Under the pieces are notes generated by a model. It did no database searches and was not told the origin of the DNA. It saw nothing but the letters and a program-made list of their open reading frames with translations. A DNA stretch of 64,000 bases from an uncultured Chloroflexia bacterium. Lineage in GTDB: Bacteria; Chloroflexota; Dehalococcoidia; DSTF01; WHTK01. This document shows positions 1 to 64,000 of the stretch, one piece after another. The first letter of the stretch is position 1. Every line of letters begins with the position of its first letter. Made by a program: the position numbers and the translations under genes. The stretch is from positions 273,864 through 337,863 of the forward strand of contig CAVTBL010000004.1 in the NCBI GenBank assembly GCA_963732945.1. Direction: 5' to 3'.

Positions 1-1
1 G

Positions 2-400
2 ATGCAGCCGCTAATTGGCGCACGTCGGGGCACCGTCCAGCTCGGGAACCTGATGCTCAACCGAGACACCTTCCATGTCTCGGTCGGCCAGGAACCCGTC
101 CTCCTCGGCAAGCATGAGTTCGACCTGCTCGAAGCTCTTGTGTTGCAGCCGGACCTGATCATTCACTCGGACGACCTCAGCGAAATGCTCTGGAATGAGA
201 CGAATCGGCGATGCCGCAGACGTCTATCCGTCATGGTCTTCCGCCTGCGTACAAAGCTCACCGGTCTCGGTCCCTACAGGATCGAGTCCGCGAGGAGCCG
301 CGGTTACGGTCTTGTCCTGGATGAGCAACCAACAATCTTAGGCAAAGGAGGCTTCAGTGGAGCAGACGCTGCCGGGCGGTATCCTGCTTCTGGGCGATGA
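2..400 (+). CDS. C-terminal winged-helix (OmpR/PhoB-type) DNA-binding domain of a response regulator; the 5' end lies outside the window
   Basis: The translation has the OmpR-type output domain pattern (KHEFDLLEALV ... RRLSVMVFRLRTKL ... SRGYGLVL). The open frame runs off the left edge. Confidence 0.75.
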   Translation: MQPLIGARRGTVQLGNLMLNRDTFHVSVGQEPVLLGKHEFDLLEALVLQPDLIIHSDDLSEMLWNETNRRCRRRLSVMVFRLRTKLTGLGPYRIESARSRGYGLVLDEQPTILGKGGFSGADAAGRYPASGR

Positions 401-758
401 CCTGTCATTCTTAACGGAGCTGTCGACCGATTTAAGGAGCATTTGCCGCAGCGTGGTGATTACAGCAGCTCCGGATGCGGTGCGAAGCGGCGGGCAAGGT
501 GGGTTCGGCGCCCCGGCAGCGGCAGTTGTTTGTCTTGACGGTTCGGAGAATCTCGGTGATGTTCACGCCCTGATGGGAAAGTATCCAGGAACCACGTTCC
601 TCTTCCTATCCGGGACGGCGCCTCCTCGGGCTTCGATAGCTCGCGCAGTCCATCGCGGCGGTGGTGAGATCATCCCGCGCGCCGAGAGCCGTCTGGTGAT
701 CACCGCAACCCTGGTCGCGATGATGGCGCGCAGTCCTCGCGCAGCAGCTGATTCATGA
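357..758 (+). CDS. Stand-alone CheY-like receiver (REC)-like domain protein
   Basis: A GTG start at 357 follows GGAGG (347-351) by 5 nt. The spacing LLLGDD ... VVCLDG ... FLFLSG resembles the receiver acidic pocket, acceptor Asp and conserved Ser/Thr. The stop overlaps the next gene start. The assignment rests on motifs only. Confidence 0.45.
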   Translation: MEQTLPGGILLLGDDLSFLTELSTDLRSICRSVVITAAPDAVRSGGQGGFGAPAAAVVCLDGSENLGDVHALMGKYPGTTFLFLSGTAPPRASIARAVHRGGGEIIPRAESRLVITATLVAMMARSPRAAADS

Positions 759-1888
759 GTGAACAACGCCCCGATCCGGACGCGATCCTTGCGCGTATAA
801 AACGCGAGGAGCGAGAGAGTGAGAGAGGCGGGAGAGGCCACCTGCGCATCTATCTCGGCGCCTTTCCCGGCGTCGGCAAGACGTTCGCGATGCTCAACGA
901 GGCGCACCGGCGCCAGCGCTACGGCGAGGACGTGGTCGTTGGCTTCGCCGAGACGCACGGGCGCAGGGTCACGCAGCAGGAGCTCGAGGGTCTCGAGATG
1001 CTGCCACGAAAACGCATCGACTACCACGGCGTTATCGTGGAAGAGCTCGACGTGGACGCCGTGCTGCAGCGGCACCCGCAGGTCTGCCTGGTCGATGAAC
1101 TGGCTCACACGAACGTCGCCGGCTCCGAGCGCGAGAAGCGATATGAGGACGTCGAGGTCATCCTCAACGCCGGCATCGACGTCGTCTCGACGCTGAACAT
1201 TCAGCATCTCCAGAGCCTGAACGATACGATCACCGGCATCACGGGCGTCCGCGTGCGCGAAACCGTACCGGACTCCGTCCTGGATGAAGCTGACGAGGTC
1301 ATCCTGATCGACCTGTCTCCCGAAGGCGCGCGTGCTCGGTTGCAGCACGGCAACGTCTATCCGCCTGAGCAGGCGAAGCAAGCACTCGAGGGTTTCTTCC
1401 GTCCAGAGAACCTGGCGGCGCTGCGAGAGTTGGCCTTGCGCCGAACAACGCAAGAAGTGGACGAGCAGCTAGAAGAGTACATGCGCGAGTCCACGCACAA
1501 AGCGGACGTGACCGAACGCGTCCTGGTGCTAATAGACCACGACTCGCTGTCGCGTGCGCTGCTGCGACATGCCTGGCGCCTGGCTCAGGGCTTCGACGCG
1601 GAGTTAATCATTGCCTACTTCAAGAGAGACCGGAGCAAGGATGAGGAGCGAGAGCTCGCCCAGACGCTCGAGCTCGCGGAGGACCTGAACGGCCGCATCT
1701 GCCAACTCGATGGCGAAGACCGGCCTGGCGCAGTTGCTGCCTTCCTGCGCGCGGAGGGAATCCGCCAGATGGTGCTGCAGAAGGAGCCGCGCCGCGGTCT
1801 GAGGGCAATGCTGAGTCCTTCGTTCGCCGGCCAGTTGATGGCGATCGCTCCGGACGTGAGCTTCTACCTCCCGGGGGTTCGGCCTTAG
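755..1888 (+). CDS. KdpD N-terminal sensor domain plus USP-like domain protein, without transmembrane or histidine-kinase core
   Basis: It shows a P-loop (GAFPGVGKTFAML), VDELAHTN, STLNIQHLQSLND and LRELALR motifs, all typical of the KdpD N-terminal domain. A USP-like tail follows. The ORF ends at 377 aa with no HisKA/HATPase region. Confidence 0.8.
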   Translation: MSEQRPDPDAILARIKREERESERGGRGHLRIYLGAFPGVGKTFAMLNEAHRRQRYGEDVVVGFAETHGRRVTQQELEGLEMLPRKRIDYHGVIVEELDVDAVLQRHPQVCLVDELAHTNVAGSEREKRYEDVEVILNAGIDVVSTLNIQHLQSLNDTITGITGVRVRETVPDSVLDEADEVILIDLSPEGARARLQHGNVYPPEQAKQALEGFFRPENLAALRELALRRTTQEVDEQLEEYMRESTHKADVTERVLVLIDHDSLSRALLRHAWRLAQGFDAELIIAYFKRDRSKDEERELAQTLELAEDLNGRICQLDGEDRPGAVAAFLRAEGIRQMVLQKEPRRGLRAMLSPSFAGQLMAIAPDVSFYLPGVRP

Positions 1889-2377
1889 AAACTGAGCTCG
1901 GACTACGACGGCGTCTCGTGCGAATGACGTAGAGCTTGGCGGTCCACACCGGTCGCTGGTCACGCCGGTCTCGCTCAATGATGATTGAAGGCATCCCCTT
2001 AGGTTGACAGTCTCGCGGATCGCGAAGACAGACTGGTCTTAGAGGTTTAGGCAAATTCGTACAGATGAAGATCGCTTAAAGCCCCTCCTCTGGCGTACCG
2101 ATTGGGTTGCCAGGTGGTTGTTACGCAGCTCCGCTCATTGAAGCGACGAAGCGACCTCTGGCAGGCAACGGAGCGTCTCCAGGAGCTTCGGGTCCGTCGA
2201 CTGCTGCGACCATACGCTCGGTCACAGCCTCTCCGAGCATCCGGCCGCTGCGGAGTTTTGGGCTGCAATCTGCAGAGGAGGTGCGCGCTGCGCCGGCATA
2301 CCGGTGCCTCAGCGAGTACTGGTTAAACGGCGGCGACAACGAGCTCACCACGCCCCACGTCCGTATCGTGAGACAGG

Positions 2378-2944
2378 CTAATTTCCCAGGTTGGCAGTGC
2401 CTGAGTCCGATCCGGAGCCGGCTAAGTACGCCGTCTCAACAAAGCTGTTCAATGCCTCTTCGCAGCGTTTAAGGCAGGCCTCGACCGTGCGTCGCTCGTC
2501 CATTCCGAAGGCGTCGCGTTCCACAATCTGGGCGAGCCAGCGCTTGCGCTTCTCGAGATCCTCTTCGAGTTCTTCAACCTCAGCAAACTGGAAGTCCTCC
2601 GCCTCCACGACACGTTGAACGTGCCTCAGGTAGCGCTCGCACTTTTCGATGAGGTCACGGTACTCGTCACGGCGGGCGCGGAGGTAAATGTCCTGCAAAT
2701 TTTCACTGCGAGTCTCGTCCGCGCCGTTGGCAATGAAGCTATGGGACCTGCCTCCCAGTTCGGTGATCTCAGCAAGGATGGCATCGATTCTTGGGCGCAG
2801 GGCCGGCAGATAAGGCAGGAACCAGACACCTGTATCGAGATATATAGCACCCAGCTTGCGAAGATGGCGCCAGACGAGCACTCGTTTTCGAGAAGGCTCG
2901 CTCGGAAGGACGTATGAGAGGATGAACCACTGATCTGAGGCCAC
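2378..2944 (-). CDS. ChrB-domain (chromate-resistance regulator-like) protein
   Basis: The N-terminus WFILSYVLPSEPSRKRVLVWRHLRKLGAIYLDTGVWFLP matches the ChrB N-terminal signature from memory. It lies divergent to a membrane-protein gene. Confidence 0.6.
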   Translation of the reverse strand: MASDQWFILSYVLPSEPSRKRVLVWRHLRKLGAIYLDTGVWFLPYLPALRPRIDAILAEITELGGRSHSFIANGADETRSENLQDIYLRARRDEYRDLIEKCERYLRHVQRVVEAEDFQFAEVEELEEDLEKRKRWLAQIVERDAFGMDERRTVEACLKRCEEALNSFVETAYLAGSGSDSGTANLGN

Positions 2945-3021
2945 TTGACGTCCTGAATGGTGGTGCTAGAGTTTTGCGGTGTAACAGGTGTTACATCAAA
3001 TTCAAGAGTCGGAGTCTCTGT

Positions 3022-3792
3022 ATGAAAGATGCCCTGCTAATCCTAGCATCGTTCCTCGCCTGCAGCGTCGAGATGGTCGAGGCCCTGACGATCGTCCTCG
3101 CCGTGGGCGTGACGAGGGGCTGGCGTTCGGCGCTTATGGGTGTTGGCGCAGGCCTCGTGGTCCTTGCCGCCGTCGTGGCCGCACTCGGGCCATCGCTCGT
3201 GAACTTCGTGCCGCTATCGGTCCTCCAGGTCGTCGTCGGTGCGCTGCTGCTGATTTTCGGCATGCAGTGGGTACGCAAAGCGGTCCAGCGCGCGGCCGGC
3301 GTCCGGTCCAAGCACAACGAAGACCAGATCTTCGAGGACGAAATGTCCGAGCTGCGCGGCGGCGCCGTAGTGGCCGGGGCGATGGACTGGACGGGATTCG
3401 TGGTCTCGTTCAAGGGAGTGTTTCTTGAGGGCCTCGAAGTGGCCTTCATCGTGCTGACCTTCGGCGCCAACTCCGGCAAGTTCGGCCTCACAGCCGCTGG
3501 TGCCGCCGCGGCCTTTGTTCTCTTCAGCGGCATCGCCTTGGTTGTGCACCGCCCCTTGAGCCGGGTCCCCGAAAACACGATCAAGTTCACCGTTGGTCTG
3601 ATGTTGATCTCGTTCGGCACCTTCTGGTCCGGCGAGGGTATCGGCGTTGATTGGAAGCTGAGCGACGGCACCATCCTCGTGGCTATCGCGGTCTACAGTC
3701 TCGTTGCCTTCGGCATGGTCGAGGTGCTGAAGCGCCGTAGCGTAGCTCGGCGCGTTAGCCTCGACGTGGCCAACATGGAGGCAGCGCAATGA
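3022..3792 (+). CDS. Two-repeat polytopic membrane protein (COG4280/GDT1-like; putative cation transporter)
   Basis: The ATG at 3022 follows GGAG. There are about 6-7 hydrophobic helices. Two internal repeats each carry an acidic motif (SVEMVEALTIVLAVG and FLEGLEVAFIVLTFG). The family call is tentative. Confidence 0.5.
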   Translation: MKDALLILASFLACSVEMVEALTIVLAVGVTRGWRSALMGVGAGLVVLAAVVAALGPSLVNFVPLSVLQVVVGALLLIFGMQWVRKAVQRAAGVRSKHNEDQIFEDEMSELRGGAVVAGAMDWTGFVVSFKGVFLEGLEVAFIVLTFGANSGKFGLTAAGAAAAFVLFSGIALVVHRPLSRVPENTIKFTVGLMLISFGTFWSGEGIGVDWKLSDGTILVAIAVYSLVAFGMVEVLKRRSVARRVSLDVANMEAAQ

Positions 3793-3977
3793 AGTACGTA
3801 AAGGGTTTCGGCTACTTCTGGTACGACTTCCTAGTCGGCGACTCCGCTGCGTTGGCGGTCGGAGGTGTGGGAGCCCTGCTCCTCGCGTATCTTGTCGTCC
3901 TGGCAGGCGCCCCCGCGTTGGCCGAAATCGTTCTTCCTCTCGTCGTAATCGCAACAATTATTGCCAGCCTTCTTTGA
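3789..3977 (+). CDS. Small two-helix membrane protein, translationally coupled to the upstream gene
   Basis: It has an ATGA stop/start overlap with the upstream gene. The 62-aa sequence is hydrophobic with a good GC3 pattern. Confidence 0.5.
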   Translation: MKYVKGFGYFWYDFLVGDSAALAVGGVGALLLAYLVVLAGAPALAEIVLPLVVIATIIASLL

Positions 3978-4014
3978 GACCGCGTGAAGGCAGAGCAGTG
4001 ACCGGATACACCGG

Positions 4015-4965
4015 ATGAACGTCTTCACACTGCCCGACAGCGCACATGGCGCCAAGTTCACGGATACGCTCGAAATCGATCAAGAAGCGCACCGGCTCTA
4101 TGCCGGCGACAATTGGAGCGGCGGTGTCGACATCTTCGATGTCTCGACACCGGAGGCGCGCTATCTCAAGACCGTACGGATGAGAGGCAACCTCTTCGGT
4201 ATCTGCGTCGCCAAGAACGTCAACAAGGTATTCGTCGGCCTCTCGGGCAGCACTCTTGCCGTGGTCGACATCGAGCCTGACTCGCCGACGTTCGAAACCA
4301 TGGTCGCGCGCATCAGCACCGGTGGCACCGGCAACGCCGACCTTATCGATTACGCCGCAGAGCTCAAGAAGGTCTACATCGCCAACCGCAACGACGGCTT
4401 CATGGCCGTCATCGATGCGGTCAACAACGTACTGCTAAAGAAGATCGAAGGCCTGGGTGGAGGCCTGGAGCAACCGCGCTTCAACCCAAGCGATGGCATG
4501 GTCTACCTCGCGGGAAATACCGATGACGTCGTCTACCAGATCGATGCGACGACGGACGAACTGGTTGCGACGTACCCTTTGAACGAGGACTGTCATCCCA
4601 ACGGCATGGCGATAAACCCAGATACAGGTGAGGCCTTACTGGCTTGTGCCAACCGCCAGCGTCCGCACACCGTAATCTTCGACCTCAAGGCCAAGCGGAT
4701 AGCATCGGTTATAGAGGAATGCGGGTCCGGGGATGGCGCCGTCTACGATCCGGTGGCCTCCCGGTTCTTCTTCGCAGCCTCCGGCTTCAGCGCTGGTCCC
4801 GTAGTCGGCATCTTCGGTGGCAACCCGGTGCGCTGGCTTGCGAACGTCCCCACTGGTCCGTTCGCAAGCTGGGTGGCCTTCGATCAAAGCAACCGCCTGC
4901 TCTATGCGCCGACCATTCGCGATGGCAAGCCGGCTCTGCTGAGCTTCGCCCTGCCGTCAACCTGA
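4015..4965 (+). CDS. Beta-propeller repeat protein (YVTN/NHL-like)
   Basis: It has repeated strand-turn motifs (LYAGD, VFVGL, VYIANRNDG, VYLAGNTDD, LLYAP) with roughly 40-50 aa periodicity. No signal peptide is evident. Confidence 0.5.
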   Translation: MNVFTLPDSAHGAKFTDTLEIDQEAHRLYAGDNWSGGVDIFDVSTPEARYLKTVRMRGNLFGICVAKNVNKVFVGLSGSTLAVVDIEPDSPTFETMVARISTGGTGNADLIDYAAELKKVYIANRNDGFMAVIDAVNNVLLKKIEGLGGGLEQPRFNPSDGMVYLAGNTDDVVYQIDATTDELVATYPLNEDCHPNGMAINPDTGEALLACANRQRPHTVIFDLKAKRIASVIEECGSGDGAVYDPVASRFFFAASGFSAGPVVGIFGGNPVRWLANVPTGPFASWVAFDQSNRLLYAPTIRDGKPALLSFALPST

Positions 4966-5005
4966 GCGTCCGGCGCTATTAGAACCCTGAGGGAGAGACG
5001 CATCC

Positions 5006-5500
5006 ATGTACGAGCACATTCTGGTTCCCTTAGACGGGTCGGATCTTGCAGAGGCGGCCGTCCCCTACGCGGAAGAGATTGCTCGCGCCTTCGGCAGCAA
5101 GGTTGCCCTGTTTCAGGTCATCAGGTCATTAGATTCGATCATCGCGGAGACGTTGCCATGGGGTTCGATGAATCCCGCCGAGCACGAGGTACCCCTCGGC
5201 GTTGCCAAGACCAGGTTCGAATCAGAGCAGCAAGCCGCTGAGGCGTACCTGAACTCAATTGTCAAGCAACTCGGAGACAAGGGTGTATCGGCTGAAGTCG
5301 AGGTGGCCGAAGGTGATGCGCGTGATGAGATCCTCTCGTACATCTCCAAAGCCGGCATTTCCCTTGTCGTAATGAGCAGTCACGGCCGTGGAGCGCTGGG
5401 TCGCCTCGTCCTGGGCAGCGTCGCCGATACGATTCTTCGTCGTGCCGGCATACCGGTGCTGCTGATTACGCCTGCCGCAATTGCTCAAGGCGCTCAGTGA
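5006..5500 (+). CDS. Universal stress protein (UspA family)
   Basis: It begins ILVPLDGS and ends VVMSSHGRGALGRLVLGSVADTILRRAGIPVLLI, the canonical Usp ATP-binding tail. Confidence 0.85.
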   Translation: MYEHILVPLDGSDLAEAAVPYAEEIARAFGSKVALFQVIRSLDSIIAETLPWGSMNPAEHEVPLGVAKTRFESEQQAAEAYLNSIVKQLGDKGVSAEVEVAEGDARDEILSYISKAGISLVVMSSHGRGALGRLVLGSVADTILRRAGIPVLLITPAAIAQGAQ

Positions 5501-5744
5501 TCGCGGAGAGAAGCAGCGCCGGTACGTTTCGTAATTCGTAGGACTCCCGGATCAGTTCATCGTGTGGGCGGGTAGGCGTTCTCTGGCGCGCCGAGCGTTC
5601 AGCGCTGCTCAGCGAGAGTCGCTACAAAGCGGTAGGTGGGGCGCTGGCGGATGCCGGCTTGATCGTCGAAGGCGTGCCCTTCATTGAAGAGTCCGCTCGG
5701 GTACGGGCAGCCCTGTTTGAATGTCGAAAGGGCAGATGCTTGAA

Positions 5745-6947
5745 CTAGTTAACCAGCGCTGGGAAGTTGTTCAGGCTGTTATCGTTGAGCGCCTGTCGAA
5801 TGGCGTCCGGGTTGACGCCGATGTCGACGATCTCCGCCTGAAGGTCACAGGAATTGCCCTTGCACCAGTTCCCGGCGGTAACCTGCGCCGGATCGATCAC
5901 GACTATCAGGAAGTTGACGATCGGCACGTTGGTCTTGCCGTTGGCATCCGGGAAAAGGCCACTCAGGACCGGGATCATCTTGACGAGCGACACGCCCGTA
6001 TAGCCCGGCAGGAACGGATTGCACTTGTCATTCAGGGAATAGCGCGTGGTCCCGTCGACGGTTTCGGTCTGAATTATCTTGGCGAGCGTGTTGCAGTCGC
6101 TCGGGACGTTGTCCACCAGGAACTGGACGGAGCTCCTGACCGCCGCGATGTTGTTGCCAGGTTCGGTATCGACGCTGGTTTGGCAGTCCTCGCCAGCAGT
6201 GGCAGCCGCAGCCACGCATAGTGGCGTGATTGCGCCGAAACAGATCGCATCTTTGAGCTTGCGCTCCTCCAAACTGCCGGGTTCGGGGAAACCACAGTTG
6301 GAACCGCCACCAGACGAATCGATGGCCAGGGTCCAGAAGTTGCCGGTATTGGAGCCACAGCCTCCGCCGCTGCCATTCTGGGAGTCGTACTTGATCGTCA
6401 CGACTGAGCCGCCGTGCATCTCGCCACTATCGCCGGTGTTCGGAAGCCCGTCAGGACCAAAGACGCACGTCTTCTCGACGCCGAACGGGGCCATGCCAAC
6501 GCCGCCGCCGACGGAGAAGTGGGTCGCCGACGCACAGACCGAGACGTCGGCTTTGTTGATCCCGAGCACGCGGGCGAACGTCGTGCTGCGGGTCCTCTTC
6601 AGCTTCACCATGATCGTATTGCTCGCGGTTTGACCAGAGCAGGTCTGGTTGAAATAGATTCCCTTTACTTCCGACGCGTCGACGCTGTTCTTCGTGCTCC
6701 AGGTCATGGCGGTTTCGATCGCGGTGCTGTTGCCCGAAGCGTCAGTCTTCAGTTGGCTTGCCCCGGCCAGCGCCATGGCGTCGGCAGCATTTTGCAAATT
6801 GCGTCGGTCATGGGTTAGCAGGCCGAGGTCGACCACGAGGGCGGTGAACCCCAGGACCACTACCATGACGAAGGCCGCGGCGATGACCAGCTGGCCGCTC
6901 TGCCCATCGCCGGCGCGCCCCAGTCGCGAGAGCATGCGCCCTGGCAT
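5745..6947 (-). CDS. tadG: TadG-like pilus-assembly/pseudopilin protein (pair 1), Cys-rich ectodomain
   Basis: The N-terminus is GDGQSGQLVIAAAFVMVVVLGFTALVVDLGLL...NLQNAADAMALAGA, a TadG/Tad_N signature. The start ATG overlaps the tadE stop by 1 nt (TGATG). The remainder contains many Cys residues. Confidence 0.75.
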   Translation of the reverse strand: MPGRMLSRLGRAGDGQSGQLVIAAAFVMVVVLGFTALVVDLGLLTHDRRNLQNAADAMALAGASQLKTDASGNSTAIETAMTWSTKNSVDASEVKGIYFNQTCSGQTASNTIMVKLKRTRSTTFARVLGINKADVSVCASATHFSVGGGVGMAPFGVEKTCVFGPDGLPNTGDSGEMHGGSVVTIKYDSQNGSGGGCGSNTGNFWTLAIDSSGGGSNCGFPEPGSLEERKLKDAICFGAITPLCVAAAATAGEDCQTSVDTEPGNNIAAVRSSVQFLVDNVPSDCNTLAKIIQTETVDGTTRYSLNDKCNPFLPGYTGVSLVKMIPVLSGLFPDANGKTNVPIVNFLIVVIDPAQVTAGNWCKGNSCDLQAEIVDIGVNPDAIRQALNDNSLNNFPALVN

Positions 6948-7405
6948 CACTCCACTCTCATGTCGCTGGTCGACTTGATAGTGATCGAGGACGGTACGCC
7001 GCTGCCAAAGATGCTCATGAGGCCGCCGAGCGGAGTCACCATCTTGTAGTCGTACTGGACCGTCACTCGTGCGGAATCGCCGGTTGTAAAGTCGCAATCA
7101 GCAGGATCGATGGTGATTTGCGAACCTGAGGTGACGAGGCCGCCGGATGAATCCTCAACGCGTTGTTTGATGCTGTCACAGGTTGCATGAACGGCGGCCA
7201 GCCTCGCACCTTCGCGCGCTGAGTTGGTGATGCTGATCCACGCTCTCAGGCCCAGCCCAAAATCGACGACGCCCATGACCAGAATGAGGAAGATCGGCAA
7301 CACCAGGGCCAACTCCACCAGTGCCTGGCCTCGCTGCTTGCGTTCGCCTGTCGTTCGGCGTAGTGCGCCGGCATTGTGTCCGTTCGGAGTCGGCGAAGTA
7401 ATCAT
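6947..7405 (-). CDS. tadE: TadE-like pseudopilin (pair 1)
   Basis: It has RGQALVELALVLPIFLILVMGVVDFG...NAAREGAR, the TadE N-terminal signature. The C-terminus is ...MRVE, as in the other two tadE copies. The start is uncertain (7405 or 7471). Confidence 0.7.
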   Translation of the reverse strand: MITSPTPNGHNAGALRRTTGERKQRGQALVELALVLPIFLILVMGVVDFGLGLRAWISITNSAREGARLAAVHATCDSIKQRVEDSSGGLVTSGSQITIDPADCDFTTGDSARVTVQYDYKMVTPLGGLMSIFGSGVPSSITIKSTSDMRVE

Positions 7406-7810
7406 TTTCCACTGAAATAGTCGGCAGATCAGGCGTGATAAAAAGCGGAAAAAGACTTCCGATAAAGTCAAGAAATAGTCGGGAAAATAAAGTCAGTAGA
7501 GGCCGACGAATATGGCAGATTCAGGAGATATTGCACATAATTTCTGGCAGAAGCGTCCCTCGATGCGGTCGGGAAAAGCAAAAGCTTAATCGGACATCGC
7601 AGGCCACTATTCTCGACCCGACGTCCTCCGCTTCGAGGTCCATGCGAGACCCAGGAAGCCTGTGTATCGGCTCACTGACCCGATGATAACGGCGAAGTAG
7701 CTGTCTGAGTTCCCGCGCCATCGAGCGCGAACTCAGTCAGCGTGGTAGAGGTGTCTCAGAGTGATTCGGCCGGACACGCACCTGGTCCCATATCTCCTGG
7801 CCTGCACGCG

Positions 7811-8950
7811 TTAGCTCCGCCAGATCTTGCGCGCCGTTTTCACGACCAGCTCAAGCTTGGCGTGCTGCTCTTCGAAGCTGAGGGGATTGCCCGCGCCCGA
7901 CGAAGCGAAGCCGCATTGCGTGCTCAGCGCCAGGTTCTCGAGTGGTATGAAGCGGGTGGCCTCGCGGATGCGGCTCTCGACCGCGGCGACGTCCTCCAGC
8001 GCTCCGTTCTTGGTCGTTAGCAGGCCCAGCACGACCGTCGCGCCGCCGCGAACGTGTTCGAGTGGCTCGAAGCCGCCTGCGCGCTCGGTGTCGTACTCGA
8101 GTAGCAGCGTGTCGATGTTGGTTAAGCGAGGGAACATCTGCGCCGCCAGGTGCTCGTAGCCGCCACTGGCGGACCAGTAACCGCCGCCGCCGTTGCCGCG
8201 ACAGACGTGAATCGCGCGCGTGACGCCGCTGAGACCCTCGAACAGCGAGTTATCGAGCTCGGCGTCCGCGATCAGATCGGCCTCGAGGTCGCGACCTTCG
8301 GCCTCGAAGGCTGCGCGCACGTCCGGGTCGGTGTAAGCCTGGCCGTAGTTCGGCGCGTCGATCTGGACGTAGTTGCAGCCCATCGCAATCACGCGGTCGA
8401 CGACTTCTCGCCGGATGAAGTCGCGTACGGCCAGCAGGTAGGCGTCGACCGTCGGGTAGGCGTCGCTCGAGTCCTTCTCGTGCCAGAAGTGGCGGTGGTA
8501 GCTGGGCGCCGTGAACGTGTACTTGGTCCGGAAGCCGGCGTTCTGGCTGAGGAAGCCGTACTCGCTGGTAGCGATGTCGTTGCGCAGACGCAGCGGCGTC
8601 TTGATCACCGTCCCGGGGCCAAGGTTGCGCGGCACGATGTTGCCGGAGCTGTCGCGCCAGAACTTCATGTACGTGATGCGATAGTCCTCGGCGGGACCGT
8701 AACCCTCGAAGGGGGCGTTGGGCTGGTAGCTGGTCGAAGGGTTCCAGCCGACGCGCCGGTATTCGCCGTCCGTGATCACATCCAGCCCGACAGACTTCTG
8801 CAGCTCGATCGCCTCCAGGATCGCCCGGTCCTCGACAGCGCGCAGGTCTTCGGCGCTGATCTTGCCGTCGCGCGCCTGCTGACGCGCCTCGTACAGGTAG
8901 GCGGGACGCAGGAGACTACCGACCGTCTCGGCGCGGGCTGTTGCGACCAT
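7811..8950 (-). CDS. MetE C-terminal-domain-like Zn-dependent alkyl/methyltransferase family protein (paralog 1)
   Basis: It carries VGSLLRP...DGEYRR, the H-x-C motif (IHVCRGN) and STQCGFAS, which correspond to the Zn ligands of cobalamin-independent methionine synthase and its relatives. AAGGAG precedes the ATG. Confidence 0.8.
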   Translation of the reverse strand: MVATARAETVGSLLRPAYLYEARQQARDGKISAEDLRAVEDRAILEAIELQKSVGLDVITDGEYRRVGWNPSTSYQPNAPFEGYGPAEDYRITYMKFWRDSSGNIVPRNLGPGTVIKTPLRLRNDIATSEYGFLSQNAGFRTKYTFTAPSYHRHFWHEKDSSDAYPTVDAYLLAVRDFIRREVVDRVIAMGCNYVQIDAPNYGQAYTDPDVRAAFEAEGRDLEADLIADAELDNSLFEGLSGVTRAIHVCRGNGGGGYWSASGGYEHLAAQMFPRLTNIDTLLLEYDTERAGGFEPLEHVRGGATVVLGLLTTKNGALEDVAAVESRIREATRFIPLENLALSTQCGFASSGAGNPLSFEEQHAKLELVVKTARKIWRS

Positions 8951-9049
8951 GAAAGGGCTCCTTCTAAGACTCGAGGTGATTGGTGATGCTGGTATCGGGC
9001 GCGAGCATGAGGTTGCAGTTGCTGGCGCACCTTCGCGGCGAAGACAAAA

Positions 9050-9966
9050 CTAGCGCTCGGGCCTGACGTCGATACGCGACTCGTCCAGCGTCACGAGATG
9101 ATGAGGTGTCCAGATGCCGAGCTTACCGGCGACGGCCGCTGCCTTGATCTTGGCCGGCGCCTGCGGGTCCCGCGCGAGCGAACCGTAGCCCTCGTTGCGC
9201 AGCCTCGTGCGGATCTCGTCCTCGGTCATGCGTGAGGGCGCCGTAGTCGCGCGGCTTCCAGGTCTCGTCCTTCTGAACGTACTCGTGGCCGATCACAATG
9301 CCCTTCTGCTTCATGAAATAGCGTGGCGCCGTCGGCTTCCATGGCCTGCCACTCCGGAGACGCGACAGCGCGCTGGAACGCAGCGTAATCGTCGAACCAG
9401 AGCTCGGACCAGCCGTCGTGCGTCATGTTGCGCAGCTGGAACGCCTGCAGCGCGGCGTGGCACTGCGTGTAACGCCGCAGGCCCGGCAGCTTGGCGGCGA
9501 TTGGCCCGTGCACGTTGAGCCAGTGGTCGAAGAAGTCGCGGTGGTCGAGGCCGGGCTTGCGGCAGACCATGAAGATCGCGTTGATCATCGACGGCGTGGT
9601 CGTCCCATCGATGATGACGTGCTCGTCGCCGAAGATCACGGCGTGCTGGTCGTCGCGAGGCCAGCGGTCGGTGCGGTCGAACAGTTGCCGGTCGTCGGCC
9701 GGGACCGGAGACCACGACATATCGGTCCCGGGCGTGTTCACGACGAGTGGGTCCTCGTGCCAGAACATCGAGATGCCGACGAAGGTTGGTGCGGGTTCGT
9801 GTTCGTAGGCTTCGGGCAGGCTGAAGTAGTGGTAGTAACGCTCGAGGTTTGGCCGGTTGGCCACCAGCTTGCCGTGGCTATCGGCCCAGTAGTCCTGGAC
9901 CTCGGTGCGGGAGCGCCCGCTGGTCAGGTTGGGATTTGCTGCCGTGATTCGCTTGACTACCATCAC
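9050..9966 (-). pseudogene. Tandem EthD-domain protein, paralog A; frame interrupted twice (pseudogene or assembly indels)
   Basis: It is collinear with the intact paralog at 18711-19646. The frame breaks near 9316 (extra base in an AAA/TTT run) and near 9232. All three frame pieces are recoverable, ending ...LVTLDESRIDVRPER. Confidence 0.7.
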
Positions 9967-10001
9967 ACCTGCCCTCGCTGAGAGACCCTAACGGAGTCTG
10001 G

Positions 10002-10018
10002 ATTCCAATGTGCGGAAT
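10002..10018. promoter_or_regulatory. Imperfect palindrome ATTCCA-ATGTG-CGGAAT (candidate IclR-type operator) in a divergent intergenic region
   Basis: Read directly from the sequence. It lies 36-52 nt upstream of the EthD-A start and upstream of the divergent IclR gene. It is related to the sites at 15366, 15530 and 16692. Confidence 0.5.
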
Positions 10019-10214
10019 TCATTGTCGCGCATTGTAACCTAGGCCCGAAGTATGTCAAGGTAGCCATGCTGTGGCTTGAGGTCGCCCACGCTAATCGCGA
10101 GGCGCAGGGCTTGAATCAATCAGGGTGTTTCGTGTGAGATTTAACGAGGAAGACAAAGTAAGAGTCACTTCGACGGGCAGGGCAGGCTGATATCGTGGGA
10201 TGGGGTAAGGCAGG

Positions 10215-11051
10215 ATGAGCGACGGATCTGAGTCTTCGGCCCAGCGTTCTGGTAACGTCCGCTCGGTTCAGCGGGCGGCACGGATTATCACGGCGCTCGC
10301 GGAGCATCCCTACCCGATGGGCGTCGCCGAGCTCGCGGCGCGTGTCATGCTTTCGCCGGCCAGTGTGCACCGCATGCTTGCGACGCTGATTAGCGTCGGT
10401 TGGGTCGATCAGAACTCCCGCACCGCGAAGTACCGTCTCGGGACTCGCATGCTGGGTATCGGTTCGACCGGCCTGATCACCAGCCCGGTAATCCAGAACG
10501 GCCGCGGCTTCCTGACGCGGCTCGCCGAACAAACCGGCCAGTCGACCGCCCTCAGCACGCTGGTCGGCATGCGCGTCATCCACCTCGCGCGCTCGCCCGG
10601 CGCCAAGATGGTCGGCCGGCCCGACTTCGAACCAGGCGTCTCGCAACCGGCCCACGCCATGGCGGACGGCAAGCTGCTGCTTTCATACCTGCCGGCTACG
10701 GAGCGCGCCTACCTCTACGAGGTCGACGGCCTGCGACGCTACACCGACACCACGATCGTCGATCCCGCCGCCATGGAGCGCGAGATCGAGTGCATCCGCG
10801 AGAGCGGCTACGCCGTCGACCATTACGAACGCTTTGCAGCCGCGCGAGGTGTTGCGGTGCCGGTGCTAGGGCTCGACGGCGAACCGCTGCTGGCGATGCT
10901 CTGCCTCGGCCACATCAACGACGATCCGGCTGAGGATGCGGCGCTGGCGCGTCAGATGCAGTCGCTGGCAGCCGAGATGTCGGACAACATCGCGGTCCTC
11001 GGCGACATGCCCAAGGCGAACACCGAGTTCGCGAAATACAACCTCGAGTAG
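10215..11051 (+). CDS. IclR-family transcriptional regulator
   Basis: It has an N-terminal wHTH (VQRAARIITALAEHPYPMGVAELAARVMLSPASVHRMLATL) and a C-terminal IclR effector-domain pattern. Confidence 0.9.
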   Translation: MSDGSESSAQRSGNVRSVQRAARIITALAEHPYPMGVAELAARVMLSPASVHRMLATLISVGWVDQNSRTAKYRLGTRMLGIGSTGLITSPVIQNGRGFLTRLAEQTGQSTALSTLVGMRVIHLARSPGAKMVGRPDFEPGVSQPAHAMADGKLLLSYLPATERAYLYEVDGLRRYTDTTIVDPAAMEREIECIRESGYAVDHYERFAAARGVAVPVLGLDGEPLLAMLCLGHINDDPAEDAALARQMQSLAAEMSDNIAVLGDMPKANTEFAKYNLE

Positions 11052-11114
11052 CGCATAGACATAGGCATACACATAAAGCACGAGAGTCGCGGCTGACGCC
11101 GCGTTAATCTCTGT

Positions 11115-11168
11115 GCCTATGCCTATGCCTATGCCTATGCCTATGCCTATGCCTATGCCTATGCCTAT
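11115..11168. repeat. Perfect hexanucleotide microsatellite (GCCTAT)x9
   Basis: Counted directly. It overlaps the last codons and stop of the gene at 11165-11684. Degenerate inverted copies (ATAGGC-like) lie at 11052-11078. Confidence 0.95.
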
Positions 11169-11684
11169 GCGCTGATTAGTCGCTTGCCAACGTCCTCGCC
11201 GTAGAAGTGCGGTCCGGTGCCTTGCTTCGGCGCCATGTTCGCGAGAACGGCGAGCAGCTCTTCGTTGCTCGCATCCAGGTCGATCGGTTCGTTGTGGGGC
11301 TGCGGGTAGTCCATGCCCGTGGACCAGTAGACCTCGACGTGGTTGTTCTCTGGATCGCGGAAGTAGCAGCCGAACGCGATGCCGTGGTTCGTGATGCGGA
11401 AGTTCTCGATACCGTAGTCGCGCAGGGCGTGGTACATCTCGCGCAGGTCGTCCAGCGATCCCGATCTTGAACGAGATCTGCTGCGCGTTGGTGTGACGGT
11501 CCGGCGAGGGGCTGATCAGGAACTCGTGGTGCTCCGTCTCCGGGTGAGCGCTGAGGAAGACGCCGCGGCCGTTGCCGCCGTCGGTCACCGTCAGCCCGAG
11601 GATGCGCGTGTAGAAGTCGAGCATCTTGTCCAGGTCCTGTACCGAGATGCCGACGTGCCCAAGCGATGTGACTCGTGTCGCCAT
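11165..11684 (-). pseudogene. VOC/glyoxalase-fold (extradiol dioxygenase-like) protein, paralog 2; one frame interruption
   Basis: It is collinear with 11707-12240. The frame breaks at a CCC/GGG run near 11460-11462 (ISFKI|G|SLDDLREMYH). Confidence 0.7.
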
Positions 11685-11706
11685 TTCTTGTCTCCTCGTC
11701 TCGCGC

Positions 11707-12240
11707 TTAGCGCGTCGAGACTTGCTCCGGCGCCAGGCGCTTGCCGACGTCCGTGCCGTAGTAGTGCGGCCCGGTACCGGCGCGCGGCTCCAGGTCCTCG
11801 ATCAGCTTCAGCAGCGCGTCGTCGCTCTGCGACAGGTCGATTGGGTCGGCGTAGGGCTGCGGGTAGTCGATGCCCGTCGACCAGTAGACCTCGATCCGGT
11901 TGTCCTCCGGGTCGCGGAAGTAGCAGCCGAACGCGATGCCGTGATTGACGACGCGGTCGATCGGGCTGCCGTACTCGACGATGCGCTTGTGCATCGCCTT
12001 GAGGTCCTGCAGCGAATCGACGTGGAAGGAGACCTGACCGGCGTCCGTCTTCTGGTCCGGCGACTTCGCCAGCGCGATCTCGTGGTGCTCTGTTTCCGGA
12101 TGCCCGCTGAGGAACACGACGCGGTCTTCCGGTCCCCGGTCGGTTTCGGTCAGGCCGAGGACGCTCGTATAGAAGTCGACCATCGTCGGCACGTCCCGGA
12201 TGAAGATGCCGAAATGCCCCAGCCCGGTTACTTTTGCCAT
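11707..12240 (-). CDS. VOC/glyoxalase/bleomycin-resistance/extradiol-dioxygenase fold protein
   Basis: It has GLGHFGIFIRDVP...FYTSVLGL...HHEIAL...NHGIAFGCYFRDPEDNRIEVY. GGAGG lies 6 nt before the ATG. Confidence 0.8.
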   Translation of the reverse strand: MAKVTGLGHFGIFIRDVPTMVDFYTSVLGLTETDRGPEDRVVFLSGHPETEHHEIALAKSPDQKTDAGQVSFHVDSLQDLKAMHKRIVEYGSPIDRVVNHGIAFGCYFRDPEDNRIEVYWSTGIDYPQPYADPIDLSQSDDALLKLIEDLEPRAGTGPHYYGTDVGKRLAPEQVSTR

Positions 12241-12250
12241 CGCCTGCCTC

Positions 12251-13418
12251 CTAGCTGAACGCCTGTCGAGCCGCCTCTGCCACGAGCTCGAGCTTGCGGC
12301 GCTGCTCGTCCCAGGTCAAGCAGATTGCCCTGCGCCGTCGATGCGAAGCCGCACTGCGTCGAGATCGCGAGGTTGTCGATCGAGACGTACTTTGTCGCTT
12401 CCTCGATGCGGCGTCGCAGGTAATCGACCTGCTCCAGCTCCGGCAGCTTCGAGCTGATCAACCCGAGCACGACCATCTTGTCTTTGGGAACGAAGCGCAG
12501 CGGCTCGAAGCCTCCGGCACGCTCGCTCTCGTACTCGAGCAGGAAGCGGTCGACGTTGAGCTGCGCGAACGCCTTCTCCGCGATCGGTTCGTAGTCGCCT
12601 TCGGCGTGCCAGCGGCTGCGTGCGTTGCCGCGACACATGTGCAGGCCGACGGTGACGCCCGGCGTGCCGCGCAGGCCATCGAGCGCAATGTTGTCGAGCC
12701 GGATCAGCTCGTTGAGGTAGGCGTCCGGGTCCTCTCCCTCCGCGATCATGCGCGGCCGCACCGTCTTGTCGGCGACGCGCTCGACATAATGCAGCGAGTC
12801 GAGCTGGACGTAGGGCGCGCCGTCTTTGACCAGCGCCTTCATCTCGTCGTTGATCATGCCGGCGAGGTCCTGGGCCAGGTCGAAGCGCGTCGGGTAGGCC
12901 TTCTCGCTGACGCCGGGCTCGTACATGCCGCCGGCCATCGACATCGGGCCGGGCAGGGTGATCTTCCACGGCCCCGGCGCATGCTCACTCAGGAACGCGG
13001 CGTCGGTCGCGACGAAACGACGCGTCTTCTGCAGCTTCTCGCCCGCCACCATGGCGCGTGCTCGCTGAAGCATCGTGTTGACGTCGTTGGCGACGGGCTC
13101 ATCCGGCGTCGGGCCGCGCCACACGTCGAAGATGCGGCGGATCGGCGAGCCCTCTACCGGGACGAGACCGGAGATCGCGCCGGCAGCAGGGTTGCTCCAG
13201 CCGGTGCGACGGTACTCGCCGTCCGTGAACACGCTGATCCCCGACTGGCGCTCCATCTCCAGCGCCTTGAGGACGCTCGCGTCTTCGACCTCGCGCAACT
13301 GCTCCTCGCTGATTTTGCCGTCGGTGAAGGCGGCGCGCGCCTCCAGGAGCTCGGGCGGTCGCAGCAGGCTGCCGACGTGGTCGGCTCGGTACTTGGTCGC
13401 GGTGGTTGTCGATGTCAC
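12251..13418 (-). pseudogene. MetE-like Zn alkyl/methyltransferase family protein (paralog 2); frame interrupted about 20 codons before the stop
   Basis: It has a GTG start after AGGAAGGG and the motifs HMCRGN and STQCGFAS. Removing one base near 12318 restores ...GNLLTWDEQRRKLELVAEAARQAFS*, which is homologous to the paralog 1 tail. Confidence 0.75.
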
Positions 13419-13457
13419 AAACGATGCCCTTCCTAAGCGGTGACGTGGTTTCGGTGT

Positions 13458-14383
13458 CTACGATACCCAGCGCGAAGGCCGGGCGTCGATGCGCGAATCG
13501 TCCAGCGTGACCAGGTGCTCGGGCGTCCAGACACCAAGCTTGTCGTGCTGCGCTGCAGCCTTTATCTTGGCGGGCGCGTTCGGGTCCTTCGCCAGCAGGC
13601 CGCCGTAGTCTTCTTTGAGCAGTCGCGCGCGGATCTGGTCCTCGCTCAGTCAGCAGCGCACCGTAGTCGCGTGGCTTCCAGCTCTCGTCCTTCTGCACGT
13701 ACTCGCGACCGATGACGATGCCCTTCTCCGGACAGAACAGCGTGGCGCCGTCAGCCTCCATCGCGGCCCACTCAGGCGACTGTGTCGCGTGCTGGAACGA
13801 CCAGAAGTCGTCGAACCACAGCTCAGACCAGCCGTCGTGGGTGCTGGTGCCGCGCGCCAGGCTCTCCAGCACGACGTGGTTCTGAATGTAGCGCCTGAGA
13901 CCGGGGAGTTGCGCCGCGAGCGGGCCGTGCACGTTGAGCCAGTGGTCGAAGAAGTCGCGGTGGTCGAGGCCGGGCTTGCGCACGACCATGAAGATCGCGT
14001 TGACCATCGATGCCTTCGTCTGTCCGTCGATCAGCACGTGCTCTTCGCCGAGGATGTCGGCGTGCTGATCGTCGATCGGCCAGCGAATCGTGCGGTCGAA
14101 CACGTGCTCGTCGTCCTGTCGCACCGGGAACCAGGCGCTGGGGTCCGGCGGCTGAGGCGGCGGCAGCGGGTTGTCGCGCCAGAACATCGAGATGCCGATG
14201 AAGGTCGGCTTCGGGTTCGGAGTCGTAGGCCTCGGGCAGGCTGAAGTAGTGATGGTAGCGCTGAAGCGCCGCACTGTTCGCGACCAGCTTGCCGTGGCTC
14301 TCGGCCCAGTAGTGCTGGGCTTCGACTCGCGATCGTCCGTTGGTCAGGTTCTCGTTGGCTGCCGTGATGCGCTTGATCGCCAT
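13458..14383 (-). pseudogene. Tandem EthD-domain protein, paralog B; frame interrupted twice
   Basis: Breaks lie near 14214 (GGG/CCC run) and near 13650. The pieces reassemble collinearly with the intact paralog D. Confidence 0.7.
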
Positions 14384-14409
14384 GCCCGTCTCTCCTTCTG
14401 CAGACTGAT

Positions 14410-15346
14410 TCAGCGTTGAGGTCGCGCGTCGATCCAGTTGTCGCCGTAGACGGCGAGGTGTTCCGGCGTCCAGACCGCGATCTGGTCCTTCAGGGCCGCG
14501 GCCTTGATCTTCGTCGCGATGGCGGGGTCGCAGGCGAGTGATTTGTAGCCTTCCTTGCGCAGACGGGCGCTGATCTCTTCCTCGGTCATCGAGAGCGCGC
14601 CGTAGTCGCGCGGCTTCCAGCTTTCGTCCTTCTGCACGTACTCGCGCCCGATGACGATGCCCTTCTCAGGGCAAAATAGCGTCGCGCCGTCTGCTTCCAT
14701 GGCAGCCCACTCGGGAGACTGCGTGGCCTGCTGGAACGACCAGTAGTCGTCGAACCAGAGCTCGGACCAGCCGTCGTGGGTGCTGGTGGCGTAGGCGAAG
14801 CTCTCGAGCACGGCGTGGTTCTGAATGTAGCGCCTGAGCCCGGGTAGCTGCGCCGCGAGTGGTGCCGTGCACGTTGAGCCAGTGGTCGAAGAAGTCGCGG
14901 TGGTCGAGGCCCGGCTTGCGCACGACCATGAAGATCGCGTTGACCATCGACGCCTTCGTTTCGCCGTCGATAAGCACGTGCTCCTCGCCGAGGATGTCGG
15001 CGTGCTGGTCGTCTGTCGGCCAGCGCTTCTCGCGGTCGAATACCTGACGGTCGTCGGAGCCGAGTGGCTGGTTGCGATAGTAGTGCGTGAACGGGTCCTG
15101 GTCGGCCTCGGAGCGCGCCGGTACGTTCAGCGGGTTGTCGCGCCAGAACATCGAGATGCCGATGAAGGTCGGTTTCGGTTCGTTCTGGTAGGCCTCGTAG
15201 AGGCTGAAGTAGTGGTGATAGCGCCGCAGCGTCGGGCTGTTCGCGACGAGTCTGCCGTGCGTCTCGGCCCAGTAATGCTGGGCCTCCATGCGGGAGCGGC
15301 CGGTGTAGGTGTTCTCGTTGGCTGCGGTGATACGCTTGATTGCCAA
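14410..15346 (-). pseudogene. Tandem EthD-domain protein, paralog C; frame interrupted once
   Basis: A TTG start at 15346 follows AAGGAGG. There is a single break near 14863 (DHWLNVHG|PLAAQLPGLRRY). Confidence 0.7.
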
Positions 15347-15365
15347 GGCCCCTCCTTCACGGTCG

Positions 15366-15382
15366 ATTTCGTTGTGCGGAAT
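15366..15382. promoter_or_regulatory. Imperfect palindrome ATTTCG-TTGTG-CGGAAT upstream of EthD-C
   Basis: Read directly. It lies 20-36 nt upstream of the TTG start at 15346. Confidence 0.45.
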
Positions 15383-15502
15383 CGGCTTCCAACATCGTAG
15401 ACATGGGGCATCGCCTGTCAATACCCTGATCGCCGTTCCCGTAGCGTCGTGGTCACCGATCGACGTTACAGAAGAAAGATGCTGTCAATTCCGTCCGATT
15501 GC

Positions 15503-15531
15503 TTGACAGGCCAATGATGTGGACGTAGCAT
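15503..15531 (+). promoter_or_regulatory. Candidate sigma-70-type promoter TTGACA-N17-TAGCAT for the LLM gene
   Basis: The hexamers were read directly. The same -10 (TAGCAT) recurs at 16675. Confidence 0.45.
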
Positions 15532-15546
15532 TCCGCACCACGGAAT
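15530..15546. promoter_or_regulatory. Perfect palindrome ATTCCG-CACCA-CGGAAT overlapping the -10/+1 of the candidate promoter
   Basis: Read directly. This position is typical of a repressor operator. Confidence 0.55.
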
Positions 15547-15613
15547 CTACTTTCGGATTCCGCTCTTTCGGTTCGACGGGTCAGGCCCGGCTTTGTCTGC
15601 GGAGGTAGCGGCT

Positions 15614-16588
15614 GTGCAGATCTTCGGCAACACGATTCGCTTCAACGTCCAGGCCACGACCACCCGCTGGACCTACCCGGAGTTTCGCGACAACTGGCTG
15701 CTCTTCGAGCGCCTCGGCTACGACGTTGCCTACGTGACCGACCACTTCGTTTCGGAGAACCCGCAGGCCGGCCTCTCGCCGGTGTGGGAGGGTCCGACCA
15801 TGCTCTCGGCGCTCGCGGCCCAGACGACGCGTATTCGCTGCGGCGTCATGGTCGCCGGCAACACGTATCGCAATCCCGGCATCCTGGCCAAGATCGCGAC
15901 GACTATCGATCACGTCTCGAATGGGCGCATGGAGCTCGGCATGGGCTCCGGCCACACGCAGATCGAGCACGACCAGTACGGCATCCCGTACTACACCTCA
16001 GGCCGCCGCCTGCGCGCCTTCGCGGAGTCGGCCAAGATCGTGCGCAGTCTGCTGCACAACGAGCGCACCGACTTCGACGGGCAGTACTACAAGATCACCA
16101 ACGCGGCCTGCGAGCCGAAGCCGGTGCAGCAGCCGTTCCCGCTCCTGGTTGGCGGCATCGGCGAAGAGCTCTCGATGCGCATCGTGGCCGAGTCCGCCGA
16201 CATCTGGAATAACTGGACCTCGCCCGGCTACGAGGAGTATCAGCAGAAGCTCGACGCCCTCGCGCGCCACTGTAAGGATGTGGGTCGCGATCCCGCCGAC
16301 ATCCGTAAGTCGATGCACATCAAACCGATCGTTGGCGAGACCGACGCGGAGGTAGAGGAACGCGCTTCCGTGCCGGGGCGTCATCGCAGCCAGGGCACGC
16401 CGGACCAGGTTACGGAGGCGCTGCTCGGCTTCGTGCGCATGGGCGTCAGCGACTTCGTGTTCATGTTCGATTCGCCGGGTGACTACCGCAGCCTGGAGCT
16501 GCTCGCGACGCAGGTAGCGCCGCATGTACGCGCCGAGGGGCCTCGATTGTTGGAGGCGGCAGCGTCCGCATCGCGGGCTTCGGTGTAG
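15614..16588 (+). CDS. Luciferase-like monooxygenase (LLM) / F420- or flavin-dependent oxidoreductase family protein
   Basis: It has GYDVAYVTDHF, MVAGNTYRNPGILAK and MELGMGSG, which match the LLM pattern. The GTG at 15614 lies 8 nt after GGAGG; the ORF-track start of 15593 is an alternative. Confidence 0.8.
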   Translation: MQIFGNTIRFNVQATTTRWTYPEFRDNWLLFERLGYDVAYVTDHFVSENPQAGLSPVWEGPTMLSALAAQTTRIRCGVMVAGNTYRNPGILAKIATTIDHVSNGRMELGMGSGHTQIEHDQYGIPYYTSGRRLRAFAESAKIVRSLLHNERTDFDGQYYKITNAACEPKPVQQPFPLLVGGIGEELSMRIVAESADIWNNWTSPGYEEYQQKLDALARHCKDVGRDPADIRKSMHIKPIVGETDAEVEERASVPGRHRSQGTPDQVTEALLGFVRMGVSDFVFMFDSPGDYRSLELLATQVAPHVRAEGPRLLEAAASASRASV

Positions 16589-16652
16589 CGGGGTCGTTCA
16601 AGCCTGTACAGTAACCCTTCTTCATAACGCTTCGATGTAAACAATCTCGATA

Positions 16653-16680
16653 TTGACAAGCTGTATTTCATAGCTAGCAT
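16653..16680 (+). promoter_or_regulatory. Candidate promoter TTGACA-N16-TAGCAT for the solute-binding-protein gene
   Basis: Read directly. Confidence 0.45.
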
Positions 16681-16691
16681 GGCGACAGTAC

Positions 16692-16708
16692 ATTCCGATA
16701 AGCGGAAT
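16692..16708. promoter_or_regulatory. Perfect palindrome ATTCCG-ATAAG-CGGAAT just downstream of the candidate promoter
   Basis: Read directly; it extends to 7-5-7 if the flanking C/G are included. Confidence 0.55.
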
Positions 16709-16732
16709 GCCATCTTGCAAGGAGGAACTGCA

Positions 16733-18624
16733 ATGGAAGCCAACTACTGGCACAGCTTCAGGGCAACGCGTCTAACGCGGCGCCGCGCTCTTGCTGCCAC
16801 TGGATCTGCGGCAGCTGCGGCAGCGTTCTTAGCAGCCTGTGGCGGCAGCAGCAACAACTCGTCTAACGGCTCCAGCCAGGGCGGTTCCTCGACGGGGAGG
16901 GCGGAGCCGGCTCCGGTAGCAGCAGCTCCGGCTCGGGAGCGTCTTCCGGCGCCGCGGCGTCGAAGCTCCTGTTGATCCCGACGGACCAGACATCGACGCG
17001 AAAGCGCGGCGGCACGATGAACATCGCCGTCAACGTCGCCACTGCCACGCTCGAGCAGTCGGCCGGCGGCAACGGCTCCGGCAGCGCACTGGTGCACAGC
17101 GCCTACAGCCAGTTGATGCGCGCCAAGATCGGCACCTACAAGGACACGCCTCAGGGCGTCTGGGAGCCGGAGTTCGCGCAATCCTTCGAGCAGAGCGCCG
17201 ACGGCCTCTCGGTCACCTTCAAGCTGCGCGGCATGAAGTTCGACAACCGCGCGCCTACCAACGGTCGCGTCAGCACCTCGGCCGACGTCAAGTACAGCTG
17301 GGACCGCTTCGTCAACACGAATCCGCGCGCCCCCGAGCTGGCGAATGCCAAAGCGGCAGACGCCCCCGTCACCAGCGTCGACACGCCGGATGAGCAGACG
17401 GTGGTCTTTCACCTCGCGTTCCCGTTTGCGCCGTTTTCGGCTTACCTTGGTAGCGCCTTCTTCCCCTTCATATACCCGAAGGAGGCCGACGGCGGCTATC
17501 AGACCAAGGGCGTCGCGCGCGGTACCGGTGTCTGGCAAATTCCCGACGACCGCCCGAGCGGCGACGCCGAGATGATCCGCAACCCGAATTACGTTCACAA
17601 CGGCGCGGACGGCGAGCCCTACTTCGACAAGCTCACCATGCACAGCCTCACGGATCCTTCGACGATCTACGCGCAGCTCAACGCGGGCGCGCTCGAGTTC
17701 GTCACGACCGCACTGAGCCAGGAGGACATCCTCAAGCTCAAGCAGGACAATCAGAAAATGATCATGTATCAGCGCCCCTTCTACGCGAAGGGCTCCGGCG
17801 GCATCTTCTTCGGACGCCGGACAGGATCGCCGTGGAACGACGATCGCGTGCGCAAGGCCCTTGCGATGAACATGGACGCGGAACTGTGGGGCGACAACGC
17901 CAGCAACCGCAAGAAGTACGAAGCCCAGGGCCTGCCGGTCAACACGAAGTGGTTCGCGCGCTGCGGCCCCGGCTACGAGTGGTACCTGGACCCCAAGACG
18001 GACGCTGCCGGGCCCGGCGGTAAGTACCTGCAGCACAACCCGGACGATGCGCACAAGATGCTCCAGGCGACGGGCCTCAAGCTCCCGATCGAGAGCATCT
18101 GGCAGAGGACAACGGACGCATCGCGCGACCCTAACTACGAGGCGATGATGGGTCTCTTCGAGCAGAGCGGCGACTTCAAGTTCACGAACCAGATCTGGCC
18201 CGACGTGAACACCTACTACGCCCAGGTGCGTAACACCGGCGGCGACTTCGACGGTCACAGCATCGCGTTCTACTTCGACCACCACGACTACGACTGGACG
18301 ATGTACCTCATGTACAACGTCAAGTCCACCGACTTCTGGATGAAGATCGCCGGCGAAGACCCGAAGATGACCGACTTCGTCAACCGCCAGCGACGCGAGC
18401 TGGACGGGAAGAAGCGCGAGACCATCTGGCAGGACTTCGTCAAGTACGATCTGCAGCAGATGAACTACCTCCCGTATCACTGGCCTGCCGACTGGCAGCC
18501 CTACTACATCGCTCAGCCCTGGGTCGGTGGTTGGGGTTGGTGGCAGCCCTACATCGAGCAGTACCCGGACGGAGCCGGTCAGATCTACTCGCAGTACTGG
18601 TACGACGCGAGCAAGAAGGCTTAA
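16733..18624 (+). pseudogene. ABC-transporter solute-binding protein, family 5 (peptide/nickel/opine type), Tat-lipoprotein signal; frame interrupted in the Ser/Gly linker
   Basis: The ATG follows GGAGG. It has a twin-arginine motif (TRRRAL) and lipobox (LAAC). The frame breaks near the GGGG run at 16894-16897. The remainder is collinear with the paralog at 62205. Confidence 0.75.
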
Positions 18625-18648
18625 TCTTCGTTCTCTCAGTGCAACGAC

Positions 18649-18687
18649 GGGGTCGGCTTCCATTTTCGGAAGCCGGCCCCGGTTTTC
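18649..18687 (+). terminator. Intrinsic terminator-like hairpin with T tract
   Basis: GGGGTCGGCTTCC-loop-GGAAGCCGGCCCC forms a 13-bp stem with one G-U pair, followed by GGTTTTC. Confidence 0.6.
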
Positions 18688-18710
18688 ATCCGTCAGGAGG
18701 GGCTTTGGCC

Positions 18711-19646
18711 ATGGGCATCAAGCGCATCACGGCGGCGAACGAGAACGTCACTGCGGGGCGTTCGCGTGAAGAAGCTCAGCACTACTGGGCCGAGAGCCAC
18801 GGCAAGCTCGTGGCGAACAATGCCGGCATTCTGCGTTATCACCACTACTTCAGCCTGCCCGAGGCCTATGAGCACGACCCCAAGCCGAACTTCATCGGCA
18901 TCTCGATGTTCTGGCGCAACGATCTCGAGACGATGTTCGCGCAGCGCATCCTGCAGCCCGGCCAGTCCGCCTACAACGCGGACGACCACCAGCTATTCGA
19001 CCGCGAGATTCGCTGGCCCACCGATGACCAGCACGCTGACATCTTCGGCGAAGAGAACATCATCATCGACGGGCCCAAGACGCCGTCGATGGTCAACGCG
19101 ATCTTCATGGTCGTGCGCAAACCCGGCCTCGATCACCGCGACTTCTTCGAGCACTGGAAGCAAGTGCAGGTGCCTCTCGCCTCCAAACTGCCGGGCCTGC
19201 GCCGCTACATCCAGTGCCCCGTCGTGCTCGAGAGCATCGCGCGCGGCTCGAGCACCCACGACGGCTGGTCCGAGTTCTGGTTCGACGACTACGCCGCGTT
19301 CCAGCGGGCCGTCGCCTCGCCGGAGTGGGCGGCGATGGAGGCCGATGGCGCCACGCTGTTCATGAAGCAGAAGGGCATCGTTATCGGCCGCGAGTACGTG
19401 CAGAAGGACGAGACGTGGAAGCCGCGCGACTACGGTGCGCTATCGCTCAGCGAGGACGAGATTCGCGCTCGCCTTGAGCGCGAGGGCTACACCTCGGTCG
19501 CCGCGGACCCGACGGCTCCGGCCAGGATCAAGGCTGCGGCCGCCGCCAACAAGCTCGGCGTCTGGACGGAGCACCACCTCGTGACGCTGGACGAATCGAG
19601 CATCGACGCGCGACCAGAGCGCATCCAGGCACAGCCGCTGCACTGA
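18711..19646 (+). CDS. Tandem EthD-domain protein, paralog D (the only uninterrupted copy), with a C-terminal extension of about 70 aa and unknown function
   Basis: The ATG follows AGGAGG. It has two EthD-like halves (RSREEAQHYWAESHGKLV...LRYHHY and GLDHRDFFEHWKQVQVPLASKLPGLRRYIQ). The tail is SEDEIRARLEREGY...LGVWTEHHLVTLDESSIDARPER. Confidence 0.75.
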   Translation: MGIKRITAANENVTAGRSREEAQHYWAESHGKLVANNAGILRYHHYFSLPEAYEHDPKPNFIGISMFWRNDLETMFAQRILQPGQSAYNADDHQLFDREIRWPTDDQHADIFGEENIIIDGPKTPSMVNAIFMVVRKPGLDHRDFFEHWKQVQVPLASKLPGLRRYIQCPVVLESIARGSSTHDGWSEFWFDDYAAFQRAVASPEWAAMEADGATLFMKQKGIVIGREYVQKDETWKPRDYGALSLSEDEIRARLEREGYTSVAADPTAPARIKAAAAANKLGVWTEHHLVTLDESSIDARPERIQAQPLH

Positions 19647-19768
19647 AGGTCGAACGCTCCTCATCTGAGTGAAGCACGGAGGCTTGTCTTGAACGAAGGC
19701 AGAGGCGTTTTGTCTTTCGAGTGGTGGCTCGCTGCCCGGTGGGAAGCTCTACGTGTACAGATAAAGTC

Positions 19769-20500
19769 CTATGCGAGCGCTGCGGCCGGAAGATTGCCGA
19801 ACCGTGCTGTCCAGCTGCCGGGTGGTGAAGCCAGTGCCGTGAGTTGCTCAACGAAACGAAGGAAGTCCTGCCGAGGCATCCGCTCGGCGCCCAGACTCAG
19901 CAAGTGTGGGTTCTCGACTTGGGCGTCGATGAGGGGGAAGTCCCACTCGGAGAGCCTGCGTGCCAGGCCCGCCAGCGCGACCTTCGAGCCGCCGGACTCG
20001 GCGCTGAACATGCTCTCGCCGAAGAACATGTGGCCAATCGCAACGCCGTAGATGCCGCCGACGAGCCGCTCGCGATCGTAGACCTCTACCGAGTGCGCGC
20101 TGCCCTGGGAATGAAGCGCCAGATACGCCTCTTGCATCTCCCGGGTTATCCAGGTGCCGTTCTGTCCCGTTCTCGGTATGGCCGCGCAGGCTTCGATGAC
20201 GTCTCGAAACGCCGTGTCAGCGCGGACCGTCCAGGTAGAGCTTCGCAGGCTGCGCCGAAATCGACTCGGTAGGCTGAAGGCGTCCGTGCGGAACACGACG
20301 CGAGGATCGGGTGACCACCAGAGGATCGGTTGGCCTTCGGAGTACCACGGGAAGATGCCGTTTCGGTAGGCGTTCAGGAGCCGAGCCGGCGACAGGTCGC
20401 CGCCCGCCGCCAGCAGCCCGTCCGGCCAGCGCATCGCCGACTCCGGAGGCGGGAACGGGGCGCATGGATCGTCCGGCAGTAGATACAAACGCCGATTCAT
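19769..20500 (-). CDS. aat: Leucyl/phenylalanyl-tRNA--protein transferase
   Basis: It has LLNAYRNGIFPW, ILWWSPDPR, TWIT.EM..AY..LH..G.AHSVE and GG.YG...G..FFGESMFS, the characteristic Aat motifs. Confidence 0.85.
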   Translation of the reverse strand: MNRRLYLLPDDPCAPFPPPESAMRWPDGLLAAGGDLSPARLLNAYRNGIFPWYSEGQPILWWSPDPRVVFRTDAFSLPSRFRRSLRSSTWTVRADTAFRDVIEACAAIPRTGQNGTWITREMQEAYLALHSQGSAHSVEVYDRERLVGGIYGVAIGHMFFGESMFSAESGGSKVALAGLARRLSEWDFPLIDAQVENPHLLSLGAERMPRQDFLRFVEQLTALASPPGSWTARFGNLPAAALA

Positions 20501-20653
20501 GACACAAGCCTAACCTGCCATGCCCAGTGGCGGTGAGCGCCAGCAATCCAGATCGAGAGACCTCGGATGAGCGTTGGCGCGTGGGTCACGCGCCGCCGAC
20601 TGCGGTGCGCCGCAGCTCTTCAGGTGAAGTGGAAGCGCGTCTGGACGGCGAAC

Positions 20654-22195
20654 CTAGTGCTTCAGGCCCGCGTCGCCGGTGTTCGGCGGCGTGATGCAGA
20701 CGTTGTTGCCGATCGGGATACACGCTATCGGTGCGCCGCTGCTCGAGGTCGCGCCGCCGGTTGTGCTCGTCGGGTTCGGGCAGGTCGCGTGCAGAATAAC
20801 GGAGCCGAACTTGTCGCCCGAGGCCGCCGTAACCTTCACGTCGCCCTGGACCGCTCCCACGATGTACTTCACGTTGAGCACGCCGTTGACCGTCGGCGCC
20901 GAAAGCGTGTTGAGTGCCACGTTGGTGCCGTCCTGGTACGAGCCGTCCGGGTTGAGGAACTGGCCGTTCGTCGCCAGGAAGTTGACCACCGTGTTGTCGG
21001 CAACGACCTGGACCTTCGAGTCGCGTACGCTGGCGCCGATGAACACCGTCTCGCCGCAGGTCACCGCGGTCGACGACGCGTTGAGGTCGAGCAGACCGGG
21101 CTGCACCGAGCTGTTCACGTTGGGGCCGGGGCAGAACTGCTGCACCGTCACCACGGCCGCGTCGAAGGTGCGCTCCTGCGTGCCGTCGAGCGTTCCAACG
21201 CTGACCGTCACGTTAGAGGACGTCATGCCAGGCTGCAGCGTCAGGGTCGCGATGCCGGATTCGTTGTTCGCGTCGTTAGGCTGGACCACCAGCAGACCAA
21301 CGTCCGTGGCGAAGTGGAAGCCGAGGCCCGCCACGACGTGACCGTTGGGGTCGCGACCCGAGGCCGTGATCGTGGAGGTGCCGCCGCACTCGATGACGTT
21401 AGGGCTCGCCGTGACGACGACCGAGACATTGGCCTCTCCGGCGAAGCTGCCGCACGCCAGCGAGACGTCCACGGTCGCCGTTTTCACCGCCTTGTCCACC
21501 GGGTCCGCGATCGAGGCCGTGACCTTTGCGGTCGTCTGGTTCGGTCCCAGGGTTAGGGTTGCCGTGTTGTTGGTCGTCTGAGTCAGCAGGCCGCCCGTGG
21601 TCGAGAAGCTGAAGGCCGCGCCGTTGAGGACGTTGCCGACCTGGTCGAAGACGGTCGCGGTGATCGTGGACGTGCCGCCCTGGCACGGCAGGAGGTTGGG
21701 GCTCGCCGACACCGTGACCTGGCCGCCGCCGACGAACTGATTGCCGCCGCCGCTACTCGCCGCGATGCACTGGATGTTCACCGAGGTTACGTCCGCCTCA
21801 CCGGGCTCGGCCGTCACCGTAACGATGCCGTTCGTCGAGCAGGTAACCGTGAGGCGCACCAGAATCGAGCCGATGTTGTCCTCTTCCACGGTGACAATGT
21901 TGCTGGCCGGATCCGAGTCGGTGCAGGACGGGTTGCACGAAACGAGGTCGAGGGTTCCGGAGGCGTTGCTCGCGCCGCCATCGCCGTTGGCCGCAGCGAT
22001 CGTTGTGGATTCAGTGGTGTCTCCGGCGAGGTTCAAATTGACCACGATGATCGTCGAATTTCCGGAGTTGACGCTGGTCGAGTTCGGTACGAGAGGCGGG
22101 ACGACCGTGGCGTTTGCCGCCGTGGATGCGAACGACATTGCGACGACAACCAGCGCAGCTACGGCGGTCGAAATGAGTAGTGGTTTTTTCCGCAT
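20654..22195 (-). CDS. Secreted protein with several bacterial Ig-like (Big_1/invasin-type) domains
   Basis: It has a signal peptide (MRKKPLLISTAVAALVVVAMSFASTAANA). Repeated modules of about 90 aa follow, such as VTASPNVIECGGTSTITASGRDPNGHVVAGLGFHFAT...GIATLTL. I moved the start to 22195, the first Met with a signal peptide. Confidence 0.65.
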   Translation of the reverse strand: MRKKPLLISTAVAALVVVAMSFASTAANATVVPPLVPNSTSVNSGNSTIIVVNLNLAGDTTESTTIAAANGDGGASNASGTLDLVSCNPSCTDSDPASNIVTVEEDNIGSILVRLTVTCSTNGIVTVTAEPGEADVTSVNIQCIAASSGGGNQFVGGGQVTVSASPNLLPCQGGTSTITATVFDQVGNVLNGAAFSFSTTGGLLTQTTNNTATLTLGPNQTTAKVTASIADPVDKAVKTATVDVSLACGSFAGEANVSVVVTASPNVIECGGTSTITASGRDPNGHVVAGLGFHFATDVGLLVVQPNDANNESGIATLTLQPGMTSSNVTVSVGTLDGTQERTFDAAVVTVQQFCPGPNVNSSVQPGLLDLNASSTAVTCGETVFIGASVRDSKVQVVADNTVVNFLATNGQFLNPDGSYQDGTNVALNTLSAPTVNGVLNVKYIVGAVQGDVKVTAASGDKFGSVILHATCPNPTSTTGGATSSSGAPIACIPIGNNVCITPPNTGDAGLKH

Positions 22196-22541
22196 TGCCA
22201 ACCCCTCGTCCTTGAACACGGTCAGCCAGGCCGGATCCCAAATGGGATCCTTCCCGTGGACCGTACGCTTGGGGGTTTGCATCGACGAGCAGCAGTGAGC
22301 GGGGACCCTAGCCGGCCTCGCTCGAGACGTCAAACCCCGCCACCAGCCCGGGCATGCGGGAGTGCCTGGGCTGCCCGATCTACTAACGAAGTCGCATGCT
22401 AAAGAGTTAACGTCCAAACGTCCAGCTTATGCACCTCGAGTTTCGTCAGGAGAGGACGAGAGCAAAGCCACGGTCGACACGCTAAGGAATTTTCGAAGCA
22501 GGCCGACAATTCTGCAGGTGTAATCGAGTTACTGCAGGACG

Positions 22542-22754
22542 GTGATTTGCATGAGCAGCATGAGCATCGCATGTGTCGTAGCGTTGGGCACGGCAATTGG
22601 CCTGGTTCTGGCGCTGCCTGAAGCTGAGCGACTGGATATGGCAGCCGCTGCCTACATCACGATCTTCTTCAACGCGCTTTTCGCGGCCTGGGCGTTCGCT
22701 ATCGGGCGAAGCATCGTGAGAATGGTCCGGGAGTCTGGCGAAACCCGGCGCTAA
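22542..22754 (+). CDS. Possible small two-helix membrane protein
   Basis: This rests on ORF and hydrophobicity only; the RBS is weak. Confidence 0.3.
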   Translation: MICMSSMSIACVVALGTAIGLVLALPEAERLDMAAAAYITIFFNALFAAWAFAIGRSIVRMVRESGETRR

Positions 22755-22769
22755 TTTCGTGACGAAGCT

Positions 22770-24221
22770 TTAGCTCACTTTGAGACGATAAGGACCGATC
22801 GTTATCTCGTCGCCCGGGCTGAGCGTGGCCCAGTCGACCGGCTTCCCCTCGATCAGCGACGGTACCGAGTCCGACAGCTGGTGGAAGATCAGCTTCCCGT
22901 CCCGGCTCCAGATTCGCGCGTGCACGCCGGCGACGCGGCCCTGCGGGTCTTCGAGGCGAAGCTGGTTCGACGCGTCGGTGCCGATGGTCGCGGGCTCGCG
23001 GCCTACGTGCGCGGTCTGTCGCGTGTCCGGGCCCTCGACCTCGATCGAGACGTCGGGCGCGGCCGGCGCCGGTTCGCCCGGAGCCGAGGTCTGCAGCTCG
23101 CCGACGGCGCCGGTGCTCAGCACGGCAAGCTGAGCCGAGAGGCGCCTCGTCTTGAGGCGGTTGTAGCTGAAGGCGCCGCCGCCGACCACAACCCCGACGA
23201 CCAGGACCGCGAGAAGGATCAGCAGGACGGAGCTGCTGTTGCTCGATTCCGTGCCCGTGGCTGCAGGCGCCGGCGCGGCTCCGGCCTCTGTGTCCGCGCC
23301 CGCCACTCCCGTGACGCTGCGAAGCGTCTTGTAGTCGCTGCTGACCTGCAGGGTCCCGGCCGAGCTGTAGATGCGCAGGTCGAGGCTGCGGTCGGCAACG
23401 TTGGGGTCGGCGGTCGAGTTCAGCGTGACCACGTACTGGCTCTTGAGCAGCTGAGCGACCTGCTTGTAGAGGGTCGTCACGTCTGCGCTGGAAGGAGCCT
23501 GGAGGAAGGCGCCGCCGGATTGCGCGGCCAGCGAGGTCAGGAAGGCGCGGTCGATGTCCTGGCCGAGGCCGATGACGTAGAACGGTATGTGGGCGTTCGC
23601 GGCCAGCCTCAGCGCCTGGTCTGAGCTCAGGTCCGAGTGGCCGCCGTCGTCCTTGCCGTCCGAGAGAAACACGATGGCCTTGCGCGGCAGCGTCGCAGCC
23701 TGCGCCGTCTTGATCGAGGTTTCGACGGCCGAGTACAACGCCGTGTCGCCGCGCGCGATCAGCCCGTCGAGCGCCGATACCGCCGCGTTGTGGTCCGCGG
23801 TCAGGCCTTCGACGAGGTTGGCCTGGCTGGCGAAGTTCAGCACGGCAACCTGGTCGGCGGGTTGGAGGTTCTTGACGAAGTCGCTTATCGCCGATTTCGC
23901 GGCGGCCAGCGGCGGTCCGAACATGCTGCCGCTCGTGTCGACCGTCATGATCACGCCGAGGCCGAGGTTCTGGTTCGAGACGGTCTGCAGCTTCGTCACC
24001 GCCGCCGATGCGCCCGTCTCCTGCGCCGTCACGTCGGCCGGCTGCAGGTCGACGACGGGCTGCCCGGTCGAGTCGACCAGCGTCAGCACGGCCTCGACCG
24101 TGGGGAAGGCGCTGTCGTCGACGCTGACGATCTGCGCCACCGGCGCGGCGCCACGCACCGTGGTCCCGCCGGATATGAGGGCAAAGACCAACACGACAAT
24201 AGTGGCTAACGCTGTACGCAC
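22770..24221 (-). CDS. Bitopic protein: signal/anchor, extracytoplasmic VWA domain, TM helix, cytoplasmic FHA domain
   Basis: A GTG start follows GGGAGA. The VWA MIDAS-like motif is DTSGSM...S...GDTALY...FLSDGKDD. The TM segment is VLLILLAVLVVGVVVGGGAF. The C-terminal FHA pattern is TIGTDASNQLRLEDP..VAGVHARI...LIFHQLSD..PSLIEGKPV. Confidence 0.8.
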   Translation of the reverse strand: MRTALATIVVLVFALISGGTTVRGAAPVAQIVSVDDSAFPTVEAVLTLVDSTGQPVVDLQPADVTAQETGASAAVTKLQTVSNQNLGLGVIMTVDTSGSMFGPPLAAAKSAISDFVKNLQPADQVAVLNFASQANLVEGLTADHNAAVSALDGLIARGDTALYSAVETSIKTAQAATLPRKAIVFLSDGKDDGGHSDLSSDQALRLAANAHIPFYVIGLGQDIDRAFLTSLAAQSGGAFLQAPSSADVTTLYKQVAQLLKSQYVVTLNSTADPNVADRSLDLRIYSSAGTLQVSSDYKTLRSVTGVAGADTEAGAAPAPAATGTESSNSSSVLLILLAVLVVGVVVGGGAFSYNRLKTRRLSAQLAVLSTGAVGELQTSAPGEPAPAAPDVSIEVEGPDTRQTAHVGREPATIGTDASNQLRLEDPQGRVAGVHARIWSRDGKLIFHQLSDSVPSLIEGKPVDWATLSPGDEITIGPYRLKVS

Positions 24222-24343
24222 CGCAGGTTCTCCCGAATGGAGTAAACGATTTCGAGAGTCAAGAATAACGGAAACACGCGAAAAAGCCAGAAGAAATTCC
24301 GTCCCGCATTCTGGCGAGACGGGACCGTTGGGGAGAGAACACG

Positions 24344-24520
24344 ATGAACCAGGCTACAGACGAATCTGAGACGCAGGCGCCCGCAACGGCCCAGATAATC
24401 GACATCGAGACGCTGCGGCAGCATCGGCGCCTCGTCGAAGCGCGCGAGTGGCTGCGAGCCCAGCTGCCCTGGCAGCGCGCCGACGCCCGCCGGATCAGCG
24501 ACCGCATCCGCGCCGCCTGA
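24344..24520 (+). CDS. Possible 58-aa Arg-rich helical protein (below the ORF-track cutoff)
   Basis: The ATG follows GGGGAGAG. GC3 is high and there are no internal stops. The translation is MNQATDESETQAPATAQIIDIETLRQHRRLVEAREWLRAQLPWQRADARRISDRIRAA. Confidence 0.35.
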   Translation: MNQATDESETQAPATAQIIDIETLRQHRRLVEAREWLRAQLPWQRADARRISDRIRAA

Positions 24521-24743
24521 GTTATCCTTCGACGGCGGCAATTTTCGCCGCCCGAATATCCTCAAATTGCGCACAGATCCCGACGGCGCAGCCCTGCCCG
24601 CCAGCCTCCAAAGAAATTTTAGACCAGGCCGACGAATTATGGCCTCTGCGGAAGATATGTATTAAACTCGCGCGACTTAGCGCTCGAAACTCGAACAGGC
24701 ATAGATGGCCTTGTTACAGTTTCTAGATGGGCGCGCCTCTCTC

Positions 24744-24772
24744 TTGACATTTATGTAATCCTGCCTTATCAC
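24744..24772 (+). promoter_or_regulatory. Candidate promoter TTGACA-N17-TATCAC about 280 nt upstream of flp
   Basis: Read directly, in the lower-GC stretch 24575-25050. Confidence 0.35.
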
Positions 24773-25049
24773 TTATGTCTGCCTCTGTTCGTTTGCGCAG
24801 TGGTCATCGTGACACAACTGCCGGACGTAATAGAGGCGATATGGCCCTTTGCTCCCCGCCTCGTTAGGGCTGTAATACTTCCGACGGTTTCCGCGTTTAG
24901 CGGACAGAAGGCAATTTGCCTGCGTCGGGAAAGTTACAGAGAAGGAGGCGCCCTGGAAGCAAGGATGCAAGCGGGATTAAGCCTGCTCTTTGCCGGAGTT
25001 TCCGGCACTCCAACCACACCCCGTATTTAGTCATGGAGGACCTGCAAGG

Positions 25050-25223
25050 ATGCAGTTCATCAATTTCATCAAGGATCGAATCTCCGCTCTGTTCACGGAA
25101 GAGTCCGGCCAGGACGGCATCGAGTACCTGCTCGTCATCGGCGGCATCAGCGTGGCCATCATCGTCGCAGCGTTGCCGCGCTCGTTACTGGTGGCTGCCC
25201 GGCGTCGTCACCGGCGTCTGTGA
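25050..25223 (+). CDS. flp: Flp-family type IVb prepilin
   Basis: GGAGGA lies 9 nt before the ATG. It has the Flp motif G|QDGIEYLLVIGGISVAIIV. The Arg-rich C-terminal tail is atypical, so the 3' end may carry an indel. Confidence 0.75.
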   Translation: MQFINFIKDRISALFTEESGQDGIEYLLVIGGISVAIIVAALPRSLLVAARRRHRRL

Positions 25224-25294
25224 AGCAGCTCATCGACGGTATCATACTCCGGCGTCACCGCTTAGCCTAAGCTGGTCGACTAGGGCGGGACTGG

Positions 25295-25525
25295 CTGTTC
25301 AGCCCGCTCAAGGCTACCCGCGCCCTCTTGACGCGACTGCTTCGCTGATCGAGGACGAGACGGTCAGGCCGGCATCGAGTACCTGCTCGCGATGGGCGCT
25401 ATCGCAGTCGTGGTCGCCGGCAGCTCTTGATCGGCGGCTTCGAGGCCATCGTGCGCGGCGTGCTACCGGTGCTCTGCGACGCGGTCGATCCCCTACGCGG
25501 CGGCGGTAACTGTATCAGCTTTTAG
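25295..25525 (+). pseudogene. flp: Second Flp-like prepilin, reading frame broken at least twice
   Basis: GQAGIEYLLAMGAIAVVVAG is readable in one frame. The leader (...LIEDET) and tail (LLIGGFEAIVRGVLPVLCDAVDPL...) are in other frames. There is no clean start codon. Confidence 0.5.
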
Positions 25526-25558
25526 TCGGAAGACCGAACTAGTTCTGGGTTCTGAACA

Positions 25559-26025
25559 ATGATGAGACTTACGAGCATTCGACGACCGGTGCGACGCGGC
25601 ATCAAGGACGAGAAGGGCCAGGCGGCCATCGAGCTGCTGCTCGTCTTTCCCGTCTTCATCGTTGTCGTGCTGCTCGCCGTCGACTTCGGTCTCTGGATGT
25701 ATCAGACCGTAAGCGTCGCCAGCGCGGTTCGCGACGGCGCGCGCTACGCCGCGGTCAACTGCGGCGGCAACCTCCTGCACCGCGAGCGACATCGCAACTT
25801 ACACGGCCAATCACTCCAGCGGCAGCATCGACGCCGCTCATGTTCACGTGAGCTGGGCGGCGAGTCGGCCCGCCGCGGCCGGCGCCAAGGGCAGCCAGGT
25901 CGTCGTTGAGGCCTGCGCGCCCTACTCGATGATCTTCGCCCCGGTCACGTTCTCGACGGGGCTTGCCTCCAGCGACAACATGCGCGTGGAGCAGTCGTTC
26001 TCCTCCACGGCAGGCGGCTCAGTCA
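25559..26025 (+). pseudogene. tadE: TadE-like pseudopilin (pair 2); one frame break and no stop before tadG
   Basis: It has KGQAAIELLLVFPVFIVVVLLAVDFG...VRDGARYAAV. The frame breaks near 25775. The continuation ends ...DNMRVE, as in other TadE copies, but runs on in frame into the next gene. Confidence 0.65.
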
Positions 26026-27346
26026 TGTCCCTGATGCGGCACGCCATGGGCGTAGTGCGCCTGCTCGCCCGGGAGGAATCGGGGCAAACCGCTATTGCGA
26101 TCCTGCTGGTGTTTCTCGGCGTCTTCGCGCTGTGCGGGCTCTCGCTCGATGCCGGCTTCTGGTACTTCGACCATCGCACAGCACAGAACCAGGCAGACTC
26201 GGCGGCGCTGGCCGGTATCCAGGCGCTACCCTCGTCCAGCACGGGTGGGGCGCTCACGGACGCGGTTACCTGGCTGCAGAACAACGGAATCACGTCCGGG
26301 CTGCCAGTCCTCGACCTCGAGCGACTGCAATCGAGATGGCGTCGAACGATATTCGAGTCGTGGTTACGGATGAGATACCAGCGGGAAACCCGGACGGCAT
26401 CTACGACACCGTCCGCGTTTGCATCCGAAGAAATTCTGCCGTACTGCTGAGCGCGCTATCCGGTGTCGGCGAGGCGAGAGTAAGCGCAGCGGCAAAAACC
26501 AAGACCGGCGGCGCAGAAGGATCAACCGTAATGCCCTGGGCGGCGATTCCCTTCGACCTCAACTGCGATGCAATTGGCGAGATGTGCAACGTGGACCTCA
26601 ACGCCAACGGCGTGCTGGACCCCGGCGAATCAGGCGTCTGCACATTCGTCGACTGTCCCTTCGGCATCGACAATCGGCGCCTGTTTTCGCTTAAAGAACG
26701 GGAACCTGAACCAGTGCAATAGCAGCCAGTACTGCCCGGCGGTCCCCATCCAGGCGTGCGGCAACGGCGCGAGTAGCTACCGCGATTGCATCACCGGCGA
26801 CGCCACGAGCTCGCGGTTTCGCAGGTCGGCGCCACAGTCCAGGTCGATACGTTGCAGGGCAACATGGGTGTCAACACGAGCAATCCCCTGGACCAATGGG
26901 CGACCGACAACGGCGACGCTGCCCAAAACTGCGACGTGGCATCGACACCGGACCAGACGCAGGGCGGCCTCGATACCGACGTGATCAACGGCGTGTTGCA
27001 GACCCGGCTCAACGATCCGGCCTGCGACTACCGCAAAGTCGTGCTGGCAATTGTCTGCCAGACGGCCAACGCGAACTGTGTGCCCAACAACGGCAGCAAC
27101 CACCTGCTCGTAGTGGGGCTCGCCGTGTACTACGTGGCCGGCTGGGATCAGAACGCGGCCGCAGGCTCAACTACGCAAGCCTGCACCCACTACAACGGTA
27201 ATAACGTTCCCAACGGAAAGTTCAATTGCGGGGCTGTCTGGGGCTATCTGCTCAAGGGCGAGGACCCGGCAGGTCGATTCAAGCTCGACGAGATCAGCAA
27301 CAACCCGAACCCATTGGCGCCAATAGTCATCGCGCTGGTTGAGTAG
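26026..27346 (+). pseudogene. tadG: TadG-like protein (pair 2); at least three frame breaks
   Basis: It has ESGQTAIAILLVFLGVFALCGLSLDAGFWYFDHRTAQNQADSAALAG. The pieces continue in other frames, with breaks near 26310, 26690 and 26800. The C-terminus is ...PIVIALVE. Confidence 0.6.
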
Positions 27347-27421
27347 ACCTGACGTCGCGTAACACACGACGTCAAAGCGCGTTAGCAAATTAGCAAAACA
27401 AATTCGTCCACGGAGGGACTT

Positions 27422-28234
27422 ATGACGAGCATCAGTCAGGCACAACGCGGAGGGCGCGCCAACAAACGGCAACTCTGGATTGCTGCCGCTCTCGGTCTGC
27501 TCGCGGCGGTCCTCGTCATCGTGTTCCTCAGCAACGCGGGCAGCAAGGACAACAACAGCAGCACCTCCGTAGCGACGGAGGGCGTCATCGTTGCGTCCCA
27601 GCCGATCGCTATCGGCACGCAGATCACCGCCGATATGCTGACCACCAAACAGGTTGCAACCTCGGCTATCGCTTCCGACGCCATACGCGACAAGACTCTG
27701 GCCATCGGGCAGGTCGCCCGCTATCCGATCTCGCGTGGCGACACCCTGAGCACGGGCGAGCTGGTCGCGGCGCCGCAGGTCAAGTCGCTGTCGTTCGAGA
27801 TCCCGCCGGGCCTGCGCGGCATGACCATCCCGGTCTCGATTAACAACACGCCCTCGGCGCTGATCGCCCCCGGCGACTTCGTCGACGTGATCGTCAGCGC
27901 GGACGCCGTGCTGCTCAACGGCAACGTCGTGACGCTGCCGGGCAACAACCAGCAGCAGGCTCGAGGCTCGGCGACGCTCCTGCAGAACGTGCAGGTGCTC
28001 TCCGTCGACCGCAACTTCGCCGACACCGGCGTCGTCTACGACTCCTCGGTCCGCGGTACGCCGCCCGATGCGAAGGACAGCGTCTCCTTCGTCACCCTGG
28101 CTGTAACTCCCGATCAAGCGCAGCTTCTCTGGCTGGCGCAGGACAGCGGCAAGCTCACCATCGTGCTGCGTGCGTTCGGCGATGACAAAGTCGTCACCCT
28201 CACGCCGGACGTCGAGCCGCTGCAGCTTCCTTAG
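27422..28234 (+). CDS. cpaB: Flp pilus assembly protein CpaB/RcpC (SAF domain)
   Basis: It has an N-terminal TM segment, then VIVASQPIAIGTQITADML and a RcpC-type C-terminal region. GGAGGG precedes the ATG. Confidence 0.8.
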   Translation: MTSISQAQRGGRANKRQLWIAAALGLLAAVLVIVFLSNAGSKDNNSSTSVATEGVIVASQPIAIGTQITADMLTTKQVATSAIASDAIRDKTLAIGQVARYPISRGDTLSTGELVAAPQVKSLSFEIPPGLRGMTIPVSINNTPSALIAPGDFVDVIVSADAVLLNGNVVTLPGNNQQQARGSATLLQNVQVLSVDRNFADTGVVYDSSVRGTPPDAKDSVSFVTLAVTPDQAQLLWLAQDSGKLTIVLRAFGDDKVVTLTPDVEPLQLP

Positions 28235-28260
28235 ACATCGCTCGACTGAAAGGCACAATC

Positions 28261-29484
28261 ATGGCCGCGAAATCACGAGTACTGATCATCGACGAAGACC
28301 TCGATAGCCGCGTCGAGACGCGCAAGGCGATTCAGCGCGCGGGCCTGGACAACGCCGGCGAGGTCGGCTTCGGCGCCGAGGCCGTGACCACCGCCAGCGA
28401 AGTGCGCCCCGACGTGCTGCTGATCGCCGTCGAGGAGCCGGTCACGCGCGCGCTGGAGACGGTCGACTCGCTGGCCAACGTGCTGCCCGAGACGCCGATC
28501 ATCTTCTACGCATCCAGCACGGACGCGGACTCGGTACGCCGCGCCGTGATCTACGGCGCCCGCGACTACCTGATCAAGCCGCTGCAGGCCGAGGGCCTCA
28601 AGCAGGCCGTGATCCGCGCCCTCGAGTTCGAAGAGAAACGCCACATGCGCCAGGCGGGGCAGCTCGCATCGGCGCCGGTGCGCGGCACCGTGATCACGGT
28701 CGCGGGCGCCAAGGGCGGCATCGGCAAGTCGGTGATCGCGACCAACCTCGCGCTCGCGTTGCGACAGAAGACGCAGGCCAGCGTCGTCATCGTCGACGCC
28801 GACACGCACTTCGGCGACATCGCGACAATGCTCGACGTGACGCCCACGGTCACGGCCGCCGATCTGCTGCGCGACCTGCCGAAGCTGGACCGCAACAAGA
28901 TCCACGACTACCTCACCGAGGCGCCGCTCGGCGTCTGGGTCCTCGCCGGCTCTCGCGACGAGGACAACGTCTGGGAGGCGGCCGACAAGGACAGCGGTAA
29001 GAAGATCGTCGAGCTCCTGTCGCTCTCGCACGACTTCATCATCGTCGACACGTCCGGTGCCATGGACAGCTTCGTGCGTGAGGTGATCAGCGCCTCGACG
29101 CTGGTGCTCCTGGTTACGACAGGCGAGGTCTCGAGCGTGCGTGATACACGGTCCGCGCTCAACCGCTTGAAGAGTTGGTCGGTGCCGGCCGAGAAGGTCA
29201 AGATTCTCCTCAACCGCGGCGCCCGGGCCGACGGCTTCCAGGTCGCCGACATCGAGAAGAGCCTCGACCGCCCGATCTTCTGGGAGCTACCGCGAGACCG
29301 CGAGGTGGGACGCTCGATTCAGCTCGGCCGCCCCGTCGTTATCGAGAAGCCGGGCACGGCTGCCGCGCGCAACATCACTGCACTGGCTGAGGCGATTGGT
29401 GGCAACGTCAGGACCGCGACGTCCAACGGCCACCGCCCAGGGCTGATGTCTCGCTTCAGCAGAACGAAGCAGGTGGTGGCATGA
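28261..29484 (+). CDS. tadZ: TadZ/CpaE: atypical receiver domain fused to a ParA/MinD-type ATPase
   Basis: It has a REC-like N-terminus (VLIIDED) with Ala at the expected acceptor-Asp position (LLIAVEEP). The deviant Walker A is AGAKGGIGKS. Confidence 0.85.
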   Translation: MAAKSRVLIIDEDLDSRVETRKAIQRAGLDNAGEVGFGAEAVTTASEVRPDVLLIAVEEPVTRALETVDSLANVLPETPIIFYASSTDADSVRRAVIYGARDYLIKPLQAEGLKQAVIRALEFEEKRHMRQAGQLASAPVRGTVITVAGAKGGIGKSVIATNLALALRQKTQASVVIVDADTHFGDIATMLDVTPTVTAADLLRDLPKLDRNKIHDYLTEAPLGVWVLAGSRDEDNVWEAADKDSGKKIVELLSLSHDFIIVDTSGAMDSFVREVISASTLVLLVTTGEVSSVRDTRSALNRLKSWSVPAEKVKILLNRGARADGFQVADIEKSLDRPIFWELPRDREVGRSIQLGRPVVIEKPGTAAARNITALAEAIGGNVRTATSNGHRPGLMSRFSRTKQVVA

Positions 29485-30788
29485 CGTCCTGGCAGACCAT
29501 CCTCCCGCGGGTAGAGCCCGACAGCACCAGCGAGATCGAGGAGGCCGTACACCAGCGTGTGATCCGCGCCGTCAACGATTCCGAGATTCGCGGCCTCGGC
29601 AAGGAGCAGGCGCGGCCCATCGTCGCGGACGCCACGCGGCGTCTCCTCACGGAAGAGTACCCGGCCGTCGTCGGCGACTCGAAGGACGAGCTCGTCACGC
29701 GTATCGTCGATGAGATAACGGGTCTGGGGCCGATCGAAGGGCTGCTGCGCGACCCGAGCGTATCCGAAGTCATGGTCAACGCGCCGGACGAGGTCTACTT
29801 CGAGCGCGACGGCATCATCCACGAGTCCGATGTGCACTTCAGAAACGATGCGCACGTCATGCGCATCGTCGAGCGAATCACGTCGGCGCTCGGTCGTCAT
29901 GTCGACGAAGCGTCGCCTATGGTCGACGCGCGCCTCGAGGACGGCTCACGTGTCAACGTAATCATTCCGCCGCTGGTGCCGCGCAGCGCCGTCCTGACGA
30001 TTCGCAAGTTCCGCGCCGACATGTTCTCCATGAACGATCTCGTGCACGCCGGCACGCTGTCGCGGCAGATGGCGGACTTCCTTGGCGGCTGCGTCCAGGC
30101 GAAGCTCAACATCGTCGTCTCCGGTGGCACCGGTACCGGTAAGACAACGCTGCTGAACGCCCTTTCAGCCTTCATCCCGATGCGAGAACGCATCATCAGC
30201 ATCGAGGACCCGCTCGAGATGCAGCTTCAGCAGAAGCACGTCATCGCCATGGAAGCGCGTCCGCCTTCCGTCGAAGGCGCCGGCGAGGTGACGCAGCGCA
30301 TGCTCCTGCGCAACGCGCTGCGCATGCGCCCGGACCGCATCATCGTCGGCGAGGTTCGTGGCTCCGAGGCCTTCGACATGATGCAGGCGATGAACACCGG
30401 TCACGAGGGCTCGCTGACCACGGTTCACGCCAACTCACCGAGAGACGCCCTCGCACGCATCGAGAACATGGTCCTGATGGCCGGCTTCGAGTTGCCCGTG
30501 GCGGTGATTCGCGAGCAGATGGCGTCGGCGCTCCACGTCGTGATCCATCTCTCCCGCCTCTTCGATGGCAGCCGTAGGGTCGTCAACATCAGCGAAGTGT
30601 CCGGCATGGAAGGCAACGTGATCACGATGCAGGACATTTTCCTGTTCCATCAGGACGACATCACGTCGGACGGGCGCGTCGTTGGCGATCTGAGGCCGAC
30701 GGGTTTGCGTCCGCACTTCGTCGACCGTCTCAAGTCATTCGGTATCGAGTTCAGCGACGACATCTTCGGTGTCGCGAGGTGGACCTGA
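29481..30788 (+). CDS. tadA: TadA/CpaF secretion ATPase
   Basis: It has Walker A ([10 protein letters not shown]), Asp/His boxes and [12 protein letters not shown]. An ATGA overlap links it to tadZ. Confidence 0.9.
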
Positions 30789-30789
30789 C

Positions 30790-31746
30790 GTGGATCCTTC
30801 TATCCTCATAGCCGGTGCCGCCGCGGCGGGTGCTGTGTTCGTCGCAACGCTTACGCTGCAACGCAACGCCAGCACGAGCCGCGAGCTGATTCAGTCCCGG
30901 ATAAGCTCCGATGGCTCGCCGAACATCGCACAGCCGCGGCTCCAGCTTGCGATCCCACGCATGGCTTCACTGTCGCAGCGGGGTCAGCGACTTGCGCGCG
31001 ACCTCGATAGGGCCGGTGTAGCGCTGACCGTGAGCGAGTACATGATGGTGCGGACCGCCGTCGCGGTGTTGGGCTCCATCGTTGCCCTCCTGCTGGCCTC
31101 CTCATTCTCCGCGGGCATGGCAGTCAAAATCGGTGCGGCCGTCTTCGGCTTCATCTTTGGCTACTGGTTACCGGGGCAGTACATCAACGGTCGTAAGGCA
31201 CGCAGATTGAAGCGCATCGAAGATGAGCTGGTCGAGGTCATGGTCTCGATGGCGAAGTCGCTGCGCGCCGGGGTCGGCCTGACGCAGGCTCTCGAGTATG
31301 CCGGGCGCGATGCTCCCGACCCCCTGGGCAGCGAGCTCCTGCGCGTGGTGCGCGAGCTACAGCTCGGTGCCGATGTTGAAAACGTGTTCGAGGAGATGAA
31401 TGCTCGCATCGCCAGCCCCGACCTCGAGATCGCCTCGGCGGCGATCATTATTCAGCGCAGAGTCGGCGGCAACCTCTCCGAAGTCCTCACTAATGTGGCG
31501 AACACGATTCGAGAGCGAAGAGCGATTCGTAACGAGCTGAACGCGATTACCGCGAAGCAGCGCCTGCAGGGCAACGCCTCGGCTTTGATTCCTGTATTTG
31601 TGGCCGTCTTCTTTTTCTTCGTGAACCATGACACGGCCAAGCTGCTGTTCACCACGACGGCCGGCAACATCGCGCTCGCGGTCGGCATCTTCTTCGAGGT
31701 CGCCGGCCTGTGGATGGTGCGCCGCTTTGGAGCAATCGAGGTCTGA
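30790..31746 (+). CDS. tadB: TadB (T2SS-F-like inner-membrane platform protein)
   Basis: It has a T2SSF domain pattern (LVEVMVSMAKSLRAGVGLTQAL) and terminal TM helices. The GTG at 30790 follows AGGTGGA. Confidence 0.8.
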   Translation: MDPSILIAGAAAAGAVFVATLTLQRNASTSRELIQSRISSDGSPNIAQPRLQLAIPRMASLSQRGQRLARDLDRAGVALTVSEYMMVRTAVAVLGSIVALLLASSFSAGMAVKIGAAVFGFIFGYWLPGQYINGRKARRLKRIEDELVEVMVSMAKSLRAGVGLTQALEYAGRDAPDPLGSELLRVVRELQLGADVENVFEEMNARIASPDLEIASAAIIIQRRVGGNLSEVLTNVANTIRERRAIRNELNAITAKQRLQGNASALIPVFVAVFFFFVNHDTAKLLFTTTAGNIALAVGIFFEVAGLWMVRRFGAIEV

Positions 31747-31747
31747 T

Positions 31748-32665
31748 ATGCCGCTGCTGATTGGACTCCTGACCTTTGTCGCCGTGATGCTGCTCGTCAG
31801 CTACGTGGCCCAGCCTCGTCAGGATGAGGTTCGGCGCCGCATCCTGGCGGGCGGCTCCGGCGGTGCAGAATCGAGCGAGCCGTCCAGTGCGTCATTCGGC
31901 AAGAGGCTGATCCGCCCGATGTTCAGCTGGCTCGGCTCCGGCTTCGGCAAGCTGCTGCCCCAACACATGATTCAGAGCCTCGAGACCACGCTGGTCCAGG
32001 CCGGCGAGCCCATGGCGCTGTCGAGCTTTCTCGCAATCTGGGGACTGGTCGCATCGTTGGCAGCGCTGGCCGTCTTCTGGCTCCTTACCGCGCAGGCCGA
32101 CTGGGGCTTCGGGCGCCTGTTCGTTTTGAGCGCCCTGATTCTCGTGTATTCGATTGGCACGCCGTACCTGCTGCTCAGGCGCCGCGCCGGCAAGCGCAAG
32201 AAGCGCATCGAGCGGGCCCTGCCGGATGCCCTCGATCTGCTCCTCACGTGCATCGAAGCCGGTCTGGGCGTGGACGCTGCCTTCGCGCTCGTGGCGCAGA
32301 GGTCGACGGGTCCGCTGGCCGAGGTGCTTACGGAATACCTGAGACTCGTCGGGTTCGGGCAGTCACGCCGCGACGCTCTCGAATACATCAGCCAGCGCTC
32401 CGGCGCTCCCGGGCTGAATCGTCTGGCCGCGGTAGTGGCGCAGGCCACGGCTGTCGGAACCACCATGGGCGACGTGCTGCGCGTTCAGGCAGCCGAGCTG
32501 CGTGAGGCTCGCCGCCTCAAGGCGCAGGAGGCGGCCGCAAAAGCACCGATCTGGATGACGATTCCGCTGGCGCTGTGCTTCATGCCGGCCATGGGCGCCG
32601 TCATCGTGGTGCCTTCCATTCTTCATCTCTTGAATTCGATAAAGGACCTGGGGTTAAGAGCATGA
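31748..32665 (+). CDS. tadC: TadC (T2SS-F-like platform protein)
   Basis: It has LPDALDLLLTCIEAGLGVDAAF plus TM helices. The ATG lies 1 nt after the tadB stop. Confidence 0.8.
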   Translation: MPLLIGLLTFVAVMLLVSYVAQPRQDEVRRRILAGGSGGAESSEPSSASFGKRLIRPMFSWLGSGFGKLLPQHMIQSLETTLVQAGEPMALSSFLAIWGLVASLAALAVFWLLTAQADWGFGRLFVLSALILVYSIGTPYLLLRRRAGKRKKRIERALPDALDLLLTCIEAGLGVDAAFALVAQRSTGPLAEVLTEYLRLVGFGQSRRDALEYISQRSGAPGLNRLAAVVAQATAVGTTMGDVLRVQAAELREARRLKAQEAAAKAPIWMTIPLALCFMPAMGAVIVVPSILHLLNSIKDLGLRA

Positions 32666-33228
32666 CTTACGCAACTGAAGCCAGAAGCATGACCGGGCGA
32701 GACTCGACGTTCTACGCCTATCTGGCGGTTCCAGTACTGGAGCTGCTCGCACTCGTCGTCATGACGTTCCTGCCCGATCGCGTTGCCGCGGCGCTGCTCA
32801 CCGAAGTCACGGTTGTGTTGCTGCTGTACCTGGGGCTGATCGACTTTCTCACCCTCAAAGTGCCGAACCTGATCGTGTACCCATCGATTGCGTTCGTGCT
32901 GATCGGCACGGCGCTGGTCAAGATGAGCGCGCTCGATAATGCGCTGCTTGGTGGAGGGGCGCTGCTCGGCATCATGTTCGTTCTCGCAATCATCGGCCGC
33001 GGTTCGATGGGCATGGGCGACGTCAAGTTCGCCTGCCTGCTGGGCTGCGCGCTGGGACCGATTGTTGGCGTGCTCGCGCTGGCGTCCGGCTTCGTCGTCG
33101 GCGCAGTAAGCGCGATCGTGCTGCTGGTTCTGCACCTGAAAGGCCGAAAGGATTCGGTGCCGCTCACGCCTTATCTCGCGATAGGCGGGATCGTCTGGAT
33201 CCTGCTCATCGGCACGCTGGTGAAGTAG
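32662..33228 (+). CDS. tadV: A24-family prepilin peptidase (TadV/CpaA type, no methyltransferase domain)
   Basis: The two catalytic Asp contexts are LIDFLTLKVPN and GMGDVKF. It is polytopic and has an ATGA overlap with tadC. Confidence 0.85.
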   Translation: MTYATEARSMTGRDSTFYAYLAVPVLELLALVVMTFLPDRVAAALLTEVTVVLLLYLGLIDFLTLKVPNLIVYPSIAFVLIGTALVKMSALDNALLGGGALLGIMFVLAIIGRGSMGMGDVKFACLLGCALGPIVGVLALASGFVVGAVSAIVLLVLHLKGRKDSVPLTPYLAIGGIVWILLIGTLVK

Positions 33229-33238
33229 AGGTCACACG

Positions 33239-33631
33239 TTGAAAACCGTACGCGTCGAGCTGCCAGACGGATCGTTGCTGTGCAACGCCGAGCTGGCGAA
33301 CAACCTCTGGACACGTGGTGTAGGCCTGCTGGCCCGAAAAGGGCTCGATCCAGACAAAGGCCTGCTGATTGAGCCCTGCACGTCCGTGCACACCTGGTTC
33401 ATGCTCTTCGCCCTCGACGTCCTGTTTCTCGATAACGAAGGCACGGTGGTCAAGGTGAAAACGCTAAAGCCGTTCTGGTTCTCCTTCGGAGGCAAGGGCG
33501 CGAAACGAGTTCTCGAAATCAAGTCCGGCTCCGCGGCCGCCCACGCAGTGAAGAAGGGCGATCGCCTCCTGATCTCCGAGATCGATGCGGCCGCGGCCGG
33601 CGCCTCGAGGACGGCAGCGGAGCATGACTGA
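33239..33631 (+). CDS. DUF192-family protein
   Basis: A TTG start lies 10 nt after tadV. RGVGLLARKGL...GLLIEPCTSVHTWFMLFALDVLFLD..G.VV...L.P......GAKRVLEIKSG matches the DUF192 pattern from memory. Confidence 0.65.
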   Translation: MKTVRVELPDGSLLCNAELANNLWTRGVGLLARKGLDPDKGLLIEPCTSVHTWFMLFALDVLFLDNEGTVVKVKTLKPFWFSFGGKGAKRVLEIKSGSAAAHAVKKGDRLLISEIDAAAAGASRTAAEHD

Positions 33632-33721
33632 GCTATCGCCTCGGGTTTTCGAGGATGTGAGAGCTAAACGTCGAGCCGGTCTGAAGTAGTCGGACCCTCG
33701 TAACAAGAAAGCAAGGATGCT

Positions 33722-36700
33722 ATGAATCTATCTCGGCTCAAATTCCTGGCGATCGCGCTTGGCGCTTTCGTAGTTGCGTTCGCCTTCGCGGGCACCGGAA
33801 CAGCTTCCAACCCGACTACAGCCGTGGCGGCGCCGACGGTAAACATCCCGTTGAACAACGACACTGCCGGCGCAGCGCAGGGCTGTCCGACCGACGGCGC
33901 TGCCTACTGGCACTTCGTCATCACGCCGAACAGCGGTGGCTCGTCTTTCGTGACATTCCACCTCAATCTTGGCGATGTGAGCACGTATGACACGAGCTCT
34001 TACGTGCCGAACGGGGCCCAGACAGACAACGTCTTCGTACAGGTTCCCGCCGGGAAGACGCTTACATCGCTGGACAATACTGGCAGCAGCGCCGACGTCA
34101 CATGGGACGGCACTCACGCGCCCAGCAAGTTCACGCTCAGCGGTACCTGCGCGGGTTCCGCCCCCAGTCCCGACGTTGGCGTGGCCAAGAGCGACAACAC
34201 CTCGCACAGCGTTACCGCCGGCGGGACCTTCAACTGGACCCTTACGATCACGGTGACCAACGGCCCGACTTCGGCGACGGTGCAAGACACGATCCCGAGC
34301 GGCTTCGCCATCGGCAGCGTTACCGACAAGAACAGCGGCAACGCCGACGAGTCGAGCATCGTGTGCAATACGTCGACACAAACCGTGACCTGCTCGCTCA
34401 ACGCTACGCCCAGTGGCACCTACACCGTGACGATCCCGGTAACGGCGCCGACGGGCACCCCGACGACGAACTGCAAGCAGTACACGAACACCGCCAACAT
34501 CACGAACGGCGGCGGTAGCAACACGCAGAATGACACCGCCAGCGATTCCGTCACGGTGCTGTGCCCCGCGCAGCCCGACGTCGCGATTGCCAAGAGCGAC
34601 AACACATCGCACAGCGTTCACGCCGGCGGGACGTTCAACTGGGTGCTGACGATCACCGTGACCAACGGCCCGGCTTCGGCGACCGTGCAGGACACGGTCC
34701 CGAGCGGCTTCGCCATCGGCAGCGTCACGGACAAAAACAGCGGCAACGTCGACGAGTCCAGCATCGTCTGTAACACGGCGTCGCAGACTGTCACCTGCAC
34801 GCTGACCAGCACTGCGACCGGTACCTACACCGTGACGATCCCGGTTACGGCGCCGGACGGCTCGCCTGGCTCCGAGTGCACCAGCTTCCAGAACACGGCC
34901 TCGATTACCGCGGGCGGCGGCACCAACGCCAGCAACGACTCGGCCAACGACTCCGTGACCGTGACCTGCCCCGACGTCGGCGTTAGCAAATCGGACGACA
35001 CTGGCGGCACGGTTCAGGCAGGCGGCTCGTTCAACTGGCTCGTAACGGTCAGCGTGACCAACGGTCCCGCTTCCGGGACGATCCAGGACACGGTGCCCGC
35101 CAACTTCATCATCGGAACGCCCGGCGCCGACAGCGGCACCATTGGCTGCAGCAAGCTCGGTCAGGTCGTCACCTGCACCTTGACCAATACTCCGACCGGC
35201 AGTCACACGATCACGATTCCTGTCACGGCGCCGAGCAGCACCGCGCTTGCCGCCTGCGCCAGCTATGAGAACGACGTCTCGATCACGGCCGGCGGCGGCA
35301 CGAACGCCAACAACGACTCGGCGAGCGACTCCGTCACCGTGACCTGCCCCGACGTCGGCATCAGCAAGACGAACAACGTCAACGGCAGCGTCGCCGCCGG
35401 TGGCAGCTTCAACTGGGTCCTGACGGTCAGCGTGACCAACGGTCCGGCTTCGGCGACCGTCCAGGACACGGTCCCGGCTGGCTTCAGCATCGGCAGCGTC
35501 ACCGACAACGCCGCGAGCATCGACTGCGGTACGGCGTCTCAGACCGTCACGTGCACGTTGACAGACACCCCGACCGGCACCTACACCGTGACGATTCCGG
35601 TCACGGCGCCCGGCTCGGACCCGTCCGACAACTGCAAGGCGTATGAGAACGACGCCTCGATAACGTCGGGCGGCGGCACGAACGGCAACAACGACAGCGC
35701 GAGCAACTCGGTGACCGTGCTCTGTCCCGCGCAGCCCGACGTCGGCATCAGCAAGACCGACAACACTCAGGGCAGCGTTCATGCTGGCGGCGGCTTCGAC
35801 TGGACACTGACCGTGACCGTGACTAACGGCCCGGCTTCGGCCACTGTCGTCGACAACGTGCCCGCGGGCTTCACGATCGGTAGCGTCACGGACGCCAACA
35901 GCACGCCTGCCGACGAGGCGACGATCGGCTGCAGCACGAGCCTAGCAGACCGTCACCTGCACGCTGACCAGCACGCCGACTGGTACCTATACGATCACGA
36001 TTCCGGTCACGGCGCCCGCGGCCACGGTCGCGGACGCCTGTGCACCGCACGAGAACGTCGCTAACGTCACGGTCGGCGGCGGTACCAACGCGAACAACGA
36101 CAGCGCTAACGACGCCGTCACGGTGGTTTGCCCGGACGTTGGCGTCAGCAAGAGCGACGACACGCAGGGCAGCACTCACGCCGGCGGCTCGTTCAACTGG
36201 CTCGTCACGATCAGCGTGACCAACGGCCCGGCTTCCGCCACGGTAGAGGACACGGTCCCTGCGAACTTCGCGATCGGTAGCGTGAGTGCAAACGACGCGA
36301 GCATCGACTGCAGCAACGTATCTCAGACCGTTACCTGTACGCTGACCAACACTCCGACCGGTACGTACACCGTCACGATCCCGGTGACCGCCCCCGCCGC
36401 CAGCGTCGACGGAGCCTGTGCCAACCACGAGAACGACGTCGTGGTCACTTCCGGCGGCGGCACCAACGCCAACAACGACTCGGCCAGCGACACCGTTGGC
36501 GTCATCTGCCCCGATGTCGGCGTGTTCAAGAGCAACGACGCGGGCGGCTCCATCACCGCCGGCGGCTCGTTCACCTGGACGGTCACCGTTGCCGTCACCG
36601 ACGGCCCGGCCTCGGGCACTGTGCAGGACACGGTCCCGGCCGGCTTCGCTATCGGCAACTTCAGCTCCAACGAGGCGACGATCGACTGCGGCGCGGCCGG

Positions 36701-37947
36701 CGCAGGTCGTGACGTGTACGCTGACCAACACGCCGAATGGCAGCTACGCCGTGTCGATCCCGGTGACCGCGCCCAGCGACAACCCGAATACGAACTGCAC
36801 GCAGTACAACAACACCGCCACGATCACCGATGGCGGTGGCACCAGCAGCGCCAACGACTCGGCCAGCGACCCGATGACGGTCGTTTGCCCCGGCCAGGCG
36901 GTGCTCTCCATCGTCAAGTCGGGTGACGCAACCGTCACGACCGGCGACACCGTGAGCTACGGCGTGACCGTAACTAACACCTCGGCCCTCGGCGCCAACA
37001 GCGTCGTGGTTACGGACGACCTGCCGAACAGCCTCACCGGCGTCACGGCGACCTACGACGTCGACCCGACGACAGCGGGCGGCACCGGGAGCTGCAGCGT
37101 CGGGGTGGGCAACAGCGTGACATGTAATGTCGGCGCCCTCGCGGCCAGCGACGGCAACACGAGTGCGCCTGAGGCGGACGTGGTCCAGGTCTCGATCAGC
37201 GCAACCGTCACCGGCTGCGCCACGCTGACCAACCAGGCGACCGTCACCTACTCCACGGACGGCAGCGCTCAGCCGCCGAACGTCGTCGACAGCAACATCG
37301 TCACGACCGACGTGACCTGTGGCTCGATCACGATCGTCAAGAACGCGGTGCCGAACAGCACGCAGGACTTCGGTTTCAGCGGCGATCTCGGCGCCTTCAC
37401 GCTCGACGACGACGGTAACAACAACAACGCGTTCTCGAACACAGTGGTGTTCAACGACCTCGGCATCGACACCTACGTCGTTACTGAGAACGTGACCGCC
37501 GGCTGGCTAGTCAACTCGATTACGTGCAGCGACGGCAGCGCCACCAGCGTGACTACCCGCTCCGCGGTGATTCAGCTTGCCGGTGGCGAAGACGTTACGT
37601 GTACGTTCGTCAACGTAACCGACCCGGGGACAATCCCGCCCGTTACGCCTCCGTTCACGCCGCCGGTGACACCGCCGCTGGTCGTGCCGCCGCCTGCCAA
37701 CGTCACCACGGTGACGACGCTGCCGCTGATTGCACAGGTGCAGGGAGCGGTCTCGGTACCTTCGACGCAGCCGACCACGCCGGGGCTGATCTCGGAGGTC
37801 GAGGGCGTACGCACGCTGCCGGGCACCGGTACGGGCGGCTACCTCAATTCGGAGAGCTCGTCTGGTCCCGCTAGCTGGCTCGTTGGGCTGCTTGCGGCCG
37901 TCGGCGTTAGCTTCCTCCTCCTGCGCGTCCGTAGGGGCGCGCGGTGA
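33722..37947 (+). pseudogene. Wall-anchored adhesin of about 1,400 aa: signal peptide, N-terminal domain, 7 tandem DUF11-like modules, canonical DUF11 module, prealbumin-like domain, Pro-rich stalk, LPGTG sorting signal; two frame breaks
   Basis: The signal peptide is MNLSRLKFLAIALGAFVVAFAFA. The modules begin CPDVG[VI]SK. The C-terminus is LPGTG followed by a hydrophobic segment and RVRRGAR. The frame shifts near 35945 and near 36700. Confidence 0.8.
34169..36890 (+). repeat. Seven tandem coding repeats of about 378-405 bp (about 130-aa modules)
   Basis: Module starts (CCC/CCG GAC/GAT GTY) lie at about 34169, 34574, 34970, 35348, 35735, 36132 and 36510. The next, divergent module starts near 36888. 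Confidence 0.85.
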
Positions 37948-38609
37948 GGAGCTGGCGCGGCTTCTGGCTGAGCGTCTTCGCGCTGCTGGTCGCCAGCTTC
38001 GCGCTGGGTGCGGGCCTGCTCGTCTGGCAGGGAGACAGCTCCAGTTCGAAGCCCGAGAGCACCAGCGCCAGCACTGAAGTAACGCGGCCGGCGGCGAAAC
38101 CGTCGCAGCCGGCCGCGCCGAATCAGGCGCCGGCGGGCTCGACTAGTGCGGCCGCTCCGGTCGACCTGCACGCGATCTCGCGGCTCGTCGTACCGGGTGT
38201 CGGCATCGATGCGCCGGTCGTGACGCTGGGCGTCAACTCGGACGGCGTCATGCAGTCGCCGGCCACTCCGACCGATGTCGGCTGGTACAACTTCTCGTCG
38301 CTCCCCGGCGGTGGCAGCAACATCGTCCTGTCCGGGCACGTCGACTACGTGAACTACGGCCCGGCGATCTTCTGGAACCTGCGCGAGCTCAAGCCAGACG
38401 ACGTCGTACAGGTCGTTCTGGACAACGGCTCGGTCGTCAATTATCACGTGACGACAGTGACGACCTACGATGACCAGACGGCGCCGGTACAGCAGATCAT
38501 CGGTGCGACGCCCGCGGAGACGATCACGATGATCACCTGCACCGGCACCTTCGATACGCAGTCGCGGGAATACGACAAGCGTCTCGTGGTCCGCGCCGTC
38601 AGGACCTGA
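37944..38609 (+). CDS. Sortase (class E/F-like) transpeptidase
   Basis: The GTG overlaps the adhesin TGA (GTGA). It has an N-terminal TM segment, catalytic His (LSGHVD), ITMITCTG (the TLxTC equivalent) and a C-terminal Arg (RLVVRA). Confidence 0.85.
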   Translation: MRSWRGFWLSVFALLVASFALGAGLLVWQGDSSSSKPESTSASTEVTRPAAKPSQPAAPNQAPAGSTSAAAPVDLHAISRLVVPGVGIDAPVVTLGVNSDGVMQSPATPTDVGWYNFSSLPGGGSNIVLSGHVDYVNYGPAIFWNLRELKPDDVVQVVLDNGSVVNYHVTTVTTYDDQTAPVQQIIGATPAETITMITCTGTFDTQSREYDKRLVVRAVRT

Positions 38610-38629
38610 CTTGTGGAATCTGGTTCGGC

Positions 38630-39082
38630 CTAAGCGACGCGCTGAGTCTCGCCGCAAACAGGGCAGAGGCCGTCCGCGGTTGGAGCGTACTCCGCGCCGC
38701 ACAGAGGGCAGGCCGGGACGCGTTCGAGTGACTGACTGCGGCGGCGTTCTCGATATGCCGCGAGGTCGCTGACCTCAGCCTCGACTGATGACGCTTGGCC
38801 CGATGCGCGCGTCGAGAGCACGGCGTGCAGTCGCGGTCCCTGCCTGACCATGAGAACACCCAGCGCGATCAATCCCGCGTAGACCAGGAGCAGGCCGAGC
38901 GTCACAGAGTCGAAGACATCTGCCTCGAGAACTCGAACGGCGCCGTAGACCAGAAAGAAGACCGTAGAGACCGCGAGCAGCCAGCCTTCGACTACCAGCG
39001 GACTGAGAGACGTCTCACGGTCGTTCTTTGGACGCCGCCGAAACAGTCCCGAAATGTCGATCACATTCGTCTTCTCTTGCAT
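38630..39082 (-). CDS. Membrane protein with C-terminal zinc-ribbon (CPLCG...CPVCG)
   Basis: The ATG at 39082 lies 6 nt after GGAGG. It has two TM helices and a Cys4 ribbon at the C-terminus. No family was recognised. Confidence 0.5.
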   Translation of the reverse strand: MQEKTNVIDISGLFRRRPKNDRETSLSPLVVEGWLLAVSTVFFLVYGAVRVLEADVFDSVTLGLLLVYAGLIALGVLMVRQGPRLHAVLSTRASGQASSVEAEVSDLAAYRERRRSQSLERVPACPLCGAEYAPTADGLCPVCGETQRVA

Positions 39083-39241
39083 CACATAGCCTCCGCAACA
39101 ACGATGGCGCATTGCATTCCGCAAAGCTGACCGTATCTGTCGAGGTTGCTTTGCGGAACTTCTCTGCGCTAATAGCTTCTGTATTATTAATCTGGTTGAT
39201 CTCACCGAATTCGTCGAAATAGTAGCAAATAATCGTCGAGT

Positions 39242-40810
39242 CTATTCGACGAGCTTGTAGCCCTGCGTATCAGTGTCGATGTAGCGCGTAAACTTGATCT
39301 GTATGTCCTGTGACCCGCCCTGCGAGAACGTCTTCGTGATGATCTGTACGGAGCCAAAGTTGCCGCCGCCCGTGACCTGCATGTTTGCGTTCGGGAAGTA
39401 CATGATGCCGGTCGTGGTCCAGGCCGAGCCGCTGCTCGATCCGGCGAACTTGAACTGCTGGCTACACGAATCGTCTTGCCAGAACAGCATGTTCAAGTAG
39501 CCCGTGAGCGAAGTCGAGTGCGAAACGGTCGGTGCGGCCAGCTTGAGTACACCACTGCCTGTGATGCTCATGCCCTGGCACGCCTGTTCCGTCGATTTGT
39601 TGGCGTAGGGGTCAGATGTGTTGAAGATCGTGACGCCGGTCGCCGTCGGGCAGTTGTCCGAGGCGGTCGCGGGGCCGCAGATGTTGCCGCTTTGATAGCT
39701 GAAGCCGCCGCCGTTGCCGTTGTGGTCCGCACCCGCGAACACGTAGATCCCGGGTTGGAAGTGCACAGTCTGGCTGGTGCTGTTGATCTTCAGCCCGCCG
39801 TAATAGGTACCCGGCTGCAGCGTGACGTCGCCAGCGCCGGTGAGAGAGGTGATCGTCGGGTTCGTAGCGGCGGACCGTTGGTTCGCCGAGCAGGGGATCG
39901 CGTGGTTGCCACAGGCAGTTAGTGAAATCGGGACGCAGTTGGTAGGCGTCGTAGCGCTGAAGTCCGAGCACCCTACCGGTCGCGGGCAGTACTCAGCAGA
40001 CTGGTTACCGGGCGGACTGCATGACAGTGGATCCGGGAATAACGGCGCTTTTGTCGGCTTCGGAGACGCTGTCGAATTGCTCGGGACGCTCCAGCTGCCG
40101 CGGCTGTTGTAGTCCAGCTTGCAATCGATGACGTCGCCCGCTTTGTCATAGCAGGTCTGGGCTGTGACCACGCTGCCGCCGTTCTGTGCTGCAGAGATGC
40201 CGGTACAGCTACCGCCGGTCGTTGCCGCCGAGTCGACCACGGCACCACCGCCGGTGATCGTGATGTTGCTGCTGGTTGTAAACGCGTCGCACTGCGTCTT
40301 ATCCAGCACGATGAGGGCGTAGTTGCGCTTGAGCGGCGTTGCGCCGCCCACCGCCCGCGCTTCGACCCGGGCAGTCTTCACGCCGAGAATGCGGATGAAG
40401 ACCGTGGGGTCGTTTCGGGTGATTCGAACTTCGATGTATGAGTGGTCGCCGATGTGCTTGCCGGAAGTCGGCGGCAGGTTCACCGTCACTTCGCTGTTGG
40501 GGCAGGTGCCGGTGCCGAGGCCGTTCTTCTCGGCGTAAGTGCAGGCGATCTGCTTGGCCTGGTCTTCGACACCGTCAGTGCCGAAGTTGTACATCAGGTA
40601 CTGTGCGCCTGCCAGCGCGGCGGCATCCGCGGTGCGCTGTCGTTCGGTCCGATGCAGCATCAGCAGGCCGACATCGAGTGCGAGCCCGGCGAAGCCTATG
40701 ATGAGCGGCGTCAGAAGACCCGCGATGATGATGATCTGGCCTCGCTCACCCCAGCGTGCAGCGAATATTAGCCTCAGCTTCGAACCCCAACCGTCAGCGC
40801 TGCGCCTCAT
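39242..40810 (-). CDS. tadG: TadG-like protein (pair 3), 522 aa, Cys-rich ectodomain
   Basis: It has ERGQIIIIAGLLTPLIIGFAGLALDVGLLMLHRTERQRTADAAALAGAQ, the TadG N-terminal signature. Confidence 0.75.
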   Translation of the reverse strand: MRRSADGWGSKLRLIFAARWGERGQIIIIAGLLTPLIIGFAGLALDVGLLMLHRTERQRTADAAALAGAQYLMYNFGTDGVEDQAKQIACTYAEKNGLGTGTCPNSEVTVNLPPTSGKHIGDHSYIEVRITRNDPTVFIRILGVKTARVEARAVGGATPLKRNYALIVLDKTQCDAFTTSSNITITGGGAVVDSAATTGGSCTGISAAQNGGSVVTAQTCYDKAGDVIDCKLDYNSRGSWSVPSNSTASPKPTKAPLFPDPLSCSPPGNQSAEYCPRPVGCSDFSATTPTNCVPISLTACGNHAIPCSANQRSAATNPTITSLTGAGDVTLQPGTYYGGLKINSTSQTVHFQPGIYVFAGADHNGNGGGFSYQSGNICGPATASDNCPTATGVTIFNTSDPYANKSTEQACQGMSITGSGVLKLAAPTVSHSTSLTGYLNMLFWQDDSCSQQFKFAGSSSGSAWTTTGIMYFPNANMQVTGGGNFGSVQIITKTFSQGGSQDIQIKFTRYIDTDTQGYKLVE

Positions 40811-40830
40811 CTGCCTACTCCGCCGGCGTC

Positions 40831-41307
40831 CTACTCGGACCGCATCCTGGTCGTCGACGTGAAGGTGATCGAGTCCGATCCGCCGAGGATCCTCACGATG
40901 CCGCCGAGCGGCGTGATGAAGTTGTAGGTGTACTGCGCCGTCACGACCACTTCCGATCCGGTGGAGCAGGGCGTGGTTGCCTGGATAACGTTGGCGGCTG
41001 TGAGGCCCAGTGCGCTGCCGGAGTCGACTACCTGCGCGATGGCGGCGTTGGAGGCGGTCGTCGTGTCATCGCCCTCGCAGACCACGCCGACTCGGGCGCC
41101 TTCACGCGCGGCGTTGGTCAGCATGATGTCTGCACGCAGCGCCATGCCGAAATCGATGATCCCAAGGACTACTACCACGAATACGGGAATAACGACGGCG
41201 AATTCGACCATTGACTGGCCGCGTTCCCTGCGTCGTCTGGTCTGGGTTCGGTCGGAATTCTGGCGTCCTGGGCGTGCGTCCGGTGACGCAACGTGATCGA
41301 TGCCCAT
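40831..41307 (-). CDS. tadE: TadE-like pseudopilin (pair 3)
   Basis: The ATG follows AAGGGAGGG. It has ERGQSMVEFAVVIPVFVVVVLGIIDFG...NAAREGAR and the C-terminus ...RMRSE. Confidence 0.75.
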   Translation of the reverse strand: MGIDHVASPDARPGRQNSDRTQTRRRRERGQSMVEFAVVIPVFVVVVLGIIDFGMALRADIMLTNAAREGARVGVVCEGDDTTTASNAAIAQVVDSGSALGLTAANVIQATTPCSTGSEVVVTAQYTYNFITPLGGIVRILGGSDSITFTSTTRMRSE

Positions 41308-41490
41308 CTCGCCCTCCCTTATGCATATTCGGCAGACGTGCCGAAACACGAAGGGCGTGAGACATCAAATCGCCAGATTAGGCGCTACGTAGAGAGTATC
41401 GGCCGCATCCCAGCGAACCTTTAGTTATTTGACCTATCTTCTTCAAAACTCGATTTCGTCGGCTGGCGGATCGATGGGGCGAGGCAGATG

Positions 41491-42960
41491 TCAGTTCTGC
41501 CCGTTGCCGTTGCCGCTGTTACCGGAGCCGGCGTTGCCGTTGCCGCCGGAGCCAGCGTTACCGTTGCCGTTGCCGTTGCCAGCGTTGCCGTTGCCGGAGC
41601 CAGCGCTGCCGTTGCCGTTGCCGGAGCCAGCGTTGCCGTTGTTACCGGAGCCAGCGCTGCCGTTGCCGTTGCCGGAGCCAGCGTTGCCGCTACCGTTGTT
41701 CGAACCGCCATTCCCGTTGCCATTGTCGGTGCCGCCGCTGCCGTTGCCATTGTTCGAACCGCCGTTCCCGTTGCCGTTGCCGGAGTTGCCGTTCCCGTTG
41801 CCATTGCCGTTGTTGCCGGAGCCCGCGTTGCCGTTGCCGTTGTTGCCGTTGCCGGCGTTGCCGTTGCCGGCGTTGCCGTTGCCGGCGTTGCCGTTGCCGG
41901 CGTTGCCGTTGCCGGCGTTGCCGTTGCCGTTGTCGGTGCCGCCGCTGCCGTTACCGTTGTTCGAACCGCCGTTCCCGTTACCGTTGTTCGAACCGCCGTT
42001 CCCGTTACCGTTGCCGTTGTTGCCGGAGTTGCCGTTGCCGTTACCGTTGTTCGAACCGCCGTTCCCATTGCCGTTGTCGGTGCCGCCGCTGCCGTTACCG
42101 TTGTTCGAACCGCCGTTCCCGTTACCGTTGCCGTTGTTGCCGGAGCCCGCGTTGCCGTTGTTGCCGTTGCCGTTGCCATTGCCGTTGCCATTGTCGGTAC
42201 CGTCGCTGCCGTTGCCGTTGTTCGAACCGCCGTTCCCGTTGCCGGGGTTGTCGACCTGACCGGGAGGGTTGACCACGCTCGCAGGACTGGCTGCCGGCGC
42301 GGCGCCGGAGCCGCTGCTCTTCGGCTCCTCGGTGGAGGAGGTCACAGGGTTGGTTGCGCCGCTGCCTTCATCGTTGCTGCCGGATGCGATCGACGGTGTC
42401 GGCGTGGTGGGCGTTGTCACGATGGACGGGACTTCCGTTTGCTGGCCGTCCGGCAGGCTATCGAGTACCGGCTTGCCGGGTTGAGTAAGGTTGCCGGCCC
42501 CTTCGCCGGTTCCGGTCGCTCCAGTGGCGTTCCCGGACTTATCGTGTGACGAACCTCCGGTTACCGCGGCCTCGATCGAATGTAGTGCGCCCGTCAGCGG
42601 CTGTGTCGAGACCGAGCCCGAGGCGAACGCTCCCGCGACGCCCAGGCCGATACCGATGGCTCCGATCACCGCCAGGAAGCGAGGGCCGGTGCCGCGATGT
42701 TTCGTCAGGCCGGAGCGGAATCGGCGCAGCTCGGCACGCATAGCCTTGCGCGCGGAGGCGGTTGCTTCCATTGAAGGAGCGGGCGTCTCGACGGCGAGTA
42801 GGCTCTGGAGCCCGGCCAGCTCACGAATCGCCGGCGCCAGGTCGGGGTGCGCTGCGAGCACGCTCTCGCCATCGCCGCGGTCGACCTGCTCGAGGTAAGC
42901 GGCCAGCACTTCGACGAGTTCGTCTTCGGGAGGACGTTTGCCAAACCTTCTCGAAGTCAT
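41491..42960 (-). CDS. Putative anti-sigma factor: cytoplasmic N-domain, one TM helix, extracytoplasmic region ending in about 250 aa of Gly/Asn(/Ser) low complexity
   Basis: It has an ATGA overlap with the upstream ECF sigma gene. The TM segment is FLAVIGAIGIGLGVAGAFA. The tail is ...NGNGNGGSNNGNGSGGTDNGNGN... and runs to the stop. The anti-sigma role is inferred from position and topology. Confidence 0.55.
   Translation of the reverse strand: MTSRRFGKRPPEDELVEVLAAYLEQVDRGDGESVLAAHPDLAPAIRELAGLQSLLAVETPAPSMEATASARKAMRAELRRFRSGLTKHRGTGPRFLAVIGAIGIGLGVAGAFASGSVSTQPLTGALHSIEAAVTGGSSHDKSGNATGATGTGEGAGNLTQPGKPVLDSLPDGQQTEVPSIVTTPTTPTPSIASGSNDEGSGATNPVTSSTEEPKSSGSGAAPAASPASVVNPPGQVDNPGNGNGGSNNGNGSDGTDNGNGNGNGNGNNGNAGSGNNGNGNGNGGSNNGNGSGGTDNGNGNGGSNNGNGNGNSGNNGNGNGNGGSNNGNGNGGSNNGNGSGGTDNGNGNAGNGNAGNGNAGNGNAGNGNAGNGNNGNGNAGSGNNGNGNGNGNSGNGNGNGGSNNGNGSGGTDNGNGNGGSNNGSGNAGSGNGNGSAGSGNNGNAGSGNGNGSAGSGNGNAGNGNGNGNAGSGGNGNAGSGNSGNGNGQN
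41494..42250 (-). repeat. Coding low-complexity repeat array built from GTT/GCC-rich 6-, 15- and roughly 50-100-bp units
   Basis: It includes a perfect 15-bp x5 tandem repeat (GCCGGCGTTGCCGTT, 41851-41925). Longer units recur, encoding GGSNNGNG and NGSGGTDN. Confidence 0.9.
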
Positions 42961-43595
42961 GCTCGGTCCTCGTCGACAAGATGCTTGCGCAGGTTCACGA
43001 GCGCCCTCGCCTGAAGTGAATACACCGCGGTCTGCGTCTTACCGATGATGCCGGCGACATCCTGCGCGGCGAGGCCCATCAGGTAGCGCAGGATAATCAC
43101 CTGTCGTTGCTCGTTCGGCAGGCTCCGGATTGCGTTGAACAAATCGATGCTGGCTGCAAGGCCTTCGACCCCGGGCTCGATGGCATCGGCATCGGGCGCC
43201 GTGATCATTGCCCGCCGCGCCTCCGCTTTGAGCCTGTCGTATATCAGATTATGCTCGATGCGATACAGCCAGGCGAGGACCGGCCGTCCCGTGTACTCGA
43301 AGCTTTTGATGCCACGCAGCGCCTCGACGAATACCTGCGAGGCCATGTCCTCAGCCTCGCCGCGGTTGCGCAGACGAATGTAGGCGTAGCGGAAGAGGCG
43401 CGGGTAGAACTCCTGGAACCACTGGTCCCAGAGCTCGGGATCGCCGGCCTTGGCCCGGGCGACCTCGCGTATCTCGGCCTGCTGCCGGTCCAGATGAGCC
43501 CTCGCCGATGCGGCAGTCTCGCGCCCCGTGGTTTCTCCGGGGCCGCTTCCCTCGCTGGCCGCCATGTCCCCAATCACGAGCTTGAAGACCCGCAT
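42957..43595 (-). CDS. ECF-type sigma-70 family RNA polymerase sigma factor (pair 1)
   Basis: Region 2 reads FQEFYPRLFRYAYIRLRNRGEAEDMASQVF. Region 4 reads LPNEQRQVIILRYLMGLAAQDVAGIIGKTQTAVYSLQARAL. Confidence 0.85.
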   Translation of the reverse strand: MRVFKLVIGDMAASEGSGPGETTGRETAASARAHLDRQQAEIREVARAKAGDPELWDQWFQEFYPRLFRYAYIRLRNRGEAEDMASQVFVEALRGIKSFEYTGRPVLAWLYRIEHNLIYDRLKAEARRAMITAPDADAIEPGVEGLAASIDLFNAIRSLPNEQRQVIILRYLMGLAAQDVAGIIGKTQTAVYSLQARALVNLRKHLVDEDRA

Positions 43596-44124
43596 ACAGG
43601 GTTACTATCGGTTTCCCGCGTTAGAGGCACAGACGTAGCGCCTTACTTCTCCGGCCCTGATTGGCCACAGGCTTCGATAAGTCACCAGGCTGGCGTTTCC
43701 GCGCCGGAATTACCGCCAACATCCTGTCCCTTCATGCTGCCCGATTGAGCGCCGATCCTGAGCCACGCCTGGGTCCCGAGGCTGCCGAGTTTGGCCACGA
43801 TCAGACGCCTTCGGCCCCGAGTATGCACCGCTTTTAGCCTCGACGCCAAATCATTTCCTCGAGACGCCATGAGCAAAGAATTTTTCGAAATTCTCCCGCT
43901 CCGACGTTCAGTAATTCGCACTGATCTGCATGTATTGAGCGGTGGGGTGTCACTTACTACAACGCAATAACCCCGTACTTGATTTCAGGTGGAATGCCGG
44001 CAAGCGCCCATAACAACGGGCGAGAAATCGAATTGATGAGACTCCCCGCAGGAGGAACAGGCAGGTAGTAGTCGGCTAAACAGATCTCCCAGGGAGCGGG
44101 AATTTTCAGCAAGGAAGCAGATCG

Positions 44125-45366
44125 ATGTTCAAGTTCAAATTAGCGATTCTTCTTGCCGGCGTCACGGCGATAGCGAGCCTGGTCGGGCTCGCAGCGATTG
44201 CGGAAGCTGCGGGTGGACCGCAGGGAACACTTACGTGTGTTGACTCGGCGACCAACTTGCCGTTGGGCATCTATAACAGTCAAAAGTACGCGCTCCAGAT
44301 CGGTGAGACGGCAAACTGCCAGATCATCGACGCCACGGACGCCAGCGGCCTCACAACGACGACAGTCATCATCCAGAGTTCCGATCTTGGCAACGCCAGT
44401 ACCCTCGGGACTGTCACCGGAACCACGATTAGCTTTTCGTGGACTGCTCCGGCCAATGGCTGCAATACGACGATTGTCGCGTGGCTGGGTAAGAGTGGTA
44501 AGCATACGATCGAGTCAGATCCAGGTGGATTCGGCTACGTCGATGCCAATGGCAATCACGTTACGTGTGGGACCAGTACGGGACCTACGCTGGAGACGAC
44601 ACCGTCTGTGACTGGCGCCTTCGTCCCCGTGACGATCAACGACAGCGCCACGCTGGCCGGCGGAACGACCAGCCCTGCGATCAGCGGGACAATCACGTTC
44701 AACCTCTACGGCCCCGGCGACACCACCTGCAGCGGCCCCGTCCTCTACACGGACGTCGTCACGGTTAACGGCAACGGCATTTACACGACGGCCTCCGGTG
44801 ACAACCCTGGGGGTTACTCTGCATCAGCCTCGGGCACGTACAACTGGATCGCCAGCTACAGCGGCGACGGCAACAACGTGGCGCTGAGCGGCGTCTGCGG
44901 CGACGAGGCGATTACTGTCCCGGCGTCCGTGTTCACTGTCAGCAAGACCATAACCATCTCGTCCAGCCAGACCTGCACCTGGGACGTCGACAAGTCTGTC
45001 GATGACAGTAGCCTTGTACTGCAGGACGGCGGTACTGCGACCGTGAACTACACCGTCGACGTCACGAAGTCGTGCGGCGACGTCGTCTACACCGGCTCCG
45101 GCAGCATCACGGTTTCGACCACGGACGGTGTGACCGTCAGCTCGGTCTCCGACCCTGGCGCCGACCTCAGCTGCCCGGTCTTCCCGGTCACGGTCCCGGC
45201 AGGTTCTACGGACTACGAGATCTGCACCTACACCATGCCGGTAAGCAACCCCGACACCGTGACCAACACCGCGACGGTAACGTCCCTCGACGGCGTTGAG
45301 GAGTCAAACGCCACGCTCGACAAGACCGTCAACTCGACCGTCGTAATCGACGACTGTCCAACATGA
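44125..45366 (+). CDS. Secreted Cys-rich protein with Ig-like modules (probably the N-terminal part of one larger gene)
   Basis: The signal peptide is MFKFKLAILLAGVTAIASLVGLAAIAEA. It has an Ig-like module of the type DSATLAGG...GTITFNLYGPGD...GTYNWIASYSGDGNN. The last module appears to continue across the junction. Confidence 0.6.
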   Translation: MFKFKLAILLAGVTAIASLVGLAAIAEAAGGPQGTLTCVDSATNLPLGIYNSQKYALQIGETANCQIIDATDASGLTTTTVIIQSSDLGNASTLGTVTGTTISFSWTAPANGCNTTIVAWLGKSGKHTIESDPGGFGYVDANGNHVTCGTSTGPTLETTPSVTGAFVPVTINDSATLAGGTTSPAISGTITFNLYGPGDTTCSGPVLYTDVVTVNGNGIYTTASGDNPGGYSASASGTYNWIASYSGDGNNVALSGVCGDEAITVPASVFTVSKTITISSSQTCTWDVDKSVDDSSLVLQDGGTATVNYTVDVTKSCGDVVYTGSGSITVSTTDGVTVSSVSDPGADLSCPVFPVTVPAGSTDYEICTYTMPVSNPDTVTNTATVTSLDGVEESNATLDKTVNSTVVIDDCPT

Positions 45367-46664
45367 CGGACACGAATTCGAGCGGGCCGAACGAGCAGAC
45401 CTGCGCCTCGAACACCTACCAGTACCCGGTCGAAATCACCGCCGACGGCTGCGATCAGCAGACCTTCGACAACACGGCGACTGTGAAGGGCGTCGACTCC
45501 GGGGACGGTGACGAAGCATCCGCAACCGTCACGGTCGACAAGGCATGTGTTGCCGTAAGCAAGACTGCGAACGCGACCTGGGGCTCGAAGTGCGATTGGA
45601 CCATCGACAAGAGCGGTCCCGCTTCGGCCGGCGTACCGGCAGGCGGCACCACGACAGTCACATACGCGGTCCTCGTCAACGACGACTGCCAGCAGGTCAT
45701 CGAGGTTTCCGGGACGATCACGGTTGAAAACACCGGCACTGCCAACGTCACGATAACGGACGTCAGCGATCAGCTAGGAGGCACTCTCGACTGCAGCCCG
45801 ATCGAGGGCAGTGCCCTCCAGCCGGGTGACAAGATGGAGTGCACGTACGACCTCGCGCTGGACTCGGCCACAGACACTACCAACACTGCGACCGCGGCCT
45901 GGACCTATGACGGCGGCAGCTCCAGCACGGACAGCGATCCCGTCGCTGTGGACTTCCCCGAGACTCCGACCGGCACCAACACCTGCGTCGTCGTAAAGGA
46001 CGTGACGACCGGCGAGGTCCTGGACTCGGAGCTTTGCGTCAACGAGGTCCCGGCCGGCGGCGCCAGCTACTCCGTCACGGTTAGTCTTGACCCGACGAAG
46101 TGCGGTCCCTACACCAACGTAGCCGAAGTTATCGGCGATGGCAGTACCGTCCTCGACCAGGACGACGCGACCACCACGGTAGGCTGCCTCGGCTACACGA
46201 TGGGCTTCTGGGGTAACAAGAACGGCCAGGAGTTGCTCGCGAGTACCGATGCCTTCACCAACCCCGTGACTCTCGGCATCAACCCGGGCGGCTGCTACGT
46301 CGTCGTCAACACGGCGTCCAAGTCGACGACCATCTTCCCTAAGTCGTTGAACGGATTCTCTGCGATGCAGAACTGCTCGGCACTCGACAAAGGCATAAAC
46401 AAGAACTCGTTCAACACGCTTCTGGGCCAGACTCTGGCGCTCAGCTACAACATTCGCTACGTCGACAACTACGCTGGTCAGTCTATCGGCGACCTGGGCT
46501 GCACGCCTGTCGGTGGCCTGACGTCGGCCAGCACGGTCGAGGACGTTCTTACCTACGCCAACGGTCTGATCGGCAACGCTAAGAGTGGCTACGGCAGCAC
46601 CGTTACGCAGAGCCAGATCGGCGACCTGAACACCCTGCTCGGCTGTCTCAACCGAGAGGCATAG
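45363..46664 (+). CDS. Continuation or second secreted Cys-rich protein; about 150-aa C-terminal domain of unknown family (GFWGNKNGQ...)
   Basis: It has no signal peptide of its own. Its modules are homologous to those of the upstream ORF. An ATGA junction separates them. Confidence 0.55.
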   Translation: MTDTNSSGPNEQTCASNTYQYPVEITADGCDQQTFDNTATVKGVDSGDGDEASATVTVDKACVAVSKTANATWGSKCDWTIDKSGPASAGVPAGGTTTVTYAVLVNDDCQQVIEVSGTITVENTGTANVTITDVSDQLGGTLDCSPIEGSALQPGDKMECTYDLALDSATDTTNTATAAWTYDGGSSSTDSDPVAVDFPETPTGTNTCVVVKDVTTGEVLDSELCVNEVPAGGASYSVTVSLDPTKCGPYTNVAEVIGDGSTVLDQDDATTTVGCLGYTMGFWGNKNGQELLASTDAFTNPVTLGINPGGCYVVVNTASKSTTIFPKSLNGFSAMQNCSALDKGINKNSFNTLLGQTLALSYNIRYVDNYAGQSIGDLGCTPVGGLTSASTVEDVLTYANGLIGNAKSGYGSTVTQSQIGDLNTLLGCLNREA

Positions 46665-46690
46665 ACCAGGGCTCGGCGAGCACTGGAGAC

Positions 46691-46722
46691 GAGAGAGGGA
46701 GGGGGCAACCCCTCCCTCTCTC
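46691..46722. terminator. Perfect 14-bp-stem hairpin (GAGAGAGGGAGGGG-GCAA-CCCCTCCCTCTCTC) between convergent genes
   Basis: Read directly. There is no clear T tract, and it could act bidirectionally. Confidence 0.55.
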
Positions 46723-46784
46723 TATGTCCGAGGAGCTTGGCTCGCCAGAGGGCCGAAGCTGGGACCGGAACATCTTGGCCTGCG

Positions 46785-47651
46785 TCAGGCTGCGGTCGTC
46801 TCGTGATTCATGCTTTCACGCAGCCGCGCCATGATGCGCCGGTGCAGCTGGCAGACCCGCGACTCTGTCAGGCCCAGCGCGCTTCCGATTTCGCGGAAGG
46901 TCATCGAACTGCCGTAGTACAGCTCGACGATCTGCCGATCGCGTTCCGCCAAACCACCCAGGCACTCGATCAGCGCCTGGTGCATTCCGAGCCTTTCGAT
47001 TGCGACCTCAGGGCTGCTGTCTTCGTGCTCGTCCTGTAGCCAGGCCTGGGTGTCCTCTCGCGTCTCGCGGTCGATGGCTTCGAGAGACGCGGCCGCAGCA
47101 GCGTTGGCGCGCAGTTGCCGGACCTGGGCGACGGCCAGACCGGTCCGTACCGCGATCTCCCTGTCCGTCGGCCAGCGCCCGAGTGTATGAGCCAGCTCAA
47201 CCAGTGCAGCATCGAGCTCTCGGACCTGTCGCCGGACCGCGCGAGGCAGCGGGTCGATGCGACGGACGGCGTCCAGGATGGCGCCGCGTATGCGTGGTAA
47301 TGCGAACGTCGAAAGAGAGGCCCCACGAGATACGTCGTAAGAGTCAACGGCCTGGATCAGCCCCATGACACCATACGAATACGCGTCTTCCTTCTCCAGC
47401 CGGCCGCGTGAGCAGATTTGCGACATGCGCGCAACCGTCAACGCGACGAGGCCGAGGTGGCTCTGAATCAAAGCATCGCGAGACGGAGGGGGAGCAGACG
47501 CCACGGCGCTTGCGTGCGTCGCTTCCGTGACTCGGAGAGAGTGATGCTCGTAGGTGAATTCGTAGCTGCGTCTGGAGGCCAGTGGCTCCACAGAACCTTG
47601 CCGGCGGTCCGCGGTTCCTGGTTCGGCTTGTCCCTGACCGCTGCAATCCAC
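46785..47651 (-). CDS. Sigma-70 family sigma factor, group 3 (FliA/WhiG/SigB-like)
   Basis: Region 2 reads LIQSHLGLVALTVARM...EDAYSYGVMGLIQAVDSYD. Region 3 is present. Region 4 reads LAERDRQIVELYYGSSMTFREIGSALGLTESRVCQLHRRI. The exact start is uncertain. Confidence 0.7.
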   Translation of the reverse strand: MDCSGQGQAEPGTADRRQGSVEPLASRRSYEFTYEHHSLRVTEATHASAVASAPPPSRDALIQSHLGLVALTVARMSQICSRGRLEKEDAYSYGVMGLIQAVDSYDVSRGASLSTFALPRIRGAILDAVRRIDPLPRAVRRQVRELDAALVELAHTLGRWPTDREIAVRTGLAVAQVRQLRANAAAAASLEAIDRETREDTQAWLQDEHEDSSPEVAIERLGMHQALIECLGGLAERDRQIVELYYGSSMTFREIGSALGLTESRVCQLHRRIMARLRESMNHETTAA

Positions 47652-47959
47652 AGATGCTTATCGACAGAGGCGAGCGCGGCGCAGAGCGTCTCAGGTGAGA
47701 TTTGAGGAGGATTTAAGCGCTGTTCGAAGTAGGATCGTTCTAGCCCGCCCGATGTTTCGTTGAGAAGGTCTGCAAAACTCGCGAAACCATCGTTCTGAAA
47801 TCGGCGCGTAGACGCATATTTAAGTGTGTAGGTCGCGTCGTCGAGCGAGGGGCGGGAGTCTCGGGCACCTAACTCCGCAGTAATCCTCCTTGAGCGAGGT
47901 CTCGTGATTCGAGACTCTCGCCACCTTGCTCGACGACGCGCCGCATCGCCCGGCGCCGC

Positions 47960-49852
47960 CTACGAGTCGTTGAGCAGGGCGCTGCTGGGCTCCCGGACGG
48001 CCGGCAACGCCGGTTGAGCCGTCCCGATTGCTCGAAGCTCCCGGTCGCCGAGGACTGCCAGATAAAGCGCCGCCAGGAAGATGGCGCTTTGCATCACGGC
48101 GCCGACAGCGAACATGCGCAGCAGCCCCGGTTCGTGCACGAACTCGAGGGCAAGCGCGGCGAACAGCAGGCTGCCGATGCCGAGGACGGTCTCGGCGCGG
48201 GCCTGGCTGACGGCGTGCAGGCCGGACGCGCTGACCTTGAACTTGTTGGTGCGGCGCCAGGCGATGCTGGACTGGACGAGGCCCTGCAAGCTGGCGACCC
48301 CGCGTACGTAGGTCAGTGCCTTGCTCGTCACGAACGCCCCTAACGTCTCGCCGAGGCCGGCTCGGGACAGCGTCCGGTAGACCAGAGCCCAGTGCACGAA
48401 GCTGGTGAGCAGAGCCACGGTAGCTGTGATCCACAGCACGAACGGCACCGCCACGACTTCGTGATGCAGCGCCATCGAGCTCATTACCGCGGCTCCGAGC
48501 ACCAGGGTCAGGAACCCGAGGCCCATGCTGATGTTCTCGATGCCGTGATTCAGGTGGTGCAGCTTCTGAAGCGGCGTCAGGTTGCTTGGCGCCCCGAAGG
48601 GAGTTGGCAGGAACAGGCGCCAGTGTCGCTTGAACTCCTGCACCGGCCCGACGGTCCAGCGATGTCGCTGCTTCTTGAAGTCTCCGAACGTCTCGGGGAT
48701 CAGTCCGCGGCCGAACGTCTGGTTGAGATAGACCGACGAGTAGCCACGGGCGTGAATGCGGATCGCGAGCTCGGAGTCTTCAGTGGCGCACCACTCGGCC
48801 CACGCGCCCGCTTCCTCGAGGGCCTGCTTGCGGATCACGCACATCGTCCCGACGATGATCGCAGCGTCGCGCTCGTTCTGGCTGACGAGGTTGGTCTCGA
48901 AGAAGTAGCGGTACTCCCAGTAGCACTTGCGCAGGAACGCGTTGTCCTGCCAGTCGCGATAGTCGTGCGGCGTCTGCACGAAACCCATCTGCGCATCGTC
49001 GAAGAAGGGCACCATCGAGCTGAGGAAGTCGCTCTCGACCTGGTAGTCGCTATCGACGATTGAGACAAGCTGAGCCTCAGGGTCGGTGTGCCGGAGCGCG
49101 AAGTTCAGCGCGCCTGCCTTGGCTCCCTGTAACGGGTCGACGTGGAAGAAGCGAAACTCGGGGCCCAGCGCGCGGCAGTGGGCTTCTACGGGACGCCACA
49201 GCGACTCTTCCTGGGTGTTGTTGTCGATGACCAGCACTTCGTAGTTCGGGTAGTCGAGCTTCCTGATCGAGTCGAGCGTGGCGATGACGACGTCGGGTGG
49301 TTCGGCGTGCACCGGTACATGAATCGATACCAGGGGCGCGTCCGGCCCAAAACGGTGCGACCGGGCAGACCTCGGCCGGCGCCAGTCGAGCCGGATCAAA
49401 GACTCCCACTGCTCGACGCCCTGGACGATCGTCGTAACCGTCGTCAGCGCCAGCAGCGGGTAGGCCGCGAACATCAGCGCGCGCGTCACCGGATCGACAT
49501 GGATCGTTGCGATGAACCACAGCGCCCAGGCGAGCCCGAACAGCACGGTCTCGGCGTTGCCCGCGAGCATCAGCGCGCCGACCGGCGAAAGGCCCCGAGC
49601 GACGCGGACCGAAGGCAGCAGAAGCGCGAGGTTCAGGCCGGCGACGAGCAGCGTCAGCGGGTAGATCCCGGACATCTGGCTCGCGAGAGCAACGAGGCAA
49701 GTGACGAGGCCGGCAGCAAGCCGCCCGAATTTGCCGGGTCTCCCCAGGCTGTGTTCCAGGGCGATAAGCAGGACGGAGATACCGAAGCTAAGGGAGGAGA
49801 AGAGAAGCAGGTTCGTCAGCGGGTTACCGAGGTCATTCAATCGCAAAATCAT
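47960..49852 (-). CDS. Processive family-2 glycosyltransferase (polysaccharide synthase) with N- and C-terminal TM bundles
   Basis: It has the D, DxD context (VLVIDNN, IVDSDY), TED (CATEDSEL) and QRHRW (the QxxRW motif), plus about 9 TM helices. Confidence 0.8.
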   Translation of the reverse strand: MILRLNDLGNPLTNLLLFSSLSFGISVLLIALEHSLGRPGKFGRLAAGLVTCLVALASQMSGIYPLTLLVAGLNLALLLPSVRVARGLSPVGALMLAGNAETVLFGLAWALWFIATIHVDPVTRALMFAAYPLLALTTVTTIVQGVEQWESLIRLDWRRPRSARSHRFGPDAPLVSIHVPVHAEPPDVVIATLDSIRKLDYPNYEVLVIDNNTQEESLWRPVEAHCRALGPEFRFFHVDPLQGAKAGALNFALRHTDPEAQLVSIVDSDYQVESDFLSSMVPFFDDAQMGFVQTPHDYRDWQDNAFLRKCYWEYRYFFETNLVSQNERDAAIIVGTMCVIRKQALEEAGAWAEWCATEDSELAIRIHARGYSSVYLNQTFGRGLIPETFGDFKKQRHRWTVGPVQEFKRHWRLFLPTPFGAPSNLTPLQKLHHLNHGIENISMGLGFLTLVLGAAVMSSMALHHEVVAVPFVLWITATVALLTSFVHWALVYRTLSRAGLGETLGAFVTSKALTYVRGVASLQGLVQSSIAWRRTNKFKVSASGLHAVSQARAETVLGIGSLLFAALALEFVHEPGLLRMFAVGAVMQSAIFLAALYLAVLGDRELRAIGTAQPALPAVREPSSALLNDS

Positions 49853-50198
49853 CCTCTCGAAGTCATGCGCCCGATTCCACGCTGTGACTCGCCAACGACT
49901 GCAAGAAGAGCGATTCGATAGGTGAGCACTCCTCTTTCATGACGAAACCTGGCCATTTCTGAACGTGCTCGCGAACTTGACATACTGATCGCGCACGAGC
50001 GTTTCGACTCGAACGCCTCGGACGTTGCGTATGACGATGGCCCGAGGCATGCCGCGAGCGAGGCGTCACATGGTCGGCTCGGCCGCGTTGTTCTAGTCAG
50101 CGATATCGCAGGATGACGGGGAGCAAGGGACACGCTAAACTTGCTTCAGCTTCCCCGCGTCTTCGCCAGTTTGATGCCGCCCGGGCAAGGACTACTGC

Positions 50199-50810
50199 GT
50201 GACCAGCGCGCGCACTCTTAGCGGTCAGCCTGCAGCCGATGAGCGAGAACCCGATCTCGTTCGAGACCTGAAGGCGCGCTCGCCCCAGGCCTGGGAGCAG
50301 CTGTTCAACGATCACTACGAACGTCTCGTGCGCTACGTCGCGGTGCGCGTTCGCAACCTCGAGGAAGCGCAGGACGTTGCCTCCAGCGTCTTTTTGCGGG
50401 CGCTGAAGAACATCGACACATACCGGTACACCGGGAAGCCGGTCGTGGCCTGGCTCTACGGTATCGCGCAAAACCTCTTGAGGGAGCGGTTCCGCAGGGT
50501 CAAGCAGGAGACCGGGTTCGATGCCTCCGAGGCGTTGCTGAACATGGCCGCTGCCGGGACCTTGAACGGCGCCAGCGGCTCGACCGCGCATATCGAGAGA
50601 CTCGACCTTGAAATCGAGATCTCGCGGCTCACGCCTCTCCAACAGGAAGTGCTCGTCTTGAGGTATATAGCCGGCTTTCGTGGGCGCGAAGTAGCCTCCA
50701 TGTTGGGAAAGAGCGAAAGGGCAGTCTACTATCTCGAGGCAAGGGGACTGGTGCGATTGCGCGATAGTCTCGGTCTTGAGGTAAAGAAGGCGGGTCAGGC
50801 CAATGACTGA
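50199..50810 (+). CDS. ECF-type sigma factor (pair 2), paralog of 42957-43595
   Basis: It reads WEQLFNDHYERLVRYVAVRVRNLEEAQDVASSVF...GKPVVAWLYGIAQN...LTPLQQEVLVLRYIAGFRGREVASMLGKSERAVYYLEARGL. Confidence 0.85.
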   Translation: MTSARTLSGQPAADEREPDLVRDLKARSPQAWEQLFNDHYERLVRYVAVRVRNLEEAQDVASSVFLRALKNIDTYRYTGKPVVAWLYGIAQNLLRERFRRVKQETGFDASEALLNMAAAGTLNGASGSTAHIERLDLEIEISRLTPLQQEVLVLRYIAGFRGREVASMLGKSERAVYYLEARGLVRLRDSLGLEVKKAGQAND

Positions 50811-52060
50811 ACGCCGGAACCGGCTCAGCGAGGTGTTTGGTGACACGCTGGCGCGCCTGACCACGGATTCGAGTGTCGCGTCGGTGGTGGCGTACCTTCA
50901 GGACTACGAGCGCCTCGTGCTGGACAGCGGCCTCAGCCCCGACAGCCTTGTCCCTACCGAGACAGACGTTCAGGCGATCTTCCGGCTGATCCTGGACCTC
51001 CGCACCTTGACGCTCGAGGTGCCGCAGGCCAACGCTCGAGATCGCTTCATGCGCCAGGTCGCCATCGCGCGCGCCGATTACCTCGCCGACAGGGCCAGGA
51101 AGGCGGCCCGTCGCAGCAAGGCGAACAGCATTGCCGCGGGCGTGGCCGCGGTCTGCATCCTCGCGGCAACCGCGAGCGTCGCCGGCGCGACCAGCGACCT
51201 GCCGAAAGTCACGCTACCGGTCTCCCTGCAGGACATCGTCGACGCGATCTCCCCCTCAAAACCCGCAGACCAGAACGGCTCCCAGGCAGCGCCCACGCTG
51301 CCGTCTAACGTGTCCAGCGCCAATCAGGTGACGGGGCTCACTGGCGTCGATAGCGAGAACAGCGGCATCTCGGCCGACGGTTTGCCTGGCGTCGCCGAAC
51401 TGCGCCAGGTCCTGGAGACGCTGCAGAGCACCCTGCTCGACGAGCAAACGGCATCGCCGGCGGCGTCAGGCGACGTCACTTTCGGAGCAGAGACCTCGAA
51501 AGGGTCGAGCCAGGCTCCGCTCGCGCCTAACACCGCTTCGAGCACGCAGAGCGCCGCCGGCCAGTCAACTGCCACCGGGAGCTCTTCTGTGCAGTCGGGC
51601 TCTGTCGCTAGTCAGCCCAGCACGCCGGCAACGCAGCCGGCCACGTCTCCTGTCGACATGCAGCCGGGTTCAGATCACTCCGGGACAACCGGCGGCCAAT
51701 CGGCTTCGGCGCCCGGCGTGACCGGCGCGACACCTGGTCAGAGCGGTTCGACTCCTGGTCAGAGCGGCGGGGGAGGCGGTAGCCAACCGAGCACCGCACC
51801 GGGCTTGACGGGCTCGACGCCTGGGCTGAATGACTCGGCGCCGGGTCTGTCCGGTTCAACCCCCGGTCAGTCCAGTTCGGCCCCTGGTAATTCGGGCTCC
51901 GCTCCGGGTAACTCTGGCTCCAGTCCGGGTCAGTCTGACGCCACACCCGGCGGGCTCCGGCTCGGCTCCGGCTCAGTCCGACTCCTCGGCCAGCTCGGGC
52001 ACGAATGCCGGCCAGTCTGGCTCATCGAACGGCTCCTCAGACTCTCATGCCGGACACTAG
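50803..52060 (+). pseudogene. Putative anti-sigma factor (pair 2) with one TM helix and a Ser/Gly/Pro/Thr-rich tail; one frame break near the 3' end
   Basis: It overlaps the sigma gene by 8 nt. The TM segment is IAAGVAAVCILAATASVAGA. An extra G in the GGG run at 51952-51954 breaks the frame. The corrected tail ends ...SSNGSSDSHAGH* at 52060. Confidence 0.55.
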
Positions 52061-52603
52061 GCCTGAAGCACAGCCGGCGTCTGAACTCGCTCAGACGATG
52101 CGCATCTGAACGTCGGGTGCACGCAGCAGCAGCCAGAGCGAGCGCTTCGGGCTTCTTAGCCGAACGCCAACCTGACGCCGGGTGATCGACCACAAGATTC
52201 ACCTGGCGCGAAGAAGAGTTCTCTGGGTACGGGCCGCTGGGCTCCACGTTCGCTCGAAATGGCCACATCTCTAGACGCCGTCCACCACGCGTCCGCCCTC
52301 AGCTGGCTCCCCGAGAGGACCGGTCGGACGCTGAGCCTGTTCGGTAGACCTATCTATTCCCGTCGAAGGCCGTTAGACTGAGAAGGTACCCCTCAGGTAA
52401 TCCCTAGCTTTCAGACCAGCCAGCTTCCCAAAGCCGACCTCTTTGTTCTAGGGCCACTTGCTTCAGGCCTGATTCAGAGGACGGTTTGATTCCTCGTGAC
52501 TGGCATTCAGTACCGGCTTCGTCCGCGGGCGAGTACGCAGGTCCAACCGTGCGCAACCCGATGACTGGCCGAGCGACATTCTTGTCGGATTGGAAGGTAT
52601 GAC

Positions 52604-52825
52604 ATGGCTGCTGGCGAAATCAAACGCCTGATCTCGGAAACTGGCATCGGATTCATCTCGGAGGTTGGTCGCGAGGAGGAGATTTCCTTCCAGGCCACCG
52701 CACTTATCGGCCATACATTCGATAGGCTCGCAACGGGGCAACATGTCGAATTCGACCATCAGCCCTACTCGAGGTCGTCCAACAGAACGCGCGCGATTAA
52801 CGTACGCGTTATCAGCCAGGCCTGA
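52604..52825 (+). CDS. Cold-shock-domain-like small protein with degenerate RNP motifs
   Basis: The ATG follows GGAAGG. It aligns to the CspA fold pattern (G.IK....E.GIGFIS......ISF.A.....F..L..GQ.VEF), but RNP1 and RNP2 are not canonical. Confidence 0.5.
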   Translation: MAAGEIKRLISETGIGFISEVGREEEISFQATALIGHTFDRLATGQHVEFDHQPYSRSSNRTRAINVRVISQA

Positions 52826-52929
52826 GCAACACGGGGAGACGACCGTCCGGAACGACCCTGATCGGCCGTCTCTTGAGCAAACCAGTACGACGGCATCGTT
52901 GGAACGCCTCTAAGAAGGAGTCGCACTAT

Positions 52930-53133
52930 ATGGATCACGGATACGCAGTTGACGAAAACAGGCGCTGCGCCGCCAGGACAAAGAAGGAACTTCAGTGTCA
53001 GTTGCCTCCCCTGGTGGGAATCAAGCTGTGCGCGCTGCACGCCGGCCTCGCGAAAGCCAAGCTAGCCCCCGGCTTCGGTGATGCAAAGGCACTAGAATCC
53101 TATAAGCGGTCTCATGCCGCCGCCAGAGTCTAG
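52930..53133 (+). CDS. Small hypothetical protein with a C-x9-C ... C-x2-H motif
   Basis: The ATG lies 9 nt after AAGGAG. The motif reads RRCAARTKKELQCQLPPLVGIKLCALHAG. Confidence 0.4.
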   Translation: MDHGYAVDENRRCAARTKKELQCQLPPLVGIKLCALHAGLAKAKLAPGFGDAKALESYKRSHAAARV

Positions 53134-53159
53134 AGCCCGTAACCCGAAAGGTGACCGCA

Positions 53160-53279
53160 ATGGGTGACAAGAGTCCAAAGAACAACTCGAAGGCGAAGAA
53201 GCAGAAGGCCAACAAGAAGAAGGCCCCTGCCGTTCAGCCGATGGCGCCAACTACGGCCCAGAAGCCGAGGTCGGCCTGA
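53160..53279 (+). CDS. Possible 39-aa Lys-rich peptide
   Basis: The ATG follows AAAGGTGA. The translation is MGDKSPKNNSKAKKQKANKKKAPAVQPMAPTTAQKPRSA. It is below the ORF-track cutoff. Confidence 0.3.
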   Translation: MGDKSPKNNSKAKKQKANKKKAPAVQPMAPTTAQKPRSA

Positions 53280-53671
53280 CTGCAGACTCCCCACTAGAGA
53301 GTCTCATACGCAGCCCAATTAGGACCTCCTGACGTTCGGCTGTGGCCCGCCCGAGGCGATTCTGTGTGTGCCAAGCGGGGCGGCCGCCGACCGATTCGGC
53401 CCTTCGAATCGCGTGAATCGCGCTCGCGACCGGGTCACGCCGTCATGTCAGCTCTCGCTGATGTGCTTGCCCGTCTGGCTGCGGCCGTCCTCATAAGAGC
53501 TGTCGCTGGCCGGCTCGCCAAACACCAAGCTGCACGTTTTCGGGCGCCGAGCCTCTCGTCTGGACGAGTACGACGTCGAGCCGCAGTCTCCCGGATTCTC
53601 GGGAAGACGAAACGATGCCTCGCGACGGACCAAAGCTGGCTCGCCCCTCAGATCGATGCGCCGTCGCTAAT

Positions 53672-54280
53672 CTACGCTCCGTCTCGGTGAGTCATACCCG
53701 TGACGCGTACGTCCTCTTCTGACCCCGGCAGCGTGATGCTCAGTTCAGGATGACGCTCCCGCACGGCGCCGAGCATCGGTAGTAGCGCCGGCGGTTCGTC
53801 CCAGCGCACGCCGTCGATGAAGAACGTCGGAGTGCCGCGGACCCCGCTGCGCAGGCCGCTGTTCAGGTCGTCGCGAACGCGTTTGCTGTACGCGTGGTGC
53901 GCCAGGTCGTGCTCGAACCGAGCCCAATCGAGATCGAGCGTGCCGGCCAGGCGTAGCAGCGAGCCTTCGTCCAGCGACTGCTGGTTCGCGTACAGCAGCG
54001 CGTGCATCTGCCAGAACAGCCCCTGCGCCGCGGCGGCTTCGGCAGCTTCGGCGGCCTGTTCGGCCTGAGGATGCAGGCTGGTTAGCGGGAAGTGGCGAAA
54101 CACGTAGCGCAGGTTGTCGCCCAGCGCCGCCTCGAGTCCGTCGACCAGCGGCTGGGCCGCCTTGCAGAACGGGCACTGGTAGTCTCCGTACTCGACGATC
54201 GTTATCGGGGCTGATGGCGGACCCGTGACGTGGTCGGTTTCGCCCACCGGCACGGTCAGCCGCAGCGGCAGCGATACCAT
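53672..54280 (-). CDS. DsbA-family thiol:disulfide oxidoreductase (thioredoxin fold)
   Basis: The active site is YGDYQCPFCK. It also has GTPTFFIDG (the cis-Pro loop region). The ATG overlaps the corrected stop of the upstream gene (TGATG). Confidence 0.8.
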   Translation of the reverse strand: MVSLPLRLTVPVGETDHVTGPPSAPITIVEYGDYQCPFCKAAQPLVDGLEAALGDNLRYVFRHFPLTSLHPQAEQAAEAAEAAAAQGLFWQMHALLYANQQSLDEGSLLRLAGTLDLDWARFEHDLAHHAYSKRVRDDLNSGLRSGVRGTPTFFIDGVRWDEPPALLPMLGAVRERHPELSITLPGSEEDVRVTGMTHRDGA

Positions 54281-55267
54281 CAGCGGCTCCCCGGCGGCAT
54301 CTGCGACGACGGACGTTCGAGAGCCTCGCGGTCCCAGCCGCCGAGATTGGCCACGGTGTCGATAAGTCGATCGCAGGAAGCTCAGCAGCGTCGCGCTTGG
54401 CGACGGCGCCGCACGCACGGCTTCGTACGGCAGGAGAAACTCGCCGAGGCCCGCGTGGTAGTGCGCGGCCGCCGGCTGTACCGAAGCGTCTCTGAAGCCC
54501 TCGGGCTCCGGGGCTGCGTATGCGTAGAAGCTCGCCTCGTCGATCGGACCGCTGCCGGGCCAGAAGCCGCCGCTCATCACCTCATGAGAATACGCCTCTC
54601 GCGTCACCGGGTCGGCGTCGGGACGCTGCGGCGCCCGCCGGCCCGAGAATCGCGTCACGGCCAGGTCGAAGCTACCCCAGAAGAAGTGCACCGGGCTGCA
54701 CTTGCCGAGGTACTCGCCCTTGAAGCGCTTGAAGACGTCCTGCACCAGCGACAGGATGCGCCAGATGCGATAGGCATACTCCGGTTCGTAGGACGCGTGC
54801 TGCTCGTCCTGGGCGAAAGGGATCGTGTGCTCGACCTCGACGGGCACGGGCCAGATCTGGGCCTCGACGCCGAGCCTCGCCAGAGCCTCCAGATAGAGGC
54901 GATAGAACGTCGCTACCGACTGCGGCTCCAACGGCACGGTCTCGATGCCACCCTCGCTGGTACGCATCACGAGCTTGTGATCGATGAAGTCGAACTCGAC
55001 GTCGAGGCTGCGGGAGCGGCTGGGCATCGGCCCGGTCATCAGGCCGCGGGCGCTAAGGTACAGCGGTACGTGCCACCAGTGGTTCTCCGGCGGCGCCAGC
55101 GCCAGGCGCGTCTTGCCGACGATCTGTGTCCACATATGCAGCGTCGCGTAGGTATCTCGCCAGTCGGCCAGCCGTATTTCCGGCCACGGCTCCTCGACCC
55201 CCGCTGTCTGGGGCGCGCGCTGGCCCTGACTGCCCCTCGTGTTGTTTGCATCCTGCTGAGTGTTCAT
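54280..55267 (-). pseudogene. DUF5996-family protein; single extra base near the 3' end fuses it in silico to the DsbA gene
   Basis: The N-terminus WPEIRLADWRDTYATLHMWTQIVGKTRLA...HWWHVPLYLSARGL matches DUF5996 from memory. Removing one base near 54361 restores ...STYDTVANLGGWDREALERPSSQMPPGSR*. Confidence 0.65.
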
Positions 55268-55316
55268 CGCTTCTCCTCAGGATCAGGATAGTCGCCTCGC
55301 GGCGTCGCGAGTTCGT

Positions 55317-56711
55317 CTACTGCGAGCTCCAGAGCTGGCTCAGCTGAGCGAACGCCTGGTCCGTCGCCGCGCTGTGCTGCTGTTGCAGGCACTGGAGATA
55401 GCCCGCCGGGTCGATGCGCGCCGCGGGGATGTACGGCGGCTTCGTGAACGCCGGGTGGTCGAAGTCGAAGAACTCGAGCATCGGGTTGGCGGCGCCGACG
55501 CGACGGGTAATCGGCGGCAGGTTGAAGCGCGTCGAGATGAACTTGAGGATCGATGTGTGGTCGTTGACCACGTGCGAGACGTAATGCGGCCGCGAGAACG
55601 GCGAAATGACCGCGGCGGGCACACGGATGCCGTAGCGGTCGAAGCCTCCGGGCTCGTCGCCCGGCCCGAGCATCGGCGCGATGTCGTCCGGCGGCACCGC
55701 GGCCGGCGGTGGCACGTGGTCGAAGTAGCCGCCGTGTTCGTCGTACACCAGGAACAGGGCCGTTGAGCCCCAGAGCGGGCTGGCGAACACCGTCGAAATC
55801 AGCTGGGAAACGTAGCGCTGGCCGATTTGCACGTCGGTCGGCGGGTGCTCGTCGTTCTCCTGCGCGCCGAGAAACACCGGGTCGACGAACGCCACCTGAG
55901 GCAGCTTGCCCAGCAGTGCATCGCGGTAGAACGCATCGATCGGTGCCAGATTGCGCCAGTTGCGTCGCACGTAGCCGAAGAGGGCCGCGAACGGCACCTG
56001 CGAGTAGTAAACCTTCCAGCTCACGCCGGCCCTGTCGAGCTGCTCGAAGATCGTGCCGTTGGGCGGCGCGAAAGCGTTGGGATCGGCGAGGATGTTCGGC
56101 ACCGTGTCGGTGACATGACCGAACGAGGTGCCAGCCAGCAGGTAGTAGCGGTTGGGGAACGTCGGACCCAGCATCGGTGAGAAGTAGCGGTCGCCCATCG
56201 CGAACGTGCTGAAGAGGCGGTAGTAATACGGCAGGTCGTCGCCGTCGTAGTACGACATGGCGCGGCTGCCGTTGGGGTCGAGCGGGACCTCGTTCACAGC
56301 CGTGAAGCTGTCCATCGCGCCGTGGTTCCAGGCACGATGCGTGCCGTTCCATGAGTGATCGAGGTCCGCGACCGAGCACAGCGTGCCGGCGTGGAACACG
56401 TTGATCGGCGGGCCGCTCGGGTTGAGCGGGTCCGGGTTGGAAGCGTTGCTCGGCAGCCCCTCAGCGGCCGGCTGTCCCTCGTAATGCAGCCTGCCCACGT
56501 AGTTGTCGAACGAGTGGTTCTCCTGCATCACCACGATGATGTGTTCGATCTGCTTGATGCCGTCGCGAGTCGGCCCGAATGCTGCCGTGGTTCGCGGCCG
56601 GCCGAGCGCGCCGGTGAGCGCCAGGCCCGCGGCCACGGAGCCGAGTTGGCGTCGCGTTATGCGGTACTGCCTGGCTTTGGGGCGGTGGCTGGCAACACGA
56701 CGGCTGGGCAT
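55317..56711 (-). CDS. Phosphoesterase-family protein (non-haemolytic phospholipase C / acid phosphatase type), Tat signal
   Basis: It has the twin-arginine motif ITRRQLG and IEHIIVVMQENHSFDNY, the hallmark of the phosphoesterase family. Confidence 0.8.
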   Translation of the reverse strand: MPSRRVASHRPKARQYRITRRQLGSVAAGLALTGALGRPRTTAAFGPTRDGIKQIEHIIVVMQENHSFDNYVGRLHYEGQPAAEGLPSNASNPDPLNPSGPPINVFHAGTLCSVADLDHSWNGTHRAWNHGAMDSFTAVNEVPLDPNGSRAMSYYDGDDLPYYYRLFSTFAMGDRYFSPMLGPTFPNRYYLLAGTSFGHVTDTVPNILADPNAFAPPNGTIFEQLDRAGVSWKVYYSQVPFAALFGYVRRNWRNLAPIDAFYRDALLGKLPQVAFVDPVFLGAQENDEHPPTDVQIGQRYVSQLISTVFASPLWGSTALFLVYDEHGGYFDHVPPPAAVPPDDIAPMLGPGDEPGGFDRYGIRVPAAVISPFSRPHYVSHVVNDHTSILKFISTRFNLPPITRRVGAANPMLEFFDFDHPAFTKPPYIPAARIDPAGYLQCLQQQHSAATDQAFAQLSQLWSSQ

Positions 56712-56916
56712 CTTTCCTCGATTCGAACGCAAAAGCGGGCACGAAAAGCAGCCAAAAGATAGCACGCCGAAACCGGCCTGCATCTAATGGCTTGCTAACG
56801 TCTCGTAATCGATCCGAACCGGCAGACTGATCGCCCGGCTGCGACGGCCGCGAGGCATGCCAAACAGCCGGACGTGCCGGCATCTCAGCGTTTCGCGACG
56901 AGGATGTGTTGCTAGC

Positions 56917-57111
56917 TCAGGGCAGCGACGGCGAGGATGCGCCCCCGGTCAGGGGCTTGCCCTTCGTCTTCTTGGCTGCTGACTTCTTGCTCTTATCCGA
57001 GGCACGGGCCTCGACCTGCAAATTACGCAGGGCTGCGTTGACGTTACGCACCCTGCGGTTCCAGTCTTCGAGATCGACGCCTTCCTCGACGAACGGCCCT
57101 TCTTCGTCCAT
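56917..57111 (-). CDS. Small hypothetical protein with acidic N-terminus and Lys-rich C-terminus
   Basis: The ATG follows GGGGGAAGGTG. It is 64 aa. Confidence 0.4.
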   Translation of the reverse strand: MDEEGPFVEEGVDLEDWNRRVRNVNAALRNLQVEARASDKSKKSAAKKTKGKPLTGGASSPSLP

Positions 57112-57277
57112 CACCTTCCCCCTCAAGTGCAGCATCGGCAGTTCCACCTCCTGGACTAGGGGTAACACCGGTTCTGCAATGACCTTTTAACACGTGCAGC
57201 CCGACCTGCCCCTGCAGCACGCGAAAACATCCCTCCTGGACCGCACGACGTCGTCGCGCCTCAGAGCCCTGGGTACG

Positions 57278-57748
57278 TCAGGCGATGGGCTGCAGCTGTG
57301 CCTGCGGCGTCGCACTGCGCACGGCGTCGCGACGCGCCACGATCATGAACAACGACAGTCGCTGCCGCAGGTCGAGCACGACATGGCGAAAAGCTGCGAT
57401 CCTGTCCTCGTCTTTGAGGCCGGCCAGTGCCGGGTCCGTGAACGTCCAGCGGAACTGACCCAGGCGGCCGGCCGGCAGGTCCAGCTCATCGACCGACGGG
57501 TCGTTGCTCAGCGCGATCACGTAGTCGAAGATTCTGCCGTCGAAGCGCGAAACCGGCTTCGATTCCAGGGTGCGGGGTCGGATGTAGTTCTCGCCCAGAA
57601 CGGCAACGGTCAGAGGATGCACAGCCGTGGGGCACGCGCCGGCGCTCGAAGCCTCGAATGCGCCCTTGCCCATATCGTTTAGCAGAGCCTCGGCGAGAAT
57701 GCTGAGAGTGGCGTTGTTCTTGCAGAGAAACAGAACCTGGATAGCCAT
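57278..57748 (-). CDS. LMW-PTP/ArsC-fold protein with a degenerate P-loop
   Basis: VLFLCKNNATLSILAEALL aligns to VLFLCTGNSCRSxMAE, but the CX5R arginine is absent. Confidence 0.6.
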   Translation of the reverse strand: MAIQVLFLCKNNATLSILAEALLNDMGKGAFEASSAGACPTAVHPLTVAVLGENYIRPRTLESKPVSRFDGRIFDYVIALSNDPSVDELDLPAGRLGQFRWTFTDPALAGLKDEDRIAAFRHVVLDLRQRLSLFMIVARRDAVRSATPQAQLQPIA

Positions 57749-58084
57749 CACACGGTTCCTTCGACGTAATGCTGCGGATTTGGCTTGAGCTATGGGCTCG
57801 AATTCAGCTTAGGAGCGTCGGGTCTCGGCCCGTAAGAGGCGATCAGCCCGAAATGGCAGCCAATCGGAAGTTGGCAGGCTTACCTGACGTCTGCCGCCGT
57901 CTTCCTGGCGCGAGCGACCGCGGCTGTTCCTTACACAACTCATGAACACGCCGTAGCTGGATGAAAGCCGGGTCTGGGGCCGGGAATGTTGTCGATAATG
58001 CGCGGAGCCTGCTCGCGATGTTTAGCGAGCAGGCTCCGATGTGGCCTGAGAGATGCACGCGCCTCGGCGTCGGAAGCGTCTAGC

Positions 58085-59008
58085 CTAGGCCCCGACGGCG
58101 CCTCGTGGTACCGGTACGCCGGGGACGCCCCAGCGGATGCGGTTGATCGTCGTTGGACCGGTGAAGTACAGCGTCATCCAGTCGTCGTCGCCCCAGTTCA
58201 TGTTCACGGCGCGCGTCTGAATCGTGCCGATGTGTTCGCCCTGGGGGGAGATCACCCAGATACCGCCGGGGCCGGTGCAGTAGACGTTGCCTTCGACGTC
58301 GCACTTCATGCCGTCTGGTGCGCCGGGGCGGTCGTCGCCGCGCATGTCGCAGAACAGGCGCGCGCTGCCGCGGTCCACCATGCCGTTGCTCTCGACGTCG
58401 TACGCCATGATTAGCTTGCGATGCCGGTTGCTGTCGTTGAAGTAGAGGATCTTCTCGTCCGGCGAGAAGCACAGCCCGTTGGGGTTCACGAAGTCGCGCA
58501 CGATCATGTTGACCTGGCTGAGGTCGGCCGAGACGCGGTAGAAGCCGGCGATGTCGAGCTCGGGCGTGTGCTCCGGCGGCGTCAGTGGCGGGCGCGGCGG
58601 CGGGTCGGAGAAGTAGATGCTGCCGTCCGACTTCACCACGACGTCGTTAGGGCGGTTGAGCTTCAGCCCGTGGTAACGGTCTGCGATCACCGTGACGCTG
58701 CCGTCGGGCTCGATGCGGTCGACGCGGCGGCTGAAGTGATGGCAGATCACGAGCCGTCCCTGCTGGTCGCGCGTCATGCCGTTGGCGTTGGCGGTTTCTT
58801 CCTGGTCGACGGTGACGCCTTTGCCCGGCTCGTACTTCATGCGACGGCTGCCGTGGATGTCGCTGAATAAGAGGTAACCGCCCTCCTTCCACCACACGGG
58901 ACCTTCGGCCGGGCCGTGCTGCCCGCCGTAACCGCCGCCGAGCTCCTCGGGCGTGTCCTGCGGACCGACGAGGCGCTTCATTGCGTCAGACAGGATCTCG
59001 ATCGTCAT
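58085..59008 (-). CDS. SMP-30/gluconolactonase/LRE-like beta-propeller protein
   Basis: It has EGPVW, LLFSDI, NGMT.D..GRL, NRPNDVVV..DG.IYFSDP, PNGLCFSPDEK.LY and PDGMK.D..GN motifs. Only the lower third of the 737-aa ORF-track entry is this gene. Confidence 0.8.
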   Translation of the reverse strand: MTIEILSDAMKRLVGPQDTPEELGGGYGGQHGPAEGPVWWKEGGYLLFSDIHGSRRMKYEPGKGVTVDQEETANANGMTRDQQGRLVICHHFSRRVDRIEPDGSVTVIADRYHGLKLNRPNDVVVKSDGSIYFSDPPPRPPLTPPEHTPELDIAGFYRVSADLSQVNMIVRDFVNPNGLCFSPDEKILYFNDSNRHRKLIMAYDVESNGMVDRGSARLFCDMRGDDRPGAPDGMKCDVEGNVYCTGPGGIWVISPQGEHIGTIQTRAVNMNWGDDDWMTLYFTGPTTINRIRWGVPGVPVPRGAVGA

Positions 59009-59137
59009 GTTTGGCACCTTTCTCCGACAACGAGCCGCAACCTTGTTGCATTTCAGTGGCGATGCTACCAGAATCTGCACCAAGATTGCTCCATTGGTCA
59101 ATCGTTCCTTATGACTCCGTCCTAGAAGAAGAGAGAG

Positions 59138-60367
59138 ATGAAGCGAAGCACCGACCGAATCCTCACGACTCACGTAGGCAGCCTGGTCCGTCCGCCCGAA
59201 GTCATGGAGATGATCCTCAAGAAGGTAACAGGCGGCGAGTTTGACGAGGCCGAATTCGAAAAGGTGGTGGCGCAGGGCGTTAAAGACGTCGTTCGCATGC
59301 AAGCCGAGGTCGGCATCGACGTACCGAGCGACGGCGAGTTCTCGAAGCCGAGCTTCAGCGGCTACATCAACGAGCGCCTCGCCGGCCTCGAGCCGCGCCC
59401 CGTCGAGCGACGCCCCAGCACCGGCCCCATGAACTACCCGATCCTCAACGAGGAGTTCCCGGGCTTCATGACGCAGTACGCCGGTATGTACCGCACCATG
59501 TGGATGCCGATGTCGCTCGACAAGGAGCTGATCGACCAGGCAGTCAAGGTCGGCCCCGGCGAGCGCACCGTCCTTGTTGGCCCCGTCTCCTACAAGGGCC
59601 AGGCCCTGGTGCAGCGTGACATCGCCAACTTCAAGGCCGCGATGCAGGGTCTGCAGTTCGAGGAAGCCTTCATCCCGGCCGCGACGCCGAGCCGCCAGGA
59701 CGCCGACCCCAAGGAGGTCTACCCCAGCGAGCAGGCCTACCGCTACGCCCTGGCCGATGCGATGCACGAAGAGTACAAGGCGATCGTCGATGCCGGATTC
59801 GTCGTGCAGCTCGACCTCGGCCTGCCGGCGCGCAACCAGGTGCTCCCCGGTGATACGCGCCCGAGCTGGGAGAAGCTGCGCGAAGCCTCGATGAAGGACG
59901 TCGAGGCCTACAACCACGCCCTGCGCGGCATCCCGGAGGACCGCGTTCGCTACCACCTCTGCTGGGGCAGCATGAACACGCCTCACACCAGCGACGTGCC
60001 GCTCAAGGAAATCGTCGACATGATCCTCAGCATCAACGCGCAGGCCTACTCCATCGAGGCCGCCAACCCGCGTCACGAGCACGAGTGGATGGTCTGGCAG
60101 GACGTGAAGCTGCCCGAGGGCAAGATCCTCATCCCCGGCATCGTCTCGCACCAGACCAACGTCGTCGAGCATCCCGAGCTCGTGGCGTGGCGCATCAAGA
60201 ACTACGCCAGCGTCGTCGGCCGCGAGAACGTCATCGCCGGCACGGATTGCGGGTTCTCCCAGGGCTGGAACATGATCCGCGTACATCCCGAGGTGCAATG
60301 GGCCAAGCTGCGCTCGCTGGCCGAGGGCGCTGCGCTGGCCAGCAAGGACTTGTGGGGCCGCAACTAG
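59138..60367 (+). CDS. MetE-like/UROD-superfamily Zn alkyltransferase family protein (paralog 3, divergent subfamily)
   Basis: It has THVGSLVRP, DGEFSK, H-x-C (YHLCWG) and TDCGFS motifs. Confidence 0.7.
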   Translation: MKRSTDRILTTHVGSLVRPPEVMEMILKKVTGGEFDEAEFEKVVAQGVKDVVRMQAEVGIDVPSDGEFSKPSFSGYINERLAGLEPRPVERRPSTGPMNYPILNEEFPGFMTQYAGMYRTMWMPMSLDKELIDQAVKVGPGERTVLVGPVSYKGQALVQRDIANFKAAMQGLQFEEAFIPAATPSRQDADPKEVYPSEQAYRYALADAMHEEYKAIVDAGFVVQLDLGLPARNQVLPGDTRPSWEKLREASMKDVEAYNHALRGIPEDRVRYHLCWGSMNTPHTSDVPLKEIVDMILSINAQAYSIEAANPRHEHEWMVWQDVKLPEGKILIPGIVSHQTNVVEHPELVAWRIKNYASVVGRENVIAGTDCGFSQGWNMIRVHPEVQWAKLRSLAEGAALASKDLWGRN

Positions 60368-60409
60368 CCGTCACCCCAATCTGAAGAGTAGCTACCGAGG
60401 AGGCTCGTA

Positions 60410-61177
60410 ATGGGATCGCACTTCAAGGAAAAGCTCTACGACCCGAAGACCAGGCCGCTGGGGATGTTCGTCAAGTTTCCGACTCTCGAGACCACGGAGA
60501 TTCTCGCGAGCAGCGGCCTCGACTTCATCATCCTGGACATGGAGCACGCGCCGTTGGGCGTCGAGACGGTCTACGGCATGATTGCGGTCGCCGAGCGCTG
60601 CGGTATGTCGGCGCTGGTGCGACTGCGCGGCCACGACATCTCGACCGGCAACATGTTCCTCGATGCCGGCGCCTCGGGCGTGCTCGTGCCGCACTGCTCG
60701 CCCTACGACGTCGCCTGTGAGCTGCTCGGCGACATGGTGTTTCCGCCGGTCGGCCGTCGTGGCGCCGGCGGCGGCGGTCGCGCCACCCAGTGGGGCCTCG
60801 ACGGCGCCGAGGAGTATCGCCGCGGCGGCGACCAGGGCGTCGTGCGCGTGCCGATGATCGAGGACCCGGAAGCGGTCGAAGACATCGAGCGCATCCTGAC
60901 GATTCCCGGCCTCGACGCCGCCTTCATCGGCCAGGGCGACCTCGGCCAGACGCTGGGCGATCGCGAAAAGGTACCGCCTCTGGTCGAAAAGGCGCTCGCA
61001 GCCTGCAATTCGGCTGGCATTCCGGCCTGCACGACGGCGTACGGCGCCGACGTCGAGGCGCGGCTCAAGCAGGGCTTCAAGTTCCTCGCTATCTCGAACG
61101 ATACAGGCCTGTTCACGCGCGCGGCGCAGGATCGGATTAAGGTCGCGAAGCAGGCCGTCGAGGCGGTAGCGCGCTAA
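60410..61177 (+). CDS. HpcH/HpaI-family aldolase (2-keto-3-deoxy-acid aldolase type)
   Basis: It has GLDFIILDMEHAP, ALVRL and GASGVLVPH, the family pattern. GAGGAGG precedes the ATG. Confidence 0.8.
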   Translation: MGSHFKEKLYDPKTRPLGMFVKFPTLETTEILASSGLDFIILDMEHAPLGVETVYGMIAVAERCGMSALVRLRGHDISTGNMFLDAGASGVLVPHCSPYDVACELLGDMVFPPVGRRGAGGGGRATQWGLDGAEEYRRGGDQGVVRVPMIEDPEAVEDIERILTIPGLDAAFIGQGDLGQTLGDREKVPPLVEKALAACNSAGIPACTTAYGADVEARLKQGFKFLAISNDTGLFTRAAQDRIKVAKQAVEAVAR

Positions 61178-61296
61178 CGGAGGCCCTCAGGCGCCCAGCC
61201 AGCCGCGGAACCGTCTCTCGAGACGGCTGTCGGCCGGTTACGAGGATCGCCGCGAGTCTTGCGAAGGACCCGCGCAGGACGCCGCCACGCTAGTGG

Positions 61297-62058
61297 CTAG
61301 CCGACGAGTTCGCGCACGCCACGGCGATAGCCGAGGCTGGAAGAGATGACGTCGGCGAGCTGGAGGAGCGGTGGGATTAGCTTCTCCAGCGTGGCTTCGT
61401 CGGTGATGCCGTAGAAGCACACGGCGGCGATCGGACTCCCACTCGAGTCCAGGATCGGCGCCGCAACGGCGATGTGGCTGTTGTCGTAGTGCTCACCGCG
61501 GTTGATCGCATAGCCCTGCTGCCTGATCCGGGCGAGCTCCTCGCTCAGCGTCTCACGCGTGGCGAAGGTTTGCGGTGTGAACTGCTTCAGCGGTCCATTG
61601 AGGATGGACTGCCGAACCTCCTCGCTGGAGAACGCGAGGATTGCCTTGCCCGGGGCGCAGGCGTAGACCGGCACGATGTACGACAGGATGTTGTACATCG
61701 CGTAGTCGTCCTGGGGTGTGAGGCTCTCGAGGTAGATCGTCTGGTCGCCGCGTACGACGGCAATGTAGGCGGCGTTGCCCCATTCCTTGACGGCCACCTC
61801 CATGTGCGGCCGAGCGATATCGAGGAAGGGCAGGCGTCGCGCCGCCTGTACGCCCCAGGTCCAGAAGCGCACGTCGAGGAAATGTCGCCCCGTGTCGTCG
61901 CGCTCGACGAGTCCGTCGTCCACTAGCGAAGCCAGCAAGCGGGAGACGGTGGACTTGTTGGCGCCCATCTTCTCGGCCAGATCGGTGACCGTTAGACCTT
62001 TCGGGAAGGCAGCAAGCAGGTCGAAAGCCTGGACTGTTCGGGAAAGACTATTCGCCAT
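61297..62058 (-). CDS. IclR-family transcriptional regulator (second copy)
   Basis: It has the wHTH SRTVQAFDLLAAFPKGLTVTDLAEKMGANKSTVSRLLASL and an effector domain. I moved the start to 62058. Confidence 0.85.
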   Translation of the reverse strand: MANSLSRTVQAFDLLAAFPKGLTVTDLAEKMGANKSTVSRLLASLVDDGLVERDDTGRHFLDVRFWTWGVQAARRLPFLDIARPHMEVAVKEWGNAAYIAVVRGDQTIYLESLTPQDDYAMYNILSYIVPVYACAPGKAILAFSSEEVRQSILNGPLKQFTPQTFATRETLSEELARIRQQGYAINRGEHYDNSHIAVAAPILDSSGSPIAAVCFYGITDEATLEKLIPPLLQLADVISSSLGYRRGVRELVG

Positions 62059-62096
62059 CTGGTTCCAGATCATACGGGACGCGACCGATTCGTTCA

Positions 62097-62118
62097 ATCT
62101 GTGAAATGAAACACAGAT
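62097..62118. promoter_or_regulatory. Inverted repeat ATCTGTG-N8-CACAGAT in the IclR2/SBP2 divergent region
   Basis: Read directly. Confidence 0.35.
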
Positions 62119-62129
62119 GCAATCCAGTC

Positions 62130-62161
62130 TTGACATTCGTAGATTCTGCAACTAAGTTGCA
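62130..62161 (+). promoter_or_regulatory. Candidate promoter TTGACA-N17-TAAGTT whose -10 is embedded in the perfect palindrome TGCAAC-TAA-GTTGCA (62147-62161)
   Basis: Read directly. It lies 44 nt upstream of the SBP2 ATG. Confidence 0.4.
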
Positions 62162-62204
62162 CGACATCGGCCGAATCCCGCTTGGGAGCAAGGGAGGTCC
62201 ACAG

Positions 62205-64000
62205 ATGGCGAACTACTGGGACAAGACACTGAGCACCAGGATTTCACGCCGGCGCGGGTTGGTCGGCCTCGGAGGCGGTGCGCTGGGCGCCGCGTTCCTC
62301 GCAGCCTGCGGCGGTAGCAGTAACAACAACAACTCGTCTACCACTTCGGGCGCTTCGTCCGCTTCCGGCGCCTCGTCTGGCAGCGGCGCGGCATCGGGCA
62401 GCAGCGCAGCGTCAGGCGCCACTGGCGCCGCATCCGGTGCGTCGGGCAGCGTCGACAAGTCCGGCCTGCTGACCAAAGCCGTCGACACCACCGCGCAGGC
62501 CAAGCCGGGCGGCACGTTCCCCTACTACGTAACGTCCGAAGTCAAGACGATGGACCCGCTGAACAACGCGGCGGTCGGCTCCGGTATCAACAACCAGGCC
62601 TACGCCTACAGCCGGATGTTCCAGTGGAAGCCCGGCGTGCTCGACAACCCGGTCGGCGGCGCCTTCGTGCCGGACGCGGCCGAGTCTTACGAGGTTTCTC
62701 CGGACGGGCTGACGATCACCTTCAAGATGCGCTCGGACGTGAAGTTCGACCCGCGCCCGCCGACAAACGGCCGCCTCATGACGGCGAACGACGTCAAGTT
62801 CAGCTGGGACAAGTTCTCGGTCAACGGCCTCACTCGCTTCGACTACGTCAACTCGCTGAACGCGGCGGGACCGGTGAAGTCTATCGATGCAACCGATGAC
62901 CACACGGTCGTGGCCAAGCTAGCTTTCCCGATCGCGAACATGGTGTCGCGTTTCGCCTTCCACCGTTTCCTCTCGATCATGCCTACGGAGTCTGATGGCG
63001 GCTTCGACCCCAAGACGGACCAGCGCGGCTCCGGCCCCTGGATGCTGCGCAAGTGGGAGCCAAGCGTCGCCTATACCTACGACCGCAACCCAACTTGGCA
63101 CCTGCGCAAGGGCCAGCCTTACCTCGACACGCTGAACCTGGCCCTGATCTCGGAGCCCGCCCAGATTCGCGCTCAGCTCCTCTCGGGCGGCATCTGGAAC
63201 GCACGCACCAACGCCGGGGAGATCGATCCTACAGACGTCATCGCGGCGAAGAAGGAAGAGACGAAGCTCGGCATGTATGACGACGGCTACCCCTGGGGTG
63301 GCCCGAACCACCTGGCCTTCGGGTTCAAGGACCCGTCGCCGTTCCAGGACGTGCGCATCCGTCGCGCCATGTCGATGACCCTCGACCGCGACCTCTGGAT
63401 CGACGCCAACTACAACGTCAGCAAGTTCGAGGCGCAGGGTCTGCCGATGGAGACGCGCTGGAACACGCACTACTCGGCCGACGACAAGACCTACTGGCTC
63501 GACCCCAAGGGCACTTCCCTGGGCGAAGGCGCAGCGTACTTCAAGTTCAACGTCGCCGACGCCACCAAGCTGATGCAGGCCGCCGGCTACAACTCACCCA
63601 TGAAGCTCACGGGCCTGATGCAGGGCAACGGTAACAACCAGATCACCAGCCTCGTCGGGATGCTTACCGGCAGCAAGCTGTTCGACGTTAGCATCCAGAG
63701 CCTGACCGCCACCGACTACAACCACACGGTGTACAACGGCTCCGGCGACTTCGAGGGTCTCGGCCTGGCGCAGAACATGGGCGTCCGCGGCGACATCGAC
63801 CAGTACCTCTCGACGCGCTGGTCCCCGGGCGGCGCATCGGGCACGCAGACGATGTTCCCCAAGGTCTACGACTGGTATCAGAAGTCGCAGGACCTGATCA
63901 CCGCCCAGCGGCAGGAGCTCGACGACAAGAAGCGCCTCAGCATCATCCTCGATCTCGAGAAGGAGCTGGCGCTGCAGATGCCCACCGTGCCGTACCCCGG
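62205..64000 (+). CDS. ABC-transporter solute-binding protein, family 5, Tat-lipoprotein signal; 3' end outside the window
   Basis: The ATG follows GGGAGG. It has SRRRGL plus the lipobox LAAC, then a Ser/Gly/Ala linker. It is collinear with 16733-18624. The frame stays open to the window edge. Confidence 0.8.
   Translation, partial: MANYWDKTLSTRISRRRGLVGLGGGALGAAFLAACGGSSNNNNSSTTSGASSASGASSGSGAASGSSAASGATGAASGASGSVDKSGLLTKAVDTTAQAKPGGTFPYYVTSEVKTMDPLNNAAVGSGINNQAYAYSRMFQWKPGVLDNPVGGAFVPDAAESYEVSPDGLTITFKMRSDVKFDPRPPTNGRLMTANDVKFSWDKFSVNGLTRFDYVNSLNAAGPVKSIDATDDHTVVAKLAFPIANMVSRFAFHRFLSIMPTESDGGFDPKTDQRGSGPWMLRKWEPSVAYTYDRNPTWHLRKGQPYLDTLNLALISEPAQIRAQLLSGGIWNARTNAGEIDPTDVIAAKKEETKLGMYDDGYPWGGPNHLAFGFKDPSPFQDVRIRRAMSMTLDRDLWIDANYNVSKFEAQGLPMETRWNTHYSADDKTYWLDPKGTSLGEGAAYFKFNVADATKLMQAAGYNSPMKLTGLMQGNGNNQITSLVGMLTGSKLFDVSIQSLTATDYNHTVYNGSGDFEGLGLAQNMGVRGDIDQYLSTRWSPGGASGTQTMFPKVYDWYQKSQDLITAQRQELDDKKRLSIILDLEKELALQMPTVPYP

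Follow-up and report, generated by a model that had tools for sequence, protein, structure and literature searches.

The span described here lies at positions 20654–52060 of a 64,000-nt window (the whole stretch of DNA that was analysed; GCA_963732945.1, contig CAVTBL010000004.1), to which all coordinates refer. Its genes fall into modules A to E (Table 1). Module A is a class-typical secretin-less Tad/Flp locus, flp1-flp2-tadE1-tadG1-cpaB-tadZ-cpaF-tadB-tadC-tadV-DUF192, next to which the VWA-TM-FHA gene points in the divergent direction. Module B reads as an inverted operon of ECF sigma, anti-sigma, tadE2, tadG2 and a zinc-ribbon membrane protein, and would be equivalent to the 5′ half of the canonical tad operon of Dehalococcoidia. 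Between the two, module C appears to comprise a class F sortase and its giant LPXTG repeat adhesin, while module D would consist of further secreted Ig-like proteins and module E of a variable right end, where a processive GT2 and a second ECF pair accompany an accessory FliA/WhiG sigma paralogue.

Table 1. Genes and sites of the cluster, with window coordinates, strand and supporting evidence.
Feature	Coordinates	Strand	Evidence or remark
Third tadE/tadG pair	5745–7405	−	tadE3 6947–7405, tadG3 5745–6947; outside span
Secreted Ig-like protein (Big1), ~513 aa from MRKKPLL	20654–22195	−	signal peptide
Weak sigma-28-like site, tentative	22483–22509	+	2 mismatches; upstream of small membrane-protein gene
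Small conserved membrane protein, ~67–70 aa	22551–22754	+	90% aa identity to 71-aa gene of L102
VWA-TM-FHA protein	22770–24221	−	Pfam VWA 6e-16, FHA 1.3e-4
flp1 prepilin (…ESGQDGIEYLLVIGG…)	25050–25223	+	Flp motif scan; L001 has an intact Flp, 40% identical
flp2 prepilin (…GQAGIEYLLAMGA…)	25290–25520	+	split over frames 2>0>2
tadE1 pseudopilin	25559–26030	+	Pfam TadE 1.9e-13; frameshift ~25765–25775
tadG1-like pseudopilin, ~435 aa	26040–27346	+	Pfam Tad 2e-6
CpaB/RcpC	27422–28234	+	Pfam RcpC 1.2e-22, SAF
TadZ/CpaE	28261–29484	+	Pfam; receiver-like domain, ParA/MinD ATPase
CpaF/TadA secretion ATPase	29481–30788	+	Pfam T2SSE 8.6e-65
TadB and TadC platform proteins	30769–32665	+	Pfam T2SSF in both; TadB 30769–31746, TadC end 32665
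TadV-type prepilin peptidase (A24)	32575–33228	+	Pfam Peptidase_A24 1.6e-9
DUF192 protein	33239–33631	+	Pfam 2.6e-19
Large sortase substrate, ~1,400 aa	33722–37947	+	LPXTG; frames split by indels
Sortase	37944–38609	+	Pfam Sortase 4.4e-23; ITMITC catalytic Cys
Membrane protein, C-terminal zinc-ribbon-like CxxC…CxxC	38630–39082	−	final gene after tadG2
tadG2 pseudopilin, 522 aa	39242–40810	−	Pfam Tad 1.5e-11; intact
tadE2 pseudopilin	40831–41307	−	Pfam TadE 8.4e-17; intact
Sigma-28 (FliA/WhiG)-type promoter candidate	41396–41423	−	TAAAGGTT-N12-GCCGATAC; ~90 nt upstream of tadE2 ATG
Putative anti-sigma 1	41491–42960	−	start overlaps ECF stop; topology; no Pfam match
ECF-type sigma 1	42957–43595	−	Pfam Sigma70_r2 and r4
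Secreted Ig-like protein(s) Ig413 + Ig433 (413 + 433 aa)	44125–46664	+	4-nt ORF overlap
FliA/WhiG-family sigma	46785–47591 (to 47651 in the domain scan)	−	TIGR02479 192.1 bits (cut-off 189.6)
Processive family-2 glycosyltransferase (GT2)	47960–49852	−	Pfam and NCBIfam
ECF-type sigma 2	50199–50810	+	Pfam
Putative anti-sigma 2	50803–52060	+	one TM segment, Ser/Gly/Pro-rich tail; no family match

The pilus locus and its class-wide partners

A preliminary description of the span counted one tad machine and two flp genes, and both counts hold: CpaB, TadZ, CpaF, TadB, TadC and the prepilin peptidase are recognised by Pfam/NCBIfam, and the Flp motif scan gives two flp genes only, at ~25107 and ~25362. 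The machine gene set is that of the monoderm Tad/Flp (type IVc) locus of Actinomycetota and Chloroflexales (rcpC-tadZABC, tadE/G, flp), with the Flp G/xxxxEY motif, a TadV-type peptidase, TadE/TadG, CpaB/RcpC, the TadA ATPase, the TadB/TadC platform and a TadZ with an atypical receiver. This TadZ matches MinD and CheY in sequence and PDB comparisons, and its receiver lacks the acceptor Asp ('DVLLIAVEEP'), as the earlier term pseudo-receiver implied. No secretin was found among the scanned ORFs (Pfam/NCBIfam), as expected without an outer membrane and as in the monoderm form of the system (Chloroflexales comparison: PMC7332563). TadV would mature the Flp prepilins and pseudopilins, and CpaF, TadB and TadC would polymerise the pilus through a single-membrane envelope, with positioning by TadZ and CpaB.

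What sets this locus apart from Tad/Flp loci elsewhere? It has class-fixed partners, namely the VWA-TM-FHA protein, an ECF sigma with a small partner, and DUF192, and its 5′ regulatory/pseudopilin half is duplicated and inverted, with the sortase/adhesin pair in between. Across 80 Dehalococcoidia tad loci (10 kb either side of CpaF, many contigs being shorter), the recurring co-oriented module runs from VWA-FHA, ECF sigma, small anti-sigma, flp and TadE/G through CpaB to TadC and DUF192. Of the 46 loci whose upstream sequence is long enough, 31 have a VWA-FHA homologue before CpaF and 26 an ECF sigma homologue before the tad genes. Among the 59 loci counted on the downstream side, 8 have the VWA-FHA homologue after CpaF, and 42 have DUF192, the usual final operon gene in the class, after TadC. 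For close comparison one sister species was used (L101/L102; 31 kb read; ~86% nucleotide identity, Tad proteins 92–97% at the amino acid level).

The VWA-FHA protein, already recognised as such and supported by Pfam for both domains, consists of a signal peptide, an extracytoplasmic VWA domain, one transmembrane segment and a cytoplasmic FHA domain. It may connect a binding domain outside the cell with a phosphothreonine reader in the cytoplasm, and could serve in signalling or as a scaffold of the machine. At the domain level it resembles Sulfolobus ArnA (FHA) and ArnB (vWA), which are likewise tied to type IV filament control. However, these two regulators of the archaellum are soluble and distinct proteins, and T4P loci never encode them (PMC4858521), whereas here VWA and FHA are fused in one membrane-spanning protein inside the pilus locus.

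Surface proteins and frame changes

Three pseudopilin pairs had been placed in the span; two lie inside (25559–27346 and 39242–41349), but the third lies outside it, with no flp adjoining it in the Flp motif scan. The zinc-ribbon-like membrane protein at the end of module B has no Pfam/NCBIfam family match and ~75–78% amino acid identity in the sister species.

The sortase and the GT2 synthase named earlier are both supported by Pfam/NCBIfam. Large Ig-like/DUF11 proteins are present as well, although the "DUF11" and "780-aa Ig" ORFs, counted among three such proteins, belong to one LPXTG adhesin. This substrate has a signal peptide, ~7–10 tandem 126–135-aa Ig-like repeats, DUF11 and SpaA_4, followed by a Pro-rich stalk, LPGTG (37816–37830), a TM segment and a basic tail. 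A reading as three separate ORFs (33722–36064, 36123–36926 and 36418–37947) was rejected on the spacing of the 378-nt repeats, which runs 405, 378, 378, 406, 378 and 379; values of 406 and 379 in place of 405 and 378 indicate two +1 indels, and because of these the adhesin is read in three frames.

The best NCBIfam match of the sortase is class F, under the cut-off (115 vs 166 bits), and its homologues carry the name "class F sortase" in their sources. Its position directly 3′ of a substrate ending in LPGTG, TM segment and basic tail resembles that in Gram-positive sortase-anchored LPXTG adhesins (class F sortase with a DUF11/SpaA-fold repeat protein), but the host is a member of the Chloroflexota and the tad adjacency is genus-specific. 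The pair is kept in two relatives, L101 and L081; in the latter (sortase 77% identical) only the pair is found, beside metabolic genes. Neither a second pilin-like substrate nor a pilin motif turned up, so that the substrate looks like a wall-anchored adhesin, which the sortase would link to the wall, and not like a sortase-assembled pilus.

Among the other secreted proteins, Big1 has a weak Pfam Big_1 match below the cut-off (E=0.0015), a conserved C-terminus (...ITPPNTGDAGLK) without membrane anchor, and 84% amino acid identity in L102. Ig413 and Ig433 may be one gene, with a signal peptide on the first ORF only; their conserved 158-aa C-terminal domain is an orphan, with only 27 homologues found, and is 88% identical in L101, where the middle is replaced. 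The GT2 carries D, DxD, TED and QRHRW motifs and multiple TM segments without PilZ, its CelA domain score is far below the cut-off, and its relatives (45–53% identity) have unrelated neighbours.

Compared with intact homologues in L001, flp2, tadE1 and tadG1 are frameshifted, and questionably flp1, whose C-terminal tail may be out of frame. tadG1 is collinear with the intact 445-aa TadG of L001 and changes frame three times, at ~26310–26390, 26700 and 26790. The density is ~7 frameshifts in the 1.9-kb flp–tadG1 stretch versus 0 in ~6 kb of machine genes, which leaves room for real decay or phase variation: flp1, flp2, tadE1, tadG1 and the big adhesin would then be truly pseudogenised or phase-variable, and the locus decaying or running on its second pseudopilin operon. 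Genes in the pilin region are hard to call in the sister species too, and neither species has the tadE1 junction in frame. Nonetheless, we regard this as quite improbable. The shifts differ between the two species: flp2 changes frame at other positions in the sister, the first tadG1 shift is missing in L102, and the tadE1 junction is 13 nt long here against 14 nt in L102 (12 nt in L001). In addition, the sister species is shifted in tadB, tadC and the anti-sigma gene, all intact here, metabolic flank genes are shifted as well, the indels sit in repeated and paralogous sequence, on which consensus polishing fails, and the 'contig_NNNN' record names of the sister assembly suggest long-read metagenome data. 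As the frameshifts are not common to the close relative, those in pilin, pseudopilin and repeat genes are probably consensus errors of long-read metagenome assembly.

Sigma factors and a promoter candidate

Two ECF sigma/anti-sigma pairs had been proposed. Both sigmas are ECF-type by Pfam, but neither anti-sigma candidate has a family match in Pfam or NCBIfam, and both assignments are putative, made by position and topology only. The first candidate has a helical N-terminus, one TM segment and a ~270-aa extracytoplasmic Gly/Asn-rich low-complexity tail, with 27-nt repeats; by eye, its N-terminus is loosely like a ~80-aa protein that follows the ECF gene in relatives. For the second, an end at 52060 needs an apparent frame change near 51960, seen on inspection only, and its neighbouring sigma is 40% identical to the sister species' orthologue of ECF sigma 1. 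An ECF/anti-sigma switch may gate expression; a search for a shared ECF-type motif found none.

The gene described as a group-3 sigma has regions 2/3/4 and passes the FliA/WhiG model. A second copy, 61% identical to it, lies elsewhere on the contig, and this copy in turn shares 94% identity with a FliA/WhiG gene that the sister species' assembly has on a different contig; the island gene is an accessory paralogue of this core FliA/WhiG gene encoded elsewhere. The sigma-28 pattern was observed 2 times versus 0.03 expected, and the candidate before tadE2 is the sole PWM match in the window, with its −10 element conserved in L101. The same sigma-28 motif lies 74–112 nt upstream of cpaB in 9 relatives and was not found upstream of the window's own cpaB and flp genes. 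The weak site near the small membrane-protein gene keeps its core TAAGGAATTT...CCGACAATTC in L102.

The candidate promoter may gate tadE2-tadG2 expression and is, judged from sequence, a plausible wiring between a FliA/WhiG sigma and the pilus genes. WhiG control of type IV pili has precedents among non-flagellated Actinomycetota, in the RsiG-WhiG switch of Rubrobacter and the zoospore pili of Actinoplanes (PMC8325347, PMC13595943). As in those systems, the promoter here matches −35 TAAA/−10 GCCGATAA ahead of type IV filament genes, and flagellar genes are not near the FliA/WhiG-family sigma. In contrast to those systems, the host belongs to the Chloroflexota, the pilus is of Tad and not T4aP type, the link is a sequence-based one, no RsiG-like anti-sigma was found here, and the island copy is an accessory paralogue lost by the sister species.

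Conservation of the cluster among relatives

Queries from the span were compared with the tad-locus flanks by tblastn, which fast-evolving adhesins may escape. Within 10 kb of CpaF, none of the 80 loci gave the sortase, its substrate (DUF11_509 query), Big1, Ig413/433, the FliA/WhiG sigma or either anti-sigma candidate; the GT2 and the Ig780 query (adhesin N-terminal part) gave one weak match each (L040, L070). Core linkage recurs in many genomes, but the full 32-kb combination is in no other genome compared, sister species included. Since only the core recurs, the span is a lineage-specific neighbourhood centred on a Tad/Flp pilus operon of the ordinary kind; it represents a known system in variant form rather than a new functional unit of 32 kb. 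We consider it likely that it is a genuine cell-surface gene cluster of separable modules on a Dehalococcoidia (Chloroflexota) chromosome, not one conserved unit. The combination is probably undescribed as a unit, which follows trivially for any lineage-specific neighbourhood.

Could the span be a mobile genomic island gained by horizontal transfer, a 'widespread colonization island' in that sense? Tad loci reportedly move horizontally (Tomich et al. 2007, cited in PMC7332563), and the left boundary is a synteny break: collinearity with the sister species sets in precisely at 20654, and the sister's left flank has other genes. However, composition and codon usage, for which a comparison with the flanks had been suggested, are indistinguishable from them, with nothing foreign (GC 0.637 vs 0.633; GC3 0.814 vs 0.826, p=0.27; RSCU r=0.99; 4-mer r=0.97). 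Searches for a tRNA, integrase, transposase or flanking direct repeat found none, in agreement with the first reading, and the core locus is class-typical, with its CpaF 56–68% identical to those of the 80 loci, which are Dehalococcoidia/Chloroflexota only. Horizontal acquisition is therefore highly improbable.

The preliminary description instead saw the whole 32 kb as one integrated, co-regulated adhesion/biofilm programme, with pilus, adhesins, exopolysaccharide synthase and five regulators kept by selection. Every module does encode envelope or surface functions, the core module is recurrent, and the sister species keeps 20.65 to ~46.9 kb in the same order. Beyond that point L101 has only a C-terminal remnant of the FliA/WhiG gene and the last ~95 aa of the GT2, which indicates that the ancestor also had both adjacent; moreover, a sigma-28-type promoter lies inside a cluster encoding a sigma-28-family factor. 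Yet recurrence outside the genus is almost nil among the 80 tad loci, the sister species lost sigma and GT2 but kept the promoter, the sortase and its substrate adjoin metabolic genes elsewhere, the island sigma is a dispensable paralogue, and a shared ECF-type motif did not turn up. One programme across the full 32 kb thus seems unlikely, and the lineage-specific neighbourhood of separable modules is preferred. Within this neighbourhood, the 26-kb block, kept whole in two species whose left flanks differ, could reflect selection for the larger block.

A Tad/Flp locus of monoderm type

The locus belongs to the Tad/Flp pilus family and has the monoderm form, and every defining component tested is present. 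Pfam and NCBIfam scans bear out the single tad machine that the preliminary description had placed within 20654-52060: they recover CpaB/RcpC, TadZ/CpaE (a ParA/MinD ATPase with an atypical receiver), the TadA/CpaF-type secretion ATPase (T2SSE, 8.6e-65), the two T2SSF platform proteins TadB and TadC, and a dedicated A24 prepilin peptidase (TadV/CpaA; Peptidase_A24, 1.6e-9), followed by a DUF192 gene. TadZ has a real receiver fold in which the acceptor aspartate is replaced ('DVLLIAVEEP' at this site), so that its earlier label of pseudo-receiver is correct. No Secretin match was obtained with Pfam in any scanned ORF. As the RcpA/CpaC secretin is a component of diderm Tad systems only, its absence marks the locus as monoderm-type, and membership in the Tad/Flp family stands. 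Tad genes are already known as the sole pilus system of Chloroflexales (PMC7332563). Our literature search found no papers on Flp pili of Dehalococcoidia, a class that is abundant and mostly uncultured in soil, groundwater and sea, and whose surface biology is almost unstudied.

The machine carries a pilin set (flp, flp, tadE1, tadG1) like that of L001, the nearest species-representative tad locus, together with a divergent VWA-FHA gene. Measured against the canonical operon, its regulatory and pseudopilin half is present a second time, as an inverted copy without flp (ECF1, anti-sigma-1, tadE2, tadG2 and a zinc-ribbon membrane protein), and a sortase/adhesin pair sits between the two. The two flp genes described earlier are confirmed by a motif scan of the window, which finds the G/xxxxEY processing motif of Flp prepilins only at ~25107 and ~25362, in disturbed reading frames. 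ORFs 24344-24520 and 47115-47300 have the right size for flp but were rejected for want of the Flp motif, the latter also being antisense inside a sigma gene. Of three pseudopilin pairs attributed to the span, two TadE/TadG pairs do lie in it, but the third lies outside (Table). No flp, machine or ECF gene adjoins this third pair, and Usp and KdpD-N/Usp genes are nearby. The VWA-FHA protein, likewise upheld by the domain scan, has a signal peptide and a single membrane segment, which separates an extracytoplasmic VWA domain from a cytoplasmic FHA domain. L001 itself contains a tandem duplication (L001:5556-8585: cpaB, an N-terminal tadZ fragment, cpaB again, full tadZ), and has an OmpR-type response regulator upstream of its two flp genes.

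Features of the window with their coordinates
Feature	Position	Strand	Description
Third tadE/tadG pair (tadE3/tadG3)	5745-7405	-	152 + ~400 aa, intact; 13 kb left of the cluster
Two tandem EthD-like paralogues	13500-15421	-	~250 aa each, ~81% nt identity
End of Big1-like protein	20654-20700	-	…CIPIGNNVCITPPNTGDAGLK(H/Q), same in both species
Sortase substrate motif	37816-37830		LPGTG, then TM segment and RVRRGAR basic tail
Sigma-28-type promoter candidate	41396-41423	-	TAAAGGTT-N12-GCCGATAC; ~90 nt upstream of the tadE2 ATG
Anti-sigma-1 tail	41500-42310	-	~270 aa, extracytoplasmic, nearly all Gly/Asn (GNGNG…SNNGNG); degenerate 27-nt repeats
Ig433 C-terminal domain	46190-46664	+	158 aa, GYTMGFWGNKNGQ…LLGCLNREA; orphan without Pfam family

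Conserved core and variable surface genes

How much of this neighbourhood is conserved? CpaF of the window is 56-68% identical to that of 80 loci, nearly all from Dehalococcoidia/Chloroflexota MAGs, and no closer genome was found among species representatives. The co-oriented gene order in these CpaF-centred loci is VWA-FHA, ECF sigma, ~80-aa partner, flp, TadE, TadG, CpaB, TadZ, CpaF, TadB, TadC and DUF192. Of the 46 loci that extend 7.5 kb or more upstream, 31 have VWA-FHA there, 26 an ECF gene and 22 both; DUF192 follows TadC in 42/59 loci. The sortase, the DUF11_509 part of the large adhesin, Big1, Ig413/433, the FliA/WhiG sigma and both anti-sigma candidates have no match in any of the 80 loci, and the GT2 synthase and the Ig780 part of the adhesin have one weak match each. 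A sister species (ENA ERZ25039495 contig_8870; L101, L102), with ~86% nt identity and Tad machine proteins that are 92-97% identical, could be compared up to the equivalent of 48.2 kb. Its collinearity with the window begins exactly at 20654, where the Big1-like gene has its 3' end, and runs to ~46.9 kb. Different genes lie to the left; on the right, similarity stops after remnants of two genes, the C-terminal ~70 aa of the FliA/WhiG sigma and the C-terminal ~95 aa of GT2. From the synteny of the 80 loci and the collinearity of the sister it follows that the entity conserved at class level is the tad core with VWA-FHA, ECF and DUF192, and that the block conserved at genus level is 20.65-46.9 kb, with a variable right-hand 5 kb. 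The integrated 32-kb adhesion programme of the preliminary description is therefore a real surface-gene neighbourhood with a conserved, recurring core, but not a conserved unit of 32 kb, and an 'island' of that size has no wider significance as such.

Nor is the cluster a mobile island. It is indistinguishable from its flanks in GC (0.637 versus 0.633), GC3 (0.814 versus 0.826, p=0.27), codon usage (RSCU r=0.99) and 4-mers (r=0.97), in a window of ~63% GC throughout. As had been stated before, integrase or transposase genes and tRNAs were not found, and no direct or inverted repeats flank the cluster as borders. In the one sister species the block is present, although its left flank differs there and its right end has decayed, and no empty site was seen.

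Among the surface proteins, the sortase is confirmed (Pfam Sortase, 4.4e-23), and HVDY, ITMITC and VVRAV can be seen by eye as the histidine, TLxTC-like cysteine and arginine motifs. It is nearest to class F, with 115 bits against the class F model, under the cut-off of 166. Three large Ig-like/DUF11 proteins had also been reported for the span. Such genes are present, but a single one of ~1,400 codons covers the '780-aa Ig protein', ORF 36123-36926 and the 'DUF11 protein'. Its product has a signal peptide, repeats of 126-135 aa in tandem, DUF11, SpaA_4, a stalk rich in proline, the LPGTG motif, a TM segment and the basic tail. Counted from start to start, the 378-nt repeats of the gene are spaced by 405, 378, 378, 406, 378 and 379 nt, which locates two +1 indels that account for the three frames. 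Around the next-closest sortase (77%; L081), a DUF11/SpaA_4 substrate is kept directly upstream, and the downstream genes are HAD, Rieske, glyoxalase, MetE-like and luciferase-like. Ig413 and Ig433 may also be one gene, given their 4-nt overlap and a signal peptide on Ig413 only; in the sister counterpart the C-terminal domain is 88% identical, while the remainder of the protein is replaced and differs in repeat content. This domain has only 27 homologues among 5.8 billion proteins. It is joined or adjacent to SpaA-like or Ig-like domains in several matches and in the context of L107, a comparison locus, and none of its homologues is near tad genes in the two contexts read. The C-terminus of the Big1-like protein resembles a sorting motif, with no hydrophobic anchor after it.

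The GT2 synthase noted in the span is present, with the processive core motifs VIDNN (D), DSD (DxD), TED and QRHRW (QxxRW). It shares this core with the BcsA cellulose synthase but lacks BcsA's PilZ domain and BcsB partner: there is no PilZ match and no BcsB-like neighbour, and the CelA score of 120 bits is far below the cut-off of 699. A metagenome scan gave relatives in 18 loci at 45-53% identity, the five longest of which were checked and have 44-49% or 66% GC. Their neighbourhoods are unrelated, with one exception. In L088 (L088:1-3165; 61% GC), the sole GT2 relative on a GC-rich contig, a TadG-like gene (31% identical to tadG2) lies directly upstream of GT2.

Sigma factors and candidate sigma-28-type promoters

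We class the cluster as a variant of a known system, with a single regulatory lead that is testable and of modest interest. Both ECF genes encode sigma regions 2 and 4 only (Pfam). Of the two ECF sigma/anti-sigma pairs proposed earlier both sigmas hold, but neither anti-sigma matches a Pfam or NCBIfam family; the partners are putative and are proposed from an overlapping start and a single TM segment. By eye, the anti-sigma candidate N-terminus loosely resembles the ~80-aa protein that follows the ECF gene in relatives. The anti-sigma-2 candidate requires a frame change to reach the end at 52060 assigned to it, and the tail of anti-sigma-1 is shorter and divergent in the sister species. The third, non-ECF sigma was rightly noted and belongs to the FliA/WhiG family (TIGR02479, 192.1 bits versus a cut-off of 189.6); no candidate for a cognate anti-sigma (FlgM/RsiG) was recognized. 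This cluster-borne sigma is an accessory paralogue. A second copy on the same contig, 61% identical to it, shares 94% identity with a gene that lies on a different contig in the sister's assembly, in an unrelated context there.

Where might such a sigma factor act? The window contains two occurrences of TAAA-N13-18-CCGATA, where 0.03 would be expected. One of them, the candidate upstream of tadE2 (Table), deviates from TAAA-N15/16-GCCGATAA by 1 mismatch with a 16-nt spacer in silico, is the sole position-weight-matrix match in the window and keeps its -10 element in the sister species. The same motif, as TAAAGCTTg-N11/12-(A/G)CCGATACATC, precedes cpaB by 74-112 nt in 9/80 relatives (L018, L038, L047, L050, L054, L055, L057, L058 and L060), at ~2.3 kb upstream of CpaF, and the 1.2 Mb of fetched Dehalococcoidia tad loci contain no other strong match. 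There it is a candidate for a promoter that would drive the machine operon under FliA/WhiG control. Similar to these, WhiG-dependent type IV pilus promoters in Rubrobacter were defined with the flagellar/WhiG consensus of -35 TAAA and -10 GCCGATAA (PMC8325347; see also PMC13595943), which the tadE2 and cpaB sites match. A literature-style sigma-28 search with up to 2 mismatches was not enriched window-wide (8 matches versus ~6 in shuffles), and only matches with at most 1 mismatch stand out; a weaker candidate (2 mismatches) precedes the small membrane-protein gene at 22551.

A link between a sigma-28-family factor and the tad genes seems plausible from these motifs, and since a second FliA/WhiG copy exists elsewhere it needs no cluster-borne copy. 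No flagellar genes were seen in the fetched Dehalococcoidia loci. We tentatively suggest, as a possibility we would not yet favor, that Dehalococcoidia may have recruited FliA/WhiG sigmas to drive Tad operons via TAAAGCTT-N11/12-(A/G)CCGATAC, at cpaB in nine relatives and at tadE2-tadG2 here, with the additional sigma-28 paralogue of this cluster acting on top of a control by ECF/anti-sigma and VWA-TM-FHA that is common to the class. If true, such recruitment would carry the actinobacterial theme of WhiG controlling type IV pili into a further phylum and over to Tad-class filaments; the hypothesis of sigma-28-type promoters on tad operons is testable.

A class-typical tad architecture is defined, with VWA-TM-FHA, an ECF sigma with its small partner, and DUF192 as fixed partners. 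The fixed VWA-TM-FHA and ECF association, the terminal DUF192 gene and the sigma-28-type promoters are class-specific features, and our literature search found no descriptions of any of them. In the archaellum, FHA and vWA proteins (ArnA/ArnB) are regulators as well, but these are separate soluble proteins encoded apart from the filament genes (PMC4858521), whereas here VWA, TM and FHA are fused and tad-associated.

In the window, the generic ECF promoter GGAAC-N15-18-CGTC gave 4 matches versus 4.6 expected, and Rfam at gathering threshold gave no match and hence no riboswitch for c-di-GMP. A search for a sigma-70 consensus promoter was negative, and there was no enrichment of terminator-like sites. 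A near-consensus sigma-28-like site (TAAAAAGCGGAAAAAGACTTCCGATAA, 1 mismatch) at 7439-7465 (+), in the AT-rich intergenic region upstream of tadE3, points away from that gene toward no convincing downstream gene and may be chance. Another shared motif, TAAACCG(C/T)CG..GGAACCGAAAC, occurs at L019:1690, L027:848 and L036:1258 (+), just upstream of VWA-FHA in the first two loci and at a comparable distance upstream of CpaF in the third; it may be a promoter of the whole canonical operon. In another Dehalococcoidia locus (L104:10001-14074), the gene after a FliA/WhiG homologue with 44% identity encodes an HD-GYP-type (HD_5/MASE9) protein, and a GGDEF protein is encoded close by; this arrangement recalls the connection between WhiG and c-di-GMP in Actinomycetota.

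Frame changes and flanking genes

In L001, Flp, TadE (177 aa) and TadG (445 aa) are intact; relative to them, flp2, tadE1 and tadG1 of the window contain six frame changes in total, and flp1 is probably frame-changed too. Are these lesions real? Decay of the pilin cassette is the less likely cause, as the positions are not shared between the two species: flp2 is broken at differing codons in the window and the sister assembly, the first tadG1 shift of the window is not present in L102, and L101 has shifts in tadB, tadC and anti-sigma-1, all three intact in the window. The tadE1 junction, which falls in a GGCGGCGCGCC-like stretch, measures 12 nt in the intact homologue, 13 nt in the window and 14 nt in L102. 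The EthD-like paralogues of the flank also carry 1-nt indels (an extra base near 14812 in copy B, an extra C near 14274 in copy A), so that frameshifts are window-wide and not peculiar to the pilus cluster. The shifts fall in repeats, paralogues and strain-variable pilin genes, and the 'contig_NNNN' record names of the sister assembly suggest long-read metagenome data. Taken together, these points make consensus errors the most likely cause, and call for caution, as indels break gene calls in such assemblies exactly in pilin and adhesin genes.

Both flanks (7811-19646 and 59138-64000) contain paralogous sets of MetE-like (Meth_synt_2), EthD, IclR and SBP_bac_5 genes, which suggests that clusters for catabolism or transport were duplicated on either side of the surface-gene block. 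Immediately to the right of the cluster, 52200-53670 is a stretch of 1.5 kb with little coding signal, the exception being a 73-aa cold-shock-domain gene (52604-52825).

Follow-up and report, generated by a model that had tools for sequence, protein, structure and literature searches.

The 64-kb window (the whole 64,000-nt stretch of DNA analysed here) carries thirteen plus-strand genes in the order flp, flp', tadE, tadG, cpaB, tadZ, tadA, tadB, tadC, tadV, DUF192, adhesin and sortase, an order proposed in an earlier sequence-only reading and borne out by open reading frames (ORFs) and, from tadE onward, by Pfam. Five of the thirteen (flp, flp', tadE, tadG and the adhesin gene) are not intact ORFs in the window. 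The pilin gene flp1 (25050-25270) encodes a G/QDGIEY processing motif, has at least two frame changes in the part encoding the C terminus, and was recognized by three-frame translation and comparison with Flp homologues of relatives. The second, flp2 (25328-25525, boundaries approximate), encodes a G/QAGIEY motif and also has at least two frame changes; the frame-shifted flp ORFs gave no Pfam match. Two pseudopilin genes follow: tadE (25559-26040, 3' end approximate; Pfam TadE, 50.8 bits), with a frame change near 25770 at a (GGC)n run, and a tadG-like gene (26025-27346; Pfam Tad PF13400, hit from 25848), with frame changes near 26330, 26690 and 26810. The machinery genes are cpaB/rcpC (27422-28234; Pfam RcpC, 80.4 bits), whose product is 98% identical in amino acids to that of a congeneric sister genome, tadZ/cpaE (28261-29484), with a receiver-like domain and a ParA/MinD ATPase domain (Pfam Response_reg and ParA/CbiA), the secretion ATPase gene tadA (29481-30788; PF00437 T2SSE, 219 bits against a cut-off of 24.9), the platform protein genes tadB (30790-31746) and tadC (31748-32665; both Pfam T2SSF PF00482), and tadV (32662-33228), encoding a 188-aa A24 prepilin peptidase that lacks a methyltransferase domain (Peptidase_A24 PF01478, 38.5 bits). 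The junctions are as the sequence-only reading gave them: gaps of 75 and 26 nt flank cpaB, in keeping with the range claimed upstream of tadZ; ATGA overlaps join tadZ to tadA (29481-29484) and tadC to tadV (32662-32665); tadA and tadB, like tadB and tadC, are 1 nt apart; DUF192 begins 10 nt after tadV; 90 nt (33632-33721) separate DUF192 from the adhesin gene; and the adhesin and sortase genes overlap by GTGA at 37944-37947.

All components by which a Tad/Flp system is recognized are present, namely TadA, TadB with TadC, TadZ with CpaB, an A24 peptidase, and Flp and TadE/TadG leaders, in which the processing motifs SG/QDGIEY, DG/QAGIEY, KG/QAAIEL and SG/QTAIAI can be read directly. By analogy with established Tad biology, TadV would cleave the G/XXXXEY leaders of Flp, TadE and TadG, and TadA, TadB, TadC and TadZ would polymerise Flp. 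The rcpA/cpaC secretin and tadD, stated earlier to be missing, have no corresponding domain in any ORF of 22.7-43.6 kb, and in the tad loci of relatives tblastn with the window proteins turned up the secretin-less set of genes only. Secretin and TadD are diderm-only features, and their absence fits a monoderm Tad variant. TadA relatives at 58-68% identity come exclusively from Dehalococcoidia/Chloroflexota, a phylum in which Tad pili have already been reported (PMC7332563), and the same secretin-less Tad core occurs in the rpl island of Rhodococcus equi (PMC2947987). The locus shares with the monoderm Tad/Flp (type IVb/IVc) loci of R. equi (rpl), Bifidobacterium (tad) and Chloroflexota a G/XXXXEY Flp, TadE/TadG, CpaB, TadZ, TadA/B/C and an A24 peptidase without a secretin, but here and in most Dehalococcoidia relatives the set is extended by a terminal DUF192 gene and by VWA-FHA and ECF-sigma companions.

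The DUF192 gene (33239-33631; Pfam DUF192, 69.6 bits) encodes a protein without a signal peptide and closes the tad operon of Dehalococcoidia as its conserved last gene. It directly follows tadC/tadV in 35 of the 64 informative loci of relatives, and in eight more it lies farther downstream in the flank retrieved. Of 31 loci scored for the gene that comes next, 19 show a convergent one, and unrelated genes come after DUF192 in four loci (L001, L003, L004 and L111) and in a JGI contig. Judged by gene order, DUF192 is the conserved 3' boundary of the Dehalococcoidia tad operon. Its only structural matches are 3PJY and 3M7A, structural-genomics entries of unknown function, and a literature search for DUF192 or COG1430 in a Tad context found no mention. 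On the other side, the minus-strand gene at 22770-24221, divergent from flp, encodes a protein with Pfam VWA and FHA domains; its homologues adjoin tad loci in most relatives, and this synteny marks it as a conserved partner of the tad loci of Dehalococcoidia. Relatives also carry an ECF sigma gene upstream of flp on the same strand.

The remaining two plus-strand genes form a unit of a different kind. The adhesin gene (33722-37947) was described in the sequence-only reading as a single giant gene; it lies in three frames (33722-36064, then about 35946-36926, then about 36703-37947) that result from two +1 shifts, and once the 1-nt insertions near 35945 and 36702 are removed it encodes 1,407 aa, a size that is large but not giant. 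The corrected product has a signal peptide, a 110-aa N-domain, seven repeats of 126-135 aa, a DUF11 domain, a SpaA_4 domain, a proline-rich stalk and a sorting signal, LPGTG...WLVGLLAAVGVSFLLLRVRRGAR, with a hydrophobic stretch and an RVRRGAR tail; this C terminus is conserved in the sister genome, and no other protein of the window carries a sorting signal. The N-domain is rare, with four database homologues, all in unrelated contexts. Its AlphaFold model (pLDDT 64.7) had no significant Foldseek match in the PDB (best E = 0.012, TM ≤0.37); the best of these non-significant rows show a weak likeness to carbohydrate-binding beta-sandwiches.

The sortase gene (37944-38609; Pfam Sortase PF04203, 81.8 bits) encodes a hydrophobic N-terminal segment, as expected of a membrane anchor, and a His-Cys-Arg triad (H132, C199 and R213, with TLxTC) that is invariant across 20 homologues. 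We call it class-F-like: NCBIfam class F (NF033748) scores highest at 115.4 bits, which is under the 166-bit cut-off, class E gives 44 bits, classes D and C are also far lower, and a 77%-identical homologue carries the NCBI name 'class F sortase'. The GTGA overlap suggests translational coupling, by which adhesin and sortase form one surface-anchoring cassette. In this scheme the adhesin would be exported by Sec and cut by the sortase at LPGT|G, and the sortase would then link it to the wall. Wall-synthesis genes were not found within the 64-kb window. Peptidoglycan is missing in some Dehalococcoidia, so that wall anchoring here is putative.

Downstream of the cassette the strand changes. A small membrane protein that ends in a CxxC...CxxC motif is encoded convergently (38630-39082, minus strand) and conserved in the sister genome; it is followed by a second tadG-like gene, tadG2 (39242-40810; Pfam Tad), and a second tadE-like gene, tadE2 (40831-41349; Pfam TadE), both on the minus strand and convergent on the sortase gene. 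Two further minus-strand genes head this tadE2/tadG2 operon, one for an anti-sigma-like membrane protein with a GN-rich tail, recognized from its translation (41491-42960), and one for an ECF-type sigma factor (42957-43595; Pfam Sigma70_r2/r4). Genes related to tad therefore lie on both sides of the adhesin-sortase cassette.

Some ten frame changes are spread over flp1, flp2, tadE, tadG and the adhesin gene, and none lies in the genes from cpaB to DUF192 or in the sortase gene. Their restriction to these genes within the locus, and the fact that the sister genome is also broken in flp-tadG, would suit a decaying locus with pilin, pseudopilin and adhesin genes as genuine pseudogenes beside machinery genes that remain intact. 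We consider such decay improbable. The positions of the frame changes differ between the two genomes and are mostly unshared, and the sister genome has 1-nt insertions of its own in tadB and tadC, both of which are intact in the window. Synonymous codon changes against the sister genome strongly exceed nonsynonymous ones in TadE (13:2 and 22:6), in TadG (24:4 and 6:2) and over the conserved TadE/TadG blocks as a whole (89:27), so that TadE and TadG, on these codon counts, are under purifying selection. The sorting signal and sortase are conserved. Breakage also extends to genes that have nothing to do with pili: unrelated metabolic genes for cytoplasmic enzymes on the minus strand at 11100-15400 are similarly broken, and other contigs, with accessions from the same ENA range, carry fragmented housekeeping genes. 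Because the breaks are not shared with the sister genome, TadE and TadG show purifying selection and unrelated metabolic genes are broken too, the frame breaks in flp, flp', tadE, tadG and the adhesin gene are most likely long-read assembly errors and not gene decay. The TadE and TadG homologues of L001 each align to the window in two frames. At both adhesin shifts the window has a loop of 13 nt, against 12 nt in the corresponding sister-genome repeats and in the intact repeats of the window itself. Programmed frameshifting or phase variation in the adhesin gene was rejected, as the sites are not homopolymers and the matching sister repeats are in frame. The raw count of alignment gaps that are not multiples of three was dropped as a measure of frameshifts, since many are compensating pairs in divergent sequence. 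We note that the frameshifts are unevenly spread, clustering in flp-tadG and at 11.1-15.4 kb, and that a plain random-error model fails to explain this.

The physical adjacency of tad operon and cassette, on which the sequence-only reading was built, is reproduced in the congeneric sister genome (L086/L110), a different species with the same order of tad genes, DUF192, adhesin and sortase. At the nucleotide level its tad core is 87% identical to that of the window and its cassette 78%. That the two were joined by misassembly might be suspected of a window on a long (853-kb) metagenomic contig that bears marks of indel error, but the independent 288-kb contig of the sister species has the same junction, spacer and downstream convergent operon, which effectively refutes a chimera and leaves it exceedingly improbable.

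In the loci surveyed outside this genus the linkage did not recur. A sortase hidden Markov model (HMM) that recovered all 30 sortase-bearing loci used as positive controls detected no sortase in 80 TadA-centred Dehalococcoidia loci, 41 of which reach at least 7.9 kb downstream of tadA, and none in L111, the closest outgroup with DNA available to the scan. The linkage is absent from the two closest outgroups, in which the operon ends at DUF192 and unrelated genes come next. Seen from the sortase, there were no tad genes near homologues at 30-61% identity, none in 23 metagenome sortase loci and no tad linkage in three other sortase contexts (L082, L083 and L085). The adhesin-sortase pair of L083 has no tad genes beside it, and in one metagenome-assembled genome (MAG) this pair and a tad locus (L016) lie on separate contigs; L081 also has such a pair, on a contig that begins inside the adhesin gene. 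The adjacency of tad operon and cassette probably arose within this genus. The sequence-only reading had proposed a fusion of pilus machine and anchored adhesin, and had named lack of the linkage in related genomes as evidence against it; with one congeneric genome as the sole repeat and 0/80 TadA-centred loci carrying a sortase, that proposal is largely unsupported.

From gene content and synteny, we favour, with some confidence, two self-contained and individually known adhesion modules placed side by side and not a new fused machine, the frameshifts being most likely assembly errors. The first would be a monoderm-type secretin-less Tad/Flp operon running from flp through flp, tadE, tadG, cpaB, tadZ, tadA, tadB, tadC and tadV to DUF192, and the second a surface-anchoring cassette of an LPGTG stalk adhesin and its class-F-like sortase. 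Set between the tad operon and the convergent ECF-sigma/tadE2/tadG2 operon, the cassette would make this a local, lineage-specific adhesion neighbourhood.

The spacer between the modules (33632-33721, plus strand) contains a 7-bp hairpin at 33678-33696 without a U-tract and an AAGGA ribosome-binding site. Both elements fall in the final 60 nt ahead of the adhesin ATG, a segment that aligns with the sister genome at high conservation, higher than that of the 3' end of DUF192. Neither the spacer (fold z-score -0.08) nor the sortase 3' region folded better than shuffled sequences. A scan of 24.2-39.4 kb for consensus promoters and terminators found no more sites than in shuffles and none in the spacer; such scans use Escherichia coli-type signals and say little for Chloroflexota. 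As the outgroup DUF192 3' region likewise has no recognisable terminator, the terminator test is uninformative. Searches for a promoter motif common to the upstream regions of flp, the adhesin gene, both ECF sigma genes, tadE2, tadE3 and others returned chance-level matches only. Rfam gave no family at the gathering threshold in the whole window and nothing meaningful in the spacer or upstream of flp or the adhesin gene, and on the latter two grounds we take a c-di-GMP riboswitch to be absent. On this conservation, the adhesin gene is probably served by a conserved leader or promoter region of its own. Since the spacer holds no terminator in the consensus scan, read-through from the tad operon is possible and may add to adhesin expression.

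Such read-through is central to the alternative of an extended operon, in which the Tad transcription unit of this genus has taken in the cassette so that Flp, acting at long range, and the anchored adhesin, acting at short range, are made together. Two-stage attachment of this kind is plausible, and the genes are co-directional across a 90-nt gap with no E. coli-type consensus terminator, the sister genome shares both gene arrangement and spacer, the cassette is flanked by Tad pseudopilin genes, and proteins with DUF11/CARDB or SpaA domains occur at the same tad end in other lineages. Against it stand the missing linkage in the 80 TadA-centred loci and both close outgroups, the cassette that stands alone in L083, the lack of a common promoter motif upstream of flp and the adhesin gene, and the conserved 60-nt leader with its hairpin, which suggests separate control. 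The large surface proteins of the other clade are convergent and hence not co-transcribed. We regard capture into the Tad unit as rather doubtful.

Large surface proteins built of beta-sandwich repeats also adjoin the 3' end of the tad operon in two other Dehalococcoidia lineages, namely a six-locus clade, whose DUF11/CARDB proteins are encoded convergently, and L019, with a SpaA-domain protein. These cases hint at a non-random partnership. A broader proposal would be that Dehalococcoidia Tad loci recurrently recruit beta-sandwich-repeat surface proteins at their DUF192 end, with pili and stalk adhesins as partners, and that here tad read-through makes them one co-regulated two-stage unit; on present gene order we hold this to be unlikely and offer it tentatively. 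Three apparently independent cases lie behind it, namely this genus (co-directional, with its own sortase), the six-locus DUF11/CARDB clade and L019.

The sequence-only reading knew of no description of such an arrangement; a similar one exists. On type II linear plasmids of Cutibacterium acnes, a PT-repeat surface protein and an SrtE-family sortase are encoded directly upstream of tad, which the authors read as an insertion (PMC5696575). Both cases have a monoderm tad locus adjoining genes for a secreted repeat surface protein and a sortase, but the C. acnes genes lie upstream and not downstream of tad, are plasmid-borne, encode another sortase class and an unrelated substrate, and belong to another phylum. 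Sortase-substrate pairs of R. equi behave as small mobile 'srt islands' (PMC2947987). Like these islands and the housekeeping class F/E sortases of high-GC monoderms, the cassette couples a sortase gene to a single LPXTG substrate; unlike them, its sortase falls under the NCBIfam class F cut-off (115 against 166 bits) and its substrate has a rare N-domain.

These observations carry a caution that indels in long-read MAGs can disguise or fragment the variable surface genes that draw interest. They document that some Dehalococcoidia combine Tad machinery of the monoderm type with an LPGTG protein and a class-F-like sortase, a content in keeping with a monoderm envelope, provided that there is a wall for anchoring. 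DUF192, a family without known function, gains a testable context as the conserved terminal gene of these Tad operons. If the two modules do prove to be one regulated unit, a type IV (Tad) fibre and a sortase-anchored adhesin would act in concert for attachment, in a class of Chloroflexota that is uncultured and little studied.

The genes between 25050 and 38609 all lie on the forward strand and follow the order given in the sequence-only reading, with Pfam backing the assignments from TadE onwards. Two flp genes are followed by TadE (from 25559), a Tad/TadG-like gene (from 25848), RcpC/CpaB (27422-28234), TadZ with receiver plus ParA domains (28261-29484), TadA (T2SSE, 219 bits; 29481-30788), tadB (T2SSF; 30790-31746), tadC (T2SSF; 31748-32665), TadV (Peptidase_A24; 32662-33228) and DUF192 (33239-33631). 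The tight junctions described from sequence were also recovered, with ATGA overlaps at tadZ/tadA and tadC/tadV, 1-nt gaps at tadA/tadB and tadB/tadC, 10 nt between tadV and DUF192, 90 nt between DUF192 and the adhesin, and a GTGA overlap of adhesin and sortase. Secretin and TadD are absent, as had been stated, and the accompanying premise that secretin-less tad loci occur in monoderms agrees with the literature, where such loci are well documented (PMC2947987, PMC7332563), as are Tad pili of Chloroflexota. From what is established for these families, TadV would process Flp, TadE and TadG, and TadA, TadB, TadC and TadZ would build the fibre across one membrane.

Comparison with related loci places the end of the tad operon at DUF192. 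The best relatives of TadA (58-68% identity) are all Dehalococcoidia/Chloroflexota MAGs, and a core of cpaB, tadZ, tadA, tadB and tadC is present in all 80 TadA-centred loci. Of the 64 loci with enough flank, 35 have DUF192 immediately after a co-directional tadC or tadV, and 8 more have it elsewhere downstream (fetched flank up to 10 kb). The gene 3' of DUF192 runs in the opposite direction in 19 of 31 loci scored, or is unrelated: glycine cleavage genes in relative L001, VWA-FHA in L003 and CAP in L004, where DUF192 is itself fused to an FHA domain. VWA-FHA and ECF sigma factor genes are common upstream of flp in relatives, which carry a single ECF sigma gene 5' of flp and co-directional with it. 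In the two closest outgroups (CpaB 61% and 59%) the order is exactly ECF, flp, flp, tadE, tadG, cpaB, tadZ, tadA, tadB, tadC, tadV, DUF192, after which come an acyltransferase or ETF genes; the tad operon therefore ends at DUF192. In Dehalococcoidia tad operons DUF192 (COG1430, function not known) is the conserved 3'-terminal gene. The copy in the window lacks a signal peptide, and a literature search found no paper on DUF192 with Tad pili.

Downstream of DUF192 lies a repeat protein, the adhesin (33722-37947, +), with bMG10-like, DUF11 and SpaA_4 Pfam matches, followed by a sortase assigned by Pfam (37944-38609, +). The adhesin is read in three frames: the initial ORF (33722-36064) stops, the repeat resumes in a second frame to 36926, and a third frame runs from ~36703 to 37947. 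Both shifts are +1 and fall within one Cys-x4-Gln loop of the 378-nt repeat, which measures 13 nt at the shift sites vs 12 nt in five intact copies. With one base deleted per site, the protein has 1,407 aa and comprises a signal peptide, a 110-aa N-domain, seven repeats of 126-135 aa, a DUF11/isopeptide-type domain, a SpaA_4 domain, a proline-rich stalk and a sorting signal (LPGTG, a hydrophobic stretch and RVRRGAR), the only such signal in the whole 64 kb. The shift sites (35930-35946 and 36687-36703) are two repeat units apart, a few bases 3' of a CGATCG motif; this positional coincidence has a chance probability of ~3%. The N-domain (33800-34170, residues ~30-148) carries the motifs PLNNDTA, YWHFVITPN and QTDNVFV and is rare, with 4 homologues in a 5.8-billion-protein collection, mostly stand-alone proteins of 130-210 aa; its predicted beta-sandwich had no significant match in a PDB comparison. 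The sortase has catalytic residues H132/C199/R213 and scores 115 bits against the class F model, below its 166-bit cut-off, and 44 bits against class E. Judging from these families, the adhesin would leave the cell via Sec and be cleaved at LPGT/G, and the class-F-like sortase would join it to the wall, presuming that a peptidoglycan wall is present.

The linkage of tad genes, adhesin and sortase is narrowly distributed. Neither tblastn with the adhesin and sortase against the 80 TadA-centred loci (41 of which reach >=7.9 kb past tadA) nor a sortase HMM applied to these loci and to the close outgroup locus L111 gave a match; the HMM, built from 120 class-F-type sortases, recovered 30/30 sortase-bearing control loci, down to 30% identity. 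A 77% sortase homologue also forms an adhesin-sortase pair with a 4-nt overlap, on a contig that begins inside the adhesin and continues into unrelated genes. Tad genes were near none of three homologues at 51-61% identity: one follows a SpaA-type protein (L083), with the tad locus of that MAG on a separate contig (L016), one is alone and one lies within a four-sortase array. Nor did 23 metagenome sortase loci (30-54% identity) have neighbouring tad genes. The full linkage recurs only in a congeneric sister genome, reached through the sortase's 90% cluster (ERZ25039495 contig_8870, 288 kb; loci L086 and L110), which repeats the tad genes, DUF192, a 92-nt spacer, adhesin, sortase and the convergent operon. 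DNA identity with the window, itself part of an 853-kb contig (NCBI, ENA), is 87% in the tad core and 78% from the adhesin to tadE2. The sister also has a paralogous copy of the adhesin N-domain (L086, 16182-16583). Since solely a congeneric genome repeats the arrangement, the linkage is real but shallow.

The gene content read from sequence is correct, but broken reading frames went unnoticed there: the adhesin, flp genes, tadE and tadG all change frame. There is one change in tadE (~25770), three in tadG (~26330, 26690 and 26810) and at least two in each flp gene. Tracing the frame by codon usage across all 64 kb revealed a second cluster at 11.1-15.4 kb on the minus strand, in EthD-like, MetE-like and glyoxalase genes (11100-15400) that are tandemly duplicated and unrelated to tad. 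Taken with the flp-tadG cluster, it speaks for local consensus errors in the source assembly rather than uniform noise. A perfect intergenic hexanucleotide repeat, (TGCCTA) x 9.5, lies at 11114-11170. Frame changes in the sister are mostly at other positions: its adhesin has two shifts and its flp-tadG region many at sites other than those in the window, the repeats matching the window's two adhesin shift sites are in frame, and tadB and tadC, intact in the window, carry single-base insertions. Between the two genomes, synonymous:nonsynonymous codon differences in TadE/TadG, counted per frame segment, are 89:27 in conserved blocks and 122:84 overall, and this synonymous excess indicates that both have been under purifying selection. 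Split genes for glutamine synthetase, CofD and complex I also occur on other contigs of the same ENA accession range. Errors of assembly or consensus calling are the most likely source of the breaks; for their clustering in variable surface genes, strain heterogeneity is a possible cause. The tadE break coincides in window and sister with one (GGC)n run (window ~25770, L110 ~8349), where the window has a single additional base and the sister has two, hinting at either a systematic error or a site prone to slippage.

Scans of the spacer between DUF192 and the adhesin (33632-33721) gave neither a consensus promoter or terminator nor an Rfam element, and its predicted folding does not exceed that of shuffled sequence. 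The 60 nt 5' of the adhesin ATG are better conserved between window and sister than the DUF192 end and hold a 7-bp hairpin without a U-tract (33678-33696), in which a G-to-A change keeps pairing (U-G to U-A). This suggests that the adhesin has a leader or operator to itself. Convergent on the sortase are, first, a small zinc-ribbon-like membrane protein and then a second tadG-like/tadE-like pair (39242-41349, -), in a unit (39242-43595, -) headed by genes for an ECF sigma factor and for an anti-sigma-like protein whose tail is long and GN-rich. With the tad operon upstream and this tadE/tadG operon convergent downstream, the adhesin-sortase cassette sits between two Tad-related transcription units. 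A third tadE/tadG-like pair (5745-7471, -) brings the window's total to three, and a further ECF sigma gene lies at 50199-50810 (+).

Large surface proteins also occur at the same end of other tad loci. In a six-locus clade (L018, L038, L050, L055, L057 and L058; mutual TadA identity 81-90%), a 900-1,400-aa DUF11/CARDB protein with PT linkers and a TSP3/dockerin-like C-terminus lies just downstream of DUF192 on the minus strand and converges on it, and in L019 the gene after DUF192 encodes a SpaA-domain protein (13535-15130). These proteins have no homology to the window adhesin at E < 1e-5, and no sortase is near them. That this end of the tad operon adjoins a large repeat surface protein in three lineages may be more than chance. 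Upstream of tad in L018, L050, L057 and L060, small minus-strand proteins (about 1.8-4.1 kb in locus coordinates) carry an LPSTG-, LPASG- or LPTSG-like motif followed by a hydrophobic stretch, with no sortase within 10 kb; the motifs could be sorting signals or coincidental.

Among known systems, R. equi has small islands of sortase-substrate pairs (PMC2947987), and C. acnes plasmids carry a surface protein and sortase inserted directly beside the tad locus (PMC5696575), so that in both these plasmids and the window a surface protein and sortase adjoin tad genes. The physical adjacency first read from sequence stands, being repeated in the sister genome, whereas its interpretation as a fused or novel system is not supported, given the shallow linkage and the published analogue. 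Each module belongs to a known kind, and their adjacency is a lineage-specific arrangement.

Follow-up and report, generated by a model that had tools for sequence, protein, structure and literature searches.

The open reading frame at positions 41491-42960 is a genuine gene; its product crosses the membrane once, with its N-terminus inside and its C-terminus outside the cell, and the last 252 of its 489 residues are a Gly/Asn(/Ser/Ala) repeat. The protein is most likely the dedicated partner, an anti-sigma factor, of a sigma-BldN-like ECF sigma factor. We consider the chances about even that its tail acts as an extracytoplasmic disordered sensing or tethering arm in the manner of Bacillus subtilis RsgI, with Tad minor pilins likely in the output of the system. 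The gene has a Chloroflexota-like genome context and lies in the 64,000-nucleotide stretch of DNA that was analysed as a whole (the window). The sigma gene, the anti-sigma-like gene and its parts are as follows.

42957-43595, minus strand: ECF sigma factor gene, sigma-BldN-like, 212 residues (Pfam, NCBIfam and PDB matches)
41491-42960, minus strand: anti-sigma-like gene, open reading frame of 489 residues with an ATG start
42682-42960, minus strand: cytoplasmic N-terminal helical domain, residues 1-93 (AlphaFold helices, homolog conservation)
42622-42681, minus strand: single Gly-rich transmembrane helix, residues 94-113 (hydropathy and an AlphaFold helix over residues 94-113)
42250-42621, minus strand: juxtamembrane segment, residues 114-146, and Ser/Thr/Pro/Gly-rich linker to residue 237 (identity to the relative L133, composition)
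41494-42249, minus strand: Gly/Asn(/Ser/Ala) repeat tail, residues 238-489 (composition, repeats), followed by the stop codon at 41491-41493
41842-41929, minus strand: perfect period-15 run of 5.9 copies, (NGNAG)n (Tandem Repeats Finder and sequence)

The protein contains one strongly hydrophobic segment, FLAVIGAIGIGLGVAGAFA (residues 95-113, mean Kyte-Doolittle hydropathy 2.2), and Arg, Lys and His residues are clustered immediately N-terminal to the transmembrane helix, which indicates an N-in, C-out topology. Across the family of relatives described below, G103 and G105 of this helix are invariant, F112 and A113 vary little or not at all, and the outer end carries a nearly invariant small-X-Ala motif (AFA, then SG). 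On the cytoplasmic side, AlphaFold predicted helices at residues 11-27, 31-37 and 42-55 (pLDDT 82-93) and at residues 64-85, in a domain that is conserved across 11 homologs. On the outer side, the linker (residues 114-237) is rich in Ser, Thr, Gly, Pro and Ala and contains TTPTTPTPS. Identity to L133 is 75% over residues 115-146 and drops to 44% over residues 147-180, and residues 114-146 are the only conserved extracytoplasmic stretch. An amphipathic juxtamembrane helix of the RsiV type was also considered and rejected, the hydrophobic moment being no higher than in shuffled sequences in most members. Reading frame, hydropathy and composition agree with an earlier note on this DNA, which had described one transmembrane helix, a Thr/Pro/Ser linker and an end of about 250 Gly/Asn residues.

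The stop codon of the sigma gene overlaps the start of the anti-sigma-like gene by 4 nt (ATGA), and the same 4-nt overlap was found at 7 of 7 loci (the window, L002, L008, L009, L011, L133 and L134). The two genes are thus adjacent, co-oriented and conserved together, which is the gene pairing of an anti-sigma factor with its sigma, and together with the single-pass, N-in architecture this coupling bears out the label of anti-sigma-like protein that had been given earlier. The sigma gene product matched Pfam Sigma70_r2, Sigma70_r4 and Sigma70_r4_2 with no match to r3, which places it among the ECF (group 4) sigma-70 factors, and it scored 80 bits against TIGR02937 (cutoff 42.9 bits). Its best NCBIfam model was the BldN family, TIGR02952, at 109.3 bits against a cutoff of 206.45, and its best PDB match was sigma-BldN (6DXO_A, E 1e-21); we therefore call it BldN-like, not a BldN member. 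Residues 1-93 of the partner gave no credible match in Pfam, NCBIfam, PDB-sequence profile or Foldseek searches, so its anti-sigma function is read entirely from gene context and architecture. Class I and zinc-binding (ZAS, HxxxCxxC) anti-sigma factors were rejected, given the lack of a Pfam or NCBIfam match and a Cys count of zero in the whole protein. As to class III, represented by the three helices of RsbN residues 1-91, the PDB profile and Foldseek searches did not return 6DXO chain B; the number and lengths of the helices in our model of residues 1-93, whose mean pLDDT is only 62, are compatible with RsbN, and the free domain may fold on sigma only. A second sigma partner in the window (ORF 50803-52185) was tried as a homolog of the family and was unsupported at an hhalign probability of 1.3%.

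The tail consists of 107 Gly, 95 Asn, 25 Ser, 14 Ala, 5 Asp, 4 Thr, 1 Pro and 1 Gln (42% Gly and 38% Asn), with Asp as the sole charged and Ala as the sole hydrophobic residue. Asn accounts for 37.7% of the tail against 3.4% across 17 other genes of the window, and the Asn-rich tract is indeed compositionally unexpected, as had been remarked from the sequence. Dipeptide alternation predominates (65 NG, that is Asn-Gly, and 69 GN). Tandem Repeats Finder gave nested periods of 6, 15, 27, 54 and 117 nt with a top score of 585. The 15-bp repeat reported earlier at 41851-41925, encoding NGNAG five times, was matched exactly, and the recurring units reported with it are present as six copies of GGSNNGNG and four of G[ST][GD]GTDNGNGN. 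Since all periods of the array are divisible by 3, slippage would alter its length and not its frame. A phase-variable contingency locus was accordingly ruled out; of the earlier idea of a length-variable contingency locus, the difference in length stands (252 residues here, about 144 in L133) and the frame switching does not. The array is imperfect, with 72-87% identity between units and a longest perfect run of 88 bp, and it may have arisen from a degenerate AACGGC-based array that expanded in frame and was reshuffled.

An (AACGGC)n-type array is stop-free in all six frames, so that several long reading frames overlap there, and the tail could in principle be an artefact of a wrong frame, of a real gene on the antisense strand or of a mis-assembled array. 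Tail codons are strongly biased (AAC 88 to AAT 7; GGC in 80 of 107 Gly codons; GC3 0.88), and between copies of the 18-residue unit 25 codon pairs differ synonymously and 3 non-synonymously. We did not take this pattern to settle the frame: the antisense Leu-Pro frame has the same third codon positions, so that neither the GC3 nor the synonymous pattern can exclude it. Frameshifts are, in addition, present in related genes of long-read MAGs. Against an artefact, the Gly/Asn frame is continuous with the 237-residue N-terminal part that has homologs, and it alone joins the conserved N-terminal domain, the transmembrane helix and the sigma coupling. Moreover, G/N tails occur at the same position in homologs from independent assemblies, and an imperfect array with so short a perfect run is unlike a collapsed or inflated repeat. 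We consider an artefact extremely improbable.

Homologs of the N-terminal 237 residues were collected by exhaustive phmmer search, which gave 11 representatives (best 1.5e-42, 46% identity); a further match, P0002, was a spurious repeat-protein hit and was dropped. Word-indexed searches were uninformative, in that the N-terminal 237 residues missed even their own protein and the family profile returned P0006 alone. About 12 proteins, labelled Chloroflexia or Dehalococcoidia, share the N-terminal domain and form a small unannotated family, which is always coupled to a sigma gene. The earlier note had named tail-less homologs as a result that would count against it; a low-complexity tandem-repeat tail was found in every member. 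P0006 had been a candidate for a tail-less member and was discarded as such, since the L134 locus shows a G/N/P tail running on in other frames after frameshifts. One subfamily, marked by the AFASG motif, has G/N-rich tails (the window protein, L133, P0001, P0003, P0006/L134 and P0010) and keeps them although N-terminal identity to the window protein is only 28-57%, with the exception of P0005, whose tail is Pro/Thr plus poly-Asp. Another subfamily has Pro/Thr-rich tails, and a weak, separate homolog without the AFASG motif, in the L001 cassette, has a tail rich in Gly, Asn and Ser. The units of which the tails are built are wholly different among members (for example NGNAG, GGSNNGNGSGGTDNGNGN, PGLSGDNPGNGGNP and GQGNGNGQPENP). 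In the closest relative, L133, the sigma factor is 82% and the N-terminal domain 71% identical, and the tail is a run of (GN/GNS)n, so that composition was kept while length and unit changed. Among homologs, tail composition or disorder is thus conserved and tail sequence is not, as expected of a disordered region that is selected for its composition and not for its sequence.

AlphaFold, run on the tail as a single sequence, gave a pLDDT of 24-32 and no secondary structure, which from a run of this kind is weak evidence of disorder. With its low complexity, lack of predicted structure and N-in topology signals, the tail is most likely an extracytoplasmic intrinsically disordered region, in line with what the earlier note had proposed. 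We suggest that the helical cytoplasmic domain (about 90 residues) would hold sigma at the membrane and that the roughly 375 extracytoplasmic residues, the last 252 of them Gly/Asn repeat, would form an unstructured chain. Such a tail would work by its bulk properties (length, flexibility, uncharged polar surface) and not by a folded binding site. It may thread into or through the peptidoglycan layer, where it would be a sensing or tethering arm that times proteolysis of the anti-sigma factor and release of sigma, a mode of action established for the disordered tail of B. subtilis RsgI. A sortase gene adjoins an LPGTG substrate gene in the window, a pair that points to a wall-anchoring envelope and that we count in favour of a tail in the wall.

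Tails of this kind are found on other proteins as well. A search with the tail alone returned one match, P0012; the composition correction of HMMER suppresses such matches, so that this search cannot gauge how common GN tails are. A scan of metagenome DNA for the pattern (NG)5 gave at least 120 loci, a sample in which other membrane-anchored envelope proteins also end in GN tails; among them are a class A PBP (L094, with a G/N/S-rich tail of about 150 residues similar in style to that of the window protein), a T2SS pseudopilin (L086) and a Flp-like pilin (L022). Unrelated ECF-linked single-pass proteins also carry them (P0012/L012, L108 and L061).

Alternatively, the tail could be a passive spacer, or a by-product of slippage that the cell tolerates, selected only for being hydrophilic and unstructured, with the signal received elsewhere, in the juxtamembrane segment or by another protein. 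The complete turnover of units and length among relatives is consistent with a spacer, as are the Pro/Thr tails of one subfamily, the poly-Asp tail of one member and the confinement of extracytoplasmic conservation to residues 114-146. Runs of (NG)n are also dispersed over many unrelated metagenome proteins; among the 120 matches listed, the median GN-rich span was 35 residues and just 2-3 loci were ECF-linked. If the tail were only a spacer, however, the persistence of a G/N-rich composition in the AFASG subfamily down to N-terminal identities of about 30% would not be expected, nor would the cost of a 250-residue tail or the mostly synonymous differences between repeat copies, and the comparable tail of RsgI is required for function (PMC9732909). 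We regard the passive spacer as rather unlikely; were it true, the finding would be a compositional curiosity. The fast turnover of units and the Pro/Thr tails of the other subfamily suit a spacer and a sensor equally.

The likely output of the sigma factor would include the minor pilin genes directly downstream of the cassette.

40831-41349, minus strand: TadE-like minor pilin gene (Pfam TadE, E 8e-17), 141 nt downstream of the gene with the tail
39242-40810, minus strand: gene for a TadG-like (Tad domain) protein of 522 residues (Pfam Tad, E 1.5e-11)
39233-39252, minus strand: terminator-like hairpin, T-rich in its tail, where the TadG-like gene ends; a consensus match only

The 141-nt gap before the TadE-like gene holds no terminator-like site, and none occurs until the end of the TadG-like gene, where the hairpin may close a transcription unit made up of the sigma, anti-sigma, TadE and TadG genes. 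The window, L001, L009 and L134 have TadE/TadG genes downstream of the cassette, and the tails of all four are G/N-rich; the linkage is not universal, being absent at L133, L008, L002 and L011. No bipartite promoter motif stood out above shuffled controls in the upstream regions of 8 sigma and 4 TadE genes, and a scan for sigma-70 consensus promoters found no site. The recurrent TadE/TadG link suggests a regulator, so far unstudied, of the minor pilins of Tad pili.

This link also bears on a reading in which the composition of the tail matters, the G/N tract binding an envelope polymer or a Tad component, or self-associating as an Asn polar zipper or gel-like phase, and so coupling pilus or wall status to sigma. 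Asn-rich sequences tend to self-associate. The presence of G/N-rich tails in 4 of 4 TadE/TadG-linked cassettes, and of GN tails on the pseudopilin and the Flp-like pilin of unrelated contigs, is consistent with such a role. Yet L133 and P0001 have G/N tails with no adjacent TadE/TadG, the sample is small, the binding partner is putative and a high Gly content disfavours ordered zippers, and we judge a composition-dependent function improbable.

The G/N composition might even be the device itself, an Asn-Gly deamidation clock for the age of the anti-sigma factor that times sigma release and Tad minor-pilin expression. According to Robinson and Robinson, no known sequence is reported to deamidate faster than Asn-Gly, whose half-time in model peptides at neutral pH and 37 C is about a day. 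Since the 65 Asn-Gly sites would be extracytoplasmic and out of reach of cytoplasmic isoaspartate repair, the neutral chain would turn spontaneously into a polyanionic Asp/isoAsp-Gly chain. If such a clock exists, deamidation would shift the seating of the tail in the wall or turn it into a target of proteases, and the clock would be sensitive to pH and temperature, in slow-growing Chloroflexota. We consider it a long shot; the density of Asn-Gly sites nevertheless poses a testable question about spontaneous deamidation of bacterial surface proteins. In a weaker form of the idea, G/N tails may be a distinct, selected, envelope-probing class common to anti-sigma factors, PBPs and pilins.

Two further roles that depend on the repeat have little to recommend them. 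Certain Gly-rich repeats do fold, and a repetitive tail with 42% Gly might form a polyglycine-II bundle, a collagen-like structure or an RTX-like calcium-binding beta-roll. Its dominant periods of 2, 5, 9 and 18 residues show no sustained Gly-every-third pattern, however, no hydrophobic residue is available for the RTX 'U' position, the AlphaFold pLDDT is about 25 and the units are unconserved among relatives. RTX/PGRS-type repeats (GGxGxDxUx) were rejected for a tail composed of G, N, S, A, D, T, P and Q only, and collagen-like or polyglycine-II repeats because NG/GN alternation is dominant and period-9-nt arrays reach only 2-3 copies; we give a Gly-rich fold almost no weight. The tail had also been proposed as a glycosylation substrate, and the sugars could be N- or O-linked. 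It contains 7 NGS sequons, with 2 N-X-T in the linker, and streptococci are reported to glycosylate disordered regions that are extracytoplasmic and rich in Ser and Thr (PMC12041528). The 7 tail sequons stand against about 11 expected from composition and are thus not enriched, the tail is poor in Ser and Thr, and no STT3/PglB-type (oligosaccharyltransferase-like) gene was found among the window genes scanned. Glycosylation as the purpose of the tail therefore appears very improbable.

Returning to the sensing or tethering arm, the statement of the earlier note that no characterised anti-sigma factor has such a domain has to be corrected. In RsgI, the anti-sigma-I factor of B. subtilis, signalling and sensing require a disordered region at the extracytoplasmic C-terminus (Brunet et al., 2022, PMC9732909), and RsbN has a large extracytoplasmic part (PMC6101532). 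The RsgI tail is poorly conserved, and swapped or scrambled tails still function (PMC9732909), so that RsgI function depends on disorder and not on sequence; this independence fits the turnover of units within the family of the window protein. Both are single-pass proteins with a long, poorly conserved, low-complexity disordered C-terminus outside the membrane. Membership of the RsgI family was rejected, since neither the sigma-I-binding RsgI_N domain nor the juxtamembrane SEAL domain was found and the protein has no Pfam match, and the two systems also differ in sigma factor (ECF here, SigI for RsgI) and in phylum. The RsgI region is described as charged/polar-enriched and not as a G/N repeat (PMC9732909), whereas the window tail is almost uncharged and has 252 residues against the 157 deleted in the RsgI experiment. 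This difference in charge speaks against the RsgI-like reading, as does the fact that the SEAL-type autoproteolytic domain on which RsgI signalling draws was not detected. In comparison with RsiV-like systems, the family lacks DUF4179 and a lysozyme-binding domain. The small-X-Ala motif at the outer end of the transmembrane helix (AFA, GFA or GVA), with a short conserved segment after it, has the form of a signal-peptidase-type site, at which cleavage is putative.

The sigma partner points to a second comparison, with RsbN and sigma-BldN of Streptomyces, the latter being the closest solved relative of the window sigma. RsbN crosses the membrane once; its short helical N-domain is unlike other anti-sigma factors, its extracytoplasmic part is large, and its homologs have been reported from Streptomyces only (Schumacher et al., 2018, PMC6101532). 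The window protein shares this plan of a single-pass partner with a short N-terminal domain of few helices, a long extracytoplasmic part and no similarity to other anti-sigma factors. It differs in that its domain has no detectable sequence or fold match to RsbN and its sigma falls below the BldN cutoff. The sigma-BldN regulon comprises the cell-surface structural proteins chaplins and rodlins, for which Tad minor pilins are possibly the counterpart here.

So far, a single Firmicute system, RsgI, is the basis for signalling by extracytoplasmic disordered anti-sigma tails; should the RsgI-like reading be true, the principle would reach a BldN-like ECF sigma factor, an uncharacterised anti-sigma family and the Chloroflexota. 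Members of the family carry a naturally occurring series of tails on a single conserved scaffold (pure GN, GN plus Pro, GNQPE, Pro/Thr and poly-Asp) in which composition and disorder can be tested against each other. Class A PBPs (B. subtilis PBP1) have C-terminal disordered tails that are interchangeable with that of RsgI (PMC9732909) and that resemble the tail described here as extracytoplasmic extensions of a membrane-anchored envelope protein, the protein class and output being different. Set beside these systems, the Gly/Asn tail is an extreme version of the disordered tails carried by wall-sensing regulators, unusual in composition and not in kind.

The open reading frame at 41491..42960 on the minus strand encodes a 489-aa protein whose sole strongly hydrophobic segment, FLAVIGAIGIGLGVAGAFA, spans residues 95-113. 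Since a cluster of Arg, Lys and His residues lies just before this segment, the N-terminus should be cytoplasmic, as read from the sequence, and all residues beyond 113 should lie outside the membrane. A linker rich in Ser, Thr, Gly, Pro and Ala (residues 114-237) leads into the tail (residues 238-489, nucleotides 41494-42249), which contains 107 Gly, 95 Asn, 25 Ser, 14 Ala, 5 Asp, 4 Thr, 1 Pro and 1 Gln. Gly and Asn make up 80% of the tail; Asn alone reaches 37.7%, compared with 3.4% across 17 other window genes. The earlier note had reported a 15-bp repeat in five copies at 41851-41925, and this repeat is exact; the perfect period-15 run covers 41842-41929. The recurring units it had described are likewise present: GGSNNGNG occurs six times, and the NGSGGTDN-type sequence falls within an 18-aa unit, GGSNNGNGS[G/D]GTDNGNGN, present in four copies. 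Tandem Repeats Finder resolved nested periods of 6, 15, 27, 54 and 117 nt, every one a multiple of three.

The (AACGGC)n-like array is free of stop codons in all six frames, and because of this three other long ORFs run over the same DNA; alone they are no evidence for alternative genes. The GC3 of the tail is 0.88, and comparison of repeat copies gave 25 synonymous and 3 non-synonymous codon pairs, codon-level patterns that show selection on a coding frame. These measures cannot tell the Gly/Asn frame from an antisense Leu-Pro frame, because third positions are common to both. The frame was fixed as Gly/Asn because it alone runs upstream into 237 codons with homologs elsewhere, its ATG overlaps the stop codon of the sigma gene (ATGA), and G/N-rich tails recur at the corresponding place in homologous genes from independent assemblies. 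Since the array is imperfect, with units 72-87% identical and a longest perfect stretch of 88 bp, it does not look like an assembly artefact. The observation of a Gly/Asn-tailed ORF was correct, and the gene is real.

When residues 1-237 were run exhaustively with phmmer against 1.8 billion representatives, only 11 proteins matched, one of which (P0002) was rejected as a spurious repeat protein. Family members bearing any name are all called 'hypothetical protein', and their MAG labels are Chloroflexia or Dehalococcoidia. The family alignment contains a conserved N-terminal helical region (E..VLA.YLE..E.GGD.E..L..HP), a Gly-rich TM helix with a nearly invariant small-X-Ala end (AFA, GFA or GVA), and a short conserved juxtamembrane stretch after this motif. 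Given the family alignment, AlphaFold predicted helices with confidence at 11-27, 31-37 and 42-55, along with a longer one at 64-85 and the TM helix itself. At all loci with enough context (L002, L008, L009, L011, L133 and L134), the start of the gene overlaps the stop of an ECF sigma gene. Described anti-sigma domain classes gave no supporting match in Pfam, NCBIfam, PDB sequences or Foldseek, so the protein is a putative anti-sigma factor by virtue of its conserved sigma coupling and architecture. This assignment gains weight from RsbN, which partners sigma-BldN: it too is a single-pass protein, its short N-domain has three helices, it resembles no other anti-sigma factor, and no function is known for its extracytoplasmic part of 272 aa (PMC6101532). 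The family is small, undescribed, of Chloroflexota by its labels and paired with a BldN-like ECF sigma factor.

Frameshifts break the homologous genes on three MAG contigs (L001, 2133-3384; L133, 8001-9261; L134, 3565-5064), and for this reason gene callers report fragments there, for example of 46 aa and 169 aa. Judged solely by contig names and the frameshifts themselves, these are apparently long-read assemblies, and the frameshifts are probably sequencing errors; the rival reading is that the genes may be real pseudogenes. One protein, P0006, was considered as a tail-less member and rejected, since after the frameshifts the tail at its locus, L134 (apparently a long-read assembly), goes on in other frames. 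Low-complexity tandem repeats with unrelated units end every family member, as follows.

Tails of family members
P0001: PGLSGDNPGNGGNP
P0003: GQGNGNGQPENP
P0010: GSDGTPPGGGGANPGNGDDNGV
L134 (= P0006): PDGTPPGQGGDNPGNGNGNAGGNSGNSNAGGNGNGVG
L001, first cassette: NPPGNGSSNGGGNGNGSGS
P0005: Pro/Thr-rich, then poly-Asp
P0007, P0008, P0009, P0011: Pro/Thr-rich

The tail is therefore neither dispensable nor absent in homologs; dispensability or absence was what the earlier note had named as fatal to its reading. The closest relative, L133 (identity 82% in sigma, 71% in the N-terminal domain and 95% in the TM helix), has NPPGLSGDNPGNGGNPPG followed by ~144 aa of (GN/GNS)n, compared with 252 aa in the window protein. 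The subfamily with AFA then SG at the outer TM end (the window protein, L133, P0001, P0003, P0005, P0006 and P0010) keeps G/N-rich tails, P0005 excepted, down to ~30% N-terminal identity, while tail sequence, unit and length turn over fast. The pure tracts of the window protein and L133 look as if an older G/N/P repeat had expanded with loss of Pro. All four cassettes with TadE/TadG downstream (window, L001, L009, L134) have G/N-rich tails; L133 and P0001 have them outside a TadE/TadG neighbourhood.

A scan of metagenome contigs with the DNA pattern (NG)5 gave at least 120 matches. Among the 120 listed, the GN-rich span had a median length of 35 aa and reached at most 176 aa, against 259 aa for the window protein by the same measure. 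Many unrelated proteins among the matches listed carry GN runs, and several of these runs are C-termini of membrane-anchored envelope proteins:

L094: class A PBP (Transgly and Transpeptidase), C-terminal G/N/S tail of ~150 aa
L086, 864-2036 (-): T2SS pseudopilin ending in ...NGNGNGGSNN
L022, 569-991 (+): Flp-like pilin (under the Pfam threshold) ending in (NG)n

The suggested (GN)n tails in ECF-linked proteins do exist, at 2-3 of the 120 loci listed, although most GN runs lie elsewhere. Two such single-pass proteins, L108 and L061, are unrelated to the window protein's family, and the tail as query retrieved another (P0012, GN tail ~100 aa). The window tail is thus extreme in length and purity, and its type recurs. 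At L061 a single 540-aa ORF joins an ECF sigma-like region to a zinc-anti-sigma-like motif (HLAGCRRCR), followed by a TM segment and a tail containing runs of GNGNGN; this could be a sigma/anti-sigma fusion, or a stop or start codon could have been missed. The window holds a second ECF sigma gene, 50199-50810 (+), overlapped by 50803-52185 (+), whose 460-aa product combines a single hydrophobic segment with a repeat tail rich in Ser, Gly, Pro, Thr and Gln (GSTPGQSGSAPGNSGS...), with no homology to the anti-sigma-like family detectable by hhalign (probability 1.3%). Since this second partner is also tailed, low-complexity tails on sigma partners seem a habit of the source genome.

The neighbourhood of the gene contains the following features.

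42957-43595, upstream, translationally coupled to the anti-sigma-like gene: ECF sigma gene (Sigma70_r2 and r4 domains)
40831-41349, same strand, downstream: TadE-like gene
39242-40810, same strand, downstream: TadG-like gene
39252-39233: terminator-like hairpin at the end of the TadG-like gene
27422-33228 (+): complete Tad/Flp pilus assembly locus (CpaB, CpaE-like ATPase, CpaF, TadB, TadC, prepilin peptidase)
36418-37947 (+): surface protein with SpaA-like and DUF11 domains, C-terminal LPGTG, TM segment and RVRRGAR
37944-38609 (+): sortase gene, its start overlapped by the surface protein gene

The best NCBIfam model for the sigma factor is the BldN family, with a score under cutoff, and among solved structures its best relative is sigma-BldN from Streptomyces venezuelae (6DXO_A, E 1e-21). 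Downstream of the anti-sigma-like gene no terminator-like site precedes the hairpin at 39252-39233, and the neighbouring TadE/TadG genes are probably part of the sigma output. A promoter motif common to the sigma and TadE genes was searched for and not found. CTAAA-N15/16-GGCCGA lies upstream of the sigma gene (~43800-43835 (-)) and the TadE gene (~41385-41420 (-)), and GGCCGATAC upstream of TadE in L009 (upstream of 1674); the match is within chance expectation and is only a lead to a candidate ECF promoter. In L001 (5941-6510 and 6520-7000) the sigma gene nearest that of the window (57% identity) lies just after a TadG gene with no anti-sigma-like gene downstream; the region that follows this sigma gene, which on inspection of ORF translations by eye seemed to hold a tRNA gene and a fragment of phage type, might mark a rearrangement. 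The CpaE-like ATPase has an N-terminal response-regulator receiver domain, and two more TadG-like genes lie at 5745-7097 (-) and 25848-26450 (+). The LPGTG protein and sortase genes form a classical sortase-substrate pair, which implies covalent protein anchoring to a peptidoglycan wall in this organism. Two large secreted-looking repeat proteins, at 20654-22417 (-) in the window and 9645-10376 (-) in L133, carry PPNTGDAGL within a few residues of their stop codons (...ITPPNTGDAGLKH and ...ISPPNTGDAGLASGR); in neither is the motif followed by a hydrophobic anchor, and it may act as a sorting signal of unusual type at the C-terminus. Paralogous genes with Meth_synt_2-like and EthD domains adjoin IclR regulators:

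7811-8950 (-), 12228-13418 (-), 59138-60367 (+): first coordinate set
9226-9966 (-), 14666-15421 (-), 18531-19646 (+): second coordinate set

AlphaFold on the single sequence gave the tail a pLDDT of 24-32 and no secondary structure, which fits disorder and is weak alone. RTX-type repeats were excluded by composition, since they require a hydrophobic position, and collagen or polyglycine-II patterns by periodicity. As to the proposed contingency locus, there is no on/off switching, because the array allows only in-frame length change. The idea of a glycosylation substrate found no support: the tail has seven NGS sequons against ~eleven expected from composition, and no oligosaccharyltransferase was found among the genes scanned. 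At 37 C and neutral pH, the half-time for deamidation of Asn-Gly sites in flexible peptides is roughly one day. Since the tail contains 65 Asn-Gly dipeptides, if exposed it should gain Asp/isoAsp charges as it ages, whatever its function; that the cell exploits this is improbable.

For ~375 residues a standard denatured-chain scaling law gives an Rg of ~7 nm, an end-to-end distance of ~16 nm and a contour length of ~135 nm. By analogy with RsgI, the ~375 extracytoplasmic residues would form a flexible chain entering the wall meshwork; proteolysis of the putative anti-sigma factor, and with it sigma release, would be under the control of this chain. Cleavage might be linked to the small-X-Ala motif at the outer TM end; the segment after the motif is not convincingly amphipathic. 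In B. subtilis RsgI, the poorly conserved, disordered extracytoplasmic C-terminus is needed for sigma-I activation when peptidoglycan synthesis is impaired, and it can be swapped with disparate or scrambled disordered sequences, though not with a folded domain; the PBP1 tail behaves similarly (PMC9732909). RsgI is the closest experimentally understood case, so the earlier statement that no characterised anti-sigma factor has such a domain fails as to kind and stands as to composition. The long, pure Gly/Asn tail, putatively disordered and predicted to sit outside the membrane, belongs with known extracytoplasmic disordered tails on envelope regulators, among which its length and purity are unusual.
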